From the IMG/VR virus record IMGVR_UViG_3300048574_000421: a stretch of DNA of 64,000 bases. One strand, given 5' to 3'. The notes below the pieces were generated by a model. That model saw nothing but the letters and a program-made list of their open reading frames with translations, made no database searches and had not been told where the DNA came from. Below are positions 1 through 64,000 of the stretch, in pieces (position 1 is the stretch's first letter; every line of letters starts with the position of its first letter). The position numbers and the translations under genes were made by a program. Source of the DNA: a virus. Taxonomy: Duplodnaviria > Heunggongvirae > Uroviricota > Caudoviricetes.

Positions 1-269
1 ATCGAAGATGTTGCAGTCTCTTTGTATCTCCATCTGACTTTATGTAATCCAACAGGTTCATCATCAGGTACAGTCCATGGAGCAAAATACCCACCTGTAG
101 TAAATTTTAGTGGTGTACGTTCTGGTAAACCAATAACTTCATCATGACCAGACGTACAATCATAAAGAGTGTACGATGCCCAGTATGGATCTGACAAATT
201 TGCGCCTACATAAAAGAATACATTCAAATCATCTTTTGTAAGAGTCTGACCTTGTTTAAGTGAGGCCAT
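1..269 (-). CDS. Virion structural protein, Ig-like (partial, runs off window start); paralog of 289..717 and 806..1171
   Basis: Manually translated MASLKQGQTLTKDDLNVFFY...SYTLY...GGYFAPWTVP...VGLHKVRW; shares LTKDDLNVF, SYT(L/I)Y, F-A-x-W and G-x-(H/Y)-x-(V/I)-x-W with 289..717. Confidence 0.7.
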   Translation of the reverse strand, partial: MASLKQGQTLTKDDLNVFFYVGANLSDPYWASYTLYDCTSGHDEVIGLPERTPLKFTTGGYFAPWTVPDDEPVGLHKVRWRYKETATSS

Positions 270-288
270 TATTTACCTTCTTGTTTAT

Positions 289-717
289 TTATCCTGCACA
301 CATTTGACTATTACCATACTTCTTGTGTGGTAATTGCGTTCCCGAAGCATTATTCAACACTGAATAATTCATCATATCAATACTATTTACAATATCAAAA
401 TCTTCAACTTCTTCAACAAGTGGTGAATCTGAGAACCTTGCAACATTCCATTTTATTCTATATTTTCCAATATTTAGATCAATTGCTTGATTCCATGCTG
501 CAAAAAACTTTCCTATTCCAAAAGGTACAGGTGTCAAATCAATTGCTTCTAAAATTGGTTCTTCACCACATTCATGTGCATCAAATTGATTCGATAACAC
601 TCTATAAATAGTGTAAGAAATATAAAAGGGATTTATGTAATTACCTGAAGTATCTTGAATAAAAACGTTTAAATCATCTTTTGTAAGAACTTTCCCTCTA
701 TAGATTGTTGCAGACAT
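289..717 (-). CDS. Virion structural protein, Ig-like; likely start MSATIYRG at 717
   Basis: ORF 289..756; ATG at 717 preceded by AGGAAG; paralogy with both neighbours. Confidence 0.65.
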   Translation of the reverse strand: MSATIYRGKVLTKDDLNVFIQDTSGNYINPFYISYTIYRVLSNQFDAHECGEEPILEAIDLTPVPFGIGKFFAAWNQAIDLNIGKYRIKWNVARFSDSPLVEEVEDFDIVNSIDMMNYSVLNNASGTQLPHKKYGNSQMCAG

Positions 718-783
718 TTTTTTACTTCCTGTTGCAAATACTTCAATACAAAACAAGTCTACTTGTTCAGTAAGCTTGCATAT

Positions 784-798
784 ATAAAAAGTATAGAA
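784..798 (-). promoter_or_regulatory. TTCTA-N4-TTTTAT motif copy 1 (candidate phage late promoter)
   Basis: + strand ATAAAAAGTATAGAA, intergenic, upstream of a minus-strand gene. Confidence 0.7.
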
Positions 799-805
799 AA
801 AGGAT

Positions 806-1171
806 TTACGGTTTTGTGAATTTAATCACCATACCACCAGTACTTGAGCCCGGGAAAAACGACTCGGCAATAACTCTATAAAAATCTTCAAGTACTATAG
901 ATGAATTATTTATAGGATGTGTTCCAGTTGCTCTAACAAAATATGTTTCATTTTCAATAGTATTTTCAGGTATTTCCCAAGAACAAACATATTCGCCTGT
1001 CTTTCCAACCAACATATCTAACGGCGATTCATCAACAACAATGCTCTCAGTTGGTCCTACATAATAGACAATACTGTATTGTGCATTGTTGACATTAATA
1101 GTCTCACCAGTAACAATGTCACGAAAAATAAATTTTGATATTGCTATTTCATTACGTTTAAAAAACCTCAT
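806..1171 (-). CDS. Virion structural protein, Ig-like
   Basis: 121 aa, beta-rich, GEYVCSWEIP..ETYFVRATG, similar to the downstream paralogs. Confidence 0.6.
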   Translation of the reverse strand: MRFFKRNEIAISKFIFRDIVTGETINVNNAQYSIVYYVGPTESIVVDESPLDMLVGKTGEYVCSWEIPENTIENETYFVRATGTHPINNSSIVLEDFYRVIAESFFPGSSTGGMVIKFTKP

Positions 1172-1177
1172 AATCCC

Positions 1178-1387
1178 TCACATTGATCTATAATCGTCAT
1201 GCAATCTAAGATACCTGAATTGTCTTATATCTTGTGCTCTCAAAGAAGAACATTCAGGACAATCACAAGAATCAGGATCAACAAATTTTTTCTGCGTAGG
1301 ACACCAACATTCGCCTGAAGGTCCGTACCAGTCTTTTAAAATTTCATCAGATAACTCAGTAATTATTTTTTTTCTATCTTTAGGCAT
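1178..1387 (-). CDS. Small Cys-rich (Zn-binding) protein, tandem paralog 1
   Basis: WYGPSGECWCP..FVDP..CDCPEC; paralog of 1391..1582. Confidence 0.7.
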   Translation of the reverse strand: MPKDRKKIITELSDEILKDWYGPSGECWCPTQKKFVDPDSCDCPECSSLRAQDIRQFRYLRLHDDYRSM

Positions 1388-1390
1388 TTT

Positions 1391-1582
1391 TCACCACGAA
1401 ATATCTTTAGGTCTTAAATATTTGGGAGGATGATCATTTGATTGATCTATAGGTTCGCATTCAACACAATCAGTCTCTTGAGGATCTACAAATTCTTTTA
1501 ATTCATCACACCAACATTGGCCTGATGGACCATCCCAAGTTTTAATTATTTCATTTGCTATCTTTTTTACGTTCTTATGCAT
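1391..1582 (-). CDS. Small Cys-rich (Zn-binding) protein, tandem paralog 2
   Basis: WDGPSGQCWCD..FVDP..DCVEC; N-terminal KKIANEII. Confidence 0.7.
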   Translation of the reverse strand: MHKNVKKIANEIIKTWDGPSGQCWCDELKEFVDPQETDCVECEPIDQSNDHPPKYLRPKDISW

Positions 1583-1597
1583 GTTTTACATGCAACC

Positions 1598-1612
1598 ATA
1601 AAACCTTTAGAA
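1598..1612 (-). promoter_or_regulatory. TTCTA-N4-TTTTAT motif copy 2
   Basis: + strand ATAAAACCTTTAGAA, intergenic. Confidence 0.7.
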
Positions 1613-1615
1613 AAA

Positions 1616-1840
1616 CTAAGAACAAGATATCTTGACTGAACCTCTCTTAGTCCAAAGTTCGCATTGTATACTATTAGGATCCCAATTTGCATGAATTGTG
1701 CCCGGACTATCCATAATAATACCTACTACACAAGCATAACCAGTGCAATTCATTATAGACTTTTTATCTACCCAAGGATGACTTCTTGTTTCTATGCAAA
1801 AATGACAAGTATTACACTGTTCCCATTTTCTTTCAGTCAT
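1616..1840 (-). CDS. Hypothetical Cys-rich protein
   Basis: CxxCxxC...C...CELW pattern typical of small phage proteins. Confidence 0.55.
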   Translation of the reverse strand: MTERKWEQCNTCHFCIETRSHPWVDKKSIMNCTGYACVVGIIMDSPGTIHANWDPNSIQCELWTKRGSVKISCS

Positions 1841-1958
1841 TTATCATCCCAAATTTTATCTTCATCACTATCCCAATCTTCAGCAAATAGAGATTCTGAT
1901 AGTTTTAACAAATCTTCTATTTTATCATCATCATCAAAATCTTCTTCAGAATTTTCGT

Positions 1959-2609
1959 TCATAGTCTTTCAAACTCAACACTTTGTTGACTTCTAAACTT
2001 ATACTTTACTGGTATAACACCAGCTTTATAAAGTTCTTTAATCGTATAAGAATCAAAACTATTCGCAATAACTACACCCAAAACATTTTCGTACATTCTA
2101 TTAATCAACCATAACTTGAATTGTATAACATATTTATCGATCTGTCCTACAACATCATGATATGCACCACTTTTTTTTACTTCGATTGGATAAGCAGTTA
2201 TTTTATCTTGTGCAACTAAATCAACTCTACCAAATCTTGTCTCTAATTCAGTACACGAACAATGAAAATCAGATTCTGCTCCAAGACACATTCTTAAATT
2301 ATCTTGTGATAACATAATAGCTTTTACTAAATCTTCTTGTTTTGAAAAAAGAGTCTCTTCTTCTTGTCTTGGAAAACTTTTTGCTTCACTACAATCTAAA
2401 GATTTTGAAAAAACAAGATTATTGTCAATAGCATTTCCAAGCTCGACTAAATGTTTCCAACGATGATCTTTTTTCAAAGGCTCAAACAATATTTCATTGT
2501 TATCAAACTCTTCTCTAAGAAAATGCAAATACATTTTTGCATTACTTGTATCACCAAGTAATGTGCTATTTAAAACTAAATAGTAAAGAGTTTCTACAAA
2601 ATTTGACAT
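1959..2609 (-). CDS. PD-(D/E)XK nuclease, NucS/EndoMS C-terminal-like domain
   Basis: E-x5-GRVDLVA...PIEVKK...VGQIDKY motif. Confidence 0.7.
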   Translation of the reverse strand: MSNFVETLYYLVLNSTLLGDTSNAKMYLHFLREEFDNNEILFEPLKKDHRWKHLVELGNAIDNNLVFSKSLDCSEAKSFPRQEEETLFSKQEDLVKAIMLSQDNLRMCLGAESDFHCSCTELETRFGRVDLVAQDKITAYPIEVKKSGAYHDVVGQIDKYVIQFKLWLINRMYENVLGVVIANSFDSYTIKELYKAGVIPVKYKFRSQQSVEFERL

Positions 2610-2875
2610 TACACTTGACGTTCAAGATTTAAAGGTTCTGTTTCAATTTCGTCTTTTTCTATGAATTTTTCTGTTTTATCTCTCACTTTGACTTTTTTTG
2701 TTTTTGCAACACCATTCTCTTGACGAGCTACTTGAATGTTAATGTGCGCAAATAATTCATTTACATCAGCTGAAAACTCAATTCTTTGAGCACGTTCTAA
2801 TTGTTTATCGTCAACAAAAATTTTTGTTCCAGCAGTAGTTCCATTTGTCTCGATTCTAATACTTTTATATTTCAA
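2609..2875 (-). CDS. Hypothetical protein
   Basis: 88-aa ORF, GGAG RBS, stop overlaps the next start. Confidence 0.65.
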   Translation of the reverse strand: MKYKSIRIETNGTTAGTKIFVDDKQLERAQRIEFSADVNELFAHINIQVARQENGVAKTKKVKVRDKTEKFIEKDEIETEPLNLERQV

Positions 2876-2884
2876 ATTTCCTCC

Positions 2885-3391
2885 TTAAAAAATTTTTTCA
2901 AATTTATTTCTAACTTCGCGACTAACAACAGGCTGTACTCTATAAGTCTGAATACTTTCATCTTGAATTATTTTTATGCCCTCAATATTTCCCACAATCT
3001 TACCTATAGTTTTATCTATGTTATTCAAGTTTTTGGGTACAAGATCAACTTCATAACTATGATACATTCTAAATAAATTTTTTGTCGCTTTATTCATTCT
3101 AAAATATAAAAGAGTCTCACCACAACTTGTTATTTCTGATTTCATTGATTTTAATTGCTTTGCAACATTTTCTTGTATTGCAGTTTTGTCAATCATTCCT
3201 GGACTACGACGTTCATACGATTCACCTGTTATCAAATCATATCTTAAATCTCTAATTGCAACATCTGATGACACAAACTGAAAATCATAAAATTTAAAAA
3301 AATCTTTATAAGAAATAATATGTTGTGAGATAACATCAGATGTTATCTTTTCTTGTTGCAATAAAAATCTAAATTTATTCATTTTTGACAT
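2885..3391 (-). CDS. Hypothetical protein
   Basis: 168-aa ORF within an operon. Confidence 0.65.
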   Translation of the reverse strand: MSKMNKFRFLLQQEKITSDVISQHIISYKDFFKFYDFQFVSSDVAIRDLRYDLITGESYERRSPGMIDKTAIQENVAKQLKSMKSEITSCGETLLYFRMNKATKNLFRMYHSYEVDLVPKNLNNIDKTIGKIVGNIEGIKIIQDESIQTYRVQPVVSREVRNKFEKIF

Positions 3392-3618
3392 TTAGGTACT
3401 AAAAATAACTGACTATCATCAATAATTTGATCGTTAATTTTTTTCAGGACACCATGATAAATTTCAAGTTTAGATCCTTTAACTCTCGCTTCATTTCTCG
3501 CAGTTTTAAGATCGTCATAAGGTCCAATATAGAAATCATCACGAACTTTAACAAAAAACCCTTGTTGTGTAGTCATTACTATTCCCTTATCTTTCAAACA
3601 TCTTTTTTTGCATTTCAA
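3379..3618 (-). CDS. Hypothetical protein (probable start MTTQQG)
   Basis: IGPYDDLKTARNEA motif typical of small phage proteins. Confidence 0.55.
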   Translation of the reverse strand: MKCKKRCLKDKGIVMTTQQGFFVKVRDDFYIGPYDDLKTARNEARVKGSKLEIYHGVLKKINDQIIDDSQLFLVPKCQK

Positions 3619-3772
3619 TTATTTGTTTACCTACATAAATTCTATGTTTACCTTTTGTTCTCCCTGCAATAAAATGTTTTTCTCTATCCCAAGATCTTAA
3701 AGTAGACCTACTAACACATAAAAATTCAGCTGCTTCTTTTAATTTATAAATCTTGTCTATCTCTATTTTCAT
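3587..3772 (-). CDS. MerR/excisionase-type HTH DNA-binding protein (like the IS607 TnpA N-terminus)
   Basis: YKLKEAAEFLCVSRSTLRSWDRE..RTKGKHRIY. Confidence 0.8.
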   Translation of the reverse strand: MKIEIDKIYKLKEAAEFLCVSRSTLRSWDREKHFIAGRTKGKHRIYVGKQIIEMQKKMFER

Positions 3773-3813
3773 TATTTAAAACTTTCCAAAAATTAGCAGT
3801 AATTCACTTCAGT

Positions 3814-3848
3814 AAAAATAAAAAAGCCCAAGTTGTAATACCTGGGCT
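3814..3848 (-). terminator. Rho-independent terminator after 3901..4209
   Basis: Minus strand AGCCCAGG-loop-CTTGGGCT followed by a T-run. Confidence 0.7.
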
Positions 3849-3900
3849 AAGAGAACAAGATCTTATGTCTTGTGTTCTCTCATTGCAGAAAAATTCATAA

Positions 3901-4209
3901 TTAAGCAGCTGCTGGCATCTTCATTTTGTTGATCGTGTCTTGCACTTGATCTTCTAACGGACGCATATTTTTCTCTAATTCAGCTAGAAACTGCTCCCAA
4001 ACTTTCTCTTTAAACTTTATATCAAGATTTTTATATGGGACTTTTGTCTTACCCTGAGGAAATGTTCTTGAATTTATATATTCAAGAAAAGCTTTGTTAA
4101 TTTCTTTATAATGTTGTTTCAAATATTGTTTCGAAACTGAAGCAAACTTTTCGATAAATTCAAGACAAAGTATCTCTTCAGCTGTCTTAAAAATAGCTTC
4201 TTTATTCAT
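3901..4209 (-). CDS. Hypothetical protein, candidate internal virion protein
   Basis: N-terminal IFKTAEEIL motif; has its own promoter motif and terminator. Confidence 0.65.
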   Translation of the reverse strand: MNKEAIFKTAEEILCLEFIEKFASVSKQYLKQHYKEINKAFLEYINSRTFPQGKTKVPYKNLDIKFKEKVWEQFLAELEKNMRPLEDQVQDTINKMKMPAAA

Positions 4210-4262
4210 TTATTTTTCCTTGAAAAAGTACACTTTTTTATTCTAACATTAAAGAACAAAAG

Positions 4263-4277
4263 ATAAAAACAATAGAA
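4263..4277 (-). promoter_or_regulatory. TTCTA-N4-TTTTAT motif copy 3
   Basis: + strand ATAAAAACAATAGAA. Confidence 0.7.
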
Positions 4278-4293
4278 AGGTAAGAATTAGCAT

Positions 4294-4506
4294 ATGTCTG
4301 AATGTAAAAAATGCAAATGCAAGTATTTTTTCACTGCAAGAAAAGCTCAACATTATGGTCTTTTTTGCAAAAAATGTCTATCTTGGTTAAAATGGATTCC
4401 TATGTCGCAAGTTGACTTTTCATCAACAATTCACGATATATCAAAATATCAAAAATCTACAAATAGCTTGAAATATGATCAAAAATTATCTTATTCTCGC
4501 AGGTAG
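4294..4506 (+). CDS. Small zinc-finger protein
   Basis: CKKC...HYGLFCKKCLSWLKWI, a recurrent small phage Zn-ribbon pattern. Confidence 0.55.
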   Translation: MSECKKCKCKYFFTARKAQHYGLFCKKCLSWLKWIPMSQVDFSSTIHDISKYQKSTNSLKYDQKLSYSRR

Positions 4507-5086
4507 AACAAATTGCAATTTCATTATACTCTATTAAATCATGACATTTTTTCTTGCAAATCGCACAAGTATTGATTTCTTTTTCAGCTTCAACAAATTC
4601 TGGAACAAATTTATCTCTAATAAAAACAAACGTTTTTTCAAGTTCATATTTATTTTCAGGCTGACCTGAACATCTCATAACAAGACCCGTATCGTCACCA
4701 CCATCATAATTAAATGACTCTATTGACCATTGTAACAATCCAAATTTCTCTCTTATTTTTGTTGCTAATCTCGAACTATTAAAACAAATTCTAATTTCAA
4801 GTTCTATTTGTTGTTTGTCTAATTTATCATTAGAAGATAAACGAAAATCTACAAAACATAACCCTTCAAGACGTTTTCCGTTTTTATCTTCAAACATAAT
4901 GTAATCGATGTCGACGTCACCAAAAAAAGTTTTCAAAAACTCTTCAAACCCTATTAGCCAACAACGACTTTCATTAGTATTTGACAACCAAAATTTGCAC
5001 GAATTATTTTGTACGCATTCTTCCCCATCTACTAAACACTTATTTGTATATGGGAAATATTGTTTCATAACATTTTCAGAGCTCAT
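4457..5086 (-). CDS. Hypothetical protein with N- and C-terminal Cys clusters
   Basis: 209 aa; C-terminal CAIC...CSTC. Confidence 0.65.
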   Translation of the reverse strand: MSSENVMKQYFPYTNKCLVDGEECVQNNSCKFWLSNTNESRCWLIGFEEFLKTFFGDVDIDYIMFEDKNGKRLEGLCFVDFRLSSNDKLDKQQIELEIRICFNSSRLATKIREKFGLLQWSIESFNYDGGDDTGLVMRCSGQPENKYELEKTFVFIRDKFVPEFVEAEKEINTCAICKKKCHDLIEYNEIAICSTCENKIIFDHISSYL

Positions 5087-5319
5087 ATATGCTTTCTCGC
5101 TATACTTTTTCTACATCCCATTGTCCTGCAAACAGGACAAGCCGCGCGTATTCTCAATCCTATTTCAAACGTATTCATATAACCAAATAACCTAAATCTT
5201 TTTCACACCGGCACGGTGTATTTCTAATTCTTGTCTCACAATATTTATAAACTAAATTTAAAGAGTTTTTATCAAGAGTTTTGTGTCACTTGTTTTCAAT
5301 TTCTTATATACAAAAAATG

Positions 5320-5339
5320 CTATACGATATATCGTATAG
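5320..5339. promoter_or_regulatory. Perfect 20-bp palindrome, candidate operator
   Basis: CTATACGATATATCGTATAG is its own reverse complement. Confidence 0.5.
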
Positions 5340-5404
5340 GACAAAAATAAACATTTTCCAAACAAAAAACATTCAATCAAATAAAACAACGTAAATGTTA
5401 AACA

Positions 5405-5439
5405 AAGGGCCTCTAGCCATAACAAGACTAGAGGCCCTT
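5405..5439 (-). terminator. Rho-independent terminator after 5491..5877
   Basis: AAGGGCCTCTAG...CTAGAGGCCCTT 12-bp stem. Confidence 0.7.
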
Positions 5440-5490
5440 ATAATAACTATATTTGTTTTGTCTTTGTATGCTTAGCCTTCACGAACTTAC

Positions 5491-5877
5491 TCAATACACA
5501 TTTAAAGTTGCACCATTCCATGATGCATACACACGACCTTCTCTTACACTGCCAGTACCGTCATCACAAAATGTAACTTTAAAGTCTCCAATAAGAGTGT
5601 TTACGCCCAAATGAAACTCTAAAAAACTTGCTTCTTCTATTTTTTGATAATGATGATTTTGTTCTTTAAAAAGAACATTAAAATTTTCAGCTTTCAAGCT
5701 CATTATGTTTCTTGCACCCTTAGTCAACTCTCTATAAGACAAATTTTTGTTTGGCTCTACAGTTTCACATACTTGGCAGATCACAGGTGTACCAACTATT
5801 TGTTCAGGTAAACCATTAAGAGGTGGTGCTTCTTGACAATCTAATGCTGCATAAATGACTTTAGTTTTTTCACGCAT
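5491..5877 (-). CDS. Hypothetical protein
   Basis: 128-aa ORF directly after the GT2 gene. Confidence 0.6.
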   Translation of the reverse strand: MREKTKVIYAALDCQEAPPLNGLPEQIVGTPVICQVCETVEPNKNLSYRELTKGARNIMSLKAENFNVLFKEQNHHYQKIEEASFLEFHLGVNTLIGDFKVTFCDDGTGSVREGRVYASWNGATLNVY

Positions 5878-5881
5878 AGTT

Positions 5882-6616
5882 TTACTCTTTTAATTTTAAA
5901 TCGTCTGAAGTAAGTTGCTTATTTAATTTTAATGCTTTATCGATTTGTGCGAAAAGTTTTCTTCGTTTATCGCATTGTTTTAAAAAATGAGAGTTTTTTC
6001 TAATAGAATAAACATCTCTAAACGAACCTTTTAAACAAATAGATTTTGGAAACAAACCACATGAACCACCTAAACTAAAAATCAAATTCCCTAGAAACTC
6101 ATCTTCTTCTCCGTAAAAACCATCAAAACAAGAATTAAAAAGTCTTTGTTCTTGAAGAGCTTTGATTTTTGAAATCATTTCTTTTTTTATAACAAACCCG
6201 CAAGTATAAACGTTGTTATAATAATCTTGAAACACAGGATTTAGTGTAAATTCATCTTTTGTAAAAATAGTACGACAATCATTTTCTATTCTTATCAGGC
6301 ATATGTCATACAAACTTACTGCTTTTAAAACAAGTTCTTCATTCAAACCCGAAGGTATTCTATCGCCATCTAAGAACAATGTGTCATCATTTTCTAAAGC
6401 ATTCAAACCCAAATCACGAGTATAACCAGCCATAAAGCCTGAACCAGTCTCATTAAGAACAAATTTTTCTCCAAGTTCTGCAGCTTTTTTTGCACCTTCA
6501 AAACATCTATCAAATGCAAAAACTCTTTTAAAACTGGGAAGACATGCTTTTAAAGCGTCTCTCATTTCTTCAATATTTTGTTGTTGATCTTTTGAAACTA
6601 TAACAACATTGCTCAT
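5882..6616 (-). CDS. Glycosyltransferase, GT-A fold (GT2-like)
   Basis: VVIVSKDQ, AGYTRDLGL, LFLDGD (DxD), FDGFYGEEDEFL. Confidence 0.8.
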   Translation of the reverse strand: MSNVVIVSKDQQQNIEEMRDALKACLPSFKRVFAFDRCFEGAKKAAELGEKFVLNETGSGFMAGYTRDLGLNALENDDTLFLDGDRIPSGLNEELVLKAVSLYDICLIRIENDCRTIFTKDEFTLNPVFQDYYNNVYTCGFVIKKEMISKIKALQEQRLFNSCFDGFYGEEDEFLGNLIFSLGGSCGLFPKSICLKGSFRDVYSIRKNSHFLKQCDKRRKLFAQIDKALKLNKQLTSDDLKLKE

Positions 6617-6631
6617 TTTTACCTCAATACT

Positions 6632-6910
6632 TTAGTTGCGAACATAACAAAATGTTTTTAAACTTCTGATAGCATTAGCATATTTCAATGCAGGAATTTG
6701 ACTTGCAGCATCCTCGTTAAAATAACTATCTTTTAAATTCTCTCTATTTTGTGGGTCTTCAAAAGAAAAAATACATTTTGAGCTTTCTTTGTCAGTCTTG
6801 ACTATCTTGCAACCTACACACTGTAGAAATGATGCAAAATACAAATCACTTGTTTTAATAATATTGCTCATTACTGGGCTCCTTAGAATTACTGCATTAA
6901 TCATTTTCAA
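6632..6910 (-). CDS. DUF5659-like small protein (probable start MSNIIKTSDLY)
   Basis: KTSDLYFASFL..G.KI......FSFED...Y..AIRSLK pattern. Confidence 0.6.
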   Translation of the reverse strand: MKMINAVILRSPVMSNIIKTSDLYFASFLQCVGCKIVKTDKESSKCIFSFEDPQNRENLKDSYFNEDAASQIPALKYANAIRSLKTFCYVRN

Positions 6911-6959
6911 AATCTAAGATGTTTAAAGTCTACACACTGTAATCATAAACTTTATCATA

Positions 6960-6974
6960 ATAAAAACTATAGAA
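6960..6974 (-). promoter_or_regulatory. TTCTA-N4-TTTTAT motif copy 4
   Basis: + strand ATAAAAACTATAGAA in the divergent intergenic region. Confidence 0.7.
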
Positions 6975-7050
6975 AAACAAAACTTTCGTTGTTTTTTTCT
7001 TGTTTTTATAACGTATCTACTACAAAACAGCTTGCTCTTAACTTTAGGGA

Positions 7051-10000
7051 GTGAAAATGGCATATAATGAACGCCTCATCGATTCAACATTAAATCAAGT
7101 AATTGATAATCTTGTAAATTATGTTGCAACATCGACAAATACAATTCGAATACCATCAAACATGACTGTCATAGGAAACATAACAGTTCCAAAATCGTGT
7201 TCACTATTCTTTTCAAATGGTGCTAGGTTGATTCATAGCACTTATACGCTTACATTTCATGGAAATATAGTAGGCGACCCAATGTGGCAAATATTTGATG
7301 GTACAGGAGTTGTAACGTTTAATAATGGCTCTGTACCTCATGTTAGACCTGAATGGTGGGGTGTAGATTATTCTGTAGATTGCACATCATCAGTCCAAAA
7401 AGCTATTAATTCAGTTTCTACTGGTGGTGTTGTAATTTTATCAGCAGCAAACTACATTATCAATGGTCCTCTTACAAATAATACGGGTGCTATCATCGTA
7501 AACTATAGCAACGTCAATTTATTTAATCTTCTTCCTGCAAGTTCTTTTTTTAGAGGCGTCACTTTTGGAGGTTCTCTAGAAGCTAAAACTGGTATTTTTA
7601 ACAGTGCATCAATTCCAAAACTTTCAAATCTTAATACTAATGGAGTTATAAGAACATCAGGAAGTGATGGAACATTAATTGTTGATACAGTTGGTGTTTT
7701 TGGACCTACAGGAGTTCAAGGTTCAACAGGAACACAAGGTTCTACTGGTCTAAAAGGTGAAACTGGTATCCAAGGTTTTACTGGACTATCAGGTGTTGGT
7801 GCTCAAGGTACTACAGGAATACAAGGTGAAACTGGTGTCAAAGGTGAAACTGGCATTCAAGGTGAAACAGGAATAAAAGGTGATACAGGAATACAAGGTA
7901 TCACAGGTATTGGTTATATAGGTTCTGATGGTGCAACAGGACTTCAAGGTGAGACTGGTATTCAGGGTCAAACTGGGACACAAGGTGAAACTGGATTACA
8001 AGGTAGAACGGGTATTGGTGGTTCTACAGGCTTTAGAGGATTTACTGGTGCTCAAGGTTTACAAGGCCAAACAGGTATACAAGGTCATACTGGATTACAA
8101 GGTACTATAGGAATTCAAGGTGCAACTGGTTCTCAAGGCTTTACAGGTTTTGGTGTAACTGGTAATCAAGGACATACAGGTCTTGGTTTCACAGGTTTGC
8201 AAGGACCTACAGGAGTACAAGGAACAACAGGTACGCAAGGTCAAACAGGCGTACAAGGTAGTACTGGTATAGGTTCTGTAGGAATACAAGGTGAAACAGG
8301 AGTTGGTTATACAGGAATTCAGGGACATACAGGTATCCAAGGCGACACAGGTTTGGGTGCAACAGGACTTCAAGGTATTACAGGAACAATTGGTGAAACA
8401 GGACTACAAGGTAGTACTGGAGTTCAAGGAGTAACAGGATTAGGTTATACTGGTATTCAAGGTCCTACTGGAGCTTATGGTGGTCCTCAAGGGGATACAG
8501 GCCTTCAAGGCGTTCAAGGACCTACTGGAGCTTATGGAGGTCCTCAAGGTGCTACTGGTCTGCAAGGCATACAAGGTCAAGGTGGACCCCAAGGTGATCA
8601 AGGAGAGACTGGTTTAGCTGGCATCGGAATTACTGGTGTTCAAGGTTTAACAGGTTCACAAGGACAAACAGGAATTCAAGGTCAAACTGGTTTAGGAATT
8701 CAAGGTCAAACTGGTGTACAAGGTGTTACTGGTACACCAGGAACTCAAGGAATTACTGGTATTCAGGGAAATACAGGTTTTGGTATTCAAGGAACAACTG
8801 GTTTACAAGGCATACAAGGCCAAGGTGGTCCTATAGGTGACAAAGGTGAAACAGGAGTTGGTTTTACAGGTATTCAGGGACAAACAGGACTTCAAGGTAT
8901 TCAAGGAAATACAGGTATTGGCGTTCAAGGTCCTACAGGAGCTTATGGTGGTCCTCAAGGTGAAACAGGAGTTAAAGGTGAAACAGGAGTTCAGGGAGAA
9001 ACAGGACTTCAAGGCATAAAAGGTGACACAGGAGTACAAGGCGACACTGGAATTCAAGGATTCACTGGTGTAAAAGGTGATACAGGTATAGGTTTCCAAG
9101 GAGAGACAGGAACTCAAGGCATACAAGGTTCTACTGGTACAATTGGAGAAACAGGATTACAAGGTATTACAGGATTAATTGGTTATACAGGAATTCAGGG
9201 AACACAAGGACCTACAGGAGCTTATGGTGGTCCTCAAGGTGAAACTGGTCTTCAAGGTCCTGCAGGAATTCAGGGCGAAACAGGTTCTTTAGGCTTAGGT
9301 GGATCTACAGGTTTACAAGGCTCAACAGGTCTTCAAGGCCTTGTAGGATCACAAGGTTTAACAGGTATACAAGGTGAAACAGGTCCGCAAGGTTACGGAG
9401 AAACTGGTCTTCAAGGCGTAACTGGGTCACAAGGTTCTGCAGGTCTCCAAGGAGAGACAGGAATACAAGGTAATACAGGTTTTGGACTTCAGGGCGTTAC
9501 TGGTTTCCAGGGAGAAACAGGATCACAAGGTGATAGTGGAGAAACAGGATTACAAGGTACAACTGGTCTAGAAGGAGTCACTGGTTTACAAGGCATAACA
9601 GGTTTTCAAGGAACAACAGGACTTTATGGTTTTACAGGAGTTCAGGGAGAAACAGGCTTACAAGGTAATGGTGCAACAGGATTACAGGGAACAACAGGTA
9701 TTCAAGGTTCTACAGGTTTTCAAGGAACAACAGGTCTTGCTGTAAATCCTTCTTCATTTTCTTTTAATAATGTTGCACGCTATGAAGTGATCGGAGCTTC
9801 TGGTGAAGAAGTATGGGTTGAGTCAAGTTCTACAGTTTATCAAAGGCTTACTTGGTCAAGAACAGGAACATCATTAACGATTGACTTGAATAATCATGGT
9901 CACACAGCAGGAAACAGAGTTATTGTAAGAAATACTAACGTTGATTATCAAGTTGCTACTATTGATTCAACCACACAAAACTCATTTGTTATAACGACAT

Positions 10001-10386
10001 CTAACACAGGTGATGCTTCAGGTACTGAAGGAGCATATACACTTGGTTTTACATTTTCTCATACAGGTTCTCCAAAAACTGGCGGAGTATTATCTGCTCC
10101 TACAGGTAGTCATGCTGATGTACAGTTAATTGCATTGAGAATAAGAACAGGTACACGTTCAAGCACTACTTACGAACTGACTGTTCCTGCAAGCGCTGTA
10201 AATGGTGCAGGTACTAATACTTCTTTAGGCAATTGCTTTATACCAGATTTTAATGTTCGTTCTGATAATGACAATCTTGGCGCTGTTGGTTCTACAATAG
10301 TTGTCAATAATTCATCATCAGGTTATAACGTTTTCCGTTTTGGAAACTTGGGATCACTATCGGTAATTATCGTAACTCATTTCTAA
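7051..10386 (+). CDS. Collagen-like virion fibre protein with a tailspike-like N-terminal region
   Basis: About 690 aa of (GxT-GxQ)n with short interruptions; N-terminal [19 protein letters not shown]; beta-rich C-terminal domain. Confidence 0.85.
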
Positions 10387-10405
10387 AAAGAGAGTAGAAT
10401 GTTTT

Positions 10406-13400
10406 ATGGCAAGAATAATAAATGGGTCTCTTTATGTAAGCTCATATGACCCAACAAGTACTCCGGGAGAGTACACTTTCACTAATGCTGTATTTGATAA
10501 TCAAGCTGATGCAACAAATCTTGGTTCATTAGACATTCAAATTGGATTTATAGTTTATGTACCTGCTTTAGATCCTAATTTGATGACTCTTGTACCTGGT
10601 GTTTGTCATAGGTACAGAATTACATCAATACAAAATGCAGATGGGTATTACATATCAGCAACAATCTTTTGGGATGAAGATGGTGAACAAATAGATCTTC
10701 CTGCTTTTGAATCTTATGCTATTTGTTGCGAAAACACATCTGCTTTAGATTTAGGCTTATATGCTTCCAATGAAATTTATTCTAATTTACCTGGTGGCAT
10801 TGTTGCAAGTGCAGCTACTATAGATGCTAAACGGATTTTAGATAAACTTGGAGTAACAGGTTTAAACGGGTTGACAGGTCTCCAAGGAAATACTGGATTT
10901 CAAGGTCAAACTGGACTGCAGGGTACTACTGGTTTAAATGGCATACAAGGATCTACAGGTCTTGATGGTCTCCAAGGTAACACAGGTCTTCAAGGTGTTA
11001 CTGGTCAAAATGGAATCCAAGGTGACACAGGTTTAGTTGGGTCACAGGGTACTACTGGACTACAAGGTTTCCAAGGAACAACAGGTCTAACAGGTCAAAC
11101 TGGAATTGCTGGTAGTCAAGGAAACACTGGTTTGCAAGGAAGTACAGGATTAGAAGGTGCTCAAGGTATAACAGGTGTTCAGGGTAATACAGGCATCGAA
11201 GGTATACAAGGTACTACAGGTTTAGATGGTGTTCAGGGAATTACAGGTCTTCAAGGCCAAACAGGAGTTTCTGGTAATCAAGGTGCTACAGGTTCGCAAG
11301 GCAATACTGGTTTACAAGGTTTTACTGGTATTCAAGGAATTACTGGGTTTGTTGGCGAAACAGGCGTACAAGGTACAACTGGACTTATTGGTCTTCAAGG
11401 TCAAACAGGTTTAGATGGATCACAAGGTACTACTGGTCTTGTTGGTGAAACTGGCTTAAAAGGTGAACAAGGAGATACAGGTCTCCAAGGATTAACGGGA
11501 GTTCAAGGTGAAACAGGACTTCAAGGAATACAAGGTTTTACTGGTGTGCAAGGAGTTCAAGGAAATACTGGTACACAAGGAACTACAGGGATTCAAGGAG
11601 TACAAGGAGATACAGGTACTCAGGGAATTCAAGGAACTACAGGTTTACAGGGAGAAACTGGAATTCAAGGAGACACAGGTACACAAGGTACTCAGGGAGT
11701 TCAAGGAACTACAGGGTTAACAGGTGATCAAGGTTCTACTGGTCTCAATGGTCTACAAGGAGTTCAAGGAAGTACAGGACTGAAAGGAGATCAGGGTACT
11801 ACAGGTTTTATTGGTGAAACAGGTGTACAAGGTACTACAGGTCTTATTGGTATTCAGGGTTTTACTGGTTTAGAAGGATCACAAGGAAACACTGGATTTC
11901 AAGGTACAACTGGACTTATTGGTCTTCAAGGTCAAACAGGTTTAGAAGGTTCACAAGGTACAACAGGCTTAGATGGAATACAGGGTACTACTGGATTACA
12001 AGGCTCTACAGGTACTGAAGGAATTCAAGGTGAAACAGGCTTACAAGGTTTCACTGGTTTAGAAGGTATTCAAGGCGTTACAGGTCTTGATGGTATTCAA
12101 GGAGCTACAGGAATTCAAGGTTTTACGGGTTCTCAAGGTCAAACAGGTTTAAATGGTATACAGGGTAACACGGGAATACAAGGAATAACAGGTCTTGAAG
12201 GAATTCAAGGTACTACAGGTCAACAAGGTATTCAGGGCGAAACTGGTCTTGTTGGTGTAACAGGAATTCAAGGTATTACAGGTCTTATAGGAGAAACAGG
12301 TTCACAAGGTCGCACTGGTCTTCAAGGTTTTCAGGGTCAAACTGGAATTCAGGGTGTTACTGGTCTACAGGGAATAACAGGCATTATTGGATCAACAGGT
12401 TTTCAAGGCTTAACAGGTTTACAGGGTATTCAAGGTAATACAGGTACCCAAGGAATTCAGGGAGTAACAGGATTACAAGGTACTACAGGACTAGAAGGAC
12501 TCCAAGGTCAAACTGGCTTAGATGGAATACAGGGTGACACTGGTATTCAAGGATCTACAGGCTTACAAGGTGCACAGGGCAATACTGGACTTCAGGGATT
12601 TACTGGAATACAAGGCATACAAGGTTTAACTGGATTGATTGGCAGTCAAGGTCAAACAGGAATTGAGGGTATTCAAGGAGACACAGGAGTTCAAGGTCAA
12701 ACAGGATTACAAGGACTTGTAGGTCAAACTGGTATACAAGGTGATACAGGAATTCAAGGAGGAACTGGTGTCCAAGGATTTCAGGGAATCACTGGTATTC
12801 AAGGGACAACAGGTCTAATTGGTATTCAAGGTAGTACAGGTATACAAGGTTTTACTGGTTCTAATGGATTACAAGGTACTACAGGTACACAAGGTTCAAC
12901 TGGTGTCCAAGGAATTACAGGTTTGATTGGATCTACTGGTTTACAAGGTCTAGACGGATTAGAGGGTCAACAAGGTTTAACTGGAATACAAGGATCAACA
13001 GGAATTCAAGGTGTTACAGGTTTAACTGGATCAACTGGAATACAAGGTCTTCAAGGTACACAAGGAGTAACAGGACTCATAGGTCTTACGGGTCAAACTG
13101 GTATTCAGGGAATAACAGGTGCGATAGGAATAACAGGTATTCAAGGCTCTACTGGATTACAAGGACAAACAGGACTCCAAGGTATACAAGGTATTACAGG
13201 TTTGAGAGGTTTTACAGGTCTACAAGGTCAAACTGGAATTCAAGGAGCTACTGGAATACAGGGAACAACAGGTGTACAAGGTCAAACAGGAATTCAAGGA
13301 ACAACAGGTTTGATTGGTACTACAGGATTAAATGGTATTCAAGGAGTAACAGGTTTTGTAGGACAAACCGGTATACAAGGTATTCAAGGTTCAACTGGTG

Positions 13401-13855
13401 TACAAGGTCAAACTGGTATTCAAGGTGTAACAGGCTTACAGGGTGTGACAGGACTTGTTGGCCAAACAGGTATTCAAGGTGTAACGGGTATAGGTTTTGT
13501 CACTAATAATTATGTTACTAGTACAACTACAGCAACTACTACAAGTACTACATTTGTTCTTGCTACAGGTATGACAGTTACACCTGCTTCAGGAACATAT
13601 TTAGTGTTATTTTCTGGAAGCATTTCACATTCAAGTAATTCAGCAACTACTTATATGACTATATATAGTGGTGGTTCACAAGTAGCTGCTTCAGAACAAA
13701 GATATAATCCAGGACAAACTAACGATCCTAGTACTTTTTGTACTACAGCTGTAGTGACTGTAAATGGCTCACAAGCAATTGCAGGATATTGGAGAGTCAC
13801 AGCAAATACAGGCTCTATGTATCAGCGACAACTTATAGTTTTAAAATTAGCTTAA
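10406..13855 (+). CDS. Collagen-like virion fibre protein with a BclA/C1q-like C-terminal domain
   Basis: About 880 aa of near-continuous Gly-X-Y (approx. 10850-13495); C-terminal GTYLVLFSG jelly-roll-like domain. Confidence 0.85.
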   Translation: MARIINGSLYVSSYDPTSTPGEYTFTNAVFDNQADATNLGSLDIQIGFIVYVPALDPNLMTLVPGVCHRYRITSIQNADGYYISATIFWDEDGEQIDLPAFESYAICCENTSALDLGLYASNEIYSNLPGGIVASAATIDAKRILDKLGVTGLNGLTGLQGNTGFQGQTGLQGTTGLNGIQGSTGLDGLQGNTGLQGVTGQNGIQGDTGLVGSQGTTGLQGFQGTTGLTGQTGIAGSQGNTGLQGSTGLEGAQGITGVQGNTGIEGIQGTTGLDGVQGITGLQGQTGVSGNQGATGSQGNTGLQGFTGIQGITGFVGETGVQGTTGLIGLQGQTGLDGSQGTTGLVGETGLKGEQGDTGLQGLTGVQGETGLQGIQGFTGVQGVQGNTGTQGTTGIQGVQGDTGTQGIQGTTGLQGETGIQGDTGTQGTQGVQGTTGLTGDQGSTGLNGLQGVQGSTGLKGDQGTTGFIGETGVQGTTGLIGIQGFTGLEGSQGNTGFQGTTGLIGLQGQTGLEGSQGTTGLDGIQGTTGLQGSTGTEGIQGETGLQGFTGLEGIQGVTGLDGIQGATGIQGFTGSQGQTGLNGIQGNTGIQGITGLEGIQGTTGQQGIQGETGLVGVTGIQGITGLIGETGSQGRTGLQGFQGQTGIQGVTGLQGITGIIGSTGFQGLTGLQGIQGNTGTQGIQGVTGLQGTTGLEGLQGQTGLDGIQGDTGIQGSTGLQGAQGNTGLQGFTGIQGIQGLTGLIGSQGQTGIEGIQGDTGVQGQTGLQGLVGQTGIQGDTGIQGGTGVQGFQGITGIQGTTGLIGIQGSTGIQGFTGSNGLQGTTGTQGSTGVQGITGLIGSTGLQGLDGLEGQQGLTGIQGSTGIQGVTGLTGSTGIQGLQGTQGVTGLIGLTGQTGIQGITGAIGITGIQGSTGLQGQTGLQGIQGITGLRGFTGLQGQTGIQGATGIQGTTGVQGQTGIQGTTGLIGTTGLNGIQGVTGFVGQTGIQGIQGSTGVQGQTGIQGVTGLQGVTGLVGQTGIQGVTGIGFVTNNYVTSTTTATTTSTTFVLATGMTVTPASGTYLVLFSGSISHSSNSATTYMTIYSGGSQVAASEQRYNPGQTNDPSTFCTTAVVTVNGSQAIAGYWRVTANTGSMYQRQLIVLKLA

Positions 13856-13873
13856 CATAAATGGGAGCACTTA

Positions 13874-15964
13874 ATGCAAGAAATAACTTACAATAAAGAA
13901 TGTAATTCAGAATTACTCACACTTGAAATAGAAAATTCTGGAATAGTAAAAGGAGAACATTTTTTTGGTGTCTCTTGTGAAATAGGACAGCAATATACTG
14001 TTGTATATGCAGCTGATAGTATTACACAACAACAAAGAGATACTATAGATTCTGTTGTATCAGTACACAATCCTAACTCAATACCTTACGCAAAGTTAGT
14101 TAGACAACAATATTTAAGATCTTATGGAGAAGCACTCATTATTTCACAAGGTTATTCATTAGATATACAAAATTCACTATTAACTATGTATTCAGGTAGT
14201 GTTAAACTAAAACCAAACTGTATGCAATACATCCAAACATGGGTGAATTGGATTAATATTGTAGACGCAGAAATAAAAAACAAACAAACACAAGTAGATG
14301 CACAAACTACAATAGAGCAAATTAATTCGATTGAAATAGATAAACCAGCATTGATTGCTCTTGATCCTCATGTTACTATAAATGATGCTTTAGCTATTAC
14401 AGATTCTTCTGATCTTAACGATTTTATGGACGACAGGGTAACTGTTACAGATACATATACAAATAAAACAGGCCCTTATTATTTAATGGAAATTTTAAAT
14501 CTCAGAAGAGAGATTTTTAATGATACAGAGAATCCTTTATATGTATTGAATCATACACCCATTATTGGTCCTTCAGGTCATATTCAAAATCATGCAGACA
14601 GAATTGTCAATTTAGAAAATATTCATGGTAAAAGTGGTTGGCATCAACAACAAGTTTTAAAATCTTTGTACGAAAAACCTATTGATATATTAATATATAA
14701 AGGTTCGCTTGTAAATTTCAATAATTCTAAAAATCAATCGATAAACGAAAATATAGCTCAAGATTTTTCACGTTATGACATTCTTGTTTTTAATGATGGG
14801 TATCAAGACCCAACTCATATAGACTATACAAATACGCAAATAATTTTATCAAGAATTAGATCGCTTAATCCCAACACTCTCATCTTTGGTATTGTTTCTG
14901 CAACAGATAGTCTTGCTATTTTTAATACAAAAGTAGGCCAATGGAATACACTTCAAATAAATGGCATTTTTATTGATAAAGCAGGTTATGACTTTGGTGT
15001 ACTTAGAACTGACTTTAATACCCGTGTTGATTCAGTTAAAGCACTATCTTTTTCAAATATAGTTTTTGCAAACTCAAAAAAAATGAGTCACATTCTTGGA
15101 ACTGATAATGACCCATTATATCCTAACTCAATATACAATACCAGTTTAGTTTCTTCACATTTGAGTAATGCTGATTGGGTATTACTTGAAAGTTTTGCTA
15201 TTGACACTTCTAATTATGGTGAAGGTTATGAAAACTCTTCTACATGGGCTAGTCGAAGTGTTGAAATGAATTCGCTTAGATATAATTTTGGAATAAATGT
15301 TGCTTCTTTCGGAATTATAAATAACAATAATGAAAAAGGTAATGATTTATATAAATTTGGTCTCGTATCTTCTTTAATGTGGTCGCTAAATGCTTATGGT
15401 ACGTCAGACACTGATTATGGCTTAAATAGCTCTACTGTCAAGTTCTGGGATAAACCCAATCTTTCTGGAATAGGAAAAACCTACAGTATTAATCCTTCAG
15501 TACAATCAGGACTTAACAACACTTTTCATCGTTTTTCTGACGATGTCCATTTTATCCTAGACTTCACTTCAAGTAATCAAACATGTTACATAAATATAAA
15601 AGAGATTTCTCGTGTTGAAGGAGGCTTTGGGATCACTATTGATGGATCTGGAGAAGTTATAACAACAGGTAATAAAGGCATAATCATAGCTCCCTATGCA
15701 ATGACTATAACTGGTTATACTATAGTTGCTGACGAACTAGGGAGCGTACAAATCGATATTTGGAAAAAATCTTCATTACCTGTTACTATTTCTGATAGTA
15801 TTTGTGGTGGAAATTTTATAACATTAAGCAATTCTCAAAGCAATATTGTAGAAACTATATCTTCATGGAATACAAAATTTGAAAAAAACGACTTTATAAT
15901 TTTTTATGTTAGTTCTATAACAAGTATTAAAAAACTAACGCTTATAGTGAAAGGAATAAAATAA
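13874..15964 (+). CDS. Virion protein with a central glycoside-hydrolase-like TIM barrel (GH114/GH135-like)
   Basis: YDILVF.DG..DP.H..Y; NPNTLIFG; W....INGIFIDKAGYDFG; N-terminus resembles fibre assembly chaperones. Confidence 0.5.
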   Translation: MQEITYNKECNSELLTLEIENSGIVKGEHFFGVSCEIGQQYTVVYAADSITQQQRDTIDSVVSVHNPNSIPYAKLVRQQYLRSYGEALIISQGYSLDIQNSLLTMYSGSVKLKPNCMQYIQTWVNWINIVDAEIKNKQTQVDAQTTIEQINSIEIDKPALIALDPHVTINDALAITDSSDLNDFMDDRVTVTDTYTNKTGPYYLMEILNLRREIFNDTENPLYVLNHTPIIGPSGHIQNHADRIVNLENIHGKSGWHQQQVLKSLYEKPIDILIYKGSLVNFNNSKNQSINENIAQDFSRYDILVFNDGYQDPTHIDYTNTQIILSRIRSLNPNTLIFGIVSATDSLAIFNTKVGQWNTLQINGIFIDKAGYDFGVLRTDFNTRVDSVKALSFSNIVFANSKKMSHILGTDNDPLYPNSIYNTSLVSSHLSNADWVLLESFAIDTSNYGEGYENSSTWASRSVEMNSLRYNFGINVASFGIINNNNEKGNDLYKFGLVSSLMWSLNAYGTSDTDYGLNSSTVKFWDKPNLSGIGKTYSINPSVQSGLNNTFHRFSDDVHFILDFTSSNQTCYINIKEISRVEGGFGITIDGSGEVITTGNKGIIIAPYAMTITGYTIVADELGSVQIDIWKKSSLPVTISDSICGGNFITLSNSQSNIVETISSWNTKFEKNDFIIFYVSSITSIKKLTLIVKGIK

Positions 15965-15966
15965 TC

Positions 15967-18339
15967 ATGGCAACATTAGCAACAAAAATGCTATTTACAC
16001 AAAACTCAACTCCAATAAGTAGTTATAATCAAGATCTTTTAAATCTTGGACCACTTATGTACAAAAACACTGGAGCAAATCCTTCTGATAAATGGGTAGG
16101 TCCAAATCCTATAGCTGTAGCAAGACCCGTAGATAATAGTACTGTTCCTTGTATGATGCCTCATGTGTTAAGTTTTTCAAATGATTTACAGTATGTTTTC
16201 CTTGCTGACGCAGCTGCAGCTGCTGCAACTCGAAGAGTTGTATTATATACTTATAGTATCACTAATGCAGTATACAATTACATAGGATACATTACGCTAA
16301 CATATCCTGCTACAACAAACCACACAATAAGAGGGTTTCGCGTAGACCGTTTACGTTATATGATTGGCACAGTATCTGTATCTGATACAGCTGTTACAGG
16401 TACTGGAACTTTATGGACAACAAATGGGAAGATATCTGTTGGTGCAAGAATCGGGTTTGGTTCTATAAATCCTGCTGAAATAAGTACTTGGTACCAGATA
16501 TCAGCAATAGGAAGTGATACTTCTATAACACTTGGAAGTGGAGCAGGTACAATTTCTGCAGGTACACCTTTTATTATTGAAGAGTATAGAGTTGTGACAG
16601 TAACTACAAATGCTACAGCAGCAAATGGTGGTTTATTTGTTACTAAAGGATTGAATCCTTCAATTTTTATTCCTAGTGGTACAACAATAAGTGCTGCAAC
16701 AAGTACAGACAGCTTACGTGCTGTGTATTGGTTGCCTAATGCTTCTACTGTTACTAATACGGGTGGTGCTGGATGTGCTATTGAAGATGAAGAATATACT
16801 GCGGGTACTGTATCTTCTACAGGAACTACAACAATAACAGGTTCTGGGACTTCATGGAATTCAGTTGCTGGAAGAATAAACGCAGGGTCACGTATAGGTT
16901 TTGGCTCTACAAATCCTTTAAGTATTACAACATGGTACACAATTTCTGCTGTTAACAGTACAACACAAATAACTTTAACCTCAGCACCTGCAACAATTCC
17001 TGCAGGAACTGCTTATTGCATTATAGACAACAGCATGCGAATTTCATATGTTCTTGACACAGCAGGTAGAGTACACAAATATAATCTAAGATCTTCTTTA
17101 GGTACTATAACTTCAGGAAAAGCTTCTAATTACGCTGGCATTCAGTTGTTAGCTACTGGTGTTCAAGCGTTGACAGGTACAATGCAAACTACTAATAATG
17201 GTAGATATGCAGTTTTACAAAGTGGTCCTGGAGCAAACATACCTTGTTTATATTTTGTAACAACAACAAGAATATATAGATCTGTATTAACAGACATCAC
17301 TTCTGGTTCGACTACATGGGCTTTTGATGCTATGGTAGAAGTTCCTGCAGGTGGTGCAGCAACTTACCCAGTAACAGGCGCAATGTCGTCAGTAGAAGTT
17401 ATTGACACTTTGAATAAACTTGTAATATCTACTACTCCAACAGTAGCTGTAGGAAAAACTTATATTACTGGATACAAAACTGATGCTTCTCAATTTGACT
17501 ACAATGTTTTTATTGACAATCATCAGCAAGATCAGTCAACAGCAGATAGTTCTGCAGCTATTATACCAAATCAAAACGGTCTAACATTTACAGCATGGTC
17601 TGAAAGTGGTGTTACGCACGTAATAAGACACCCAGCAGTAGGTACTGCTCCGACAGCTATTAATAATCAAATGTATGCTGTTCCAATAGGTGCTGATTGG
17701 GATTTTGCTGCAACAACTTTAAGCAGAATTATTACACCAAGAATAGCTACTCCTGAAGCTAACAATTTGAATACCGTTAGTGTCTTGTCTGCAAAATTTA
17801 TTGGACAAAGTTCTTTGGGTATTCAACCTTTGCCTTATAGAGTATATTGTCGTACTAGTGGAATAACAGACAATAGTGGTTCTTGGACTTTAATAGACGA
17901 CTTAGGAAACATTTCAGGTGTAAGTGCTAGTACCCATGTACAGTTCATGTTCGAATTTAAGACTATAAGTCAAGTTGTGCTCCCAGCAAGAATTTACGGT
18001 GTACATGTAAGTTACGATAATATAAGTCCTTTACCAAATTATCGAAGTGATGCAACAAGATCAAATGCAGCAAGTAAATTGTTTGCATTCAGATTTGTTA
18101 CAGCTTTTGGAGAAACTGTCCCTGATCTTAGAATAAGAATCTATAACGATATCACTGGTGGTTTATTAGTTGATGATAACACTGTAACATCTACAGGTAC
18201 TTGGTCAAAATCTACTGATGGAGACAATTGGTCGACTTATAACACTAATGATAAGACTAATGAAACAACTTACATTAGATATGCCCCTGCATCTATGGCA
18301 TCAGGTGTAATAGCTCGTGCAGTAATAACAAGGATGTAA
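15967..18339 (+). CDS. Thr/Ser-rich virion structural protein with a duplicated ~70-aa module
   Basis: Two copies of GTVS..TG.GT.W...I..G.RIGFGS.NP..I.TWY.ISA..S.T.ITL.S..TI.AGT. Confidence 0.7.
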   Translation: MATLATKMLFTQNSTPISSYNQDLLNLGPLMYKNTGANPSDKWVGPNPIAVARPVDNSTVPCMMPHVLSFSNDLQYVFLADAAAAAATRRVVLYTYSITNAVYNYIGYITLTYPATTNHTIRGFRVDRLRYMIGTVSVSDTAVTGTGTLWTTNGKISVGARIGFGSINPAEISTWYQISAIGSDTSITLGSGAGTISAGTPFIIEEYRVVTVTTNATAANGGLFVTKGLNPSIFIPSGTTISAATSTDSLRAVYWLPNASTVTNTGGAGCAIEDEEYTAGTVSSTGTTTITGSGTSWNSVAGRINAGSRIGFGSTNPLSITTWYTISAVNSTTQITLTSAPATIPAGTAYCIIDNSMRISYVLDTAGRVHKYNLRSSLGTITSGKASNYAGIQLLATGVQALTGTMQTTNNGRYAVLQSGPGANIPCLYFVTTTRIYRSVLTDITSGSTTWAFDAMVEVPAGGAATYPVTGAMSSVEVIDTLNKLVISTTPTVAVGKTYITGYKTDASQFDYNVFIDNHQQDQSTADSSAAIIPNQNGLTFTAWSESGVTHVIRHPAVGTAPTAINNQMYAVPIGADWDFAATTLSRIITPRIATPEANNLNTVSVLSAKFIGQSSLGIQPLPYRVYCRTSGITDNSGSWTLIDDLGNISGVSASTHVQFMFEFKTISQVVLPARIYGVHVSYDNISPLPNYRSDATRSNAASKLFAFRFVTAFGETVPDLRIRIYNDITGGLLVDDNTVTSTGTWSKSTDGDNWSTYNTNDKTNETTYIRYAPASMASGVIARAVITRM

Positions 18340-18343
18340 TTGT

Positions 18344-18496
18344 ATGGATGAACAAATAGCTGATAGTTTTATTATGTTGATTCCAGTTGAGTCTGGAGTT
18401 CCAAATACTATTGTTTCTTGTAATTTTGACATGGACATTGTTATTCCTAATGTTTTTTCTGGAGGCGGAGAAGTCTCTTCATTATTCTTTTTTTAA
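18344..18496 (+). CDS. Small hypothetical protein (50 aa, below the ORF-track cutoff)
   Basis: MDEQIADSF...SGGGEVSSLFFF; fills the gap directly after the previous stop. Confidence 0.5.
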   Translation: MDEQIADSFIMLIPVESGVPNTIVSCNFDMDIVIPNVFSGGGEVSSLFFF

Positions 18497-18521
18497 AGTT
18501 TTTTGCAAGTACTTATATTAT

Positions 18522-18559
18522 AAATCTTTTGCATAGTTACAAATTTATGCAAAAGATTT
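18522..18559 (+). terminator. 14-bp inverted repeat (terminator or operator) between the fibre genes and the GT cluster
   Basis: AAATCTTTTGCATA-N10-TATGCAAAAGATTT. Confidence 0.6.
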
Positions 18560-18585
18560 TTGTGCTATAGAATGATTAGGAAAAT

Positions 18586-18774
18586 ATGGAAATAAATATT
18601 TTAAAAGATAACGAAATTCTCATAATAGCTGAAACTGAATTTGAGAGAAGTTTTTGTACTCTTCTTGAAGGAAAAATTTTTGATACTACAGTTAAACGGG
18701 GTTTGTCTCCTGCTGATATTGTAGGGATTAAATTAACACCAAGACAAGAAAAGAAAGAAAAATGTCAAGCTTAA
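18586..18774 (+). CDS. Hypothetical protein
   Basis: 62 aa, AGGA RBS, overlaps the next gene. Confidence 0.55.
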   Translation: MEINILKDNEILIIAETEFERSFCTLLEGKIFDTTVKRGLSPADIVGIKLTPRQEKKEKCQA

Positions 18775-20312
18775 GTTTTGCATTAATAGTAAAAAACGAA
18801 GAAGCAAGTCTACAAAAATGTTTAGACTCTATCAAATCTATTGCTGACGAAATAATTATTGTTGACACTGGGTCAACTGATAGAACAAAAGAAATTGCAT
18901 TACAATATACTAATAAAGTTTATGATTTCATTTGGATAGATGATTTTGCAGCAGCAAGAAATTTTGCTTTTAGTCTTTGTGAAAAAGAGTGGATTTTCTG
19001 GCTTGATGCTGATGATGAAATTCTACCTAAAGACAAAGAAAAAATAAAAAACTTAGATTTTTCTCCTGACAAAGAAGTATTTATTTGCAAATATCATTAT
19101 TCACATGATCAGTTTGGTGTACCCGAATGCACTCTTGAACGTGAAAGAATTATTAAACGCTCTCTTAATTTAAAATGGGAAAAAGCAATTCACGAGTATA
19201 TTGCTATTAATGGAAGAAACATAACAAGAACAGACATTGAAATCCATCATTGGAAAAAACACGGAACATCAGAAAGAAACATACGAATTCTAGAGAAAAT
19301 CGTAGAAAAAGACCAAGATCCAAGAAATCTATTTTATCTTGGAAAAGAGTATCTTGATTTTGGGAAAACAGAAGATGCAATCAAATATCTTGAAAGATTT
19401 GTTGTTTCAAATGGTTGGTGGGAAGATATATTTACAGCATACCAATTACTTGCAAAAGCATATCTTTTCTTAAAAAACGAAAACAAATTTTTCGAAAACA
19501 TCTTTCTATCTATCAAAATAGAGCCTCGTCGTGCAGAACCTTTTTATGATATTGGAGATTTTTATTGTTCAAAAAGTGATTGGGCAAGAGCAATACATTA
19601 TTATGAAATTTGTTTAAATACAAAACGTTCATCTGAGTTGATGTCAACATTCTATCCTCAATATTATACATGGTTGCCAGCTCTTTCATTATGTAATTGC
19701 TATAACAATATTGGTGACATTCAAAAAGCTTATGAATACAATGAGTTGTTTCTAAAATTTAGACCAAATGATTCAAGAGGCATACACAATAGAGCTATTT
19801 TAAAAAATAGTCCACTAAGACTAATTAGAAAAGATGGACAAGGTAAAAAATTGAATCTTGGTTGTGGTAATAAACGGATGGAAGGATTTGTCAATTGTGA
19901 CATTGTAGATATAAAAGAAGTCGATGAAATATTCAATTTTTATGAAATACCCTATCAAGATAACACAATTTCTGAAATCTCTAGTGAACATGCGCTTGAA
20001 CATGTTCCAAAAGAGAAAGCTAAACAAGCAATAAAAGAATGGTTTAGAGTTCTCAAACCAGGTGGAGTTCTTAATCTTTATATTCCAGATTTAGAACTAT
20101 GTGCTCTTGGTTATGTGAATGGTGATAACAAAAGAACAGTAAATGGATATCCTGAAAAAGAGTGGTATAAAATGACTTTGTTTGGTGCTCAAACAGCAGA
20201 AAATGGTAGTGATGCTGAACACCAGTTTCATTTGACAGGATTTTCTAAAAACGAAATCAGAGAGATACTTGAAGATGCAGGTTTTATTATAGATTACTTA
20301 AATAATTACTAG
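18762..20312 (+). CDS. GT2 glycosyltransferase + TPR repeats + class I SAM methyltransferase (C-terminally truncated)
   Basis: LIVKNEE..CLDS..DEIIIVDTGSTD..DDFAAARNFA..WLDADD (SunS/SgtA-like GT2); TPR helices; LNLGCG..EHALEH..RVLKPGG. Confidence 0.9.
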   Translation: MSSLSFALIVKNEEASLQKCLDSIKSIADEIIIVDTGSTDRTKEIALQYTNKVYDFIWIDDFAAARNFAFSLCEKEWIFWLDADDEILPKDKEKIKNLDFSPDKEVFICKYHYSHDQFGVPECTLERERIIKRSLNLKWEKAIHEYIAINGRNITRTDIEIHHWKKHGTSERNIRILEKIVEKDQDPRNLFYLGKEYLDFGKTEDAIKYLERFVVSNGWWEDIFTAYQLLAKAYLFLKNENKFFENIFLSIKIEPRRAEPFYDIGDFYCSKSDWARAIHYYEICLNTKRSSELMSTFYPQYYTWLPALSLCNCYNNIGDIQKAYEYNELFLKFRPNDSRGIHNRAILKNSPLRLIRKDGQGKKLNLGCGNKRMEGFVNCDIVDIKEVDEIFNFYEIPYQDNTISEISSEHALEHVPKEKAKQAIKEWFRVLKPGGVLNLYIPDLELCALGYVNGDNKRTVNGYPEKEWYKMTLFGAQTAENGSDAEHQFHLTGFSKNEIREILEDAGFIIDYLNNY

Positions 20313-20334
20313 GAGGTATTCTATTAATTTTTTT

Positions 20335-20643
20335 TTGTTTTTATGTATTGTCACATTAACACATAACAAAGACAGTGTGTTAATTAAAACTCCTGTGTTC
20401 ATTCAACAGCAAAGCAGCATAGAAAAAAACGATTGGTGTGTTTTTTCAGCATCAAAAGACTCTTCTTTTTTAAAAGTATCTTATCAAGAAAAATATGGTT
20501 TTGAAAAAACTATATTTTGTAAAGTTATTTTTGAAAATACAAAAACTGGTGAATATAAATGTATATCGCCAGAACTTGGTTGTTTAATTCTTCAAAAGTC
20601 AAACTTAAACTCTTTCAAAGTGACAGAAGTGAAAAATGAATAG
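20335..20643 (+). CDS. Hypothetical protein inserted between GT fragments
   Basis: 102-aa ORF, TTG start, overlaps the next start. Confidence 0.5.
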   Translation: MFLCIVTLTHNKDSVLIKTPVFIQQQSSIEKNDWCVFSASKDSSFLKVSYQEKYGFEKTIFCKVIFENTKTGEYKCISPELGCLILQKSNLNSFKVTEVKNE

Positions 20644-21073
20644 TTATGGTACACCTTCAATAGAAATACGTGCATTCAAACCAGTCTCTGTAATTAAAAT
20701 AGGTTGGATAGCACCTGAAAATTGGCTTGCTGCTCAAACACGTATAAGAGTTTTACGTGTCAACAAATGTCTTAGAAGTGTGGGATATCAATCTTTTATT
20801 GTTCAAGATGCACAAGAAATAATTGATAAAAATTATGATATTGCAATAATTGGAAAAAGCTTTGATGAAAGCAGTTATAATAGTATCAAGTTACTTAAGC
20901 AACATAATAAAAAAGTAATATGTGATATATGCGAAGACGTTATTGGTTGGCCTTGGGTAAATGAAATTTTAAGAGATTCTGATAAGATTGTTTGCTGTTC
21001 ATATAGACTTGAAGAAAAAGCCAAAACAGTAAACATGAACACTATAGTTATAGAAGATGCATTCGAAATATGA
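20636..21073 (+). CDS. Methyltransferase last strand + GT-B N-terminal half
   Basis: SYGTPSIEIRAFKP, then AAQTRIRV..YDIAIIGK..KVICDICED..DKIVCCS..L....IEDAFE. Confidence 0.7.
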   Translation: MNSYGTPSIEIRAFKPVSVIKIGWIAPENWLAAQTRIRVLRVNKCLRSVGYQSFIVQDAQEIIDKNYDIAIIGKSFDESSYNSIKLLKQHNKKVICDICEDVIGWPWVNEILRDSDKIVCCSYRLEEKAKTVNMNTIVIEDAFEI

Positions 21074-21420
21074 GCGTTCCCATTAAATCATTAATCATAG
21101 ATGCTTTTGCAAAAATTGAACGACAAGATCAAAGAGTAGTAAGAATAAGAGCAAATTATAGATCTGCGTATGCTATTAAACAGAGTTTCAACAGTGAATT
21201 TGACGAGATAACAAACGAACACTTACAACGTTTAGTTCCTAGTTGGTTTGGTTCTCTTTTTGGTGCACATATCTATATTGACAATGAGTTAGAACAAGTC
21301 GTTTTCGAAGGCGATCACGGCGCTACAACAAAACTTACATTTGAAACAACAAAAAAAGAACCTGTCATTAAACTACAAGATACAAAAAGAAAATTCAAAT
21401 TTATATTGGAGGAAAGATGA
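21070..21420 (+). CDS. Stand-alone paralog of the major capsid protein A-domain
   Basis: DAFAKIERQDQRVVRIRANYR..FDEIT..LFGAHIYI aligns with MCP DAFAEVEKHDLRVARMFMNAR..LDPVT..IWGADIIV. Confidence 0.7.
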   Translation: MSVPIKSLIIDAFAKIERQDQRVVRIRANYRSAYAIKQSFNSEFDEITNEHLQRLVPSWFGSLFGAHIYIDNELEQVVFEGDHGATTKLTFETTKKEPVIKLQDTKRKFKFILEER

Positions 21421-22130
21421 TGAATAACAAAGATACTTTTGTAGAAAAACTTGACGAATGCGGCGAAATCAAATATGAAATGTCTGAAGTTCATAGTAGA
21501 ATTCTTGGTAAACTCAAAGCTGTCTATGGTCTTGTTTTTAAACGCGAAAAACGTGATTTTCTTTCTCTTAAAAACATGCAATATTTTAAAGGTGGTGTTG
21601 CTTCTCCAGATGCACGTCCAAGACTTCACGAAACTCTCGACACATTTATCAATTTAGCTAATCATTATGAATTTCTTGGTGATGATGAATTAAAGTCTTA
21701 CCTTGAAGCTCATGGCATTTCAATCACTATTACTACTCCTAATCTTGAAGATGGTCCTGTTGTTGTCGCAAAAGAAGATAACAAAGAGCTTGAAAGATCA
21801 TGGCAATTCGCAATGTCTGGCGAAACAATGCCTGGAACAAAAAAAGAAGTACTAAACGCTATTCTTGATAGATCAATTGAAACACAAAAAGCAATTGAAG
21901 ATAAAAAAGAAGAAATAGAGAAAAAAGCTGAAGATGTTAGTCTTGAATGTCAAGTTAAAAAGCCTTTCTTTTTGAAAGCTGTAGCAATAAAAGTTCAAGA
22001 ACTTAAGAAAAAATCTGTCGATAATGAACTTAAAAAAATAGAAGATGATATTGAAGCATCAAATGATATCATTGGTATTTTTGACGCACTAAAAACAGTA
22101 GAAGCGCAAGAACAGGAAGAAAAAGCATAA
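21417..22130 (+). CDS. Hypothetical helical protein; C-terminal part weakly like T4 DsbA/GapR dsDNA-binding proteins
   Basis: 237 aa, GGAGG RBS; IEDKKEEIEKKAEDVSLECQVKKPFFLKAV. Confidence 0.55.
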   Translation: MMNNKDTFVEKLDECGEIKYEMSEVHSRILGKLKAVYGLVFKREKRDFLSLKNMQYFKGGVASPDARPRLHETLDTFINLANHYEFLGDDELKSYLEAHGISITITTPNLEDGPVVVAKEDNKELERSWQFAMSGETMPGTKKEVLNAILDRSIETQKAIEDKKEEIEKKAEDVSLECQVKKPFFLKAVAIKVQELKKKSVDNELKKIEDDIEASNDIIGIFDALKTVEAQEQEEKA

Positions 22131-22132
22131 AA

Positions 22133-23407
22133 ATGAAATCTATCTATTTTTTTGGATATGGAGGTTCTAGCGTCTTGTTAGAACCTTTAAGACCTATTAT
22201 TGAAAAACTGGGTATGAAGCTCATTACTATCCATGAATGGGAAGATGCTGACATAAAATGGGAACTTTCAACATGGCTTGAGCATCTTAAAAAAGCTGAT
22301 ATTATAATTATACCTGCAAATTATGAAATACAGCCTTGTAAAAGCAATACACGTTTGACACAAGCTCTTTCTTTAGGGAAACCCGTAATATGTTCTCCTC
22401 TTGATGCTTATTGGAAAGTAAATGAAAAATTTCCCGGGTGTTGCATTTTTGCGTCAAATCTTTCTGAATGGGAATTTCATCTTACAAGTTTAAGAGACGA
22501 CGACAATTTATGTAAAATCATATCTGAAAGAGCTTTAAAAGCTGCCCAAAGTTATTCAATTGAAGAAATAACGAAAAAATGGATTAATGTTATTAATTAT
22601 ACTGATTCTTTAGATATTGTCATTCCTTCATATAACAATGTTGAATATTTGAAGTTATGTATACAATCTATAAGAAAAAATACAAAATCATATAACATCA
22701 TTATAAGTGATGCAGGTAGCAATGCTTCAACTTGGGAGTTTTATAGAATTCTCAAAAATGTCACTATACTTGGTGAACAAGACAAAAGATTAAATTTTTC
22801 ACAAACATGTAATGCTGGTATCAAGCACTCTACTTCAGAATATTTTGTTCTTTTAAATTCCGACACTATTGTTTCTAAAAATTGGGACGAAAATCTTCTC
22901 AAAAAAATGAAGGCTGATCAAAATCTAGCAGCTTGTGGTGTGCTTTCAAATTGTGATCGTTATTGGTTGCATGATGCTCCTGGTAAGCCTACTTATCCAA
23001 TGAGTATTCCTGGTTTAGACCTTGTGCCAGGAATGAAAGCGTGTCAGTTAGAAGACAGACTAGAAAACTTATATAGTTTTATGGACAAATCAAATCAATC
23101 ACACGCTGGGACTCTCGTTGAACAGGAATGGGTAGCGTACTATGCAACCATGTTTAATAAAAAAATCTTTAACGAAGTTGGTTTGTTAGACCCAGGTTTT
23201 AAGAACGGGTGTGAAGATTTAGATCATTGTATTAGAATTAAAAAGATGAAATATAAAATAGCGCAAGCTGTTGATAGTTTTGTTTTCCATTTTGGCGGAA
23301 TTACTCGTGGAAGTTATGAAATTGAAGGTAGAGAACATTATCATCAAGAAGATAGAGAAAATCATGCTTACTTAAAACAAAAGTGGGGTGATTATCAAAA
23401 AGTGTAG
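22133..23407 (+). CDS. GT-B C-terminal half fused to a GT2 glycosyltransferase
   Basis: FFGYGG..KSNTRLTQALSLGKPVICSP (GT4-like C domain); DIVIPSYNN..LLNSDT..GCEDLD. Confidence 0.85.
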   Translation: MKSIYFFGYGGSSVLLEPLRPIIEKLGMKLITIHEWEDADIKWELSTWLEHLKKADIIIIPANYEIQPCKSNTRLTQALSLGKPVICSPLDAYWKVNEKFPGCCIFASNLSEWEFHLTSLRDDDNLCKIISERALKAAQSYSIEEITKKWINVINYTDSLDIVIPSYNNVEYLKLCIQSIRKNTKSYNIIISDAGSNASTWEFYRILKNVTILGEQDKRLNFSQTCNAGIKHSTSEYFVLLNSDTIVSKNWDENLLKKMKADQNLAACGVLSNCDRYWLHDAPGKPTYPMSIPGLDLVPGMKACQLEDRLENLYSFMDKSNQSHAGTLVEQEWVAYYATMFNKKIFNEVGLLDPGFKNGCEDLDHCIRIKKMKYKIAQAVDSFVFHFGGITRGSYEIEGREHYHQEDRENHAYLKQKWGDYQKV

Positions 23408-24122
23408 TGTAGATAAACATGGACCAATCATAGAAGAATATTCTGTTCAAGCTAAGATTCATCCTGACATTTCAGGTACACACTGTTGGATTTTGTCAGC
23501 TAAAAGCTATTGCAGTTTTTCAAAATATAAAAAGATTTTTTGGGAAAAAGCAAAAGGAATTAGACCCAAAAATTTATTTCTTTGTCATAAATGCGATAAC
23601 ATAAACGGGTTTTGCGTAAATCCTGATCATCTTTTTTTGGGCACAGCAAAAGACAATTCACAAGATGCATCAAAAAAGAAAAGAATGCACGGTTCATATT
23701 CTGAAGATGTAAAAGATAAAAAAAGGGGCAAAAAACTTTCTGAAGAAACTAAACAAAAAATTTCAAAAAAAGTGAACAAATTTTATAATGAAAATATTGA
23801 TGCAAAAATAAATACTTCAAGAGCAACACAATTATCAATGTATGACGACTTTGGCAATGTAAAAAGAAAATATAAAAATAGTTTAGGAATACAAAATATT
23901 TGTTTAAAAAACAACAAATATCAAGTTAGTGCAACAAAAAACTTAAATAACGAAAACGAATCGACAAGTTTGTTAAACACATTAAAATGTTTTGATAATG
24001 ATTTGAAATTTAAACCACCTAAAAAAATATTTCAAGTATCTGTATATAAAAATTTTTTTAATTTAAACGAAGCAATTACTTACAAAGAAACTTTATTACC
24101 AATTATTCACAAAACATTATGA
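23388..24122 (+). CDS. HNH homing endonuclease with NUMOD3-type repeat
   Basis: CW...LCHKCDN...CVNPDHLFLGTAKDNSQD; RGKKLSEETKQKIS. Confidence 0.85.
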   Translation: MIIKKCSVDKHGPIIEEYSVQAKIHPDISGTHCWILSAKSYCSFSKYKKIFWEKAKGIRPKNLFLCHKCDNINGFCVNPDHLFLGTAKDNSQDASKKKRMHGSYSEDVKDKKRGKKLSEETKQKISKKVNKFYNENIDAKINTSRATQLSMYDDFGNVKRKYKNSLGIQNICLKNNKYQVSATKNLNNENESTSLLNTLKCFDNDLKFKPPKKIFQVSVYKNFFNLNEAITYKETLLPIIHKTL

Positions 24123-25192
24123 AAAAATCTATTTGTTTTTTTTCAGGACCCTCTTTTGAAAAATGGAACTATAATTCTTGTGAAACATCAGGAATTGGAG
24201 GTTCAGAAACTTGGGCTATAAAATTGTCTGAAGAACTTGCTACATTAGGTTACAGAGTTTTGAATTTCGCAGACTGTTCAATTGAAGGTAAATTCAATGG
24301 TGTCGAATGGTTTCATTTTTCTAAACTCACTGAATTTATAGAGTACAACTGGTTTGACTATTTTATTTCATCAAGAACAACAGATGTTTTTCGTTTGAAT
24401 ATTAGAGCAGGTAAAAAATTCACAATCATTCATGATATTTGGTTGTCATCAGAAAATACAATTCCTTATCAAGAAAAAGTCGATAAATTTCTTGTTCTTT
24501 CTGAATGGCATAAACAGTTTGTAAGTCAACATCATGGATTGTCTTTAGATCGTTTAATTATGACAACTAACGGTATTGATCTAAAAAGATACGAAAAGTC
24601 AGTCGAAAGAAATCCTTATAGATTACATTGGAGTTCAAGTCTAGATAGAGGTCTTGACACTCTTCTCTATTTATTTGACTTTATTAAGCAAAGTGTCCCA
24701 AAATTAGAATTACATATTTTTTATGGAATAGATAATTGGTTAAAAGTTGCTAAATATAAACATGGTGAATCTGAGAAAATAAGAAAACTCCAAGAAGCTA
24801 TGAAAAAACCTGGTGTTTTTTATCATGGAAGAGTTGGCCAAGAACAACTTGCCGAAGAACAACTTAAAGCTTCATTATGGGCATATCCAACTGATTTTGA
24901 AGAGACAAATTGTATTACTGCAATAGAATGTCAAGCTGCAGGTTTACCAGTTATTGCTTCAAATTACGCAGGATTACAAACAACAGTTAATAGTTCTGGT
25001 ATTTTATTAGGGCAAGGCAGAAAAGGTGAATCATCACTTTTAGATTATAGACTCGAATTTGTTTCTAAATGCATAGAGTTATTAACAAATAAAGCTCTAT
25101 GGCAAGAATGGTCGCAAAAAAGCCTCGAAAATGCTAGAAAATTTGAGTGGAGCAAAATTGCTAAACAGTGGTCAGAACAAATTTTGTGTTAA
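24119..25192 (+). CDS. GT4-like (GT-B) glycosyltransferase
   Basis: GIGGSE, LSEWHK, NGID, SSLDRGL, ETNCITAIECQAAGLPVI. Confidence 0.9.
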   Translation: MKKSICFFSGPSFEKWNYNSCETSGIGGSETWAIKLSEELATLGYRVLNFADCSIEGKFNGVEWFHFSKLTEFIEYNWFDYFISSRTTDVFRLNIRAGKKFTIIHDIWLSSENTIPYQEKVDKFLVLSEWHKQFVSQHHGLSLDRLIMTTNGIDLKRYEKSVERNPYRLHWSSSLDRGLDTLLYLFDFIKQSVPKLELHIFYGIDNWLKVAKYKHGESEKIRKLQEAMKKPGVFYHGRVGQEQLAEEQLKASLWAYPTDFEETNCITAIECQAAGLPVIASNYAGLQTTVNSSGILLGQGRKGESSLLDYRLEFVSKCIELLTNKALWQEWSQKSLENARKFEWSKIAKQWSEQILC

Positions 25193-25214
25193 ATTTATTC
25201 TGACCACTTAATTT

Positions 25215-28200
25215 TTAAACCCCTACTCTTAGAGATTGATCAGATGTATTTAACCAAACTTCCCCTGCAACAGCTCCAGCATTTGCTTGCGAAGTACCTG
25301 TTTTTATACCACTCAAAAACATATTACCTCGAATAGTTAGAGTGTTATTTATAATATTATGTGTATGATTATTTTGAGTATCTAGTGTTTTAAGATACCC
25401 AGATGTCATCACTCTAGTATTTGTTCCACTATAACCTACTGCTACAAAAATCCCATTTTCATAACAAATCGATGCCCAAGAGTTATCTATCACAGATGTC
25501 TTTGATGTCCAAGTAATACCATCAGGAGATGTCATTACTCTATTACTTGTACCTGAATTTGACACAGCTACAAACAAACCATTGCCATAACAGACTGACA
25601 CCCACTGATTATTCACAGCAGCTGACCTACTTGTCCAAGTGATCCCATCAGGAGACGTCATCACTCTATCAGTACCGTTATAAGCTATAGCTACAAATAA
25701 ACCGTTTCCATAACATATGTCATACCAATCATTGTCTGCTGCTGAAGTCTGTATAGTCCAAGTAATACCATCAGGCGAAGTCATTACTCTATTTCCTGTA
25801 CCTGTTAAAGCTACAGCTACGAACAAACCATTACCATAACATACTTTATACCAGTTGTTGTCAACAGGATTTGTTCTTGATGTCCAAGTGATACCATCAG
25901 GAGATGTCATCACTCTATTTCCTGTACCATTACTAGAGACAGCTACAAACAAACCATTGCCATAACATACACCGTCCCACTGATTTGCTGCTGCAGGTGT
26001 TACTAATGACCAACTTATACCATCATAAGAGATCATTGTTCTGTTACTTGCGCCAGAATGTGCAACTGCAACAAAAACGCCATTTCCATAACAGACATCA
26101 TACCAGTTGTTGTCAGCAGCTGACGTTCTTATTGTCCAGTTAACTCCATCAGATGAAGTCATTACTCTGTTACTTGTACTTGATGATGCTACAGCTACAA
26201 ACAAGCCATTTCCATAACATACACCATACCATAAGTTATCAGCAGCAGATGTTCTTGTTACCCAGTCATGTGCTGGATTTACTTTTAATCCAGAAAAATT
26301 CATGCTTCCAGTGATATTTTGTGTGCCTGTTATAGTTTGAATACCAGTAATGTTTTGCAAACCTGAAACAGTTTGAGTTCCTACTATATTTTGTGAACCT
26401 ATCATGAGATCATGATTATGATTAGTCTGTTCCTCAAGAACATCCATAGCACCAGATGTCATCACTCTATCACCAGTTCCTGAATAAGCTACGGCTACAA
26501 ACATGCCTCTGCCGTAACATACTCCTCTCCAGTTATTATTTGCAGCTGATGTTCTTAAAGACCAAGTGATACCATCAGGAGATGTCATTACACGATTACC
26601 TGTTCCACTATAAGCAACAGCTACATACATTCCTTTTCCATAACACACAGATGCCCAGCTATTGTCAGCTGCACTAACTCTTGATGTCCAAGTAATACCA
26701 TCAGGAGATGTCATCACTCTATTTTTAACCCCTGAAGTTGAAACTGCTACAAAAAGACCATTTCCATAACATAAACCTCTCCAGTTATTATCAGCTGCAC
26801 TTGTTCTAATAGTCCAAGTAATACCATCAGGAGATGTCATCACTCTGCTATTTGTTCCTGTTATTGATGTAGCTACAAACAACCCATTACCATAACATAC
26901 AGCAAACCAATCATTATTTGCAGCACTTGTTCTAAGAGTCCAAGTAATACCATCAGGAGATGTCATCACTCTATTTCCTGTGCCTGAATAAGCTACAGCT
27001 ACAAAAAGACCTTCACCATAACAAATTGAAGTCCAATCATTATTTGCTGCACTCGTTCTACTTGTCCAAGTGATACCATCAGGAGATGTCATCACTCTGT
27101 TTCCTGTTCCAGTGTATGATACAGCTACAAATAATCCATTACCATAACATACTGATATCCACTCGTTGTTAACTGGGTTTGTTCTTATAGTCCAATTAAC
27201 TCCATCAGAAGAAGTTAATATTCGGTTATCTAAACCATCAACACTAGCCACAGCTACAAATATTCCATTGCCATAGCAGACGCCAAGCCATTGATTGTCT
27301 ACTATAGATGCTCTTGTTGTCCATTTTATTCCGGGCATCATATCTATATTAGAAACAGTAAGACTTCCTGTTATGTCTAAATCATTATTGATTAACTTGT
27401 GACTATGTTTATTTTGCTCGTCTATAGTTTTTACAGCTCCAGAAGTCATTGCTCTATTGCCCGTACCTGTATAAGATACTGCAACAAAACATCCATTTCC
27501 ATAGCACACATTTACCCAACCATTGTCTACAGCACTTCTTCTAATTGTCCAAGTAATACCATCAGGAGACGTCATCACTCTATTTCCAACACCCGAATAA
27601 GCAATAGCTACAAACAAACCTTCTCCATAACAAACATTATACCAGTTGTTGTCAACAGGCGTTGTTCTGATTGTCCAATCAACACCATTTGGAGATGTCA
27701 TTACGCGATTACTTGTCCCACTATAAGAAACAGCTACAAATAATCCATCACCATAACACACAGATATCCAAGAATTGTCAACAGGTGTCGTTTGTATTGT
27801 CCAATTGATACCATCAGGAGATGTCATTACACGATTATTTGTTCCTGTTTCAGATACTGCTACAAATAAACCATTTCCATAACATACACCTACCCAACTG
27901 TTATCTACAGGTGTTGTTCTTAAAGTCCAATCAATACCATTAGGAGAAGTCATCACTCGATTTAGTGTTCCTGTGTAAGAAACAGCTACAAATAATCCAT
28001 TACCATGACACACAGAAAACCAATAGTTATCAGCTGCTGAAGATCTACTTGTCCAAACAATACCATCAGGAGACGTCATTACTCTATTGCCAGTTCCAGA
28101 ATTAGATACTGCAACAAACAAACCATTGCCATAACAGACTTTATACCAGTTGTTGTCTGCTGCTGATGTTCTACTTGTCCAGTTAGCGCCATCAGGCGAA

Positions 28201-31200
28201 GTCATTACTCTATTTCCTGTACCTGTTATAGATGTAGCTACAAACAAACCGTTTCCATAACATACTCCATACCAGCTATTGTCAACAGGTGTTGTTCTTG
28301 ATGTCCAGCCTGTACCCGACAATGTAACGTTTTTACCAGAAACTACTAGATCCCCTTCAATGTCAACATCATTATTGAAAATACTATGACTATGATTGTC
28401 TTCAACATCTATTTGTTTTACAAAACCTGATGTCATCACTCTACCTGTAGTTCCTGAACCAGCTACTGCAACAAACATTCCATTGCCGTAACATGCACCA
28501 TACCATAAAAGGTCTGCAGCAGTTATTCTTGATGTCCAGTTGATTCCATCAGGTGACGTCATTACTCTACTACCTGTTCCTGAATAAGCTACAGCTACAA
28601 ACATTCCATCACCATAACAAATACTATAAAATGCGACGTCAATAGGTGTTGTCCTTACTGTCCAATTGATACCATCAGGAGATGTCATTATACGATTATT
28701 TGTCCCTGATGATGCAACAGCAACAAACAAACCTTTTCCATAACATACTGCTTGCCAGTTATTATCGACAAGTGTCGTTTGTATAGTCCAAGTAATACCA
28801 TCAGAAGAAGTCATCACACGATTATTTGTTCCTGTTGCTGCAACTGCAACAAAAAGACCGTTTCCATAACATAGTCCTGCCCAACTATTATTAGCTGCTG
28901 ATGTTCTAGTTGTCCAAACAATACCGTCTGGAGACGTCATCACTCTATTTCCTGTTCCAGATATTGCAACAGCTACAAACAATCCATTACCATAACAAAT
29001 ATTATACCATTGATTAGATGCTGCACTTGTTCTGTTTGTCCAAGTAATACCATCAGGAGACGTCATCACTTGATTACCTGTTCCAGTGTATGATACAGCT
29101 ACAAACAATCCGTTACCATAACATACAGCATACCATCCTATGTCTACAGGATTATATCTTGTTGTCCAGTTGACTCCATCAGGGGATGTCATTATTCTGT
29201 TGTTTGTGCCTGTACCCTGATAAGCAACAGCTACAAATAATCCATTACCATAACAAACTTTTGACCAATCAGCATCAACAGATGAATCTCTTAATGTCCA
29301 TTCTATACCAGGAACAACTTCTAAATCTGATACATTAAGACTCCCTCGTACATTAAGATCATTGTTTATAAAATTGTGAGTATGATCATACTGTTCATCT
29401 ATCTCTTCTATAAAACCAGATGTCATGACTTTATCGTTAGTTCCTGAGAAAGAAACAGCTACAAACATCCCGTTACCATAACATACAGCATACCAGTTGT
29501 TAGCAACTGTAGTTGTTCTTGTTGTCCAATTGATACCATCAGAAGATATCATTACTCTATTACCAGAACCTGTTTGAGCTACAGATACAAAAAGTCCATT
29601 ACCATAACAAACTCCTAACCACTGGTTGTCTACAGGCGATGTTCTTATTGTCCAATCTATGCCATTAGGTGAAGTCATTACTCTATTACCCGTACCACTA
29701 TTAGCTACAGAAACAAATAGTCCATTTCCATAACATACATCAATCCATGCATTATCTACAGGAGTTGTTCTTAAGGTCCAAGTAATACCATCAGGAGATG
29801 TCATCACTCTGTTGGGAACTCCTGTACCATTAGCAACAGCTACAAATAAACCATTACCATAACAGACTGAAACCCAAGGGTAATCTGCAGGTGTTGTTCC
29901 AATAGTCCAAGTGATGCCATCAGGAGACGTCATCACCCTATTTCCTGTTCCCGATGCTGCAACAGCTACAAACAATCCATTACCATAACAAACTTTATAC
30001 CAGTTATTATCTGTAGGTGTTGCTCTAGCTGTCCAATTAATACCATCAGGAGACGTCATAGCTTTATTTGGAGGTGATGAAGTACTAGCAACAGATACAA
30101 ACAAACCATTACCATAACAAACTGATCCCCAACTATTATCTGCTGCTGAAGTTCTTGATGTCCAGTTTACGCCATCAGGAGATGTCATTACTCTATTACC
30201 AGTTCCAGAGTTAGATGTTGCAACAAATAAACCATTTCCATAACATAATCCATAAAAATTATTTGTTGGTGTTGTTCTACTTACCCAATCATATCCAGCT
30301 ATAACATTACCAACACCTGTTGCACCTTGTTGTCCACCAGAAGGTCCTGTCACTCCCTGAAGTCCTGTTGCACCCTGTGGTCCACCTGATGGACCTGTTG
30401 TTCCTTGTAATCCTGTAAAACCTCTTACACCTGTTATACCAAATAATCCTGTGAAACCTTGAGGCCCTGTAATACCTTGCCCAGTAACACCTTGAACTCC
30501 TGTCGAACCCCGAAGTCCAGTTGCTCCTTGAGGACCACCAAATGGGCCTGTCACACCTTGAATACCAGTTGTTCCTCTTAAGCCTGTAATTCCTTGTAGA
30601 CCTGTCTCACCAGTTATTGCAAGCCCAGTAAAACCCTGTTCCCCAGTAATACCTTGTACTCCAGTTTGTCCTGTTATTGAAAGTCCAGTAATACCTTGTG
30701 AACCAGTTGTTCCTTGAAGTCCAGTAACACCCTGTTGTCCTCCAGTTGGCCCTGTAACACCTTGAAATCCTGTAAATCCTCTTAAACCAGTGATTCCTTG
30801 AGTACCTGTACCTTGTATTCCAGTTACTCCTTGTATTCCAGTTATACCTTGTGTACCATTAAGACCTGTTATACCTTGAATTCCTGTTTGTCCCTGAATT
30901 CCATAACCTGTAGTTCCTTGACTACCAGTAACTCCTTGTGAACCATTTAAACCTGTTGAACCCTGAAGACCTTGACTACCTGTGACTCCTTGAGTACCTG
31001 TCTGTCCTTGACTGCCTTCTAATCCTGTAAAGCCTTGTTCTCCTGCTAAACCAGTTGTTCCTTGAACTCCAGTCACTCCTTGAAGTCCTTCCAACCCTGT
31101 CAAACCTTGAGATCCAGCAGTTCCTTGTGCACCTGTTGCTCCTTGAAGTCCTTCAATACCTGTTATTCCTTGTTGACCTTCAAGACCTGTTATTCCTTGG

Positions 31201-34200
31201 AGACCAGTAGATCCTTGAAGACCTTGTGCACCTGTAGTCCCTTGGATTCCATTAAGTCCAGTAGTACCCTGATTACCATTTAACCCTGTCAATCCTTGAA
31301 GTCCAGTATCTCCTTGAATGCCTTGTGGTCCTTCAAGACCTGTGTTTCCCTGAATTCCATTTTGACCTGTAGTACCTTGGATTCCAATTAAACCAGTCTC
31401 TCCTTGAGTACCATTTAACCCTGTCAATCCTTGGAGACCTGTGATACCCTGATTACCGTCTAAACCTGTAAAGCCTTGTATGCCAATACCTGTAGATCCT
31501 TGATTTCCTTCAGCACCAGTTGCACCTTGTAAACCATTTAAGCCAGTTGCTCCTTGTTGTCCAGTTTCTCCTTGAATACCTTGATTACCATCAAGACCAT
31601 TTAATCCTGTAGAACCTTGAACTCCTTCAAGTCCAGTAGTTCCTTGATTACCTTGAGCACCTGCTAATCCTGTTTGACCTTGTATACCATCTAAACCTGT
31701 AATACCCTGTAAACCATTTGAACCAGTAACACCTTGAGTTCCATTTTGACCTGTCACACCTTGTGTTCCGTTCAAACCTGTGTTTCCCTGAATTCCTTCT
31801 AACCCAGTTATTCCTTGCAGACCTATTGTTCCAGTTTGGCCTTGTAATCCTGTTAAACCTTGAATTCCAGTAGTACCTTGCAAACCATCTAAACCTGTGC
31901 TTCCTTGTGTTCCCTGTAAACCAGTAGAACCTTGAGTACCAACTAAACCAGTTGTGCCCTGAATTCCTGTACTACCTTGTTCACCTTGAGCTCCTTCTAA
32001 ACCTGTAGCTCCTTGATCACCTTGTAAACCTTGTACTCCAGTAACACCCTGTGTACCATCAAGACCATTTAATCCTGTTAAACCTTGCGATCCAGTACTA
32101 CCTTGTTCTCCCTGTAAACCATTAAGTCCTGTTTGGCCTTGTGTACCTGTCTCACCTTGATTACCAAGTAAACCAGTGACACCTTGTGAACCCGTAACTC
32201 CTTGATTACCATTAAGACCACTTAAACCTGTTTCACCCTGTAGACCAAGTCCTGTAGAGCCCTGAAGTCCTTGTGCTCCTGTTTCACCTTGAAGACCTGT
32301 TACGCCAGAAGTTCCTATAGTTCCTGTACTACCTTGAGAACCTGAAACACCTGTGTTTCCTTGAATTCCAGTAACACCCTGTGTTCCATTTTCTCCTTGC
32401 AAACCAGTAAAACCTTGAAACCCTGTGACACCTTGAGTTCCTTTTACAGCAAGACAAAAGTTTGTTTTAGAATTATCTGAAAAAGAATTGCTATGATTGA
32501 TATAAGTTAAAGAAGGAAATCTAACATAACCTGTTGCGTCTTCAGCATCAGCATTTATAGAATAACTAGCAATTCTTGAAGCATCTTTTTCATCTTGTAT
32601 ATAGATGTAAGAACCTGCTTTACCTAAAAAAAGTAAGAAACTAGAAATATCTACTGCAGAATCATTTAAGTTGTCGACAAATGCTGCTGTAACCAAAGAC
32701 AAATCTGAACTATTAAGTTTAAAATTTCCCGAACCTGGATCAGAATCTGAGGTATTATTAGCAAAACGATATAAAGCACAAGAAGCTGACACACCATCAA
32801 GACCTTGAGTACCTGTAACTCCTTGAATACCTGTGTTTCCTTGTGATCCCTGTAAACCTGTTGAACCTTGAACTCCATCAACTCCTGTAATACCTTGAGT
32901 ACCTTCTACACCAGTTGTTCCTTGTACTCCATTTATCCCAGTGTCACCTTGCAGACCTTGTAAACCCGTAACACCCTGAAGCCCTTGAGAACCTGTATTT
33001 CCTTGAATTCCTGTTGCACCATTTAATCCTGTAAAACCTTGTAATCCTTGTCCAGTTTCGCCTTGAATTCCTGTTATTCCTCTTAATCCTGTCTGTCCTT
33101 GTCCCCCAGAAACTCCTGTTGAACCTTGTAGACCATTTAATCCTGTCAATCCTTGAGAACCAGTGTGACCTTGAACTCCTTCAAGTCCAGTAGTTCCTTG
33201 ATTACCTATTAAACCTGTTTGACCTTGTGTTCCAGTTTGACCTTGTTGTCCCGTAGTACCTTGACTACCACTTAATCCTGTCAAACCTTGTAAACCTGTA
33301 GATCCTTGATCGCCTATCTCGCCTTGTGAACCTATTCCAGTTTGACCTTGTAAACCTGTTGTACCACGCAAACCTGTAACACCTTGTTCTCCTTGATATC
33401 CTGTAGATCCTTGAATACCAGTATTACCTTGACTTCCTGTAGCACCTTGAGGACCATTAAGACCTGTTATACCTTGAAGTCCTGTATTACCCTGTGCACC
33501 AGTCAATCCTTGTACGCCTTGAGAACCAGAAAGACCTGTAGTTCCTTGTTGACCATTTAAACCTGTGAATCCCTGTGAACCTGTAGATCCTTGTAATCCT
33601 GTAATACCTTGGTTACCTATAGTACCCTGTAATCCTGTTTGTCCTTGAAGGCCTGTCTGACCCTGTGAACCTGTGCTACCTTGAAGACCGTCAAAACCTG
33701 TTGTACCTTGTAATCCAGTATTTCCTTGAAGTCCTGTCTCTCCCTGAACTCCAGCAGTGCCTTCTAAACCTGTAACACCTTGTATTCCTGTATCACCATT
33801 TGAACCTTGTAATCCTGTCACTCCCTGCAAACCAGTTGCACCAACACCGGAAAGACCTGTAGTACCCTGAGCACCAGTTTCTCCCTGTTGTCCTTCTAAA
33901 CCTGTTGCACCTTGAGTTCCTGCTTCACCTTGTAGACCTGTCTCTCCTTGTATTCCTGTATCACCATTGTTTCCAGAGACACCAGTTACACCTTGAAGAC
34001 CAGTTTGACCAACTCCAGCAAGTCCTGTAGCTCCTTGAGCTCCAGTAATCCCTTGTAAATTGCCTAAACCAGTAATATTACCAGTGATAGCCAAATTACC
34101 TTCTAAAAATAAATCTCCTGTTACAGTCAAACCACCGTTCAATTGATTGTCAAGAGTCGTTATATTGGCTTTTTGTCTACCACTTGTAAGTATATATCCT

Positions 34201-37200
34201 TCTGTTGTTGTAGCAATGAAAACACCATTACCACTACAATTTGAGTATATAGAAAGGTCAGGTGTTGTCCGTTCTGTCCATGTTATACCATCTGTAGAAG
34301 TCATAATTTTTTTTGTAGAAGTTTGATACGCTGCAGTAGCTACAAAAATACCTTCACCATAACTAATACTTGTTATAGGTTGTGTAAAAGGCACAGTTTG
34401 TACAGACCAGTTTACACCATCAGAAGATGTAAGTAGAGAAGGATCAGAACCTATTTGAACACCACCTGCCATCACAAATTTTCCATTACCATAACATACG
34501 CCAAATATTGAAAGACTTGGCACTGGAGGTGCAACAGTTGTCCATGAAGTTCCTGAAGATGATAAAAACACACGACCATCTACACAAACAATTACAAAAG
34601 TGTTATTCCCGAAACAAGAAGTCGAAGGTGAGTTATCAACAGGTGGAATTAAAGATGTCCAACTGACACCATCATGAGATGTCATAAATCTGTTTCCAGG
34701 TGTATCATATGCTGCTGCTACAAAAATACCATTACCGTAAGATACAGTAACCCAACCTAATGTGTTATCCGATGCAGCTCTACGTGTCCAGTTAATACCA
34801 TCAGATGATGTTAAAACTCTATCATTAACACCATTTGTACTTACAGCAACAAATAATCCGTTACCATAACAAATTCCACCCCAAAAATCATCTCCAGTAA
34901 TATTACGTGAAGTCCAATTAACACCATCAGGTGATGTTAATAAAACATTACCTGAAGATGCTAAAGCAACAAACATGCCATTCCCATAACAACATCTCAC
35001 TAAACTTAAAAGTTGATTTGGAGTTCTTGTTGTCCAAGTTGTGCCTATAGTTGTATCAGCAGAAATACCAAAATATGAAGCAGGAACAGATTTTAAAATG
35101 TTAGAACCTTCTTCTTTTACAATAACACTCCCAGGAGAAGAAGACTCTTGCGTATTTAAGTCTACAGAATCAGTAAAGTAATGTAAACCATTATATTGAT
35201 TAATAGATGAATTTGATTTATCTATAGAAAAGCCACTTGACATAACTCTATTGCCAGTACCACTATTTGCTACAGCTATAAAAGAACCATTACCATAACA
35301 TATTGACGACCAATCATTTGTTGCTGAAGTCTTTATTGACCAAACAATACCATCAGACGATGTCATGACGCGGTCATTTGTTCCTGTATTAGATATAGCA
35401 ATAAAAAGACCATTACCATAACATACAGATTTCCAGTTATTATTTAATGCTGAAGTTCTACTTGTCCAAGTAATACCATCAGGAGAAGTCATTACACGGT
35501 TATTCGTTCCTGTATCAGCAACAGCAACAAACAAGCCATTTCCATAGCACACTGAAGTCCAATTATTGTCTATTGCTGAAGTCCTGATAGTCCAAGTAAA
35601 ACCATCAGGTGATGTCATCACTCTATTACCAGTTCCACTATTAGATACAGCAACAAATAAACCATCACCATAGCATATCGAAGTCCAACTATTATTTGCT
35701 GCTGAAACTCTAGCTGACCAGTTATTACCATCAGGTGAAGTCATTACTCTATTGTTTGAACCATTCCCGCTAGCTACAGCTACAAATAATCCATTCCCAT
35801 AACAAACAGAAGACCAGTTATTATTATTAGTAGCATTTTTTACATACCAAGTCACACCGTCACTTGAAGTTATTACTCTATTTGTTGCACCTGTATTAGC
35901 TAAAGCAACATATAACCCATCACCATAACAAACAGCGATGTAATTGTTATCAAGAATGTTGTTTCTTGTATACCATGTACAACCATCATGAGAAGTCATT
36001 ATTCTATTAAGACTTCCTGATGTAGCTACAGCAACAAAAAGATCTTTACCATAGCATACTGAAGACCAGTTGTTATCTGCAGCACTAGTTTTACTTTCCC
36101 AATTAATTCCTGATATTATATCTACACCTGCAACTTCAAGATTCCCAAACATTTTAACATCGTTATTAACAAACTTATGTGTATGTTTTTCTTGTTCATA
36201 TGCTTCTTCTAAATCACCGGATGTCATGACAGGAGAATAAGCACCACTACTTGCTACAGCCACAAATAATCCATTACCATAACAAACAGAACGCCACGTG
36301 TTATATTCTCTCAAATATCTTATAGTCCAAGTAATACCATCAGGAGATGTCATCACACCATCACATTTACCTCCAGATGAAAGCTGTGCAACAGCTACAA
36401 ACAATCCTTTACCATAACAAACGCAAGTCCAATAGTTATCTACGGGAGTATATCTTGAAGTCCAAGTGATACCATCAGGTGAAGTCATCACACTATTATT
36501 TGTCCCTGTAGCAGACACTGCTACGAACAATCCCTTTGCATAACAAACACTAAGCCATTGATTAGGAGATGCTGGTGTTCTACTTGTCCAAGTAATACCA
36601 TCAGGAGACGTCATCACACTTCCCTCTGCAGATACTGCTACAAATAAACCATTACCATAACAGAGTCCCCACCAGCTGTTATCAGCTGCAGAAGTTCTAC
36701 TTGTCCAAGTAATACCGTCAGGTGAAGTCATCACACGATTATTTGTTCCTGTTTGTGCAACAGCTACAAACAAGCCATTACCATAACATACAGACACCCA
36801 CCCATTGCTTGAAGCAGGAACTCTACTTGTCCAAGTAATACCATCAGGAGATGTCATCACAGAGCCTGGTGAGACAGCAACAAATAATCCATTACCATAA
36901 CATACTGCTATCCATGCAGTATCAATAGCAGGTGTTCTGCTTGTCCAGTTTATACCATCAGGTGAAGTCATTACTTGATTATTCGACCCACTAACTGAAA
37001 CAGATACAAACAAACCATTACCATAACAGACACCAAACCAAGCATTGTTTGATGCTGCAGATCTTTTTGTCCAAGTTACTCCAGCATTGGTTGAAACACC
37101 TGATACATATAAATCATTTGTTATTGTTACTTCATTATTAATAAATCTGTGTGAATGTTGCTCTTGTTCATACATTTCTATTATTCTACCTGATGTCATT

Positions 37201-38555
37201 ATTCTGCCCATATACTCGACTGCAACAAAGACACCGTTCCCGTAACATACTGATGTCCAGTAACCTTGTAAAAGTTGTGTTTTTAATGTCCAAGTAACAC
37301 CATCATTTGAAATCATCACAACATAATCTTCATCAGTAAATGCTACGACAACAAACATCCCATTACCATAACACACAGTTTGCCAACCTGCAATAAAAGA
37401 TGATGTAAGTGGAGTTATAGCTGTCCATGTAATACCATCAGAAGAATACATAAATGAATTACTATAAGTATTGTTTGCTACAGCAACAAAAACACCATTT
37501 CCATAACACACAGAAGACCAAGCATTATTATTAGGACTTGTTCTAATTGTCCAAGTGACACCATCAGGAGATGTCATTATTCTATTATTTGTCCCTGACC
37601 TTGCAACTGCAACAAACAAGCCATTTCCATAACACACACATTGCCAATCATTGTCAGCTGCACTAGCTCTAATTGTCCAGTTGATACCATCAGGAGATGT
37701 CATCACACGATTTCCAGTTCCACTCCATGCAACAGCAACAAATAATCCATTACCATAACAAATTCCAAGCCAATTATTATTTGCTGGTGCTATTCTAGTG
37801 GTCCAATTGATACCATCAGGTGATGTCATTATTCTATCGCCAGTTCCACTCCATGCAACAGCAACAAATAGACCATTACCAAAACACACACAAGTCCAAG
37901 ATTGATCTGATGGTGTAGATCTATACGTCCAATTAACACCATCAGGGGATGTCATTACAGAAGTATTTGTTTCACTAGCAGATAATGCTACGAAAGTGCC
38001 ATTCCCATAACAAACACTCATCATCATCTCATTATAAGTGCTTGATGATATTGACCAAGATTCTCCAGCTGCAGGTTGAACAATACCTGATTTTCCTGTA
38101 GCTCCTATATATCGGTAACCAGTTATTTTAAAAGGTTTAGCAAAAGCAGATGTAGAACCGTTAAAAGTTAATATACCAGTTTGATAATCAAAAATCCAAG
38201 ATGATGCGTCTGTAGGGAATATCTCTGTGTTATTATTTTGAAAAAGTCTTATTTTATATGCTGTACCATATTTATCGCTTATCCAGTTTTTAAGACGAAC
38301 ACCACCGCTATAAGCATAATAACATTGTTGATTTGCAACAGAAGTGTCTTCAGTTAAAGTAAAAAGCGTATAATCTTGAGCTACATTCATTTTTGTAGCT
38401 TCAAAGGGAGTAGGGTCAATATTATCTGTCCACACTTCATTAATATTAATGTTTACAGTATTATCACCAATCTCTTCATAAAACCCTTTAGTGCTACTTG
38501 TTGTTCTTTTATTAATCAACGTCTTAAAAGATCGATCTTCTTTTGACCAAGCCAC
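25215..38555 (-). CDS. Giant (4446 aa) fibre/adhesin: nine 7-bladed beta-propellers plus two collagen segments
   Basis: 63 copies of a ~43-aa repeat (W..VCYGNGLFVAV...RVMTSPDGITWT, Asp-box-like) in groups of 7; collagen at approx. 30310-32445 and 32780-34060; GTG start with AAGGAG RBS. Confidence 0.9.
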   Translation of the reverse strand: MAWSKEDRSFKTLINKRTTSSTKGFYEEIGDNTVNININEVWTDNIDPTPFEATKMNVAQDYTLFTLTEDTSVANQQCYYAYSGGVRLKNWISDKYGTAYKIRLFQNNNTEIFPTDASSWIFDYQTGILTFNGSTSAFAKPFKITGYRYIGATGKSGIVQPAAGESWSISSSTYNEMMMSVCYGNGTFVALSASETNTSVMTSPDGVNWTYRSTPSDQSWTCVCFGNGLFVAVAWSGTGDRIMTSPDGINWTTRIAPANNNWLGICYGNGLFVAVAWSGTGNRVMTSPDGINWTIRASAADNDWQCVCYGNGLFVAVARSGTNNRIMTSPDGVTWTIRTSPNNNAWSSVCYGNGVFVAVANNTYSNSFMYSSDGITWTAITPLTSSFIAGWQTVCYGNGMFVVVAFTDEDYVVMISNDGVTWTLKTQLLQGYWTSVCYGNGVFVAVEYMGRIMTSGRIIEMYEQEQHSHRFINNEVTITNDLYVSGVSTNAGVTWTKRSAASNNAWFGVCYGNGLFVSVSVSGSNNQVMTSPDGINWTSRTPAIDTAWIAVCYGNGLFVAVSPGSVMTSPDGITWTSRVPASSNGWVSVCYGNGLFVAVAQTGTNNRVMTSPDGITWTSRTSAADNSWWGLCYGNGLFVAVSAEGSVMTSPDGITWTSRTPASPNQWLSVCYAKGLFVAVSATGTNNSVMTSPDGITWTSRYTPVDNYWTCVCYGKGLFVAVAQLSSGGKCDGVMTSPDGITWTIRYLREYNTWRSVCYGNGLFVAVASSGAYSPVMTSGDLEEAYEQEKHTHKFVNNDVKMFGNLEVAGVDIISGINWESKTSAADNNWSSVCYGKDLFVAVATSGSLNRIMTSHDGCTWYTRNNILDNNYIAVCYGDGLYVALANTGATNRVITSSDGVTWYVKNATNNNNWSSVCYGNGLFVAVASGNGSNNRVMTSPDGNNWSARVSAANNSWTSICYGDGLFVAVSNSGTGNRVMTSPDGFTWTIRTSAIDNNWTSVCYGNGLFVAVADTGTNNRVMTSPDGITWTSRTSALNNNWKSVCYGNGLFIAISNTGTNDRVMTSSDGIVWSIKTSATNDWSSICYGNGSFIAVANSGTGNRVMSSGFSIDKSNSSINQYNGLHYFTDSVDLNTQESSSPGSVIVKEEGSNILKSVPASYFGISADTTIGTTWTTRTPNQLLSLVRCCYGNGMFVALASSGNVLLTSPDGVNWTSRNITGDDFWGGICYGNGLFVAVSTNGVNDRVLTSSDGINWTRRAASDNTLGWVTVSYGNGIFVAAAYDTPGNRFMTSHDGVSWTSLIPPVDNSPSTSCFGNNTFVIVCVDGRVFLSSSGTSWTTVAPPVPSLSIFGVCYGNGKFVMAGGVQIGSDPSLLTSSDGVNWSVQTVPFTQPITSISYGEGIFVATAAYQTSTKKIMTSTDGITWTERTTPDLSIYSNCSGNGVFIATTTEGYILTSGRQKANITTLDNQLNGGLTVTGDLFLEGNLAITGNITGLGNLQGITGAQGATGLAGVGQTGLQGVTGVSGNNGDTGIQGETGLQGEAGTQGATGLEGQQGETGAQGTTGLSGVGATGLQGVTGLQGSNGDTGIQGVTGLEGTAGVQGETGLQGNTGLQGTTGFDGLQGSTGSQGQTGLQGQTGLQGTIGNQGITGLQGSTGSQGFTGLNGQQGTTGLSGSQGVQGLTGAQGNTGLQGITGLNGPQGATGSQGNTGIQGSTGYQGEQGVTGLRGTTGLQGQTGIGSQGEIGDQGSTGLQGLTGLSGSQGTTGQQGQTGTQGQTGLIGNQGTTGLEGVQGHTGSQGLTGLNGLQGSTGVSGGQGQTGLRGITGIQGETGQGLQGFTGLNGATGIQGNTGSQGLQGVTGLQGLQGDTGINGVQGTTGVEGTQGITGVDGVQGSTGLQGSQGNTGIQGVTGTQGLDGVSASCALYRFANNTSDSDPGSGNFKLNSSDLSLVTAAFVDNLNDSAVDISSFLLFLGKAGSYIYIQDEKDASRIASYSINADAEDATGYVRFPSLTYINHSNSFSDNSKTNFCLAVKGTQGVTGFQGFTGLQGENGTQGVTGIQGNTGVSGSQGSTGTIGTSGVTGLQGETGAQGLQGSTGLGLQGETGLSGLNGNQGVTGSQGVTGLLGNQGETGTQGQTGLNGLQGEQGSTGSQGLTGLNGLDGTQGVTGVQGLQGDQGATGLEGAQGEQGSTGIQGTTGLVGTQGSTGLQGTQGSTGLDGLQGTTGIQGLTGLQGQTGTIGLQGITGLEGIQGNTGLNGTQGVTGQNGTQGVTGSNGLQGITGLDGIQGQTGLAGAQGNQGTTGLEGVQGSTGLNGLDGNQGIQGETGQQGATGLNGLQGATGAEGNQGSTGIGIQGFTGLDGNQGITGLQGLTGLNGTQGETGLIGIQGTTGQNGIQGNTGLEGPQGIQGDTGLQGLTGLNGNQGTTGLNGIQGTTGAQGLQGSTGLQGITGLEGQQGITGIEGLQGATGAQGTAGSQGLTGLEGLQGVTGVQGTTGLAGEQGFTGLEGSQGQTGTQGVTGSQGLQGSTGLNGSQGVTGSQGTTGYGIQGQTGIQGITGLNGTQGITGIQGVTGIQGTGTQGITGLRGFTGFQGVTGPTGGQQGVTGLQGTTGSQGITGLSITGQTGVQGITGEQGFTGLAITGETGLQGITGLRGTTGIQGVTGPFGGPQGATGLRGSTGVQGVTGQGITGPQGFTGLFGITGVRGFTGLQGTTGPSGGPQGATGLQGVTGPSGGQQGATGVGNVIAGYDWVSRTTPTNNFYGLCYGNGLFVATSNSGTGNRVMTSPDGVNWTSRTSAADNSWGSVCYGNGLFVSVASTSSPPNKAMTSPDGINWTARATPTDNNWYKVCYGNGLFVAVAASGTGNRVMTSPDGITWTIGTTPADYPWVSVCYGNGLFVAVANGTGVPNRVMTSPDGITWTLRTTPVDNAWIDVCYGNGLFVSVANSGTGNRVMTSPNGIDWTIRTSPVDNQWLGVCYGNGLFVSVAQTGSGNRVMISSDGINWTTRTTTVANNWYAVCYGNGMFVAVSFSGTNDKVMTSGFIEEIDEQYDHTHNFINNDLNVRGSLNVSDLEVVPGIEWTLRDSSVDADWSKVCYGNGLFVAVAYQGTGTNNRIMTSPDGVNWTTRYNPVDIGWYAVCYGNGLFVAVSYTGTGNQVMTSPDGITWTNRTSAASNQWYNICYGNGLFVAVAISGTGNRVMTSPDGIVWTTRTSAANNSWAGLCYGNGLFVAVAATGTNNRVMTSSDGITWTIQTTLVDNNWQAVCYGKGLFVAVASSGTNNRIMTSPDGINWTVRTTPIDVAFYSICYGDGMFVAVAYSGTGSRVMTSPDGINWTSRITAADLLWYGACYGNGMFVAVAGSGTTGRVMTSGFVKQIDVEDNHSHSIFNNDVDIEGDLVVSGKNVTLSGTGWTSRTTPVDNSWYGVCYGNGLFVATSITGTGNRVMTSPDGANWTSRTSAADNNWYKVCYGNGLFVAVSNSGTGNRVMTSPDGIVWTSRSSAADNYWFSVCHGNGLFVAVSYTGTLNRVMTSPNGIDWTLRTTPVDNSWVGVCYGNGLFVAVSETGTNNRVMTSPDGINWTIQTTPVDNSWISVCYGDGLFVAVSYSGTSNRVMTSPNGVDWTIRTTPVDNNWYNVCYGEGLFVAIAYSGVGNRVMTSPDGITWTIRRSAVDNGWVNVCYGNGCFVAVSYTGTGNRAMTSGAVKTIDEQNKHSHKLINNDLDITGSLTVSNIDMMPGIKWTTRASIVDNQWLGVCYGNGIFVAVASVDGLDNRILTSSDGVNWTIRTNPVNNEWISVCYGNGLFVAVSYTGTGNRVMTSPDGITWTSRTSAANNDWTSICYGEGLFVAVAYSGTGNRVMTSPDGITWTLRTSAANNDWFAVCYGNGLFVATSITGTNSRVMTSPDGITWTIRTSAADNNWRGLCYGNGLFVAVSTSGVKNRVMTSPDGITWTSRVSAADNSWASVCYGKGMYVAVAYSGTGNRVMTSPDGITWSLRTSAANNNWRGVCYGRGMFVAVAYSGTGDRVMTSGAMDVLEEQTNHNHDLMIGSQNIVGTQTVSGLQNITGIQTITGTQNITGSMNFSGLKVNPAHDWVTRTSAADNLWYGVCYGNGLFVAVASSSTSNRVMTSSDGVNWTIRTSAADNNWYDVCYGNGVFVAVAHSGASNRTMISYDGISWSLVTPAAANQWDGVCYGNGLFVAVSSNGTGNRVMTSPDGITWTSRTNPVDNNWYKVCYGNGLFVAVALTGTGNRVMTSPDGITWTIQTSAADNDWYDICYGNGLFVAIAYNGTDRVMTSPDGITWTSRSAAVNNQWVSVCYGNGLFVAVSNSGTSNRVMTSPDGITWTSKTSVIDNSWASICYENGIFVAVGYSGTNTRVMTSGYLKTLDTQNNHTHNIINNTLTIRGNMFLSGIKTGTSQANAGAVAGEVWLNTSDQSLRVGV

Positions 38556-38573
38556 TTTATATCTCCTTAAAAA

Positions 38574-40418
38574 TTATGTTCCAGACACTTGCATTCTTGA
38601 AGCTTTACCCGTAGATGTATTTCTCAATGTAACTCTCATAAAAACAACGCCACTAGAATTAGTAGATGTCATAGTTCCAAAAGACATATTCAAAGTGCTT
38701 CCAGAAGATGAACCTAATCTACATCCATTACCATCACCAAAAGCTCTACCTGCATCTAACCAATTACTTTCGCCTGGCAATCTTACTTCAAAATTAAGAC
38801 TACCAGAACCAACTGCTGATATTGCTGTATAAAGTATACCAGTAAAAACGATACTCATACTTGAGTGTGCTACTCCAATGTTAGCAGCCCAAACACCTAC
38901 TTGATTACCACTGAAAGTACTGTAATTGTTTCCTGATTGAGCAGGCAAATATCCTGAAGTAAAGTTAATATTTGGATAATCCCATACTGAATTATAAAGC
39001 ATAAGATTTCCGTTCGAAAGCGCCAATGAACTGTTCCAATTACCTGTAGGATTACTATAATTCACTGGAATAACTGAAAAGTCTGTAGAAAGCAACCATC
39101 TGTAATTTTCATCAAACATATAGATATTTCCATTAGTACTATATGTAGACGAATAAGTGTTAATCAATCTATTTTCTGTACTTGATGTCGATGTTGCAGT
39201 TTTTGTCGATGGTTTTCTAGCAGTCACACTAAGTGTTGCATTTATACTATAAACATTACTTACTGATATTGCAACACCAGATACGCTCAAATTAAAAGCT
39301 GCATTATATGCAAATGAACTACCATCTATAGGTACATCTACAGAAGATATTCCTGACATAACATAAGAAACTGGATTTGTAGGTCTTATAGCTTTATTAG
39401 CTAAATTTGTTATAGTACATGAAACGTTAAAAGTATCACCATTTGAATAATATCTTATTCCTGATAAATATCTTGTACTTGATAAAGTGTTTTGAACTAC
39501 AGTAGCACCTGTAGAAAAAACTGGTGTAGGATCTTGGTCGTCATACCATACTTTTGTTATTGATGTTACTTGATTGACGCTCGTTGAAAGATATCTCATT
39601 GTATGATATTTGTAACCTTCTGTTACTTGATTGTAATTTATTCGAGCATTTGCTTTTCGCCAAATTGTATTGTAAGTAGCAACAGATAAAATTTCAATTG
39701 TATTTGTGACTCCAACACCAAGCGTAACATCTCTACTTGATAATAACACGCCATCTTCAAAATGTTGTACCGCTCCTTCATCACCACTAAATGTAGAACC
39801 AACTTTAAAGTCAGTAGACGTGTTAGGACTAGATAAATTATATGTTCCATCAATAACATAGTCAGTTATAGAATCACCTGCAACTTTTCCATCTTGATAC
39901 CATGAAGATGCTAATCCTGTAGGTAATATTGCATTGAATTTTGTTGTGTTAGATAATACAAGTGAGCCAGATAAAGCATTAGGTGGTGCAGGAGATATAG
40001 CTAACAACAATTTGTTTGTATCATCAAGAGCATTTGCTGTTATTGTTTCTGATTCCCATGCAAAGATACCACCTGTATAACCTACACCTAAAGGCAAATC
40101 ATTAGCAGAACTTACACCAGCAGCTCCTGTTACACCTTGTATTCCTGTATATCCAAAACCAGCTTGGCCTGTTATGCCTTGCAATCCTGTTGTACCCTGT
40201 AGCCCAGTTTCGCCTTGGATACCTGTACTACCTTGATTACCTATAAAGCCCTGCAACCCAGTGGCTCCTGAGGCACCCGTCTGTCCCGAGAGACCTGTTA
40301 TGCCTTGAAGACCGTTTAAACCTGTAGCTCCTTGAATGCCTTCTAAGCCTGTTATACCCTGTAGACCAGTTGCACCATTACCAGAGCCACCAAAATTTGT
40401 TCTTAAAAAACGTGACAT
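38574..40418 (-). CDS. Virion structural protein with a short N-terminal collagen segment
   Basis: About 85 aa GxT/GxQ followed by Ser/Thr-rich beta domains. Confidence 0.75.
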   Translation of the reverse strand: MSRFLRTNFGGSGNGATGLQGITGLEGIQGATGLNGLQGITGLSGQTGASGATGLQGFIGNQGSTGIQGETGLQGTTGLQGITGQAGFGYTGIQGVTGAAGVSSANDLPLGVGYTGGIFAWESETITANALDDTNKLLLAISPAPPNALSGSLVLSNTTKFNAILPTGLASSWYQDGKVAGDSITDYVIDGTYNLSSPNTSTDFKVGSTFSGDEGAVQHFEDGVLLSSRDVTLGVGVTNTIEILSVATYNTIWRKANARINYNQVTEGYKYHTMRYLSTSVNQVTSITKVWYDDQDPTPVFSTGATVVQNTLSSTRYLSGIRYYSNGDTFNVSCTITNLANKAIRPTNPVSYVMSGISSVDVPIDGSSFAYNAAFNLSVSGVAISVSNVYSINATLSVTARKPSTKTATSTSSTENRLINTYSSTYSTNGNIYMFDENYRWLLSTDFSVIPVNYSNPTGNWNSSLALSNGNLMLYNSVWDYPNINFTSGYLPAQSGNNYSTFSGNQVGVWAANIGVAHSSMSIVFTGILYTAISAVGSGSLNFEVRLPGESNWLDAGRAFGDGNGCRLGSSSGSTLNMSFGTMTSTNSSGVVFMRVTLRNTSTGKASRMQVSGT

Positions 40419-40747
40419 TATTCAGCCTCAAGGTTAAAATGGCCAATAATTCTTACATCAGTTGAAGTCTCACTACTTATAAGAGAGATGCCTATATCTT
40501 GTTTTATTTTTCTATCAGCAGCATAGTATTGTTTAGGATATATCGGGATTCCAGTAGAAAGTGTTGCAGTACCACCTGATATATTTAAAAAAACTGTTGC
40601 TGTTTCTGAGTTATTTGCAATTTCAATTCCCATAACATCTTGTGAAAATTTAATAGTACTACTAGACATATTTATTAAACTTGACATATCTTCTGAGTCT
40701 GTGGGTTCATCTTGTCTAACAGGCATTGAACGATTGAATTCTGACAT
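40418..40747 (-). CDS. Small virion structural protein
   Basis: 109 aa beta-rich (IEIANNS..VFL..GIPIYP); translationally coupled to the next gene. Confidence 0.6.
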   Translation of the reverse strand: MSEFNRSMPVRQDEPTDSEDMSSLINMSSSTIKFSQDVMGIEIANNSETATVFLNISGGTATLSTGIPIYPKQYYAADRKIKQDIGISLISSETSTDVRIIGHFNLEAE

Positions 40748-40756
40748 ATCTTCTCC

Positions 40757-41398
40757 TTAAACTCTAGTACCTTTGTCTTCAAAATGTTTTTTCATCATGT
40801 ACATAATAGCAAGAATTGCTGCATCATTTTTATTTTTTAAAGAATTCCAGATTCTATCAACAGTTATTCCCGGTACCATTATATCTGACATTTGTTTTGA
40901 GTCTTTTATTTGTTCAGACAAAAGTTCGATTAATGCTTCTAAACGAACACTAACATTTTCAATCGATTGATTTGTTTCTTTATTTTTCTTGTTTAAGATT
41001 GCAATACTACTTCTAAAAGTATTCTGTGTTTCAACATCTTGCAACTCTTTTTTCTCATTTTCTGTTTCAAAATCTTTATGAAAGTCAACAATTTGATTCA
41101 CGATTTTTTGAAGATCTTGCTTTTCTTTTTTTAATATTTCGACTTTTTCAACTAGTGATTCAATTATTTTTTGATTTTGCTTTTGTGCTATTTCAAGTCC
41201 ATCGCAAGAAGTTTTTATTTTTGATATCACATCACCAGAAAGATAAGCTTCAGAAATTAGTTTTTTATCGACACCAAGTTTTTCCAAAGTCAACAAATCA
41301 TTCGAAAATATTATGCCTTGAACTTGATCATAACAAAAGTTCAAAGAACGTTTAAAATAATTAACTTTAAACTTTGTTCCAACGTTACACGAAAACAT
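40757..41398 (-). CDS. Coiled-coil hypothetical protein
   Basis: 213 aa with heptad pattern; GGAG RBS. Confidence 0.65.
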   Translation of the reverse strand: MFSCNVGTKFKVNYFKRSLNFCYDQVQGIIFSNDLLTLEKLGVDKKLISEAYLSGDVISKIKTSCDGLEIAQKQNQKIIESLVEKVEILKKEKQDLQKIVNQIVDFHKDFETENEKKELQDVETQNTFRSSIAILNKKNKETNQSIENVSVRLEALIELLSEQIKDSKQMSDIMVPGITVDRIWNSLKNKNDAAILAIMYMMKKHFEDKGTRV

Positions 41399-41420
41399 TT
41401 TTAATCTCCTTTAATTAATC

Positions 41421-42308
41421 TTAATATGTAAAACCAAACATACTTGTTTCATATGATTGGTTTACTTTTTCATTATGTTTTACTGTAACTGTTACAGTAG
41501 ATGCTGCTGAACATTGAATTGATTTATCACTAAAATCAAAAACAACATTTCTATTATTCCAACTATTTCTTAAAGCACTTATTGTCGTACCATTTATTTT
41601 CAATTTAAACAATGCATCAGCTGTTCCTGTACATAAAATTTTCTCAATAAAAAATGAACCTGCGTTCGTATAAGTGTAAACAATAGTTTCTGTAGTTGGA
41701 ACGTTAGAAGCTTCTTCATAACTTCTAAAACGACTAATCGATGTTGGATCTTGTTTTACAACAAGTCTTCTGTCGTTATCAACAAGCAAATATTGTAATG
41801 TAGTGTTGTCAGCTAAAGCAGCTATTTTTACATTCTCAAGTGTTATGTCACCGATTTCAACATTTGCATCAACAGAAAGTTTACCATCAGGAGTTAAAAG
41901 AAATTTTTCCCAACGTTGATTTTGTTCAACCCAACCATAATTGTGGGTGTTTGCTTCTTCAGCTTCACCTTCATGATGTGGATCAACAGTTGGTGGATAA
42001 ACTGTAGCAAATGGAGAAAGGTTAATATTGCTTTCAACACTTGATGCATCTACAGCAGTGAGTTTGAAATAATATCTTGAATTAAGAGGAATTGGGACGT
42101 CAACATCTTTTACAAGAGCACAAACTTTCCCCTTGTAAGTTTTATCTATAACATTTTGAATGCCTGATTTAAAAAGAGAATAAACACCTGCAGGAGTAGC
42201 TGAACTATAAAGATTATATGTCTTTGCTTCAGACTTGCTTAGAGGTATCCAACCAAAAAATATGTCACCATTACGACGATACAACACTTGTAACTGTGGT
42301 ACTGACAT
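41421..42308 (-). CDS. Fn3/Ig-like virion protein
   Basis: YNLYSS...YYFKLTAVD...ES Fn3 signature; N-terminal half paralogous to 42430..42852. Confidence 0.7.
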   Translation of the reverse strand: MSVPQLQVLYRRNGDIFFGWIPLSKSEAKTYNLYSSATPAGVYSLFKSGIQNVIDKTYKGKVCALVKDVDVPIPLNSRYYFKLTAVDASSVESNINLSPFATVYPPTVDPHHEGEAEEANTHNYGWVEQNQRWEKFLLTPDGKLSVDANVEIGDITLENVKIAALADNTTLQYLLVDNDRRLVVKQDPTSISRFRSYEEASNVPTTETIVYTYTNAGSFFIEKILCTGTADALFKLKINGTTISALRNSWNNRNVVFDFSDKSIQCSAASTVTVTVKHNEKVNQSYETSMFGFTY

Positions 42309-42318
42309 TTAACTTCTC

Positions 42319-42365
42319 CTTCGGTAAACAAAAGCGTAAAGTTCGCTATCTTTGTTAGTCCGAAG
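42319..42365 (-). promoter_or_regulatory. Long leader hairpin abutting the RBS of 41421..42308
   Basis: CTTCGG..AACAAA..AGCG-loop-CGCT..TTTGTT..CCGAAG; the 3' arm runs into AAGGAG. Confidence 0.45.
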
Positions 42366-42370
42366 TTCTG

Positions 42371-42404
42371 AAAAAAAGGGTCAGATCATGTCCAACCCTT
42401 TTTT
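42371..42404. terminator. Bidirectional-type terminator
   Basis: A7GGGT...ACCCT6. Confidence 0.6.
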
Positions 42405-42429
42405 GTCAAAGAACTTTTTTCAAACAAAT

Positions 42430-42852
42430 TTACGGGCTGGTTATGATATTACCTACATCATCAACAGCAATTGGAATAAATTTTTGTAACTCTTTACTAA
42501 ATCCATACATAACTGAATATTCTTTGGGCACAATCATTTCAGAGCGTGGCAGAATTACTAAAGGACCCTCTTGTGCACCTTCAATATCATTAACAACTGG
42601 AGCGAGTTTGACGTAATTTCTAGTTTCATTATTCCAATTTACTAAACCATCTGTTATAAATTCGAAAACAACTTTACCTCTAGAAGCAGGAGCTATAGAA
42701 GGATTGTTTAATGTCGAACCTATAACAGTGTAACTTCCACCTTCAGTATTTGAATAATACAAGTTGAAAGAATCGACACCTGCACGGTAATCTATAAACA
42801 GACGTACAATCTGTTTTAAACGATAAATTATTTGAACACCTTGAATTGCCAT
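42430..42852 (-). CDS. Fn3/Ig-like virion protein
   Basis: Q(I/V)(I/L)YR..(F/Y)NLY.S...G.Y..GKV..Y.KL..V shared with 41421..42308. Confidence 0.7.
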   Translation of the reverse strand: MAIQGVQIIYRLKQIVRLFIDYRAGVDSFNLYYSNTEGGSYTVIGSTLNNPSIAPASRGKVVFEFITDGLVNWNNETRNYVKLAPVVNDIEGAQEGPLVILPRSEMIVPKEYSVMYGFSKELQKFIPIAVDDVGNIITSP

Positions 42853-43521
42853 TTATTTTTCCTGTGAAGTTGTTTCAACTTTCTTACGTCTTTTTGCTCT
42901 TTTTTCAATTTCTTGATTTATCTCGACTTTAGCTTCTTGCTTCTTTTCATCGAAATTAGGAGTAGATAGTTGTGAATTATCAGCACCCAAATCTTTTGCA
43001 AGATCAGCTACAACATCTTTTTTTTCAGCAACTACAACTACAGTTTCTTTCTCTTTAACTTGTACTGGACTTTTTAAAATTTCATCAGAACCTTTAGTTG
43101 TAATATCAGCCTGTCTTTCCCTCATTCGTCTCTCAGCTTCATTAAAATTAGGAATTGAAGGCTTGTCTTCATCTTTCTGTTTTTGCATTGGAGACTTCCT
43201 AAAGTTTCTTGCAGTCTGTCTAGACTCTAAACTTTTATTCATCTCCTTTGCATCAACACATGCTTTACTTGGGAGAGCTTTTTTCATTGCAATAGAAACG
43301 ATTTTTTTATCTTCACTACACGTTTGAGGTGTCGAAATATTTTGTGATGCTTCTTCCTCTGTCACTTCTAACATCCATTTTGCTTTTAAACCAGCTTTAA
43401 TAGATCTAGAAGTATCGCACACGTGAACATCGTAATAGAAATACTCGTCAGTTTGAATCTTTCTATTTTGATCAGTTAGTCTAAAGCCACCAAGTCTATT
43501 GCACTTGAAAAAACGATACAT
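42853..43521 (-). CDS. Hypothetical protein (folded N-terminus, charged disordered tail)
   Basis: 222-aa ORF, GGGAG RBS. Confidence 0.65.
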   Translation of the reverse strand: MYRFFKCNRLGGFRLTDQNRKIQTDEYFYYDVHVCDTSRSIKAGLKAKWMLEVTEEEASQNISTPQTCSEDKKIVSIAMKKALPSKACVDAKEMNKSLESRQTARNFRKSPMQKQKDEDKPSIPNFNEAERRMRERQADITTKGSDEILKSPVQVKEKETVVVVAEKKDVVADLAKDLGADNSQLSTPNFDEKKQEAKVEINQEIEKRAKRRKKVETTSQEK

Positions 43522-43571
43522 TTTAATCTCCCTTTAATCTTAATTTAATTTTTTATGCTTTAAACAAGTAA

Positions 43572-44078
43572 TTAGCTCTTAGCAGCTCTACCAATTTCGT
43601 CTCTAGTATCATTAAAGCTACCAGGACCAATTGAAATCCATTCGTCATCACCCATTGATGATGGTGCAAAAGCTGCAGGATCATCTTTGTTGGGATCATG
43701 TTCAATAGGATGTGATGCTTCTTTGCCATCAGGATCTAACCACTGTTCAGTTCCCATTTCCATAGCCATAGGATCTCCACTTGTATCGTCAGTGTCGTCA
43801 TCAAGCATTTCATCGACGTTTTCCTGATATTCTTCTTCCATCTTTCCCAGAGCTTCAAGTTCTCTAGAAATTCTCATAAGCTTTTTTGCAATTCTTTTCT
43901 TTCTATTTGCAATTGTTGCAGCTCTTCCAACTGCGTCTCTCTGGTCACTTCCCCAGTTGTTTGCAGGTGCAACTTCTTCTTCATGAGCTAAACCTTCTTG
44001 TGGTCCATCATAACCAATTGCTTCGCGGCATGCGCCAATTTCATCAAGATACGAAGCTGTTTTTTTAGTGTTCATCAT
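43572..44078 (-). CDS. Acidic internal head protein candidate
   Basis: KKTAS N-terminus; repeated DQRDAVGRAA / DTRDEIGRAA; GGAGG RBS. Confidence 0.65.
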   Translation of the reverse strand: MMNTKKTASYLDEIGACREAIGYDGPQEGLAHEEEVAPANNWGSDQRDAVGRAATIANRKKRIAKKLMRISRELEALGKMEEEYQENVDEMLDDDTDDTSGDPMAMEMGTEQWLDPDGKEASHPIEHDPNKDDPAAFAPSSMGDDEWISIGPGSFNDTRDEIGRAAKS

Positions 44079-44125
44079 ATTCCTCCTTAAGGGATTTTAA
44101 CTTGTAAAATGTATATATAAAAGAC

Positions 44126-44419
44126 TTATCCAAACCTGTGATAATGTCTTAACCCTCTTCTTCTTTTCAACTGCATTCTATGCAATGAACGATATCTTTT
44201 CATTCTTGTTCTTAAATGTTGACGATGAGTTTTATAGTAAAACTTCCTTCTTGTCTTTGTTGTTCCACGACTCTTTCTTGGTCTTTTTATTCTAATTCTG
44301 TAACGTGCAACAACATAAGAAGCAACTTTGTCAAGAATATCTGCTAAATCAGAACGACCATGTTTATCTTCCAACTGGTCTGCGTAATCATGCAGTTTTG
44401 CTATAATAGAAAACATCAA
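44126..44419 (-). CDS. Arg-rich, protamine-like protein
   Basis: C-terminal ~60 aa dominated by R/K/H; N-terminal ADQLE..G..DLADILDKVAS hairpin. Confidence 0.65.
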   Translation of the reverse strand: MMFSIIAKLHDYADQLEDKHGRSDLADILDKVASYVVARYRIRIKRPRKSRGTTKTRRKFYYKTHRQHLRTRMKRYRSLHRMQLKRRRGLRHYHRFG

Positions 44420-44757
44420 TCGCCCTCCATAATTTTCAACTTTGAATAATAATCAGAAATCTCAGATAGATGATCAAGAGCAATTCTCTTTGCAACATCA
44501 TCGTCAGGAGTATGCTCATGTTCAACATCAATTCCCATTTTTAATTGTTCAGCATCAACATCTTCTTCTGTAACACCAAGTTCGTTAGCTCTACCATTAG
44601 TCAAAAAAGTAACAAACTTAGTAGCAAGTTTATAAATTTCAGTTTCAGCTTTATCAACATCATAACCCATAGACTCAGCCCACGCATGTAAATCAACATC
44701 TAATGGATTTGGATTTGTTTTCAAAAAAAATATTACATCTTCTCTTAACACTGTCAC
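44416..44757 (-). CDS. DUF5661-like protein
   Basis: EQLKMGIDVEHEHT.D..VAKRIALDHL.E..DYY.KL..ME. Confidence 0.75.
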   Translation of the reverse strand: MTVLREDVIFFLKTNPNPLDVDLHAWAESMGYDVDKAETEIYKLATKFVTFLTNGRANELGVTEEDVDAEQLKMGIDVEHEHTPDDDVAKRIALDHLSEISDYYSKLKIMEGD

Positions 44758-44788
44758 CTCTTGCTAAAAGACTATTATTGTAGTACTA

Positions 44789-44803
44789 ATAAAAACAGTA
44801 GAA
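44789..44803 (-). promoter_or_regulatory. TTCTA-N4-TTTTAT motif copy 5
   Basis: + strand ATAAAAACAGTAGAA. Confidence 0.7.
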
Positions 44804-44941
44804 TATTTAGGTTTTTCTACAATGACTAGAATTCAGTCTAGCATATCCAAAATGTTTGTCTATATAGTTTAAAATGGTAAAAAACTAAATAAAGTCGAGG
44901 GTATAAAAAGACACTCTTTAGAAGCTCAATTATGTAGCTGT

Positions 44942-46021
44942 TTATTGTTTAATATACAATGAAGGATGTGTTCTTAAATTCTTTACACTTGTCTCCCATA
45001 AAGGAATCAAAACTGAATATTGTTCTTCTATTTTTCTCCATTCAATTGAATCAGCGTATAAAATCTTAATTTTTGCTGTAGGATACTGTTCTCTTGTTAA
45101 TTCAATTTTTCTTATATCTCTTCCCATGAAGTTCTTTGTCTCAACCCACTCATCAGTTTGCGACAAATAAAAATCTATCCAACAATTCTCTTTTCCCTTA
45201 TCAGAAATCACTTCAAAAGGTTTTAACTCAAACATGTATTTGATTTTATTATAAATAAGATATCTAGCATAATTAGCTTCAAGTGTAGAACGCACACTAT
45301 GTCCAATGTCGTTTCTATAACCATGTATTGAAAATGCAGTTTTAATATCTGGCTGTTTTCCAAATCTATGGTTTTTACTTCCCATTCTACTTTCACTCAT
45401 CTTGCTCTTTGTCTGTTCTGTATGTGTTCTTCCTTTATTATGATGAATGATGTTTTTTGAATTGTTTTTCTTTATTGTATCACTAATGCTTTTCCTAGAT
45501 TCTTCTGAATGACATTTGCCATAAAAAGGATTTTTTTCTCCCTTGAAAATTTCTTTACTTACACTTTTGCCTGCTATAGTAGTCTTCTCTATAAAATTGT
45601 TACTATACAAAGGGTCAGGATATTTAGAAGTATATTCTTGTTTTGTAATTTTGTGATCTATTTTTAAGTGAAAGTCTATTCTTCCTTTCCTCATCCCACA
45701 TATTTTACACTCAACCCATTCATTAGAATTTGTACTATTAAAAATCAAATGACTATGTTTAGGGTCTTTAGAATAAAAACAATGCTTATATAAAGAAGGC
45801 TGTGTTACACATGCTTCTCCACATATCTCGCACTTGAATTGTTTTGTTTCTTGATTTGTTTTTCTTCTTGAAGCTCCACGTTTCATTCTCTTTTCTTCAT
45901 CAATCACATATTTAACATTAAACATTTCTTTATACTCTTGAATTGACAACTTGTGATCTAATCTAATATGCTGCTGTAGATCTCCTCTCTCTTCCTGACA
46001 TCCTTCAATTAAACATTTCAT
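44942..46021 (-). CDS. Homing-type endonuclease: Zn fingers + NUMOD3 + PD-(D/E)XK domain (start MKCLIEG at 46021)
   Basis: CxxC..H..H repeats, NPFYGKCHSEES, RSTLEANYARYL..FE...IDFYL...VETK; AGGAG RBS before 46021. Confidence 0.8.
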   Translation of the reverse strand: MKCLIEGCQEERGDLQQHIRLDHKLSIQEYKEMFNVKYVIDEEKRMKRGASRRKTNQETKQFKCEICGEACVTQPSLYKHCFYSKDPKHSHLIFNSTNSNEWVECKICGMRKGRIDFHLKIDHKITKQEYTSKYPDPLYSNNFIEKTTIAGKSVSKEIFKGEKNPFYGKCHSEESRKSISDTIKKNNSKNIIHHNKGRTHTEQTKSKMSESRMGSKNHRFGKQPDIKTAFSIHGYRNDIGHSVRSTLEANYARYLIYNKIKYMFELKPFEVISDKGKENCWIDFYLSQTDEWVETKNFMGRDIRKIELTREQYPTAKIKILYADSIEWRKIEEQYSVLIPLWETSVKNLRTHPSLYIKQ

Positions 46022-46048
46022 ATTGCTCCTTTGTTTTATAGAAGTAAT

Positions 46049-46077
46049 ATAATACTTTAAATCTAACAACTTGTCAA
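46049..46077 (-). promoter_or_regulatory. Sigma70-type promoter for the endonuclease gene
   Basis: Minus strand TTGACA-N17-TATTAT. Confidence 0.7.
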
Positions 46078-46119
46078 CTATATTAAACTGTTATCGCATA
46101 AAATATTATTAAGATAAAC

Positions 46120-46151
46120 AAAAAGCCCCATCTTGTTTCCAAGACAGGGCT
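46120..46151 (-). terminator. Rho-independent terminator after the major capsid gene
   Basis: AGCCCTGTCTTG-GAAA-CAAGATGGGGCT followed by TTTT. Confidence 0.85.
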
Positions 46152-46174
46152 ATAAGTTGTTGAATTGTAACTAA

Positions 46175-47053
46175 TTATGGACGAGTGACTTCAATGAGAC
46201 TTACGCCTCTTGGGTTCCATACACCAATTCCAATTTGTTCAAAAATTGACCAACCAATTAAACGATTGTCAGGATCATCAGCTGGAAGAACTGTAACATC
46301 AATTCTCTGAGGCATAACAGCAAGGAATTTCTCCTCTGTGCAAACAAAGATTGTACCAATAGGCACGACTCTGCTTACGATAATGTCTGCTCCCCAGATC
46401 TGAGCCATCAAACCAGTGTTTAACAAACTCTTCTGTGTTACTGGGTCCAACTGATCACGACCAAATTTACGAATGTCAGAGTAATCTCTAGCATTCATGA
46501 ACATACGAGCAACGCGAAGGTCATGTTTTTCAACTTCTGCAAAAGCATCAGCAAGTGCATCTCTGTCAAGAGAGCCTGAAGCAGGTGTAATTGCGTTGAA
46601 AGGAAGACCTGTGTTAGGATTGATCTGTGCTGCAGCAACCTGGAGAGCGCTGAAACCAAGATCATCTTCACTTGCCTGAATGTCCTGTTTTGCTTTGTCC
46701 TGAGCACGGTCGATCAGGTTATATCTGCGTTCTTTGATCTGTGTGAACGGAATCTTCGGGTTTGAAGCAAGTTCAAACAGAGGAACGAGAATTCTTTTAC
46801 CTTTTACGATTGTCTCAGGTGTCTGACCTTCTTCACCAATAACGATTGCCGGAACATCGACGTCTCTGTCATAGTAAGGAAGAGCACCCTGTGGCAGGGG
46901 ATCTACAACTGCTGCACGACGGAACACACCTTCGTAATCAAGACGTTCACGAAGAGGATTCTGCATTGAAGCAGCAAGCTTCATCTTACCTTCTGGGGTA
47001 AGCAAGAGCTTCTCAATGGCTCTTTCTTTATCAGCTGCTGTCGTAATTTTCAT
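46175..47053 (-). CDS. Major capsid protein (HK97 fold, Bxz1/Myrna-like)
   Basis: LAASMQNPLRERLDYEG..R..DPLPQG...YD; ELASNPKI; IWGADIIVS..VP.GTIF; GWSIFEQIG; position after scaffold and decoration genes; strong terminator. Confidence 0.9.
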   Translation of the reverse strand: MKITTAADKERAIEKLLLTPEGKMKLAASMQNPLRERLDYEGVFRRAAVVDPLPQGALPYYDRDVDVPAIVIGEEGQTPETIVKGKRILVPLFELASNPKIPFTQIKERRYNLIDRAQDKAKQDIQASEDDLGFSALQVAAAQINPNTGLPFNAITPASGSLDRDALADAFAEVEKHDLRVARMFMNARDYSDIRKFGRDQLDPVTQKSLLNTGLMAQIWGADIIVSRVVPIGTIFVCTEEKFLAVMPQRIDVTVLPADDPDNRLIGWSIFEQIGIGVWNPRGVSLIEVTRP

Positions 47054-47132
47054 GGAAAACTCCTTAATTAACTGTTGCTTTGTTTTTGTTTTTTGTTTTA
47101 ATCAATAGTTCTATTAAATCTCACTGATGATC

Positions 47133-47627
47133 TTAGATATAAAGATCAAAACCAAGCCAAGGATCAGTAGGTGACGGAGCCTTTGAGACTCTACCAACAA
47201 CTGGACATGTGGCAGAAAGATCTTCAGATGTGAGAAGACCGAAATCACTAGCATAAAGAAGATCACCTGCAGTGTAAGTGACATCGAGTGTGTCAGCTTC
47301 ATTGCGTGTCTCATAAATGTCAGTTTCAAACGATCCCATAGAACGCATGACTGTGATTTTTCCCGAAGCAACAGCCGGGGTGTTTTCGAACGGTGAGCCT
47401 GCAGCATCGTTGAGGAAGATTCCAACAGGTGCATGAGTCGTACAAATGTCGACTTCATAATTGTCGGAATACATCGCAACCATACCTGCCAGGACTCCGT
47501 CCGGTGAGTCAGCTGTAATTCGGTCTGACGTACAACCAGCAGCGCCAAAATTCTGACGAGTAAAAGCGCCAGGAGCCAATGTTGACAGAGAATTTCTGTC
47601 ACCTGGGAACAGGATACGAAGTGCCAT
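47133..47627 (-). CDS. Capsid decoration/cement protein
   Basis: Directly upstream of MCP; AG...GIF..D...SGKITV...G.FETD.Y...Y..GDLLYAS..GLLT. Confidence 0.75.
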   Translation of the reverse strand: MALRILFPGDRNSLSTLAPGAFTRQNFGAAGCTSDRITADSPDGVLAGMVAMYSDNYEVDICTTHAPVGIFLNDAAGSPFENTPAVASGKITVMRSMGSFETDIYETRNEADTLDVTYTAGDLLYASDFGLLTSEDLSATCPVVGRVSKAPSPTDPWLGFDLYI

Positions 47628-47702
47628 GGAGTAACTCCTTAAGTTAAATTGGTACTTGTTATTAACAAAACTAGCAAATCTTTAAACATTAATTCTGTGT
47701 TT

Positions 47703-47717
47703 ATAAAAGGATTAGAA
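47703..47717 (-). promoter_or_regulatory. TTCTA-N4-TTTTAT motif copy 6 (upstream of the decoration-MCP operon)
   Basis: + strand ATAAAAGGATTAGAA. Confidence 0.75.
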
Positions 47718-47755
47718 AAAACAAGGAGAATAAATTCTCCTTGTTAATATCTAAT

Positions 47756-49246
47756 TTATTCGTCCTGAGGTGCGCCTCTCCACATTTTTGAAAGAACTTC
47801 AACTTCAGGATCTCCAGAGAAATCATTTTGTTCAACCAAAGATGCATTTTTGTCGATACCAAAACTGCTATCTTCGACAGCTTCATTATCTCTCTTAAGA
47901 GGTTGATGCTTTGATGATGTAACAGTTTTTCCAGGTTCTCTTGAAGACTCTTTTGCAGGAGCTTCAGTAGATTCTTCTTCTGGAGTCTCTGCAGCTTCTT
48001 CAGCTGGTGTTTCTGCATCAGCTTTCTCTTCTTCAACAACAGGAGCAGCTGAACATTCAGCAAGTTTTTTCTCGACTTCTTCAGCATTTTCTTCAGCTGC
48101 ATCACCAAGAGAGTCATGCTTATCAGCAGCACCAATATCACCTTTTGATTCAGCTTCTTCAGCTAGTTTGCGATGATGTGATGCAATCAGACGATAATTA
48201 CGAGCAAGTTCAGCAAGTTTGTTTGAAGCTTCAACTGGTGTTGCAGGAGTTTCTGTCTCTACAGGTTCCGTAGCATCAGCTTTTTCTTCTTCTTTTTTTT
48301 CTTCAACTACAACAGGAGTTTCTGTTACAGGAGGAACTTGTGAAGCAGCTTCTTTCTCATCTTTTTCGACAGCAGGAGTTTCTGTAGTCTCAGGTGTTTC
48401 AACAACTTCAGGTTTCTCTTCAGTTTCTTCTTCAGCAGATTTTGTCATTGTTTCAATAACGCTCTGAATATGAGCAACTTTTGCTTCAGCTTCATCAGCT
48501 TTACCGTCAAGCATTTCTGCTTGTTCAATGTCATCATCTTCTTGTGCTTCAGCTGCAGCCTGACGATTGATTCTTACAATGCGTGACTGGCGACGGAGTT
48601 CTTTTTGTGCATCATCAATAGAAATAAACTCATGCTCACCAGCAACTTTACGTTCAAGTCTATCAATTTCGCTATCTTCAAGTTTTACGATAGAAGCAAT
48701 TTTAGATTTAATAGCTTCATAAGAATCTTCAAGTTTTCCTTCAGCAACAAGTTGTTTTGCAATAGCAAGACCTCGACGTGCCTTACGTTCTACAACTCTA
48801 TCATTACGTTCTGAAGCAAGTTTTTTCTTCAAAGATGCAACAGTATTCATAAGATTTGCATATTTTTCTTCATCATCTCCTTCAGGTACTTCTGCTTCAC
48901 TTCCTTCAGTGTTTTCTTCAGAACCTTCATCGAGTTCTTCTGGTACGACTGGAGCAGCAACAGGTGCAGCACCAGCACCAGCACCTTGTGCTTGTGTTGT
49001 TACAGCATTTAATACAGCACTTTGAAGCTCGCCTTCAGTTGTTACTGCAGGTTGTTCGCTGGGTGCACTCATTTGCGATGATGTTTTTCCAGCAAGTTCA
49101 TTTACCAAGTCTTCAGCAAATTTCTGTGCTTCAGCTGGTTCAAAAGTCTCTTTCGAAGCTTCTACGACCTTAACCAACTTTGACCCATTAAATACTGCGA
49201 CTTTAGATCCACTTTTATGCACTTTTGCATGCCATGACCAACTCAT
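47756..49246 (-). CDS. Capsid scaffolding protein
   Basis: Very acidic, Ala/Glu-rich coiled coils; lies between protease and capsid genes; C-terminal VLSKMW. Confidence 0.75.
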   Translation of the reverse strand: MSWSWHAKVHKSGSKVAVFNGSKLVKVVEASKETFEPAEAQKFAEDLVNELAGKTSSQMSAPSEQPAVTTEGELQSAVLNAVTTQAQGAGAGAAPVAAPVVPEELDEGSEENTEGSEAEVPEGDDEEKYANLMNTVASLKKKLASERNDRVVERKARRGLAIAKQLVAEGKLEDSYEAIKSKIASIVKLEDSEIDRLERKVAGEHEFISIDDAQKELRRQSRIVRINRQAAAEAQEDDDIEQAEMLDGKADEAEAKVAHIQSVIETMTKSAEEETEEKPEVVETPETTETPAVEKDEKEAASQVPPVTETPVVVEEKKEEEKADATEPVETETPATPVEASNKLAELARNYRLIASHHRKLAEEAESKGDIGAADKHDSLGDAAEENAEEVEKKLAECSAAPVVEEEKADAETPAEEAAETPEEESTEAPAKESSREPGKTVTSSKHQPLKRDNEAVEDSSFGIDKNASLVEQNDFSGDPEVEVLSKMWRGAPQDE

Positions 49247-49259
49247 GTTTTCTCCTTAG

Positions 49260-49997
49260 TTAAAGTAAAACTTGTTTTTTCTTTATTTGTTTTTCTGTTA
49301 TGACAAAAAAATTCATATTATTTTCACTAGCATATTTTCTACCTGCTTCAAATTTTAAAATATTGCTAGTTAATGCTATATGAGATTTTGGCTTAACTTC
49401 AATTAAATCTTTTGAATTATCAATATAAGTAATTAAAATATCAGGCCTATAACCTCTTTTTTTCTTATTTTCATCAAAATATTCAATACTCATTGCCTCA
49501 GATTCATAAAACTTTACTTTAGAAATTTGTTCCAAAATTTGATAAACTTGCAATTCCCATGATGATCTATAATGAATTTCTTTATTATTCTTGTTTGAAA
49601 AAAACATTCCTTGCTTGAATCTTTTAGATGTATTGACGTTTCTAAACTTCCCTAATTTATGAGCTTGCGAAGTTTTTTCACTTAATTTTTCTCTACATTC
49701 TTGTGTTATAACTTTGCCTTTTCCAATTTTACTTAGTTTTTGACGAGTTTCAAGTGAAACAGTTCTTTTTCTTGATTTTTGAGCTTCACTTATCTTTCTT
49801 TTACCTTCTTCTGAAATTTTCCAGTGTGAAGAATGTTTTTTACCTTTTCTTAATAAACTCAGCTTTGCTTTAAGTTCAGGAGAATGTTTTCCTCGTTTTT
49901 TGCCAGTAAGAGATTCACTTATCTTTAATCTAGTTTCTAAAGACATTTTTCTGCCTTTTAAACTTTGACTTATTTTCTTTTTTGTCTCTTCTAACAT
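49260..49997 (-). CDS. Homing-type endonuclease: NUMOD3 repeats + TnsA-N-like PD-(D/E)XK domain
   Basis: Several ETK/ETR.KIS repeats; YRSSWE...YESE..I.Y....YRPDILI...LIEVKP. Confidence 0.8.
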   Translation of the reverse strand: MLEETKKKISQSLKGRKMSLETRLKISESLTGKKRGKHSPELKAKLSLLRKGKKHSSHWKISEEGKRKISEAQKSRKRTVSLETRQKLSKIGKGKVITQECREKLSEKTSQAHKLGKFRNVNTSKRFKQGMFFSNKNNKEIHYRSSWELQVYQILEQISKVKFYESEAMSIEYFDENKKKRGYRPDILITYIDNSKDLIEVKPKSHIALTSNILKFEAGRKYASENNMNFFVITEKQIKKKQVLL

Positions 49998-49998
49998 A

Positions 49999-50637
49999 TT
50001 ACAATAGTTTAATTAACTGGTTACAATGTTGACAAACGACATAATTTGAAGTATAACTTGTTTTTTTGTTTTGGTCTACAAGATCATCAATAGTATAATT
50101 TTCTTCATGCTCACAGTGTTTACAAGCAACCTTCACATAAGAATTTTCTAATACAAAAGCGTTAATTTCTTTTGAAACTTTTTCTAAACTTGAAATCTTG
50201 ATACGATTTATAATAGAAGTACCAAAACGCGCAGAAAAAAAATAAATTTTATCTTCTAACGAACCATTTTTAAAAACTTCTTCAAAACTTGCTGTCATTT
50301 TAGGTTCGCTGTTTCTATACCAAACCCAACGTGCTTCATCATCTCTGAAACCACATGTCCATATATCTGATTTTTTGTTGATTTCTGTTTTTGTTTCTTC
50401 GATAGATGAAAGTTTTAATTGCTTTAAAATTTCTAAACTTGCACGAACAGGATTTGTTGGGAATGTGTCTTTTAAACGTTGTATTGTTTTGTTTTTTGAT
50501 GCATCTACAATAACAACATCTTTTTCTAAACGAAATGCTTTCAAATTTTTTTGCAAATCTAATACTTCTTTTGCTTCTCGCTCAAGTTTTTTTATGTTTA
50601 ACGAATTAAAACTGAAAAAATTTGAAATAAACTGCAT
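49999..50637 (-). CDS. Head-module protein with a C-terminal Zn ribbon
   Basis: CKHC...CQHC; lies between protease and scaffold. Confidence 0.6.
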   Translation of the reverse strand: MQFISNFFSFNSLNIKKLEREAKEVLDLQKNLKAFRLEKDVVIVDASKNKTIQRLKDTFPTNPVRASLEILKQLKLSSIEETKTEINKKSDIWTCGFRDDEARWVWYRNSEPKMTASFEEVFKNGSLEDKIYFFSARFGTSIINRIKISSLEKVSKEINAFVLENSYVKVACKHCEHEENYTIDDLVDQNKKTSYTSNYVVCQHCNQLIKLL

Positions 50638-50645
50638 AATTATCC

Positions 50646-52421
50646 TTAACTTTTTCTTTTATTGACATAAGACAGAGGCATGTAAAAATCTTCACCTGTC
50701 TCTGTAATAAATAAACCGTACTCACCGTTATCAACAGAAGCAATAAATGTTACTTTCTCACCTTTAGTTATAACTGAATTCCCTTGTTCGTCAAACCAAT
50801 ATGTTCCTTCATCGTTTTCAACTGGAATATCTTGCGAAACAACAAAAATACTTGATTTTTTTGTTTCTACTTTTTCAACGTTAAGATCATTAGGTGTTTT
50901 CCAAACAGTCTTTCCATTTTCAAGTTTAACAATTGCAAGAGGACCACGTAAAGAAACAATAACTCCCTTTTGTCCTTTTTCTTTTCCTTTATTGATTTCA
51001 ACTTTATCTTTGGGTTTTACTTTTATTTTTGATGCTGTTTTGTAGAGAGATTCTTCTGCGGAATAAAAACATCGTGGACATTCAAGAACAGATGTTTGTC
51101 CTGCATCTATTGTAGATGCTTTCACTTTCCAAAGATCAGTTTTAAATCCACATTTTATACATTCAAATTCATCAACTCTAGATATAACAGAAGTATTTGA
51201 TGTAGGTTTTATTTCAAGAATAACAATTGGTTGTTGTGGCTTGAGCTCTAAATAAGTAGTTTTTGTATCTTCTAAACCTGCTTCATCTTTAATATCATGC
51301 GGGTTGTTATATGGAATATCTGTGTAATCATGATCTGAAATAGAGAAGTCTTTATTTCCAGATTCGTTTTGTATAGGGTGCGTTGCTTGTTTTTTTCCAA
51401 ACATTTTTTCGAAAATACTTTCAAGTGAAAAACTTGATTTTTGTTGTGGCACAAATGCACAAATACTTTCTATTTCTTCTTTAGAAAGAACTTCACTTGC
51501 TTTAAATGTTTGTTTAAGTGCTTGATTTGAAGTATTGATTTCAATTGAACCATCTTCTTTAATTGAAATGTTAGCAACATCATTGTTCTTAGAAGCAGCT
51601 TTTAAGACTAAACCGTCATCTTTATACATAGCTTCAATTTTTGAATTAAGAATATTTGCAAGTAGATGATTACTTACTTCAGAAGAAGACAGGATTTTTC
51701 TAAAAACAGCACCTGCAAAAGCAGGATTTGCAACTAGTGAAACATCAAAAAAAGTATTGTTTTTACAAATTTCTGCAGAACGTCTTTTTGTTCCATCAGC
51801 AAGAGTAAAAGTACTTCCTTTATTTCCTCTTTTTAAATGGTCGCAATAAGTTGTTGGATCATTTGCTGTATTACCACAAATGCTACAAACTGTTTGTGCT
51901 GTAGTGCAACCCATAGAAACAGCATTGATAATTCCATTTTCAATGTTAGCAACAAGATCTTTATGACGTTTGTCTACAGAAAACAAAACGTCAATAAGTA
52001 GTGTATCACCCATATCTCTTGCTATAACATCAATGCATTTCCCTTTTGCATTTTCAAGACGTTGATCATGCTCAACAAACGTTGTTGCTCTCTTAAACGA
52101 TTTATAATCTTTTAAGAGATCGTTACAAGTCCAAGCATCATGGTTGTCGTTTATAAACTTTTCAGATTCAGCAGTTATATTAAACCCGTTTTCTTCAGTT
52201 TTTACGCCTGCCATAATAGTAGTATGAATATAAATAAATTTTTCGGGATCAATAGTAGCAACAACTTGAAAATCAGCTTCTTTTTCAACAGCTTCTTTTT
52301 TTGATTCTTCAGCTAATACTGGTTTGTTTGCTTTTTTGCATAGAACATCCCAATTCTTTAAATTCCCTCCCAGGATTTCTATTTTTGCTGTCTTAAGCAT
52401 CCCAGTTTTCGTAAATGACAT
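50646..52421 (-). CDS. Prohead maturation protease with C-terminal Zn-ribbon and KOW/SH3-like extensions (start MSFTKTG)
   Basis: NDNHDAW, FVEH, G.CID, AVSMGC, CSICG, FFDVSLVANPA; GGAGG RBS before 52421. Confidence 0.85.
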   Translation of the reverse strand: MSFTKTGMLKTAKIEILGGNLKNWDVLCKKANKPVLAEESKKEAVEKEADFQVVATIDPEKFIYIHTTIMAGVKTEENGFNITAESEKFINDNHDAWTCNDLLKDYKSFKRATTFVEHDQRLENAKGKCIDVIARDMGDTLLIDVLFSVDKRHKDLVANIENGIINAVSMGCTTAQTVCSICGNTANDPTTYCDHLKRGNKGSTFTLADGTKRRSAEICKNNTFFDVSLVANPAFAGAVFRKILSSSEVSNHLLANILNSKIEAMYKDDGLVLKAASKNNDVANISIKEDGSIEINTSNQALKQTFKASEVLSKEEIESICAFVPQQKSSFSLESIFEKMFGKKQATHPIQNESGNKDFSISDHDYTDIPYNNPHDIKDEAGLEDTKTTYLELKPQQPIVILEIKPTSNTSVISRVDEFECIKCGFKTDLWKVKASTIDAGQTSVLECPRCFYSAEESLYKTASKIKVKPKDKVEINKGKEKGQKGVIVSLRGPLAIVKLENGKTVWKTPNDLNVEKVETKKSSIFVVSQDIPVENDEGTYWFDEQGNSVITKGEKVTFIASVDNGEYGLFITETGEDFYMPLSYVNKRKS

Positions 52422-52476
52422 GGAACCTCCCAAGTATCCCCGAATTGATACAAAATTTTGATAAAAGTTTCAGATT

Positions 52477-52491
52477 ATAAAAACTTTAGAA
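52477..52491 (-). promoter_or_regulatory. TTCTA-N4-TTTTAT motif copy 7 (degenerate tandem copy at 52461-52475)
   Basis: + strand ATAAAAACTTTAGAA. Confidence 0.7.
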
Positions 52492-52497
52492 AAAATA

Positions 52498-52971
52498 TCA
52501 CCACTTCAATTTGACTCGCATCCAGCCATTAAGGTCGCTGGGTAATGCAGCAACAACTCCAACACAATCTCCACCACCATTGACATTTGTGACAAGGCCA
52601 TTAGCACTTGCATAAAGTTTTTGATTGTATGTATAAACAAGATTTTCATAAGCATTTTTGTTTAAATCAAACATACCATCATCAGACAGCATGACGACTT
52701 TATGACTTCCATTTACAGGATTGTTTTCATACCGATAAGGTCGAATTGGAGCTGCAAGTCCATCCATATCTTTAAAGTTATAAGGCTTTCCATCATAGTC
52801 TTCAAGTTTATAACCATTTATAAGAACACCTGCAACATCAGTAGGTGTCGCTTTTTCAACGATCATATTTCCGACAAATTTAACTATTTGTCCACCATAC
52901 CAACCAGTTCTAAGAAGTTCAGGTCCAGGGTAAACATTTATTCCCCAGTATCTAAAATGAATTTTTATCAT
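52498..52971 (-). CDS. Second capsid decoration-like protein, paralog of 47133..47627
   Basis: Shared EN.P...S.K..., Y.....LYAS..GL.T, VG.V...PS....W. Confidence 0.7.
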   Translation of the reverse strand: MIKIHFRYWGINVYPGPELLRTGWYGGQIVKFVGNMIVEKATPTDVAGVLINGYKLEDYDGKPYNFKDMDGLAAPIRPYRYENNPVNGSHKVVMLSDDGMFDLNKNAYENLVYTYNQKLYASANGLVTNVNGGGDCVGVVAALPSDLNGWMRVKLKW

Positions 52972-53693
52972 GGTTTTTGTCCTGGTCTGATAGGTCCAAT
53001 TTTTGTTGGCCTAACTGTTTGAGGTTGTTTGACTTTACTAGGTCCTATCTGAGGTGTTCTTAATTGTCTTAACAAAGGTTTTTTCTCGACAGGTTGCTTT
53101 TCAGTAGGTTGCTTTTTCTCTGGAACAACAGGTGTTTTAGGTTTTAATTTAGGTGGAGTTATTTTTTTAGGTTCAGGTTCTTTAAAACCCTCAGGTACAA
53201 TGAATTTCTTAAACAAAGGAATACTTGCAGCAACATGTTTGCAAATCAAATATCTTCTTTGTGGATCTCTTTTGTTTGGAGGTTGTCCATCAGAGTATTG
53301 TCGTTCTGAATAGTCTTTATCTAAAGCGTTAAAGTCAGCACCGTTATATTTCCAAGCATTACAATTACAAGAGACTTCAACTTCTCTACCTAGCATTCCT
53401 TGTGTTTTGCTTCCTTTTCCTGGAACTAACTTAAATCTTACATCATAAGGACCTTTACTCCAGTTTTGATTGCATCTCACACTGAAAGCCCATCTGCCAT
53501 TTTTAGGGTCATTTCTTTTTGTTGTTGATATACAACCTTTTGCATATTTTATCGAACGTTGATTTGTTCTAAAAATCAACTCTCCTGCTGTCATTGCTAT
53601 TTTTGCAAAAGGATGTTCGAACAATTCATCTACTTCAATAGTTCTTGTAGATAGAATTTCATTAGCTAATTTTTTTATAAAATCTTTATTCAT
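52968..53693 (-). CDS. SWIM-type Zn-finger protein with a Pro/Lys-rich tail
   Basis: VSCNC..W.Y...ICKHV; N-terminal KKLANEIL. Confidence 0.7.
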   Translation of the reverse strand: MNKDFIKKLANEILSTRTIEVDELFEHPFAKIAMTAGELIFRTNQRSIKYAKGCISTTKRNDPKNGRWAFSVRCNQNWSKGPYDVRFKLVPGKGSKTQGMLGREVEVSCNCNAWKYNGADFNALDKDYSERQYSDGQPPNKRDPQRRYLICKHVAASIPLFKKFIVPEGFKEPEPKKITPPKLKPKTPVVPEKKQPTEKQPVEKKPLLRQLRTPQIGPSKVKQPQTVRPTKIGPIRPGQKP

Positions 53694-54091
53694 TAGTAAT
53701 CTCTTGCGTTACCTGTTATTGTACCTAACGTTCTTGCTTCATTCCACTCAGGTATTGCACCTAACTTTTCTTCACTTGTTTTTAAAATTTCTTCATAAAG
53801 TTTTTTAGAAGGGAAAATATAAGCAGAACCTGAACGATATACATCTGAATCAATATACTTGTCATTTAAATCGAAAATAATTTCAAACTTTATTTTCCAA
53901 TGTTGATAAGGTTGTTTTGTTTTATCTTCAGAAAAACTTGTACTAATTAAGTTTAATTTTACAAGACTAGATTTAATAGAACTTACAAAACTACTTGCCT
54001 TTGTTTCGAAATCTGTCTTATCAACAAATTTTTGTTTCGAAACAGTCCTTACACTACTCAATATTTCATTTAAGACAAGTTTAACATTCAT
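53693..54091 (-). CDS. Hypothetical protein
   Basis: 132 aa; N-terminal VKLVLNEIL. Confidence 0.6.
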   Translation of the reverse strand: MNVKLVLNEILSSVRTVSKQKFVDKTDFETKASSFVSSIKSSLVKLNLISTSFSEDKTKQPYQHWKIKFEIIFDLNDKYIDSDVYRSGSAYIFPSKKLYEEILKTSEEKLGAIPEWNEARTLGTITGNARDY

Positions 54092-56351
54092 TGTTGTTCT
54101 CTAAAAAAGTATTTTTTAGTGTTTCACGTATTACATTTTTTATCTTGCTGATATCATGAGTCTCACTTAATTTCGACTCAAGTTCAAAAGTTATTTTTGA
54201 AATATTTTCTGAATAGAGTTCTTTTGCAGCACTTACTTTTTCAGAAATAGGAATATCTTCCTTGATTTTTGAAGCAAAAATCTGGGGAATATATTTTACC
54301 ATTGTTTCAATTCTTGTCTTACTACTTGATGTTCCGTTTAATGTCAATATTTCGTTTTCTAAATTAAGAGCAGCTCTTCTAGCATTTTGTGAAAACTTTA
54401 AGTCGTTAAGCATTAAATCAGACCATGCTTTTTTCGAATTCTCTTCGACAATAACTTTAGCACCTATTTGTTCAGCTTTATCTGGATCAACAAATGGAAT
54501 ATCAGGTATTTCTACTTTATTTTCTGTTTCAGCAAAAAGCTTGACTTTTTTTACATCAGTTCTTTCTGGTTTTTGTCTTTTTTGAAGAGGAACTTCTAGT
54601 TCTTCAACGTCATTTTCTCTTTCTTTATCTTTTGCGTTCTCTTGTCTTTCATAACGTCTTTGTTCTCTTGTCTCACTTGTTTTAACTATCTTTTCGTCTT
54701 TTTTTGCAAACATTTCAGTTGAAGCATCAGGTATATATTTTAAACCCAACTCTTTTGCTCTAATTTCAGCAATTGCTGGAGCAAGAGTTCTACCTGCTTC
54801 AGTAGATGCACCATTCATCATTGCAAAATAATTAATATCAAGGGGTGTACCCTCAAATTTCTTAAGACGATCTTTAACAGTTTCAGCATCAAGGCCAAAA
54901 CATTCAAGCCAAGTTTGCATATCAACTTGACCTTGTGTAACCATCTGAGCAAGCATTTGCTTATGTGCTGTATCATCAACAAAATTGAGTCTATTCCATT
55001 TTATTCTTGGATATAACCATCTAACTTTCTTATCTTTTTTAGCTGTTCCTTCTTCATACTCTGCCCAGTCGTTTCTTTTAGCCATTGGAAGAAACAAATT
55101 TTGAATTACATAACTTTCGATTCTTTCACGATAGATAGAGTATTTCTGATTCATAACTTCAAGAACTGTCTGACCATTTGCATAAGAACCTTCTCCTAAC
55201 AAAAAGCTCTTATTAATCATTAACCCTATCAACAATTCTTCGTTTATCCAGTTCCATTCTGACTCAAGTTGCATAAGACCTTGACTTGTACCTATAAGAT
55301 CCCAATGTAACTCATAGTTTGTAATAATTGCATAGTCAGGATCAGCAAAAGCATTATCGATTTGCTCTCTTATTTGGTTAAGATCAGCCATTCCTGCAGC
55401 TTCTGTCCAAATCAAGTGTTTTGGTGTCAAATGTCTTGCTGCAATAGCATCTTGTGATTGTCTTAATCTGTCTTTATAAATAAGAGTTTTAAAATTTCTT
55501 TCAATAATTCCAGTACCTACAAGATCATAATCAGCCATTTTATAAGCAACATGTGCAACATGGCTTCCATGATTAGGATCAGTGTTTAATGGAATTTTTT
55601 TCCCAGCTTGTATAAGTTCAATTACATCTTCAGGTATAGCTTTAAAAAGCGTACCTGTTTTGGGATTATCAGGACCATTATTAACAATTTTTTTCATTTG
55701 CTCGTTAGGAAGCAAATCTACACGCATAATATCAGTAAATTGTAATTTTTCAAGTTCTATATAATCAGGATCTAAAAGAGTAAGTTTTGACCATCTATTT
55801 TTTGTTTCACTCCAACGAGCAAAAGGAAAGATATTTCCTAATTTATAGTATTCAACACCCATTTGCAGAAGTTTATTAAATAAATCAATACCTTCTGTTG
55901 AACACATCTCTTCATACTCTTCTTGAATTTTTCGCGTCTTAATCTTGTCTCTGCTTGGAGGTAATGTCATTCTTATACTTGATATAGGCAGTTCAGCATG
56001 ACAATCTATAGCAGTACTTACAAGAGGATCATATTTATAAAAATATCTACACCACGCATTTATTTCTCTATAATCTCTAGGTAATAATATTGAGCTTGGT
56101 TCAAATTCAGGATGATAAAATCCTGGCATCGAATTTTTTACGCTTGCACCACCACCACAAACATTTGCTGTCTTGTTCATAGTTTTCGACATTTGATCTA
56201 CAACATGAAGCAAACGTTTGTTATATTTACGAGGCTTTCCCTGGTAAAATTCTGAATCTATAATTGTAGTGTCATTTCCAAACTTAATTGTAGCGCCATT
56301 TTTTTTCATACCGCTAGTATCAAGTTCAGAAAGTTTTTTTCTTTTTATCAT
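54081..56351 (-). CDS. Portal protein
   Basis: WCRYFY..DPLV..AID.H; EYY.LGN.FP; LDPDYI; G.GII...F..L...D.LR..Q; position between terminase and protease. Confidence 0.85.
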   Translation of the reverse strand: MIKRKKLSELDTSGMKKNGATIKFGNDTTIIDSEFYQGKPRKYNKRLLHVVDQMSKTMNKTANVCGGGASVKNSMPGFYHPEFEPSSILLPRDYREINAWCRYFYKYDPLVSTAIDCHAELPISSIRMTLPPSRDKIKTRKIQEEYEEMCSTEGIDLFNKLLQMGVEYYKLGNIFPFARWSETKNRWSKLTLLDPDYIELEKLQFTDIMRVDLLPNEQMKKIVNNGPDNPKTGTLFKAIPEDVIELIQAGKKIPLNTDPNHGSHVAHVAYKMADYDLVGTGIIERNFKTLIYKDRLRQSQDAIAARHLTPKHLIWTEAAGMADLNQIREQIDNAFADPDYAIITNYELHWDLIGTSQGLMQLESEWNWINEELLIGLMINKSFLLGEGSYANGQTVLEVMNQKYSIYRERIESYVIQNLFLPMAKRNDWAEYEEGTAKKDKKVRWLYPRIKWNRLNFVDDTAHKQMLAQMVTQGQVDMQTWLECFGLDAETVKDRLKKFEGTPLDINYFAMMNGASTEAGRTLAPAIAEIRAKELGLKYIPDASTEMFAKKDEKIVKTSETREQRRYERQENAKDKERENDVEELEVPLQKRQKPERTDVKKVKLFAETENKVEIPDIPFVDPDKAEQIGAKVIVEENSKKAWSDLMLNDLKFSQNARRAALNLENEILTLNGTSSSKTRIETMVKYIPQIFASKIKEDIPISEKVSAAKELYSENISKITFELESKLSETHDISKIKNVIRETLKNTFLENNNEC

Positions 56352-56400
56352 TTTATTACCTTTATAAAAAGTATTAATCTGATTAATTCTTTAGAAAAAA

Positions 56401-57084
56401 TTAATCTAAAATATTCCAATCAATGACAGAAGATTCATGGGGTCCATGTCTATGACGAAATCTAAATTCAGAATTTCTAATATAATCAATTATGTCTTGT
56501 TCATTTGCTCCTGTACTAGATGCTATATCTGCTGCTATCTCTTGAAAAGACATAGTTGGATGTTGCTCAAGTTTTAAATTTATTTCAGTCTGTTGTTCTC
56601 CAGTAAGTGATGTTTTCTTAAGTTGATAACGTCTAATTGCTCTCTTAATATAATTTATTTGAGTTGATGCAGACTGGTTCAAACTATCGTTTAAGTCAGC
56701 ATCATCAAGTGTTTGAAGATTATCTAGTCTCTTTTTCAATATTTCTATTTGACCTTCCATGTCATAATCAGATTGCAAATCTTCAAGTTGCTTTTTCAAA
56801 TCATCAATTTCAGTTTGCATGTTGTCGACAGCACTTGTGTCTACAGGCTCAGTACCCGTATCAACAGATTCTGTTCCTATATCACTAAGAGGATCAGACT
56901 GAGTAATGTCTTGTGCAAGATCAGGATTAGGTTGATCATCTGGATTAGCAGAATCAGCTGGCACATCAACAGGTTCGTTTGTTCCAGTAGCTTCGTCAGG
57001 AAGTGTGTCTTCAACAGGTGGTTCTAAAGGCATATCTTCAGGTGCTGCATGCATAACAAATTTATCAAGCCATGGATATTCCAT
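56401..57084 (-). CDS. Acidic hypothetical protein with a coiled coil
   Basis: 227 aa; D/P-rich N-terminus; GGAG RBS. Confidence 0.65.
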   Translation of the reverse strand: MEYPWLDKFVMHAAPEDMPLEPPVEDTLPDEATGTNEPVDVPADSANPDDQPNPDLAQDITQSDPLSDIGTESVDTGTEPVDTSAVDNMQTEIDDLKKQLEDLQSDYDMEGQIEILKKRLDNLQTLDDADLNDSLNQSASTQINYIKRAIRRYQLKKTSLTGEQQTEINLKLEQHPTMSFQEIAADIASSTGANEQDIIDYIRNSEFRFRHRHGPHESSVIDWNILD

Positions 57085-57085
57085 A

Positions 57086-57328
57086 TTATCTCTCCTTTTT
57101 TCTTTTTAGTCTTTCTAATGAACTTTTTTTGTATTCATAAAGTTTTACTTGTTTTTCCATTGCATTTAAAAGATCTAAAGCTTGCAATGAAAGTTTTTTT
57201 AAGCATAAAATATGAAAGTTTGTCGATATTTCTTCTTCTTTTTTTAAAGAACTAACATTTGAATTTAACTCTTGCGAATTTCTTTTCAATCTTTCTAATG
57301 CGTTTTTTACTTGCTCAATCTCTTTCAT
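57086..57328 (-). CDS. Small coiled-coil protein
   Basis: 80 aa, abuts the terminase stop. Confidence 0.55.
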   Translation of the reverse strand: MKEIEQVKNALERLKRNSQELNSNVSSLKKEEEISTNFHILCLKKLSLQALDLLNAMEKQVKLYEYKKSSLERLKRKKER

Positions 57329-59194
57329 TTAGCGGGACCTTAATTGTGTTACTCTTTGCAAGTTTGTCACTGTTTTATGTGTTATTAAACGTCTTTTGTA
57401 AGCTTGATGACTAGATACTCTATCACCAGTAGCTACATAAGTTTGACTACCGTTTGTTCCAATAATACTTGCAGCACTAAAACCAAGTTCATTTCCTGTT
57501 GCAATATAAGAAGCATTTGCTAGAACATCACATAAGTCGTCTGTTGTTACCTCACCTTGTGTAGGTGCTTCAATAACAAATTGTTTTTTCCCGACTTTTT
57601 TCTCTTGCAAATTCTTAAGTTCTTTAATTCCTCTTTCAAGATAAAACAAGTCTAATCTTTCATCATAAATCAAATCTCTTAAATTTTTAAAGATTTTCGT
57701 ATTATAGTGTCGACTAAATGGTGTTTTTGATGCATTCACACCCATTTTTTTAAATTTCATTACAGCTGCTGTACTGTCAAACTGGTCATAAACAATTTTT
57801 ACAACTCTAAATCTTTGACACAAACCCTCAATATATTCATGAATAATATCTTCATCTATATAAGGCAATCCTTCAAACTCAGGATCTTTTAACGACCATA
57901 CTTTCCATCTGTCTAGAACAACTATTGCTTTCTTTTCTTTTTTCTCTTTGCCATCTACAAGTCTTGTTCTTTCACGTTGTTCAACATGAACCATTGCTAG
58001 TGCGTAACCATTATGAGAAGAAGATGGATCGACAGCGATATAATGACCAGAATTATTATTGGGAGCTGTAGTTTCTGAATCTCTTTGTATGCAAGTGTCT
58101 ATCTTTTCAGGATATCTAAAAAACCCAGATACAACAGAAGAAAATTCAGCACCAAACTCAGAGTCAAAAGACTCTGGGTTTCTTTTCTTTTCAGACTCTA
58201 AAAACTCGAAAGTGATTGTTTCGTTCATTTCCCAAGTTGGGATTCTGAACATTGCTTTGTTATGATCACCTTCTTCGTTTTCTCTTCCTACAGCATCTAA
58301 ATACAGATCGTAAAAAATTCCTGCTTTAATATAAGGAGATGAAATACAAAGGATTTTGCCATCTGCACCAAAAGTAGCAATAGATGGAGTGAGCGCTTCA
58401 TAAATCTGATCACCAGATCTATTTCCTTCATTATCAATATAATGTGCTATTTCATCAAGAATACCAATAATGATGTTTCCACCACGAATACCACGAGCTG
58501 TACAAGGCATTGCTTGAATCTTTAGAGAAACATGAGGGTCTAGAGCTTTTCCGTGTATTCGCATTTCTTGAGTATAAAGTTCAAGGTCGCGTTTTGTCCT
58601 TAAACGAATCTCAGATTGATTTTTACCTTCAAGATAAGGTGTAAACCATTTTGAATTAAGAATTCTGTTTTGTGTTGCTTTTGCTAAAATAAGTGCTTGA
58701 TCTGTAGTACTAGCAATGTTGACAATACGTATTTCTTCACCTTGAGGCAATTTATAGTGTTTTTGAGGATCTACTTTTAAGATTAATTTATAAGCTTCAT
58801 ATGAAGAAATAACAGACGCAATAAAAGTTTTTCCAGAACGTCGACCACAAATAAGAACAAGTTCTATAAACTGTTTAGGTGTTAAATTTTTGATATTAGT
58901 TCTTGATTGTTGCATGAGATAGTTAAGGTAACCAACTTCAGTAAAATGTTTACCTTCTCTATCAAAAGGAAAAGATCTAATTTTTATAGATTTTTCAGTA
59001 TCATCTAAAGGAAGCCCATAATAAATTTTTAAAACAAATTTTTCTACTGAATGTAATGGTTGGTCTAGATAAAATGGGTGCTCGCAAAAAGTGATAATAT
59101 CAACTTCTTGTTCAGAATCATCAATGAGTCCCTTTGTTGCTTCAGCAAAAAGGGACTCAAACGTGAATGAAGTGTCTAATGAATCAATTGGCAT
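57329..59194 (-). CDS. terL: Terminase large subunit
   Basis: Walker A GRRSGKT, Walker B IIGILDE, coupling motif ISSP, nuclease YIAVDP and DDLCD. Confidence 0.95.
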   Translation of the reverse strand: MPIDSLDTSFTFESLFAEATKGLIDDSEQEVDIITFCEHPFYLDQPLHSVEKFVLKIYYGLPLDDTEKSIKIRSFPFDREGKHFTEVGYLNYLMQQSRTNIKNLTPKQFIELVLICGRRSGKTFIASVISSYEAYKLILKVDPQKHYKLPQGEEIRIVNIASTTDQALILAKATQNRILNSKWFTPYLEGKNQSEIRLRTKRDLELYTQEMRIHGKALDPHVSLKIQAMPCTARGIRGGNIIIGILDEIAHYIDNEGNRSGDQIYEALTPSIATFGADGKILCISSPYIKAGIFYDLYLDAVGRENEEGDHNKAMFRIPTWEMNETITFEFLESEKKRNPESFDSEFGAEFSSVVSGFFRYPEKIDTCIQRDSETTAPNNNSGHYIAVDPSSSHNGYALAMVHVEQRERTRLVDGKEKKEKKAIVVLDRWKVWSLKDPEFEGLPYIDEDIIHEYIEGLCQRFRVVKIVYDQFDSTAAVMKFKKMGVNASKTPFSRHYNTKIFKNLRDLIYDERLDLFYLERGIKELKNLQEKKVGKKQFVIEAPTQGEVTTDDLCDVLANASYIATGNELGFSAASIIGTNGSQTYVATGDRVSSHQAYKRRLITHKTVTNLQRVTQLRSR

Positions 59195-59196
59195 AA

Positions 59197-60186
59197 TTAA
59201 CTATGTTGTGCAACAATTTCAAAAACCATATCTTCAGTTGTTTTATATTTTGACATAGCAACTTTGACAAGTACTTTTATCATACTTGCTGTATAGAGTT
59301 CTTTAAGCTTAGGACTTTCTCTTAATTTCTCTCTACCAATTGCAATCCAATGTCGAACCATACGTTCAGTAAACGAAGGATCGACTTCTTTTTGTAGTTT
59401 TTCTGCAAGTTGATTGCTTGTCAACATATCAGCATTAGGATCGTCAGGATGATAATACATCATTAAAACTTTTTGTTCTCTTTCAGGAAGTTTTTTAATT
59501 TCATTCATAAAAACTTGCATAATCTGTTTATTTCTTAAAACTTCATCTGGCAAAGGTTCATTGCTCTTAAGAGTGTCCATAAGAGTTATTGCATCACCAC
59601 CTTTGTCGTCGCCACCAATTTCCTCAGACATACTTTTTATTGTGTCAGAACCAAATAGCTTAAGAACTTCTAAAACTTTATCGACAGGCATCCTGATAAT
59701 TTTAGCAAACTCTTCTAAATCTGCTTTATTTTCATTTCCTTCGTCATCAACATTGTTAAATTCTGGCATTCTCTTGTTTTTTTCATAAAATGCTCGAAGA
59801 GCATTCTTAAATCTAATCTTGTACTTGTTGATATCAGAAACAATTTCGCCTTTTCCCAAAAGATTTCTAATAGAATGTTTATTAACTTTTGTGTTAAAAG
59901 CTTTAGCTATATAGCCTACAATTTCGCCTGCAGACTTTGGTGTGAGATCCATGAGAATTTCAAGAAAACTTGTTTCAATGTGGTGTCTTATTTCGTTTCT
60001 CTCTTTAGTATTTGAAGCAAGTTCAGAAACAGACTTCATCTTTTTACCAATAAGACCACCAAAAGTCTCTCTTAAGTCTTCAAACGCTGTGTTTTTCTCT
60101 CTCCTTGAACTTTTAGAATCCTGCAAAATTTTCACTGCATTTACAAGATCTTCATTTTCGAGTTTTTTTGATTTTAACCAGAACAT
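59197..60186 (-). CDS. Phage sigma factor (sigma70 family, FliA/SigB-like regions 2-3-4)
   Basis: Region 3: R.P..EEFAKII.MPVDKV..SMSEEIG..TLMDTL; region 4: LPEREQKVLMMYY..LT..QLAEKL..TERMVR....GREKLR. Confidence 0.8.
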   Translation of the reverse strand: MFWLKSKKLENEDLVNAVKILQDSKSSRREKNTAFEDLRETFGGLIGKKMKSVSELASNTKERNEIRHHIETSFLEILMDLTPKSAGEIVGYIAKAFNTKVNKHSIRNLLGKGEIVSDINKYKIRFKNALRAFYEKNKRMPEFNNVDDEGNENKADLEEFAKIIRMPVDKVLEVLKLFGSDTIKSMSEEIGGDDKGGDAITLMDTLKSNEPLPDEVLRNKQIMQVFMNEIKKLPEREQKVLMMYYHPDDPNADMLTSNQLAEKLQKEVDPSFTERMVRHWIAIGREKLRESPKLKELYTASMIKVLVKVAMSKYKTTEDMVFEIVAQHS

Positions 60187-60187
60187 C

Positions 60188-60442
60188 TTATGCTCCTTCT
60201 GTTTGTTTTGCTTTTCGTTTTTCTTTTCGTTTCTCTAAAATCCCTCTGCGCTTATCAGCATCTTCGCCAACTACACAATCAAGTAACCTATGTTCACTTC
60301 CTTTAACAACCCCTGAAAACATCGACATAAGTTTTTCAACTTCACCTTTACACTCAGGACATTCAGGAATTGGTGAACTTACATGCAAATAATCTTCAAA
60401 TTTATGTTTGCATTTTTTACACAAAAACTCATAAATAGGCAT
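60188..60442 (-). CDS. FmdB-family (CxxC_CxxC_SSSS) zinc-ribbon protein
   Basis: MPIYEFLCKKC.HKFE......CPECKGEVEKLMS. Confidence 0.85.
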   Translation of the reverse strand: MPIYEFLCKKCKHKFEDYLHVSSPIPECPECKGEVEKLMSMFSGVVKGSEHRLLDCVVGEDADKRRGILEKRKEKRKAKQTEGA

Positions 60443-60474
60443 AGACTACTCACTTTTTTAATTTCATTTAATTT

Positions 60475-60645
60475 TTAAACGTATACGCGTATCTTTTGAC
60501 GCTCTTTGTAACGTTTTTTAATACATTCAACACAAATGACTTCACCATACATCGTTTCAATTATTTCTCTTGACTTTTTATCTATAATCTCTACTTTAAT
60601 ACGTGCATAATCTTCTTTTTCTAGATTGCAATTCGAGCAATGCAT
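60475..60645 (-). CDS. Small Zn-finger protein (56 aa, below the ORF-track cutoff)
   Basis: Manually translated MHCSNC...ICVECIKK... Confidence 0.55.
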   Translation of the reverse strand: MHCSNCNLEKEDYARIKVEIIDKKSREIIETMYGEVICVECIKKRYKERQKIRVYV

Positions 60646-60662
60646 CGTTTAATCCCTGTTAA

Positions 60663-60932
60663 TTATTTTATGTCAGACATTTTTGTCGTGCCTTCTCCAG
60701 ATCTTTCTCTATCAATCATTTTCGTCTTCATTCTTGCATTCTTTTTAAGCATTTGATCTTTCAATTTGAAACTCTGACTTGGACCATCACATATAAAGTT
60801 TGTTGTTGGTGTAAAAATTTTCTCACAAGTTCCTTTGCAAACTTCACAACTTACTTCTGGTGTAGATGCCATTGAATGAAATGCTTCCTGAATGTTCATA
60901 CAAGATTTGCACTGGTATTCATACGTCGGCAT
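60663..60932 (-). CDS. FmdB-family zinc-ribbon protein
   Basis: MPTYEYQCKSC...E.FHSM.....CEVCKG..EKIF. Confidence 0.85.
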   Translation of the reverse strand: MPTYEYQCKSCMNIQEAFHSMASTPEVSCEVCKGTCEKIFTPTTNFICDGPSQSFKLKDQMLKKNARMKTKMIDRERSGEGTTKMSDIK

Positions 60933-61060
60933 ATATTAATCCCCTTTAATTTTAATTTAATTTGTTTGTACTACTAAATTATATCTTGTTTTCAAGACTC
61001 TTGTTCTTTAAGTTGCAAGAAAACACAATATAGTCTCATAGCTTATTAGAAGAAGCGAGT

Positions 61061-61075
61061 ATAAAAACTATAGAA
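61061..61075 (-). promoter_or_regulatory. TTCTA-N4-TTTTAT motif copy 8 (upstream of the FmdB-sigma-terminase operon)
   Basis: + strand ATAAAAACTATAGAA. Confidence 0.7.
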
Positions 61076-61149
61076 ATGAGAAATAATCTAATCTAAAGAT
61101 GAGTTTGTAGAAGCATTGTTTTGAAGTTAAAATCCAAATGTTTCTTGAA

Positions 61150-61401
61150 TTATTTGAGTGTTAAATATTTGTCGATTAGTTTATGAATTTTGCTGTTGAA
61201 AGTGAAGCCAAGTTGATGAAAGAAGAAATGTAAAAATTCGTGAAATAGAATAAATAAGTTTTGATCATTTCTTATATAGATAGTATTAGATGCAGGATGA
61301 TAAGCAGCTCTGTCGCTTTCGACTATCCATTGTGGTAGTTCTTTGCAAGTGACAATTTTGGGTAGTTTTATAAGTTTTAAAATATTTTTTCTTGATAACA
61401 T
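61150..61401 (-). CDS. Small HEXXH metallopeptidase-like protein
   Basis: AAYHPASNTIYI....ILFHEFLH. Confidence 0.6.
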   Translation of the reverse strand: MLSRKNILKLIKLPKIVTCKELPQWIVESDRAAYHPASNTIYIRNDQNLFILFHEFLHFFFHQLGFTFNSKIHKLIDKYLTLK

Positions 61402-62318
61402 AAAACAGACTTTAAAAAAGTGACAACAAATTGTGAAATTCCAGGCGATGTTTGCTCACTATTACCTGCAATATTTAATGTTTTTATAGTATTACATTTT
61501 AACCAACTAACAAATTGTTTTTGTTGAAGCTCTAAATTTTTATTTATATCAACATCAAAATAAGGTTTATCATATTGTGTAATTGCTTTTAAAGTACATT
61601 TTTCGCCAGAAGAATCAAAGTTTGTAGCAAATCTAACTGTCCCATCAGACTCTTTTACGTTTTGAAAAGTTCTTGGTGGATAATAATATGAAGAATGCTC
61701 TTGCATTCCATACAAACTTTTAAACTCGTGTTTTCTTCCTTCTTGTGTTCTAAAACTTGCTGGCATCCAACCTCCTGTTTGTAATCCAAGAGATTTTGCT
61801 GCAATTAATCCAGCTTCATTAGCTCCTGTTTGTCCACCTGATATAATTTTCTCTACTTGAATTTTGTACCAGTCAATTGTACTTGGAATACTTTTTGTTT
61901 CTCTTGCATAATCTAATTTTACAATTAAATCAGGTCTATGAATTTTGACCATTTTGCCGATAAGTGTCGTATGACAAAAAAAATTCCCATCACGTTCAAT
62001 TTGCTCTTTTGATGAAGAACTACTTGGGCACCAACAACAAAGTATGTATTGTTGATTTTTGTCTAAACTCTCAAGCCAAGCTTCTATAGTGTCCCAACGA
62101 TCTGAATAACTTTCTCTTAAAACATTTATGTATTCATCGACAGAACTGTTACAATTTCCAAGTCTAATTCGAATTCCATTTATGTCTAAAGGAAATAAAA
62201 AATCTAGTTCTTTATATTTGCACCATTCAGGCTTCCAGCAAGCAACACTAAACTTATTGTCTAGTTCGTATTTTTTTGCTTCAAAAAACGATGTAAGTAA
62301 AATATTGAATTCTAACAT
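61377..62318 (-). CDS. Fusion of a DUF488-like N-domain and a circularly permuted YpsA/SLOG ('MoCo carrier') domain
   Basis: KIISGGQTGANEAGL.AA..LG..TGGWMP..RT..NV..SDGT..F...TLNIAGN; N-terminal half SVA.WKP..LCCWC..FCH. Confidence 0.7.
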   Translation of the reverse strand: MLEFNILLTSFFEAKKYELDNKFSVACWKPEWCKYKELDFLFPLDINGIRIRLGNCNSSVDEYINVLRESYSDRWDTIEAWLESLDKNQQYILCCWCPSSSSSKEQIERDGNFFCHTTLIGKMVKIHRPDLIVKLDYARETKSIPSTIDWYKIQVEKIISGGQTGANEAGLIAAKSLGLQTGGWMPASFRTQEGRKHEFKSLYGMQEHSSYYYPPRTFQNVKESDGTVRFATNFDSSGEKCTLKAITQYDKPYFDVDINKNLELQQKQFVSWLKCNTIKTLNIAGNSEQTSPGISQFVVTFLKSVLCYQEKIF

Positions 62319-62334
62319 AGAACTTTATATACAA

Positions 62335-62369
62335 AAAGAGCTGACAAGAAATTTATTTGTCAGCTCTTT
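62335..62369. terminator. 13-bp inverted repeat, terminator
   Basis: AAAGAGCTGACAA-N9-TTGTCAGCTCTTT. Confidence 0.7.
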
Positions 62370-62372
62370 GTT

Positions 62373-62792
62373 TTAATTTATATGTTTATGAATCTGAATT
62401 ACACGCTCTTGACCTAATGCTTTTTCTTTTGTGGGATGTCTACCCAATAATCTATCTTCATCATGTGTATATAAACACCATTGTTGCTCAGAATCAGGTC
62501 TTTCATCTTTATCTTTTTTAGGACATCTTTTAATTATTGCTATTTTGCTAGAACTATCTATAGCATCACTATTCGTATTCAATCTAGAAACCAATTGACT
62601 TATAAAGGATGTCAAATCTAGATAACTCGCGTTTTCTCTAAGTTTGAACTGTTTGATTAGTTCCTTAGACAGTTTTTTCTTTTTATAAAGAATTTCAGCA
62701 TTTTGCTCTAACATGTCTTTGCCATTTTGAGCGTAATCGCGTCTTTCTTTTAAAGGTTCTAAGATTTGTGCAATAATTTTCTCTGTATTCAT
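62373..62792 (-). CDS. Hypothetical protein, candidate internal virion protein
   Basis: C-terminal WCLY....LLGRHPTKEKA..QE..IQ.HK domain following a KIA motif. Confidence 0.6.
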   Translation of the reverse strand: MNTEKIIAQILEPLKERRDYAQNGKDMLEQNAEILYKKKKLSKELIKQFKLRENASYLDLTSFISQLVSRLNTNSDAIDSSSKIAIIKRCPKKDKDERPDSEQQWCLYTHDEDRLLGRHPTKEKALGQERVIQIHKHIN

Positions 62793-63121
62793 CTTAAAAC
62801 TTCAAACCTGAAATGTTTTTTTAAAATCTCGTTTTTTAAATTATTTTCAAACTGTGTTGCTGTTGTTTTTAAACTTGGATTAATTCCAATTGTGAAAGTT
62901 ATTATAGGCGGTTTAGCAGCAAAATTTGCAGGTAGTTTTTCTTCAATTGAAGCAAACCCTTTTGTTTGACGGATAGTTTCAAGCAAAATTTTTAAACTTT
63001 CAGCAGTCAAACCTAAGCTTATTGACGTGCTAATCTCTTTAGTATTTTGACCAGGATCAGTTGGTAAAATAGCTTCTTTTAAAATTTCATTTGCTATTTT
63101 CTTGACTTGCTTCTGTTTCAT
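62789..63121 (-). CDS. Hypothetical protein, candidate internal virion protein
   Basis: N-terminal VKKIANEILKEA. Confidence 0.6.
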   Translation of the reverse strand: MKQKQVKKIANEILKEAILPTDPGQNTKEISTSISLGLTAESLKILLETIRQTKGFASIEEKLPANFAAKPPIITFTIGINPSLKTTATQFENNLKNEILKKHFRFEVLR

Positions 63122-63368
63122 TAACTTCTTCTACTTCTTCTTCTATTTGTTGATTATTTGATACTCTTTTTTTTATAGCAGCATGACCCAAACCTAAAGC
63201 TGAAAGCAAAAATCCAAAAATTGTTACAGCTTTATAAAAATTTAACGCAAAGCCCTCAGGAAATCCATTAGGCCAAATAACCAACATACTTGGAACAAGA
63301 ACAGACCAATAGAGAAGCGCAATTGTTCTTTTTTTGCCATTAAGAGTTTGCCAAAAACTTTTTAGCAT
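63087..63368 (-). CDS. Two-TM membrane protein, holin-like
   Basis: LNGKKRTIAL followed by two hydrophobic helices and a charged C-terminal tail. Confidence 0.55.
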   Translation of the reverse strand: MLKSFWQTLNGKKRTIALLYWSVLVPSMLVIWPNGFPEGFALNFYKAVTIFGFLLSALGLGHAAIKKRVSNNQQIEEEVEEVNETEASQENSK

Positions 63369-63386
63369 AAGTACCCCCTCCAGATC

Positions 63387-63644
63387 TTATCGACTTTTGT
63401 ATTTCCAAACTGAGTAATTATACTCAGTCTTCATGGTTGTAGGAAATAATTTAAAAATTTCTTTGATTTTATCTGCTGATAAACCAGCTTCTTGTGCATA
63501 AAAAAGCGTGTCATGAAGTCTAGAAAGTTGTTGTTCTGTGTGATCTTCAGGAGGACTTTGATCTGTTGTGCCCATGGGTTTATCTGGCACACCTTCTTTA
63601 ATACTTGTTTTTAAAATTTTATCAGCAACTGCTTGCACATTCAT
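63387..63644 (-). CDS. Hypothetical protein
   Basis: N-terminal VQAVADKILKTS. Confidence 0.6.
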   Translation of the reverse strand: MNVQAVADKILKTSIKEGVPDKPMGTTDQSPPEDHTEQQLSRLHDTLFYAQEAGLSADKIKEIFKLFPTTMKTEYNYSVWKYKSR

Positions 63645-64000
63645 TATGATTCCTCCGTTGTTTCACCATCAAACTCTTCATCATCTTCTAAAGCATCTTT
63701 TTTTGTTTTATGAATTGTCTTATCTTTATGATGAGGTGGTGAATATATACTATACATTTTTAAATCTTCTTTACCAGTATTTACTATGTTGTGTGTTGCA
63801 CCTGCAGGAACTACTACAGCTGATCCATTTTTTAAAGCATAAGAAGCACCATTAATTATTGCTTTACCTGAACCAGAATCAACTCTAAAAAATTGATCAA
63901 CATCATGTACTTCTTCGCCAATATCTTCACCAGATTTTAACGACATCAAAACAAGTTGACAATTTTCAGCTGTATAAAGGACTTTTCTAAAATTCGTATT
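63644..64000 (-). CDS. Cupin-2 (mannose-6-phosphate isomerase-like) protein, 5' part beyond the window
   Basis: NTNFRKVLYT..QLVLMSL..GEDIGEEVH..DQFF....G.G...VPAG..HN..NTG...LK.YSIYSPPHH. Confidence 0.85.
   Translation of the reverse strand, partial: NTNFRKVLYTAENCQLVLMSLKSGEDIGEEVHDVDQFFRVDSGSGKAIINGASYALKNGSAVVVPAGATHNIVNTGKEDLKMYSIYSPPHHKDKTIHKTKKDALEDDEEFDGETTEES

Follow-up and report, generated by a model that had tools for sequence, protein, structure and literature searches.

A candidate O-glycosylation cassette beside the collagen-like fibre genes of a phage G-like megaphage

A 64,000-nucleotide stretch of DNA (the window) from IMG/VR virus record IMGVR_UViG_3300048574_000421 encodes the fibre module of an uncultured phage G-like megaphage. 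It carries four glycosyltransferase (GT) genes that colinearity with their relatives identifies as fragments of a single, conserved multidomain enzyme, and on sequence grounds this cassette is probably a dedicated O-glycosylation line for the phage's own collagen fibres. That the phage glycosylates its own fibres was proposed in an initial annotation of the window, and the reading draws support from the co-occurrence of such enzymes with collagen genes, from the enzyme family and from homology to collagen-linked bacterial GTs.

Results

Genes are named by their first coordinate in the window (Table 1). Collagen is encoded by 7051, 10406, 25215 and 38574, with Pfam Collagen matches in the fibre genes ranging from E 1e-140 to 6e-12; every Collagen match of the 211-kb record is confined to these four genes and lies at most 15 kb from the GT cassette. 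Their Gly-X-Y repeats total 2,676 residues, with 354 Thr and 344 Gln at position Y and only 22 Pro, in agreement with the initial description of four Pro-poor collagen genes with hundreds of Y-position Thr. Thr recurs at every second triplet (Q to T 279, T to Q 196 and T to T only 7 times), and position X is occupied by L, I or V ahead of Gln and by polar residues ahead of Thr.

Table 1. Features of the fibre and glycosyltransferase region of the window
Feature	Coordinates	Strand	Size and details	Basis
Probable GT-A-fold glycosyltransferase	5882..6616	-	244 aa; FLDGDRIP DxD-like motif	ESM Atlas model
Collagen-like fibre protein 1	7051..10386	+	1,111 aa	Gly-X-Y scan, Pfam Collagen
Collagen-like fibre protein 2	10406..13855	+	1,149 aa	Gly-X-Y scan, Pfam Collagen
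TNF/C1q-like head of 10406 (model)	13478-13852	+		Structure model, Foldseek
Fibre-associated protein	13874..15964	+	696 aa	PHROG virion structural protein
Tail-fibre-like protein	15967..18339	+	790 aa	phrog_1591 tail fiber, 4.7e-12
Cassette piece 1, SgtA-like GT2 + TPR + SAM methyltransferase	18762..20312	+		Pfam
Small inserted gene	20335..20643	+	ATG at 20344; stop overlaps 20636 start (ATGA)	
Piece 2, final methyltransferase strand + GT-B N-terminal half	20636..21073	+		Colinearity with fused homologues
Two inserted ORFs between GT-B halves	21070..22130	+	116 and 237 aa	No Pfam or PHROG match
Piece 3, GT-B C-terminal half + GT2	22133..23407	+		Pfam, colinearity
Free-standing HNH homing-endonuclease gene	23388..24122	+		PHROG endonuclease/HNH 1e-13
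Piece 4, GT4 (GT-B)	24119..25192	+		Pfam/PHROG
Giant fibre protein	25215..38555	-	4,446 aa	Collagen, DUF6242, EPTP
Fibre protein with short collagen	38574..40418	-	614 aa	phrog_5073 tail fiber, phrog_8578

In 7051, 618 aa of interrupted Gly-X-Y in 18 runs (about 177 nm if triple-helical) separate a 214-aa N-terminal domain, 66% identical by BLAST to that of a collagen protein in locus L004, from a 214-aa C-terminal domain. In 10406 a 148-aa N-terminal domain is followed by 882 aa of unbroken Gly-X-Y (about 252 nm), a Thr/Ser-rich linker with the sequence TSTTTATTTSTT and a C-terminal head. The head was modelled with a pLDDT of 93.5, and its top Foldseek matches were the TNF-like lectins BC2L-C-N and PLTL (TM 0.79-0.82), followed by exosporium BxpB/ExsFA, C1q and BclA (BclA TM 0.60); the domain has 1,563 homologues. 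By this modelling 10406 is a PF01391 collagen-like protein of BclA/C1q-like architecture, with a head predicted to be trimeric. The giant protein 25215 has 1,101 aa of Gly-X-Y (∼315 nm) at residues 1502-2742, flanked by arms of propeller-like repeats at residues 1-1501 and 2743-4446 (DUF6242, EPTP and internal repeats), and the collagen of 38574 is an N-terminal segment of 75 aa. The C-terminal ∼110 aa of 13874 also end collagen ORFs in loci L159, L139, L073/L083 and L040 (BLAST). The annotation of phage G gave no pointer to the place at which the fibres attach.

The lead enzyme of the cassette, 18762, had been described as a GT2-TPR-methyltransferase, and all three domains were found by Pfam: GT2 at residues 6-116 (PF00535, 5.8e-22), TPR at 176-290 and Methyltransf_11 at 356-508. 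Within its DxD-type motif, WLDADDE, residues D82, D84 and D85 are invariant in 29 homologues, the family alignment (A1) shows no variation in the DADD and LNLGCG motifs, and the GT catalytic motifs of the cassette are intact. No transmembrane segment was found in 18762, a soluble GT2-TPR protein, or in the other GTs, which makes a Gtr-type or lipid-carrier route improbable. Matches in the PDB were to GmaR (4e-29) and SunS (2e-12), and the family profile matched GmaR at 1e-40 and SunS at 2e-29, compared with only ∼1e-9 for polysaccharide GT2s. These affinities place 18762 in the protein/peptide-glycosylating GT2 group, with that activity predicted, and suggest a putative initiating protein glycosyltransferase of the SgtA-like kind.

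Residues 3-353 of 18762 are 39% identical (E 1e-82) to a Clostridium protein of ∼355-370 aa whose gene lies 187 bp from a gene for a 1,020-aa Gly-X-Thr collagen (locus L336), and a 358-aa Paeniclostridium protein is 36% identical (5e-74). More generally, the first ∼350 aa are 36-39% identical to clostridial and peptostreptococcal proteins of equal size and context, enzymes of spore-forming Firmicutes. In the tree, the window GT falls in a phage clade of eight rows (starred), five of them with collagen, which is sister to the clade of these Firmicutes enzymes. The family has more than 6,000 homologues at E ≤ 1e-10, many of them on contigs of 200-590 kb. A single-protein scan of IMG/VR returned no close relatives; the IMG/VR relatives were obtained by an alignment-based scan.

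The initial annotation listed 18762, a split 20636/22133 and 24119 as separate GTs. Its domain assignments for 20636/22133 and 24119 stand; their separateness does not, since in relatives the four pieces form one polypeptide of about 1,344-1,474 aa. 18762 ends one strand before completion of the methyltransferase fold, and across the join with 20636 the A1 consensus is continuous from ...GFIIDxxENY into ...GxxTPS...VIEDAxE; the two pieces are fused in loci L005, L006, L008 and L058-L069. Piece 3, with a Pfam GT2 match of 1.5e-19 and a weak Glycos_transf_1 match, is colinear within single polypeptides of L040 and L058-L069, and it is fused to piece 4, whose EX7E motif spans residues 262-270 of 24119, in L005, L006, L009, L012, L040 and L058-L069. 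The cassette lies on the same strand as fibre genes 7051-15967 and directly behind them. It is bracketed by collagen genes, the nearest collagen repeat upstream being 4.9 kb away, not abutting, and the 3′ end of 25215 lying 22 bp past the end of the GT4 gene. Promoter and terminator scans found sites no more frequently than in shuffled sequence.

The DNA between the pieces appears to have been gained by gene insertion. A homologue of the small gene 20335 (37% identity) occurs at another place in L005, the 237-aa ORF has an ORF counterpart in L004 with 74% identity, and a homologue of the HNH gene occupies a different junction in L004; neither the 116- nor the 237-aa ORF matched a Pfam or PHROG family. 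The arrangement is that of known genes in pieces such as Aeh1 nrdA/mobE, where one ancestral ORF is translated as separate pieces with a mobile endonuclease gene at a junction. Self-splicing introns were considered as the cause of the splits. Since an Rfam search of 18000-25600 at E ≤ 1 came back empty, the fold of the 336-nt insert is barely better than that of its shuffles (z -1.8), and a small gene with an overlapping stop is present, the intron reading was dropped in favour of gene insertions.

Co-occurrence of GT2-TPR genes with Thr-collagen genes, a check named in the initial annotation, was found in phages as well as in bacteria. In the dereplicated set, 15 of 61 phage GT2-TPR loci had collagen of 100 aa or more, against 1 of 82 control loci defined by random 14-mers (odds ratio 26, p ∼1e-5). 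The fraction rose to 10/13 among phage loci with the full cassette, and collagen directly adjoins the GT in at least five phage lineages. Among the best 80 bacterial loci, 51 have a collagen gene within 8 kb, mostly abutting the GT, and the collagens of these best loci carry Thr at position Y at frequencies of 0.5-0.98. Where bacterial GTs had no collagen, Pfam analysis of the upstream ORFs revealed no alternative acceptor. The bacterial partner collagens have Gly-X-Thr in nearly every triplet, and those of the window alternate Thr with Gln.

Collagen composition was a less useful guide. The Thr/Gln-rich, Pro-poor repeats had been taken as a pointer to glycosylation, and they were rejected as such a signature because only 3 of 120 phage Thr/Gln-collagen loci have a GT2-TPR gene nearby (117/120 do not), so composition alone proves nothing. 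Collagens of this kind are ordinary in phages and no sign of glycosylation, and they evidently fold and work without the enzyme nearby. Collagen linkage was also never seen in a sub-lineage with GT2-TPR+GT4 genes (25 loci in small podovirus-like genomes), of which MW202524 has the gene beside a capsid gene, indicating that acceptor choice in the family is not fixed.

The glycosylation system is larger than the initial annotation had it. A second GT island 11-20 kb upstream of the window contains ∼8 GT domains in addition to the five of the window, bringing the phage total in the 211-kb record to ∼13, and its two further GT2-TPR modules suggest further or different acceptors. A search for phage genes of sugar-nucleotide synthesis found no NTP_transferase and a single epimerase, far away; the donors are therefore presumably host UDP-sugars. 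5882, called a GT2 in the initial annotation, is probably a GT-A-fold glycosyltransferase, a call that is structural only because the protein has no sequence match in Pfam, PHROG or the PDB: the ESM Atlas model of the same protein (pTM 0.86) falls with GT2/GT-A/Glyco_transf_7C clusters at TM 0.7-0.8, while a single-sequence AF2 model was too poor to use (pLDDT 35). The cupin at the window end (63644-64000) was confirmed as such (Cupin_2, 1e-14), and nothing links it to the glycosylation system.

Discussion

The best-characterized counterpart of 18762 is SgtA of C. difficile, a 358-aa protein (GT-A 1-260, TPR 262-358) encoded beside bclA3 that attaches β-O-GlcNAc to collagen-repeat Thr of BclA3 in vitro (PMC7157674), which confirms the precedent cited in the initial annotation. 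Compared by the published description of SgtA, the two share a soluble N-terminal GT2/GT-A domain followed by TPR and a gene near Thr-rich collagen. Unlike SgtA, 18762 is phage-encoded, fused to a methyltransferase and part of a GT2-TPR/GT-B/GT2/GT4 megaenzyme cut into four genes; G-x-T-G-[LIV]-Q takes the place of GPT/GxT as the predicted acceptor repeat, and the window fibres are 10-50 times longer. BclA of Bacillus anthracis resembles 10406 in its N-terminal anchor domain, collagen stalk and trimeric TNF/C1q-like head, for 10406 a predicted trimer, and its collagen Thr bear an oligosaccharide capped with a 2-O-methylated sugar (PMC6222408), a parallel to the combination of GTs and methyltransferase in the window. 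The head of 10406 is nonetheless nearer to BC2L-C-N/PLTL (TM ∼0.8) than to BclA, and in contrast to the BclA nap there are no genes for rhamnose or anthrose biosynthesis and the appendage would belong to a virion, not a spore. Mimivirus likewise combines collagen-like proteins with its own glycosylation machinery in one virus; its L230 lysyl hydroxylase/glucosyltransferase modifies collagen, and giant-virus fibrils carry glycans (PMC4691112, PMC9614988), but the chemistry is that of hydroxylysine-linked glucose, made in a eukaryotic host by unrelated enzymes.

The enzymes might act instead on other proteins of the virion, such as the Thr/Ser-rich linkers, the TNF-like heads, the propeller arms, 13874/15967 or head proteins. 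This seems unlikely, although the TSTTTATTTSTT linker lies next to the 10406 head and in small phages the GT2-TPR+GT4 enzymes adjoin a capsid gene in records that lack collagen. In mycobacteriophages, too, phage-encoded GTs from among the structural genes glycosylate proteins of the virion itself; the acceptors are C-terminal tails of the capsid and tail-tube proteins (Freeman 2023, cited by PMC12619734). The enzyme family and the probable acceptor differ here, however, and the major capsid protein and other head proteins of this phage have no Ser/Thr-rich tails. Furthermore, the cassette type follows collagen, homologues of the 25215 repeat arms are absent from GT2-TPR loci, and in bacteria the nearest relatives are partnered by collagen genes.

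It is rather improbable that the targets are host flagellin, S-layer, spore-surface proteins or cell-wall polymers, modified to block superinfection or remodel the cell. GmaR of Listeria and SunS of SPbeta, the nearest solved catalytic domains, both engage a polypeptide acceptor via a helical-repeat domain, and GmaR, the closest, is a flagellin O-GlcNAc transferase; phage GTs are classically tied to serotype conversion (reviewed in PMC12619734), and ∼13 GT domains are more than one fibre glycan seems to require. Set against this, the cassette sits inside the fibre operon with collagen genes on both sides, its association with collagen encoded by the phage is repeated in several lineages, and no flagellin gene (Flagellin_N) was found in the 211-kb record, the cassette neighbours being fibre genes. 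SunS, which is prophage-encoded and acts on a Cys of sublancin, and ThuS are detectable relatives and could suggest that 18762 is a glycocin synthase for a small secreted peptide. That reading is very hard to sustain, given that the scanned neighbours include no precursor peptide, ABC exporter or thiol-disulfide genes and that the collagen-linked clostridial enzymes are far more similar, end to end; neither the acceptors of GmaR and SunS nor their accessory genes were found here. There is just as little to favour glycosylation of hypermodified DNA bases in evasion of restriction: it is the best-known task of phage GTs (Pyle 2024, as cited in PMC12619734), but this family is the TPR-bearing protein/peptide GT group, the 211-kb record has no thymidylate-synthase-like hydroxymethylase, and the genes are located in the late structural region.

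If collagen is the acceptor, then late in infection the GT2-TPR part of 18762, with TPR recruiting the substrate, would move the first sugar from a host UDP-sugar onto Y-position Thr at every second triplet of 7051, 10406, 25215 and 38574. The glycan would be extended by the GT-B (20636 and the N-terminal part of 22133), the GT2 (C-terminal part of 22133) and the GT4 (24119), and modified by the fused methyltransferase of 18762/20636; further sugars may come from 5882 and the second GT island, unless these act on other targets. The outcome would be fibres of 180-315 nm with TNF/C1q-like lectin-fold heads at their tips and a sheath of methylated glycan, analogous to a nap, which may serve helix stability, shielding from proteases or immune recognition, or adhesion. 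A bolder extension, offered tentatively and perhaps reaching too far, is that the phage G lineage of megaphages encodes a glycocalyx of its own, carried on hundreds of nanometres of Pro-free collagen. An SgtA-derived multidomain line would place a methylated hetero-oligosaccharide at every second triplet, glycosylated Thr would stabilise the helix in place of hydroxyproline, and spore-forming Firmicutes, with their exosporium nap, would have exchanged the module with their phages.

Routine annotation still assigns phage GTs to the modification of DNA or of the host surface. To our knowledge, protein glycosylation of phage particles has experimental proof only for mycobacteriophage capsids and tail tubes, and no published account was found that reads phage genes as an SgtA-like collagen glycosylation system. 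If true, collagen glycosylation by the cassette would supply an entire class of GT2-TPR genes in phages with a function, account for the folded state of collagen that runs to hundreds of nm with neither Pro nor Hyp, and provide a soluble, compact pair of enzyme and acceptor with which recombinant bacterial collagens could be glyco-engineered. It would also change the view of how such phages bind receptors, are recognized by the immune system and remain stable in the environment, and the link to exosporium BclA/SgtA suggests that genes have passed between spore surfaces and the appendages of phages.

A conserved multidomain glycosyltransferase divided among four genes

The five glycosyltransferase (GT) domains and the methyltransferase that the initial annotation had placed in the window are all real, with 5882 being a probable GT-A, called solely by structural resemblance. 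The lead gene, 18762 (genes are named by start position), encodes GT2, TPR and methyltransferase domains in that order. Its nearest solved relatives are protein or peptide glycosyltransferases, Listeria GmaR (4e-29) and SPbeta SunS; the family profile matched GmaR at 1e-40 and SunS at 2e-29, and polysaccharide GT2s no better than ~1e-9. More than 6,000 homologues were found, many on contigs of 200-590 kb, and their alignment continues past the 18762 stop codon into the sequence of 20636. Module order is identical in other phages: at L058, L059, L060, L069 and L040, GT2-TPR, the GT-B N-half, the GT-B C-half with GT2, and GT4 form one polypeptide of 1,344-1,474 aa, and at L005 and L006 the same modules are split over two proteins. 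These colinear single- and two-protein versions indicate that the cassette (18762, 20636, 22133 and 24119) is a single conserved multidomain enzyme that three insertions have broken up into four genes, each translated separately. Locus L004 has the same four pieces, with its HNH gene at a different junction, and all of one clade of 511-518-aa homologues share the split after ...LNNY. The cassette inserts showed no intron signal. Catalytic motifs are intact in the cassette proteins, none of which has a membrane segment.

A second glycosylation island lies 11-20 kb upstream of the window. Together the two regions encode ~13 GT domains and three GT2-TPR modules, and the glycosylation system is larger than initially annotated. 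No nucleotidyltransferase gene is present in the phage, and its single epimerase gene lies far off; UDP-sugars of the host presumably serve as donors. The cupin previously grouped with these enzymes is real, but no tie to the glycosylation system was found.

Coordinates of features in the window and on the same record (L407 and L408, stretches outside the window)
Feature	Coordinates	Strand	Description
5882	5882-6616	-	Probable GT-A-fold protein
7051	7051-10386	+	Gly-X-Y 618 aa; predicted helix ~177 nm
10406	10406-13855	+	Gly-X-Y 882 aa, uninterrupted; predicted helix ~252 nm
13874	13874-15964		Collagen-less protein; C-terminal domain, residues 585-693
Insert 1	20313-20635		~100-aa gene; stop overlaps following start (ATGA)
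Insert 2	21070-22130		Two ORFs, function unassigned
Insert 3	23388-24122		Homing endonuclease (HNH) gene
25215	25215-38555	-	4,446 aa; central Gly-X-Y 1,101 aa; predicted helix ~315 nm
38574	38574-40418	-	Gly-X-Y 75 aa; predicted helix ~21 nm
Major capsid protein (MCP)	46175-47053	-	Adjoined by portal, protease and large terminase genes
Cupin	63644-64000	-	Runs off window; Cupin_2 1e-14, weak mannose-6-phosphate isomerase C-terminal match; 23 kb from cassette, past packaging genes
Second island	G000:C1:66049-75325 (L407:6049-15325)	-	1,000-aa GT2 + GT4 + GT2 + TPR protein; kinase-like fragment; methyltransferase; 459-aa GT2-TPR; GT4; GT2 + GT-D protein; DXD sugar-binding GT (Gly_transf_sug)
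Volactin	G000:C1:62755-63852 (L407:2755-3852)	-	365 aa; PF25216, 2.4e-70; phage-encoded actin-family cytoskeletal protein
919-aa protein	L408:1051-3810 (within G000:C1:81051-84779)		Tandem CHB_HEX_C_1/Fn3_assoc domains; may bind carbohydrate
GIY-YIG/NUMOD3	L408:3925-4779 (within G000:C1:81051-84779)		Homing endonuclease gene adjoining that of the 919-aa protein

Phage lineage

The window corresponds to G000:C1:85950-149949 of a 211-kb IMG/VR record. The record probably belongs to a phage G-like megaphage, given that its MCP is ~50% identical to Bacillus phage G gp27, that its GT protein occurs in identical form on a contig of 427 kb, and that the locus has its nearest relative, L004, on one of 424 kb. 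The MCP is also ~50% identical to a protein of a 485-kb uncultured phage. IMG/VR labels the record a provirus of 91% completeness; it is probably what remains of a megaphage genome after trimming.

Collagen-like fibre proteins

All collagen of the record is confined to four genes, with helix lengths computed at 0.286 nm per residue. Their description as Thr/Gln-rich and Pro-poor was borne out: position Y holds 354 Thr and 344 Gln across the four genes, and Pro accounts for 22 of 2,676 collagen residues. The triplets follow a strict grammar, with Thr in every second triplet (Q to T 279, T to Q 196, T to T 7) and position X occupied by L, I or V preceding Gln and by polar residues preceding Thr. 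The C-terminal 125 aa of 10406, for which 1,563 homologues were found, was modelled as a TNF/C1q-type jelly roll (pLDDT 93.5). Its top structural matches were the TNF-like lectins BC2L-C-N and PLTL (TM ~0.8), with exosporium BxpB/ExsFA, C1q domains and BclA next, a resemblance that points to the BclA/C1q design for 10406, in which an anchor carries a collagen stalk topped by a trimeric head.

The arms of 25215 (residues 1-1501 and 2743-4446), on either side of the central collagen, are long propeller-like repeat arrays with DUF6242 and EPTP matches, and the repeats resemble those of loci L102, L109, L123 and L186. The ~110-aa C-terminal domain of 13874 also ends collagen proteins of unrelated phage contigs (L159, L139, L073/L083 and L040) and looks like a second fibre-head type.

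Association of GT2-TPR enzymes with collagen genes

Co-occurrence with Thr-collagen genes was examined at 80 IMG/VR loci with GT2-TPR homologues and 120 loci drawn by random 14-mer, and was found in phages as in bacteria. Once the loci had been dereplicated, 15/61 GT loci and 1/82 controls contained collagen of 100 aa or more (odds ratio 26, p ~1e-5); the 14-mer control loci are shorter, and enrichment normalised per Mb was still ~11-fold. Collagen of at least 200 aa occurred at 10 GT loci and no controls. The GT-linked phage collagens are of the Thr/Gln type, and at least five separate lineages have them immediately beside the GT. By architecture, collagen accompanied 10 of 13 full cassettes (GT2-TPR, GT-B, GT2 and GT4 together), 14 of 38 loci with GT2-TPR alone and none of 25 with only GT2-TPR and GT4. 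The three collagen-less full-cassette loci leave the link unweakened, because one (L005) belongs to a complete 470-kb genome with collagens of 3,081 and 2,338 aa 20-45 kb away, and the others are on records 18-53% complete. A second GT2-TPR of the L005 genome adjoins one of its two distant collagens. By FastTree, the window enzyme falls in a well-supported phage clade (collagen in 5 of 8 rows), sister to a Firmicutes clade, with the deep branches weakly supported.

The two-module GT2-TPR and GT4 type belongs to small phages, most without any collagen. Such loci, L003 (MW202524.1 1-17396) and 25 from IMG/VR (e.g. L020, L025, L030, L043 and L050), are podovirus-like and never collagen-linked. 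In MW202524 the two modules come after the major capsid gene, with further GTs and methyltransferases, and loci of this type may be capsid-directed glycosylation systems.

In the reverse direction, GT2-TPR was present at 3 of 120 phage loci chosen for (GxTGxQ)3. Thr/Gln composition is therefore common in phages and by itself no evidence of glycosylation, and it was rejected as a sign of it.

Bacterial homologues were scanned with one genome per species. The best 80 are nearly all from spore-forming Firmicutes (36-42% identity across residues 1-350), and 51 of these have a collagen-like ORF within 8 kb, most abutting the GT gene, with Thr at 50-98% of partner Y positions. A Clostridium homologue that aligns over its full length at 39% identity (E 1e-82) lies 187 bp from a gene for a 1,020-aa Gly-X-Thr collagen. 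One exception to Gly-X-Thr is a Desulfosporosinus MAG locus (L366), where collagen-like ORFs at 358-1782 and 4514-5713 flank the GT and Y is Gln (0.79-0.85). The bacterial arrangement is that published for C. difficile sgtA, which is immediately upstream of bclA3 (PMC7157674). The precedent invoked in the initial annotation holds: SgtA (358 aa) comprises GT-A (1-260) and TPR (262-358), and the recombinant enzyme puts beta-O-GlcNAc on Thr of collagen-repeat peptides (PMC7157674). Architecture, context and clostridial homologues suggest that 18762 is SgtA-type, SgtA itself being compared by description.

Proposed function of the cassette

The best-supported reading, which we consider reasonably likely, is that 18762 would initiate O-glycosylation in the cytoplasm on Thr residues in the collagen of fibres that the phage itself encodes, with the GT-B, GT2 and GT4 modules lengthening the glycan and the methyltransferase modifying it. 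Acceptors could instead be other virion proteins, host proteins, DNA or a glycocin peptide, each of which has something in its favour but fits the context less well than fibre collagen. The Thr-linked oligosaccharide of BclA is capped by a 2-O-methylated sugar (PMC6222408), and thermal stabilisation of Riftia collagen is credited to galactosylated Thr in the summary given by PMC10141479; by analogy with both, a methylated, stabilising or shielding glycan on the fibres is plausible.

Full-text literature searches found no paper linking phage collagen-like fibres to a dedicated glycosyltransferase. In mycobacteriophages, virion glycosylation is documented on capsid and tail-tube tails, according to work cited in PMC12619734. 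The SgtA/BclA3 principle is itself already known. In contrast to that pair, the enzyme described here is phage-borne, part of a multi-GT line and accompanied by very long Thr/Gln collagens; what appears new, judging from the genes, is that the principle has been moved into phages, fused into such a line and applied to fibres of this kind.

Follow-up and report, generated by a model that had tools for sequence, protein, structure and literature searches.

A stand-alone HK97 A-domain paralogue of the major capsid protein encoded in the glycosyltransferase clusters of phage-G-like huge phages

Why would a huge phage carry, within a cluster of glycosyltransferase (GT) genes, a small gene that resembles one part of its own capsid protein? 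HK97 is the most widespread capsid fold, and the original prediction for the window, the 64,000-nucleotide stretch of DNA analyzed here, was that an ORF of 116 aa is a free-standing and diverged copy of the A-domain of the major capsid protein (MCP). Significant profile and structure matches bear out this assignment, and we refer to the ORF as mini-A. The window derives from a 210,938-bp virus record with relatives of up to 424-470 kb, and its MCP is 48% identical to gp27 of Bacillus phage G and 51% identical to the MCP of a 485-kb uncultured phage; the virus is a phage-G-like huge phage. As had been proposed, mini-A lies 25 kb from the MCP gene and on the opposite strand. The two genes and their parts are as follows:

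21070..21420, + strand: mini-A, stand-alone HK97 A-domain paralogue of the MCP, 116 aa (ORF list, family search)
21085..21285, + strand: mini-A residues 6-72, homologous to MCP residues 164-228, comprising the two A-domain helices and the first strands (sequence profiles)
21070..21348, + strand: mini-A residues 1-93, confidently folded A-domain core (AF2 model, structure searches)
21349..21381, + strand: mini-A residues 94-104, K/E-rich linker, variable in sequence and predicted to be poorly ordered (family alignment, AF2)
21382..21417, + strand: mini-A residues 105-116, conserved C-terminal peptide D-x-K-x-K-F-K/R-F-I/L-x-E (family alignment)
46175..47053, - strand: MCP, 292 aa, phage G gp27 type (phrog_2522, PF05065)
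46370..46564, - strand: MCP residues 164-228, the part of the A-domain to which mini-A is homologous (profile alignment)

Comparison of mini-A with the MCP revealed a relationship that is marginal between the two single sequences and decisive between profiles. The predicted colinearity of the first ~80 aa of the ORF with MCP residues ~163-230 was barely above chance by BLASTP (E 0.024, with 14/56 identities and a 21-residue gap), but a profile of the mini-A family aligned to a 30-sequence MCP profile (hhalign 98.1%, E 8.7e-14), matching ORF residues 6-72 to MCP residues 164-228. Searched over the whole 210,938-bp genome, the family HMM matched only mini-A and the MCP (E 3.8e-12 for the latter), and the MCP HMM matched all members of the mini-A family, at HMM positions 159-230. 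The sole match of the family profile among 177,635 distinct PDB sequences was phage G gp27 (6wkk_A, residues 158-223, E 3.6e-9), and whole-genome searches also recovered the MCPs of phage G, Tunturi_5 and LR745208. A match to phrog_2522 was found for two of the 15 family members, and none of the 15 reached any Pfam capsid model. The single mini-A protein gave nothing meaningful against Pfam and PHROG, and a tblastn search of 50,697 phage records returned only chance Ralstonia matches with E values of at least 2.

The shared segment retains motifs common to mini-A and the phage G-type MCPs (D-A-F-x-x-I-E-K-x-D-x-R-V and aromatic-G-A), and identity to MCPs over the ~70 shared residues is graded across the family. 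A 165-aa paralogue in one relative (G002) is 42-51% identical to MCPs and matches MCP HMM positions 162-246 with an E value of 1.3e-28; two other copies (P0125 and P0132) show 35-41% identity, and the mini-A of the window shows 28%, at the low end (about 20-28%) of the series. In a phylogeny of the homologous region, the MCPs were set apart from 16 of the 18 mini-A sequences with moderate support (80/91); the two remaining copies, both from G002, grouped with the MCPs. Mini-A descends from a phage-G-type MCP, and the graded series, running from ~50% in G002 to ~20-28% against the MCPs of a specific phage lineage, directly supports an origin by truncation of the capsid gene.

Structure prediction led to the same domain. 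An AF2 model whose input comprised 15 family members and excluded the MCP reached a pLDDT of 81 and a pTM of 0.67, with residues 1-93 confident; it replaced an earlier run with three sequences, which was discarded at a pLDDT of 43. In the model, two helices pack on a small sheet, with core elements H5-17, E23-28, H30-39, E44-46, H50-55, E59-63, E66-70, E77-81 and E86-89. Among the 50 best-scoring entries of an exhaustive comparison with 48,161 PDB representatives, all were HK97-fold capsid or encapsulin chains (48 entries, Z 5.4-9.1) except PF0899 (2pk8) and a de novo designed protein. The comparison aligned residues 1-93 within residues 250-383 of HK97 gp5, which form its A-domain. Foldseek against the PDB gave the same ranking with weak E-values, led by T4 gp24, 2pk8 and the NF5 capsid. 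On these predictions, mini-A is an A-domain alone, followed by a low-confidence K/E-rich linker (residues 94-104) and a C-terminal peptide. The expectation that the rest of the capsid fold would be absent thus held, as both sequence and structure match the A-domain only and the N-arm, E-loop and P-domain are missing. Because the 116-aa protein has the A-domain without the complete HK97 fold, it is not a capsid subunit of the usual kind. A complex prediction for MCP plus mini-A, run without controls, scored 0.16 against a mark of 0.32, a value that argues neither for binding nor against it.

The mini-A family occurs in phage-G-like huge phages and comprises proteins of 97-127 aa; exhaustive protein searches yielded a range of 107-118 aa, which genome and locus searches widened. 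Scans of IMG/VR and metagenomes for the locus with a GT alignment added only one further locus (L016) and a tandem paralogue (L015), and a locus search with a single protein encoded in the cluster, the GT2-TPR-methyltransferase, found no loci. Two candidate members (P0127 and P0133) are long repeat proteins that were judged spurious on reading and left out. No stretch of 7-10 columns is conserved across the family alignment. Its top-conserved segment is helix 1 (I-I-D-x-F-x-K-I-E), which is common to the MCP, and the best-conserved part apart from this helix is the C-terminal motif, which is not present in the MCP and in which K108 and F111 are invariant.

The possibility that the ORF is a decaying fragment, evolving neutrally and frequently disrupted, had been raised together with the original prediction and is not borne out. 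Mini-A was intact at every locus seen, with no disrupted copy, and dN/dS was 0.14 against a 95%-identical copy (L001) and 0.34 against a 63%-identical copy (L006), more distant pairs being saturated. The intact frames and these ratios indicate that mini-A is maintained under purifying selection. It nevertheless evolves faster than its neighbors, with ~32% identity in comparisons in which the GT2-TPR-methyltransferase retains ~70%, the 145-aa ORF upstream 60-71% and the 237-aa ORF downstream 68-73%.

The C-terminal motif is not confined to mini-A. Behind a similar K/E-rich linker, it also ends a membrane protein with four TM segments in the window's genome (G000:188155-188634) and the counterpart of this protein in a relative (G001). 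Five occurrences were found in the 149,658 residues of six-frame ORFs from the window's genome. The rarity of the motif and the shared tail suggest a portable docking peptide with a common partner, making the C-terminal peptide a candidate for such a function.

Analysis of the surrounding genes revealed that mini-A belongs to a tightly packed block on one strand (18762..25192), just upstream of which two collagen-repeat proteins are encoded. The block contains, besides mini-A:

18762..20312, + strand: GT2-TPR-SAM methyltransferase (GT2-TPR-MT), 516 aa, conserved and first in the module
20335..20643, + strand: 102-aa ORF, conserved in the module
20636..21073, + strand: 145-aa ORF directly upstream of mini-A, with a weak lead to the N-terminal half of GT-B enzymes
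21417..22130, + strand: 237-aa ORF of no known family, with a K/E-rich C-terminal region
22133..23407, + strand: 424-aa protein with an N-terminal region like the C-half of GT-B (read by eye), followed by a GT2 domain
23388..24122, + strand: HNH-like ORF between the 424-aa gene and the GT1/GT4-type gene
24119..25192, + strand: GT1/GT4-type glycosyltransferase, which closes the module

The mini-A ATG overlaps the stop codon of the 145-aa ORF (ATGA), and the mini-A stop codon overlaps the ATG of the 237-aa ORF. At two other loci (L098 and L017), GT2-TPR-MT continues at its C-terminus into the sequence of the 145-aa ORF, indicating that this ORF is a domain of that enzyme; an Atlas feature search weakly linked the ORF to Glyco_transf_4/Gtf3_N at 0.88, which we keep only as a lead. 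The same type of search proposed Phage_DsbA for the 237-aa ORF at 0.84, a weak lead that was dismissed. The L017 homologue of the 102-aa ORF has an N-terminal hydrophobic segment. The 102-, 145- and 237-aa ORFs have no paralogues in the genome, nor any near the extra mini-A copies of G001 and G002, which argues that they are not further pieces of the capsid protein.

Rather than being one of the ORFs that interrupt the GT cluster, as had been thought, mini-A has a fixed place in it. The order GT2-TPR-MT, ORF of ~102-119 aa, 145-aa ORF, mini-A, 237-aa ORF and GT recurs at loci where mini-A itself is only 29-35% identical, so that synteny is kept down to ~30% identity; some contigs are short and the first small ORF was uncalled on a few, so not all genes are seen at all loci. 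At all GT-cluster loci that allowed a comparison of the gene 3' of mini-A, the 237-aa ORF follows it immediately. Optional inserts include an HNH-related 187-aa ORF at some loci and the tandem mini-A paralogue in L015. At L098 the GT cluster is present with no mini-A at that slot, and at L017 the slot after the 145-aa domain holds a 249-aa ORF with other pieces of the MCP, namely the E-loop region (MCP residues 42-100, hhalign 95.8%, E 7e-9) and MCP residues 246-280.

A similar association was found elsewhere in the genomes. We compared six complete genomes (G000, which is the genome of the window, G001, G002, phage G, LR745208 and Tunturi_5), which carry from zero to 3-4 mini-A copies each. 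Mini-A and GT2-TPR-MT are both present in G000, G001 and G002 and both absent from phage G and LR745208, which lack the whole GT cluster; in Tunturi_5, mini-A is absent and the only GT2-TPR gene is a distant one. G001 carries one extra copy of mini-A, adjoining SAM methyltransferase genes, and G002 carries three, inside a second cluster of MT, GT10, FkbM-MT, MT-GT2 and GT2 genes. In sum, three kinds of loci have mini-A as a fixed, translationally coupled member of their GT/MT clusters. This is the strongest signal from the genomic context, and it points to these clusters and not to the roles first envisaged for the ORF, which were titration of host capsid sensors, interference with a competing phage and modification of capsomer centers.

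Stand-alone A-domains are also found in other jumbo phages. Achromobacter phage Motura encodes a 116-aa protein annotated as "hypothetical", gp073 (YP_009903914.1), which, like mini-A, is a stand-alone copy of the A-domain segment of the phage's own MCP (BLASTP against MCP residues 222-291, E 7e-14, 31% identity over 70 aa). The relationship of gp073 to the mini-A family is weak (hhalign E 2.5e-4), and the protein gave no match to the G-type MCP profile and is absent from the Motura relatives that we found; its gene lies among exonuclease, PhoH and clamp-loader genes and not among GT genes. Motura gp073 probably had an independent origin. Structure searches of BFVD and the ESM Atlas returned, with weak scores, both full MCPs and small uncharacterized phage proteins of 95-153 aa. 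Among the latter were look-alikes from jumbo phages (Y3, PaBG, Noxifer and Motura) and Atlas clusters for which Phage_capsid_3 or Phage_capsid_4 is a partial label. No MCP fragment was detectable by sequence in AD1 and pEa_SNUABM_1, which are Y3-like phages. It thus seems that stand-alone A-domains have originated repeatedly among jumbo phages. We found no report of phage stand-alone A-domain genes in the literature searched.

We propose, with a probability of roughly 0.45, that mini-A is a non-catalytic, MCP-derived adaptor or scaffold of a virion-glycan machinery. This machinery would consist of GT2-TPR-MT, a split GT-B enzyme, GT2 and GT1, encoded beside collagen-repeat fiber genes. The retained A-domain helices of mini-A could provide capsomer-like contacts with itself or with the MCP, and its flexible linker and K-x-K-F-K-F-I peptide could dock a partner shared with the membrane protein that carries the same tail. 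A parallel may be found in the archaeal Family 4 A-domain encapsulins, one of which is complexed with the enzyme downstream of which it is encoded. Gene order, the start and stop overlaps, the GT/MT setting of the extra copies, co-occurrence with GT2-TPR-MT and the presence of another MCP-derived ORF in the L017 slot all speak for a role in glycan modification. On the other side, the GT/MT clusters of huge phages, in which HNH genes are found, may be plastic regions that collect accessory genes; the extra copies in G001 and G002 lack the 102-, 145- and 237-aa genes as neighbors; and both the distant GT2-TPR gene of Tunturi_5 and the L098 cluster occur without mini-A. The rapid evolution of mini-A (~32% identity compared to 70% for its neighbors) would also fit a conflict-type role. 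The location of the Motura A-domain among replication-type genes implies that stand-alone A-domains as a class may be independent of glycosylation, and together with the rapid evolution it keeps readings centered on the capsid or on conflict alive.

The foremost of these other readings, which we regard as possible but doubtful, is that mini-A acts on the capsid itself, binding MCP monomers, capsomers or procapsids through the retained A-domain contacts. It would then serve as a chaperone or modulator of assembly, or form a minor part of the virion, for example at capsomer centers or at special vertices, the capsid being very large; late co-expression with surface-fiber genes would be the only reason for its place in the GT cluster. 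Consistent with such a role, the best-conserved segment of mini-A is the helix it has in common with the MCP, and the A-domain helices make the main intra-capsomer contacts and form the main facet interface (Andreas and Giessen 2021, PMC8346489). The independent Motura copy outside a GT context suggests that the MCP is the common denominator, and at L017 the slot is taken by another part of the MCP, the E-loop. However, phage G, LR745208 and Tunturi_5 build the same capsid type without mini-A, and a copy number that varies between zero and 3-4 is unusual for an assembly factor. Alternatively, an isolated A-domain could mimic the MCP surface seen by capsid-sensing immunity and so titrate or pre-empt the sensors. 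CapRel and Lit are defense systems that respond to capsid proteins, mini-A is a true MCP mimic by profile, structure and PDB-wide matches, and rapid evolution, tandem duplication (L015) and variable copy number are common in conflict genes. Selection in close comparisons is nevertheless purifying and not diversifying, the window's mini-A and MCP are only ~28% identical where they align, an unfavorable basis for mimicking a sensor epitope, and the gene lies in a late-looking structural/GT module and not among early genes, so that we consider an anti-defense decoy quite improbable.

A broader proposal, which we hold to be unlikely, treats stand-alone A-domains as a recurrent, autonomous class of MCP mimics in jumbo phages, present here, in G001, G002 and Motura and possibly in Y3, PaBG and Noxifer. 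Mini-A would then be a stand-in for the capsid surface, either as a decoy that titrates capsid-sensing immunity or as a scaffold, assembled into rings, on which the glycosylation enzymes of the phage would meet the geometry of a capsomer. Finally, mini-A could be a functionless remnant, left to drift after homing-endonuclease traffic had copied part of the MCP gene. HNH-type ORFs are present in the GT cluster, and Motura demonstrates that such fragments can originate independently. Against drift stand the dN/dS values of 0.14-0.34, reading frames that stay intact down to ~30% identity and keep their length, position and start/stop overlaps, the confident compact fold and an added, conserved C-terminal motif that the MCP does not have. 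The remnant reading is already largely refuted, and we give it very little credence.

Should the link to virion glycosylation prove true, mini-A would provide the first example of a phage glycosylation machinery with a non-catalytic part derived from the capsid; should it prove to be a decoy, it would represent a new anti-defense principle. The family also offers a tractable system with a defined set of partners (glycosyltransferases and methyltransferases, collagen-like fibers and a shared C-terminal docking peptide) that could show what job an isolated A-domain performs.

Several known systems share features with mini-A. Mycobacteriophage cassettes of the Che8 and Corndog types have GT and MT genes adjoining structural genes and are thought to glycosylate virion proteins. 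The window likewise has GT and MT genes beside structural genes, its glycosylation function being putative, and we know of no MCP-derived small protein in the Che8- or Corndog-type cassettes. MCPs of the phage G gp27 type (PDB 6WKK; phrog_2522; PF05065/PF25209) are homologous to mini-A over the A-domain segment and differ from it in having the N-arm, E-loop, spine helix and P-domain of a usual shell subunit. The vertex protein gp24 of phage T4 and the size-redirecting protein Ccm of SaPIbov5 are, like mini-A, MCP-derived proteins that exist beside the main MCP, and structures from both systems were recovered with the mini-A model (gp24 as the top Foldseek match and a SaPIbov5 procapsid chain among the matches of the exhaustive search); unlike mini-A, which corresponds to a third of the HK97 fold, both keep the whole fold and are incorporated as capsomer subunits.

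The closest known kind to mini-A is the Family 4 A-domain encapsulins (PF08967, DUF1884), proteins of ~100 aa that consist only of the HK97 A-domain, with two helices around a four-stranded sheet (PMC8346489). [quoted passage not shown] The PF08967 model gave no match to the window's mini-A at E <= 1, nor to any of the 15 family members at E <= 10. In structure, the mini-A model aligned with PF0899 of Pyrococcus furiosus (2pk8) over 79 residues (Z 7.7, rmsd 3.7; Foldseek E 0.085, probability 0.98). Mini-A differs from Family 4 in being encoded by a phage, in its enzymes, which are glycosyltransferases and methyltransferases, in its additional linker and conserved C-terminal peptide, and in its sequence-level homology to a specific lineage of phage MCPs. 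The likeness is nonetheless extensive: mini-A too is a small protein with the A-domain as its only domain, its AF2 elements fit two helices and a four-stranded sheet, and its gene lies in a conserved operon downstream of an enzyme (GT2-TPR-MT with the GT-derived 145-aa ORF), to which it is joined by a stop/start overlap. Mini-A bears on whether the HK97 A-domain can live as an autonomous module and on the origin of the archaeal A-domain encapsulins.

The slot held in the window by mini-A, the stand-alone A-domain paralogue of the major capsid protein (MCP), is occupied in G002, a related huge-phage genome (469-kb IMG/VR record), by a 249-aa ORF (L017:8083-8832) that matched the E-loop region of MCP (residues 42-100; hhalign 95.8%, E 7e-9) and contained a further MCP piece (residues 246-280). 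The A-domain helices were absent from this ORF. On sequence comparison, it is a second type of MCP-derived gene within the GT cluster. Additional mini-A paralogues were found in G002 and in another relative, G001:

L193:8346-8843, 9394-9732 and 14211-14579 (G002), three paralogues within an MT/GT10/FkbM/GT2 cluster
L192:9270-9626 (G001), one paralogue, adjoining SAM methyltransferases

The 165-aa paralogue of G002 showed ~50% identity to MCPs and lacked the K-F-K-F tail. A mini-A-type tail (K-A-K-F-K/R-F-L), together with the K/E-rich linker, forms the C-terminus of a 4-TM membrane protein in both G001 and G000, the full virus record, and this common tail peptide may be a docking peptide:

G000:C1:188155-188634, (-), 4-TM membrane protein, outside the window
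L194:6344-6850, (-), 4-TM membrane protein of G001

The 145-aa ORF upstream of mini-A (window 20636-21073) occurs in two relatives as a C-terminal fusion to GT2-TPR-MT and is therefore a detached enzyme domain, which lends partial support to a GT divided among several genes:

L098:1440-3419, fusion protein of 659 aa
L017:5992-8073, fusion protein of 693 aa

In some relatives, a 187-aa ORF (L006:3563-4126; L015:5045-5608) lies between the 145-aa gene and mini-A. The resemblance of this insert to the C-terminal part of the window HNH-like ORF at 23388-24122 (E 2.5e-5) suggests that endonuclease-type mobile genes shift position inside the GT cluster. An ORF beside the MCP gene resembles, on reading by eye, a zinc-finger/NUMOD-type homing-endonuclease-like protein; were this assignment correct, the ORF could be a means by which parts of the capsid gene are copied:

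44942-46069, (-), 375-aa ORF adjoining the MCP gene

Immediately upstream of the GT cluster, and sharing its strand, lie the genes for a pair of very large proteins with collagen-triple-helix repeats (E 2e-75 and 1e-140 to Pfam Collagen), which are plausible glycosylation substrates:

7051-10386, collagen-repeat protein 1
10406-13855, collagen-repeat protein 2

Searches of BFVD and ESM Atlas with the predicted mini-A structure (model m58b449fbd0e1) returned, with weak scores (E 3e-3 to 0.1; TM 0.5-0.64), uncharacterised 95-153-aa proteins from jumbo phages (two from Erwinia Y3, and others from PaBG and Noxifer), as well as several ESM Atlas clusters, part-labelled Phage_capsid_3 or Phage_capsid_4. 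Achromobacter phage Motura encodes a free-standing copy of the A-domain segment of its own MCP (BLASTP E 7e-14, 31% over 70 aa):

L202:5114-5464 (NC_049849.1 209113-209463), gp073, 116 aa, annotated as hypothetical

The matches to gp073 in related jumbo phages were MCPs only, and its neighbours in Motura are exonuclease, PhoH and clamp-loader genes.
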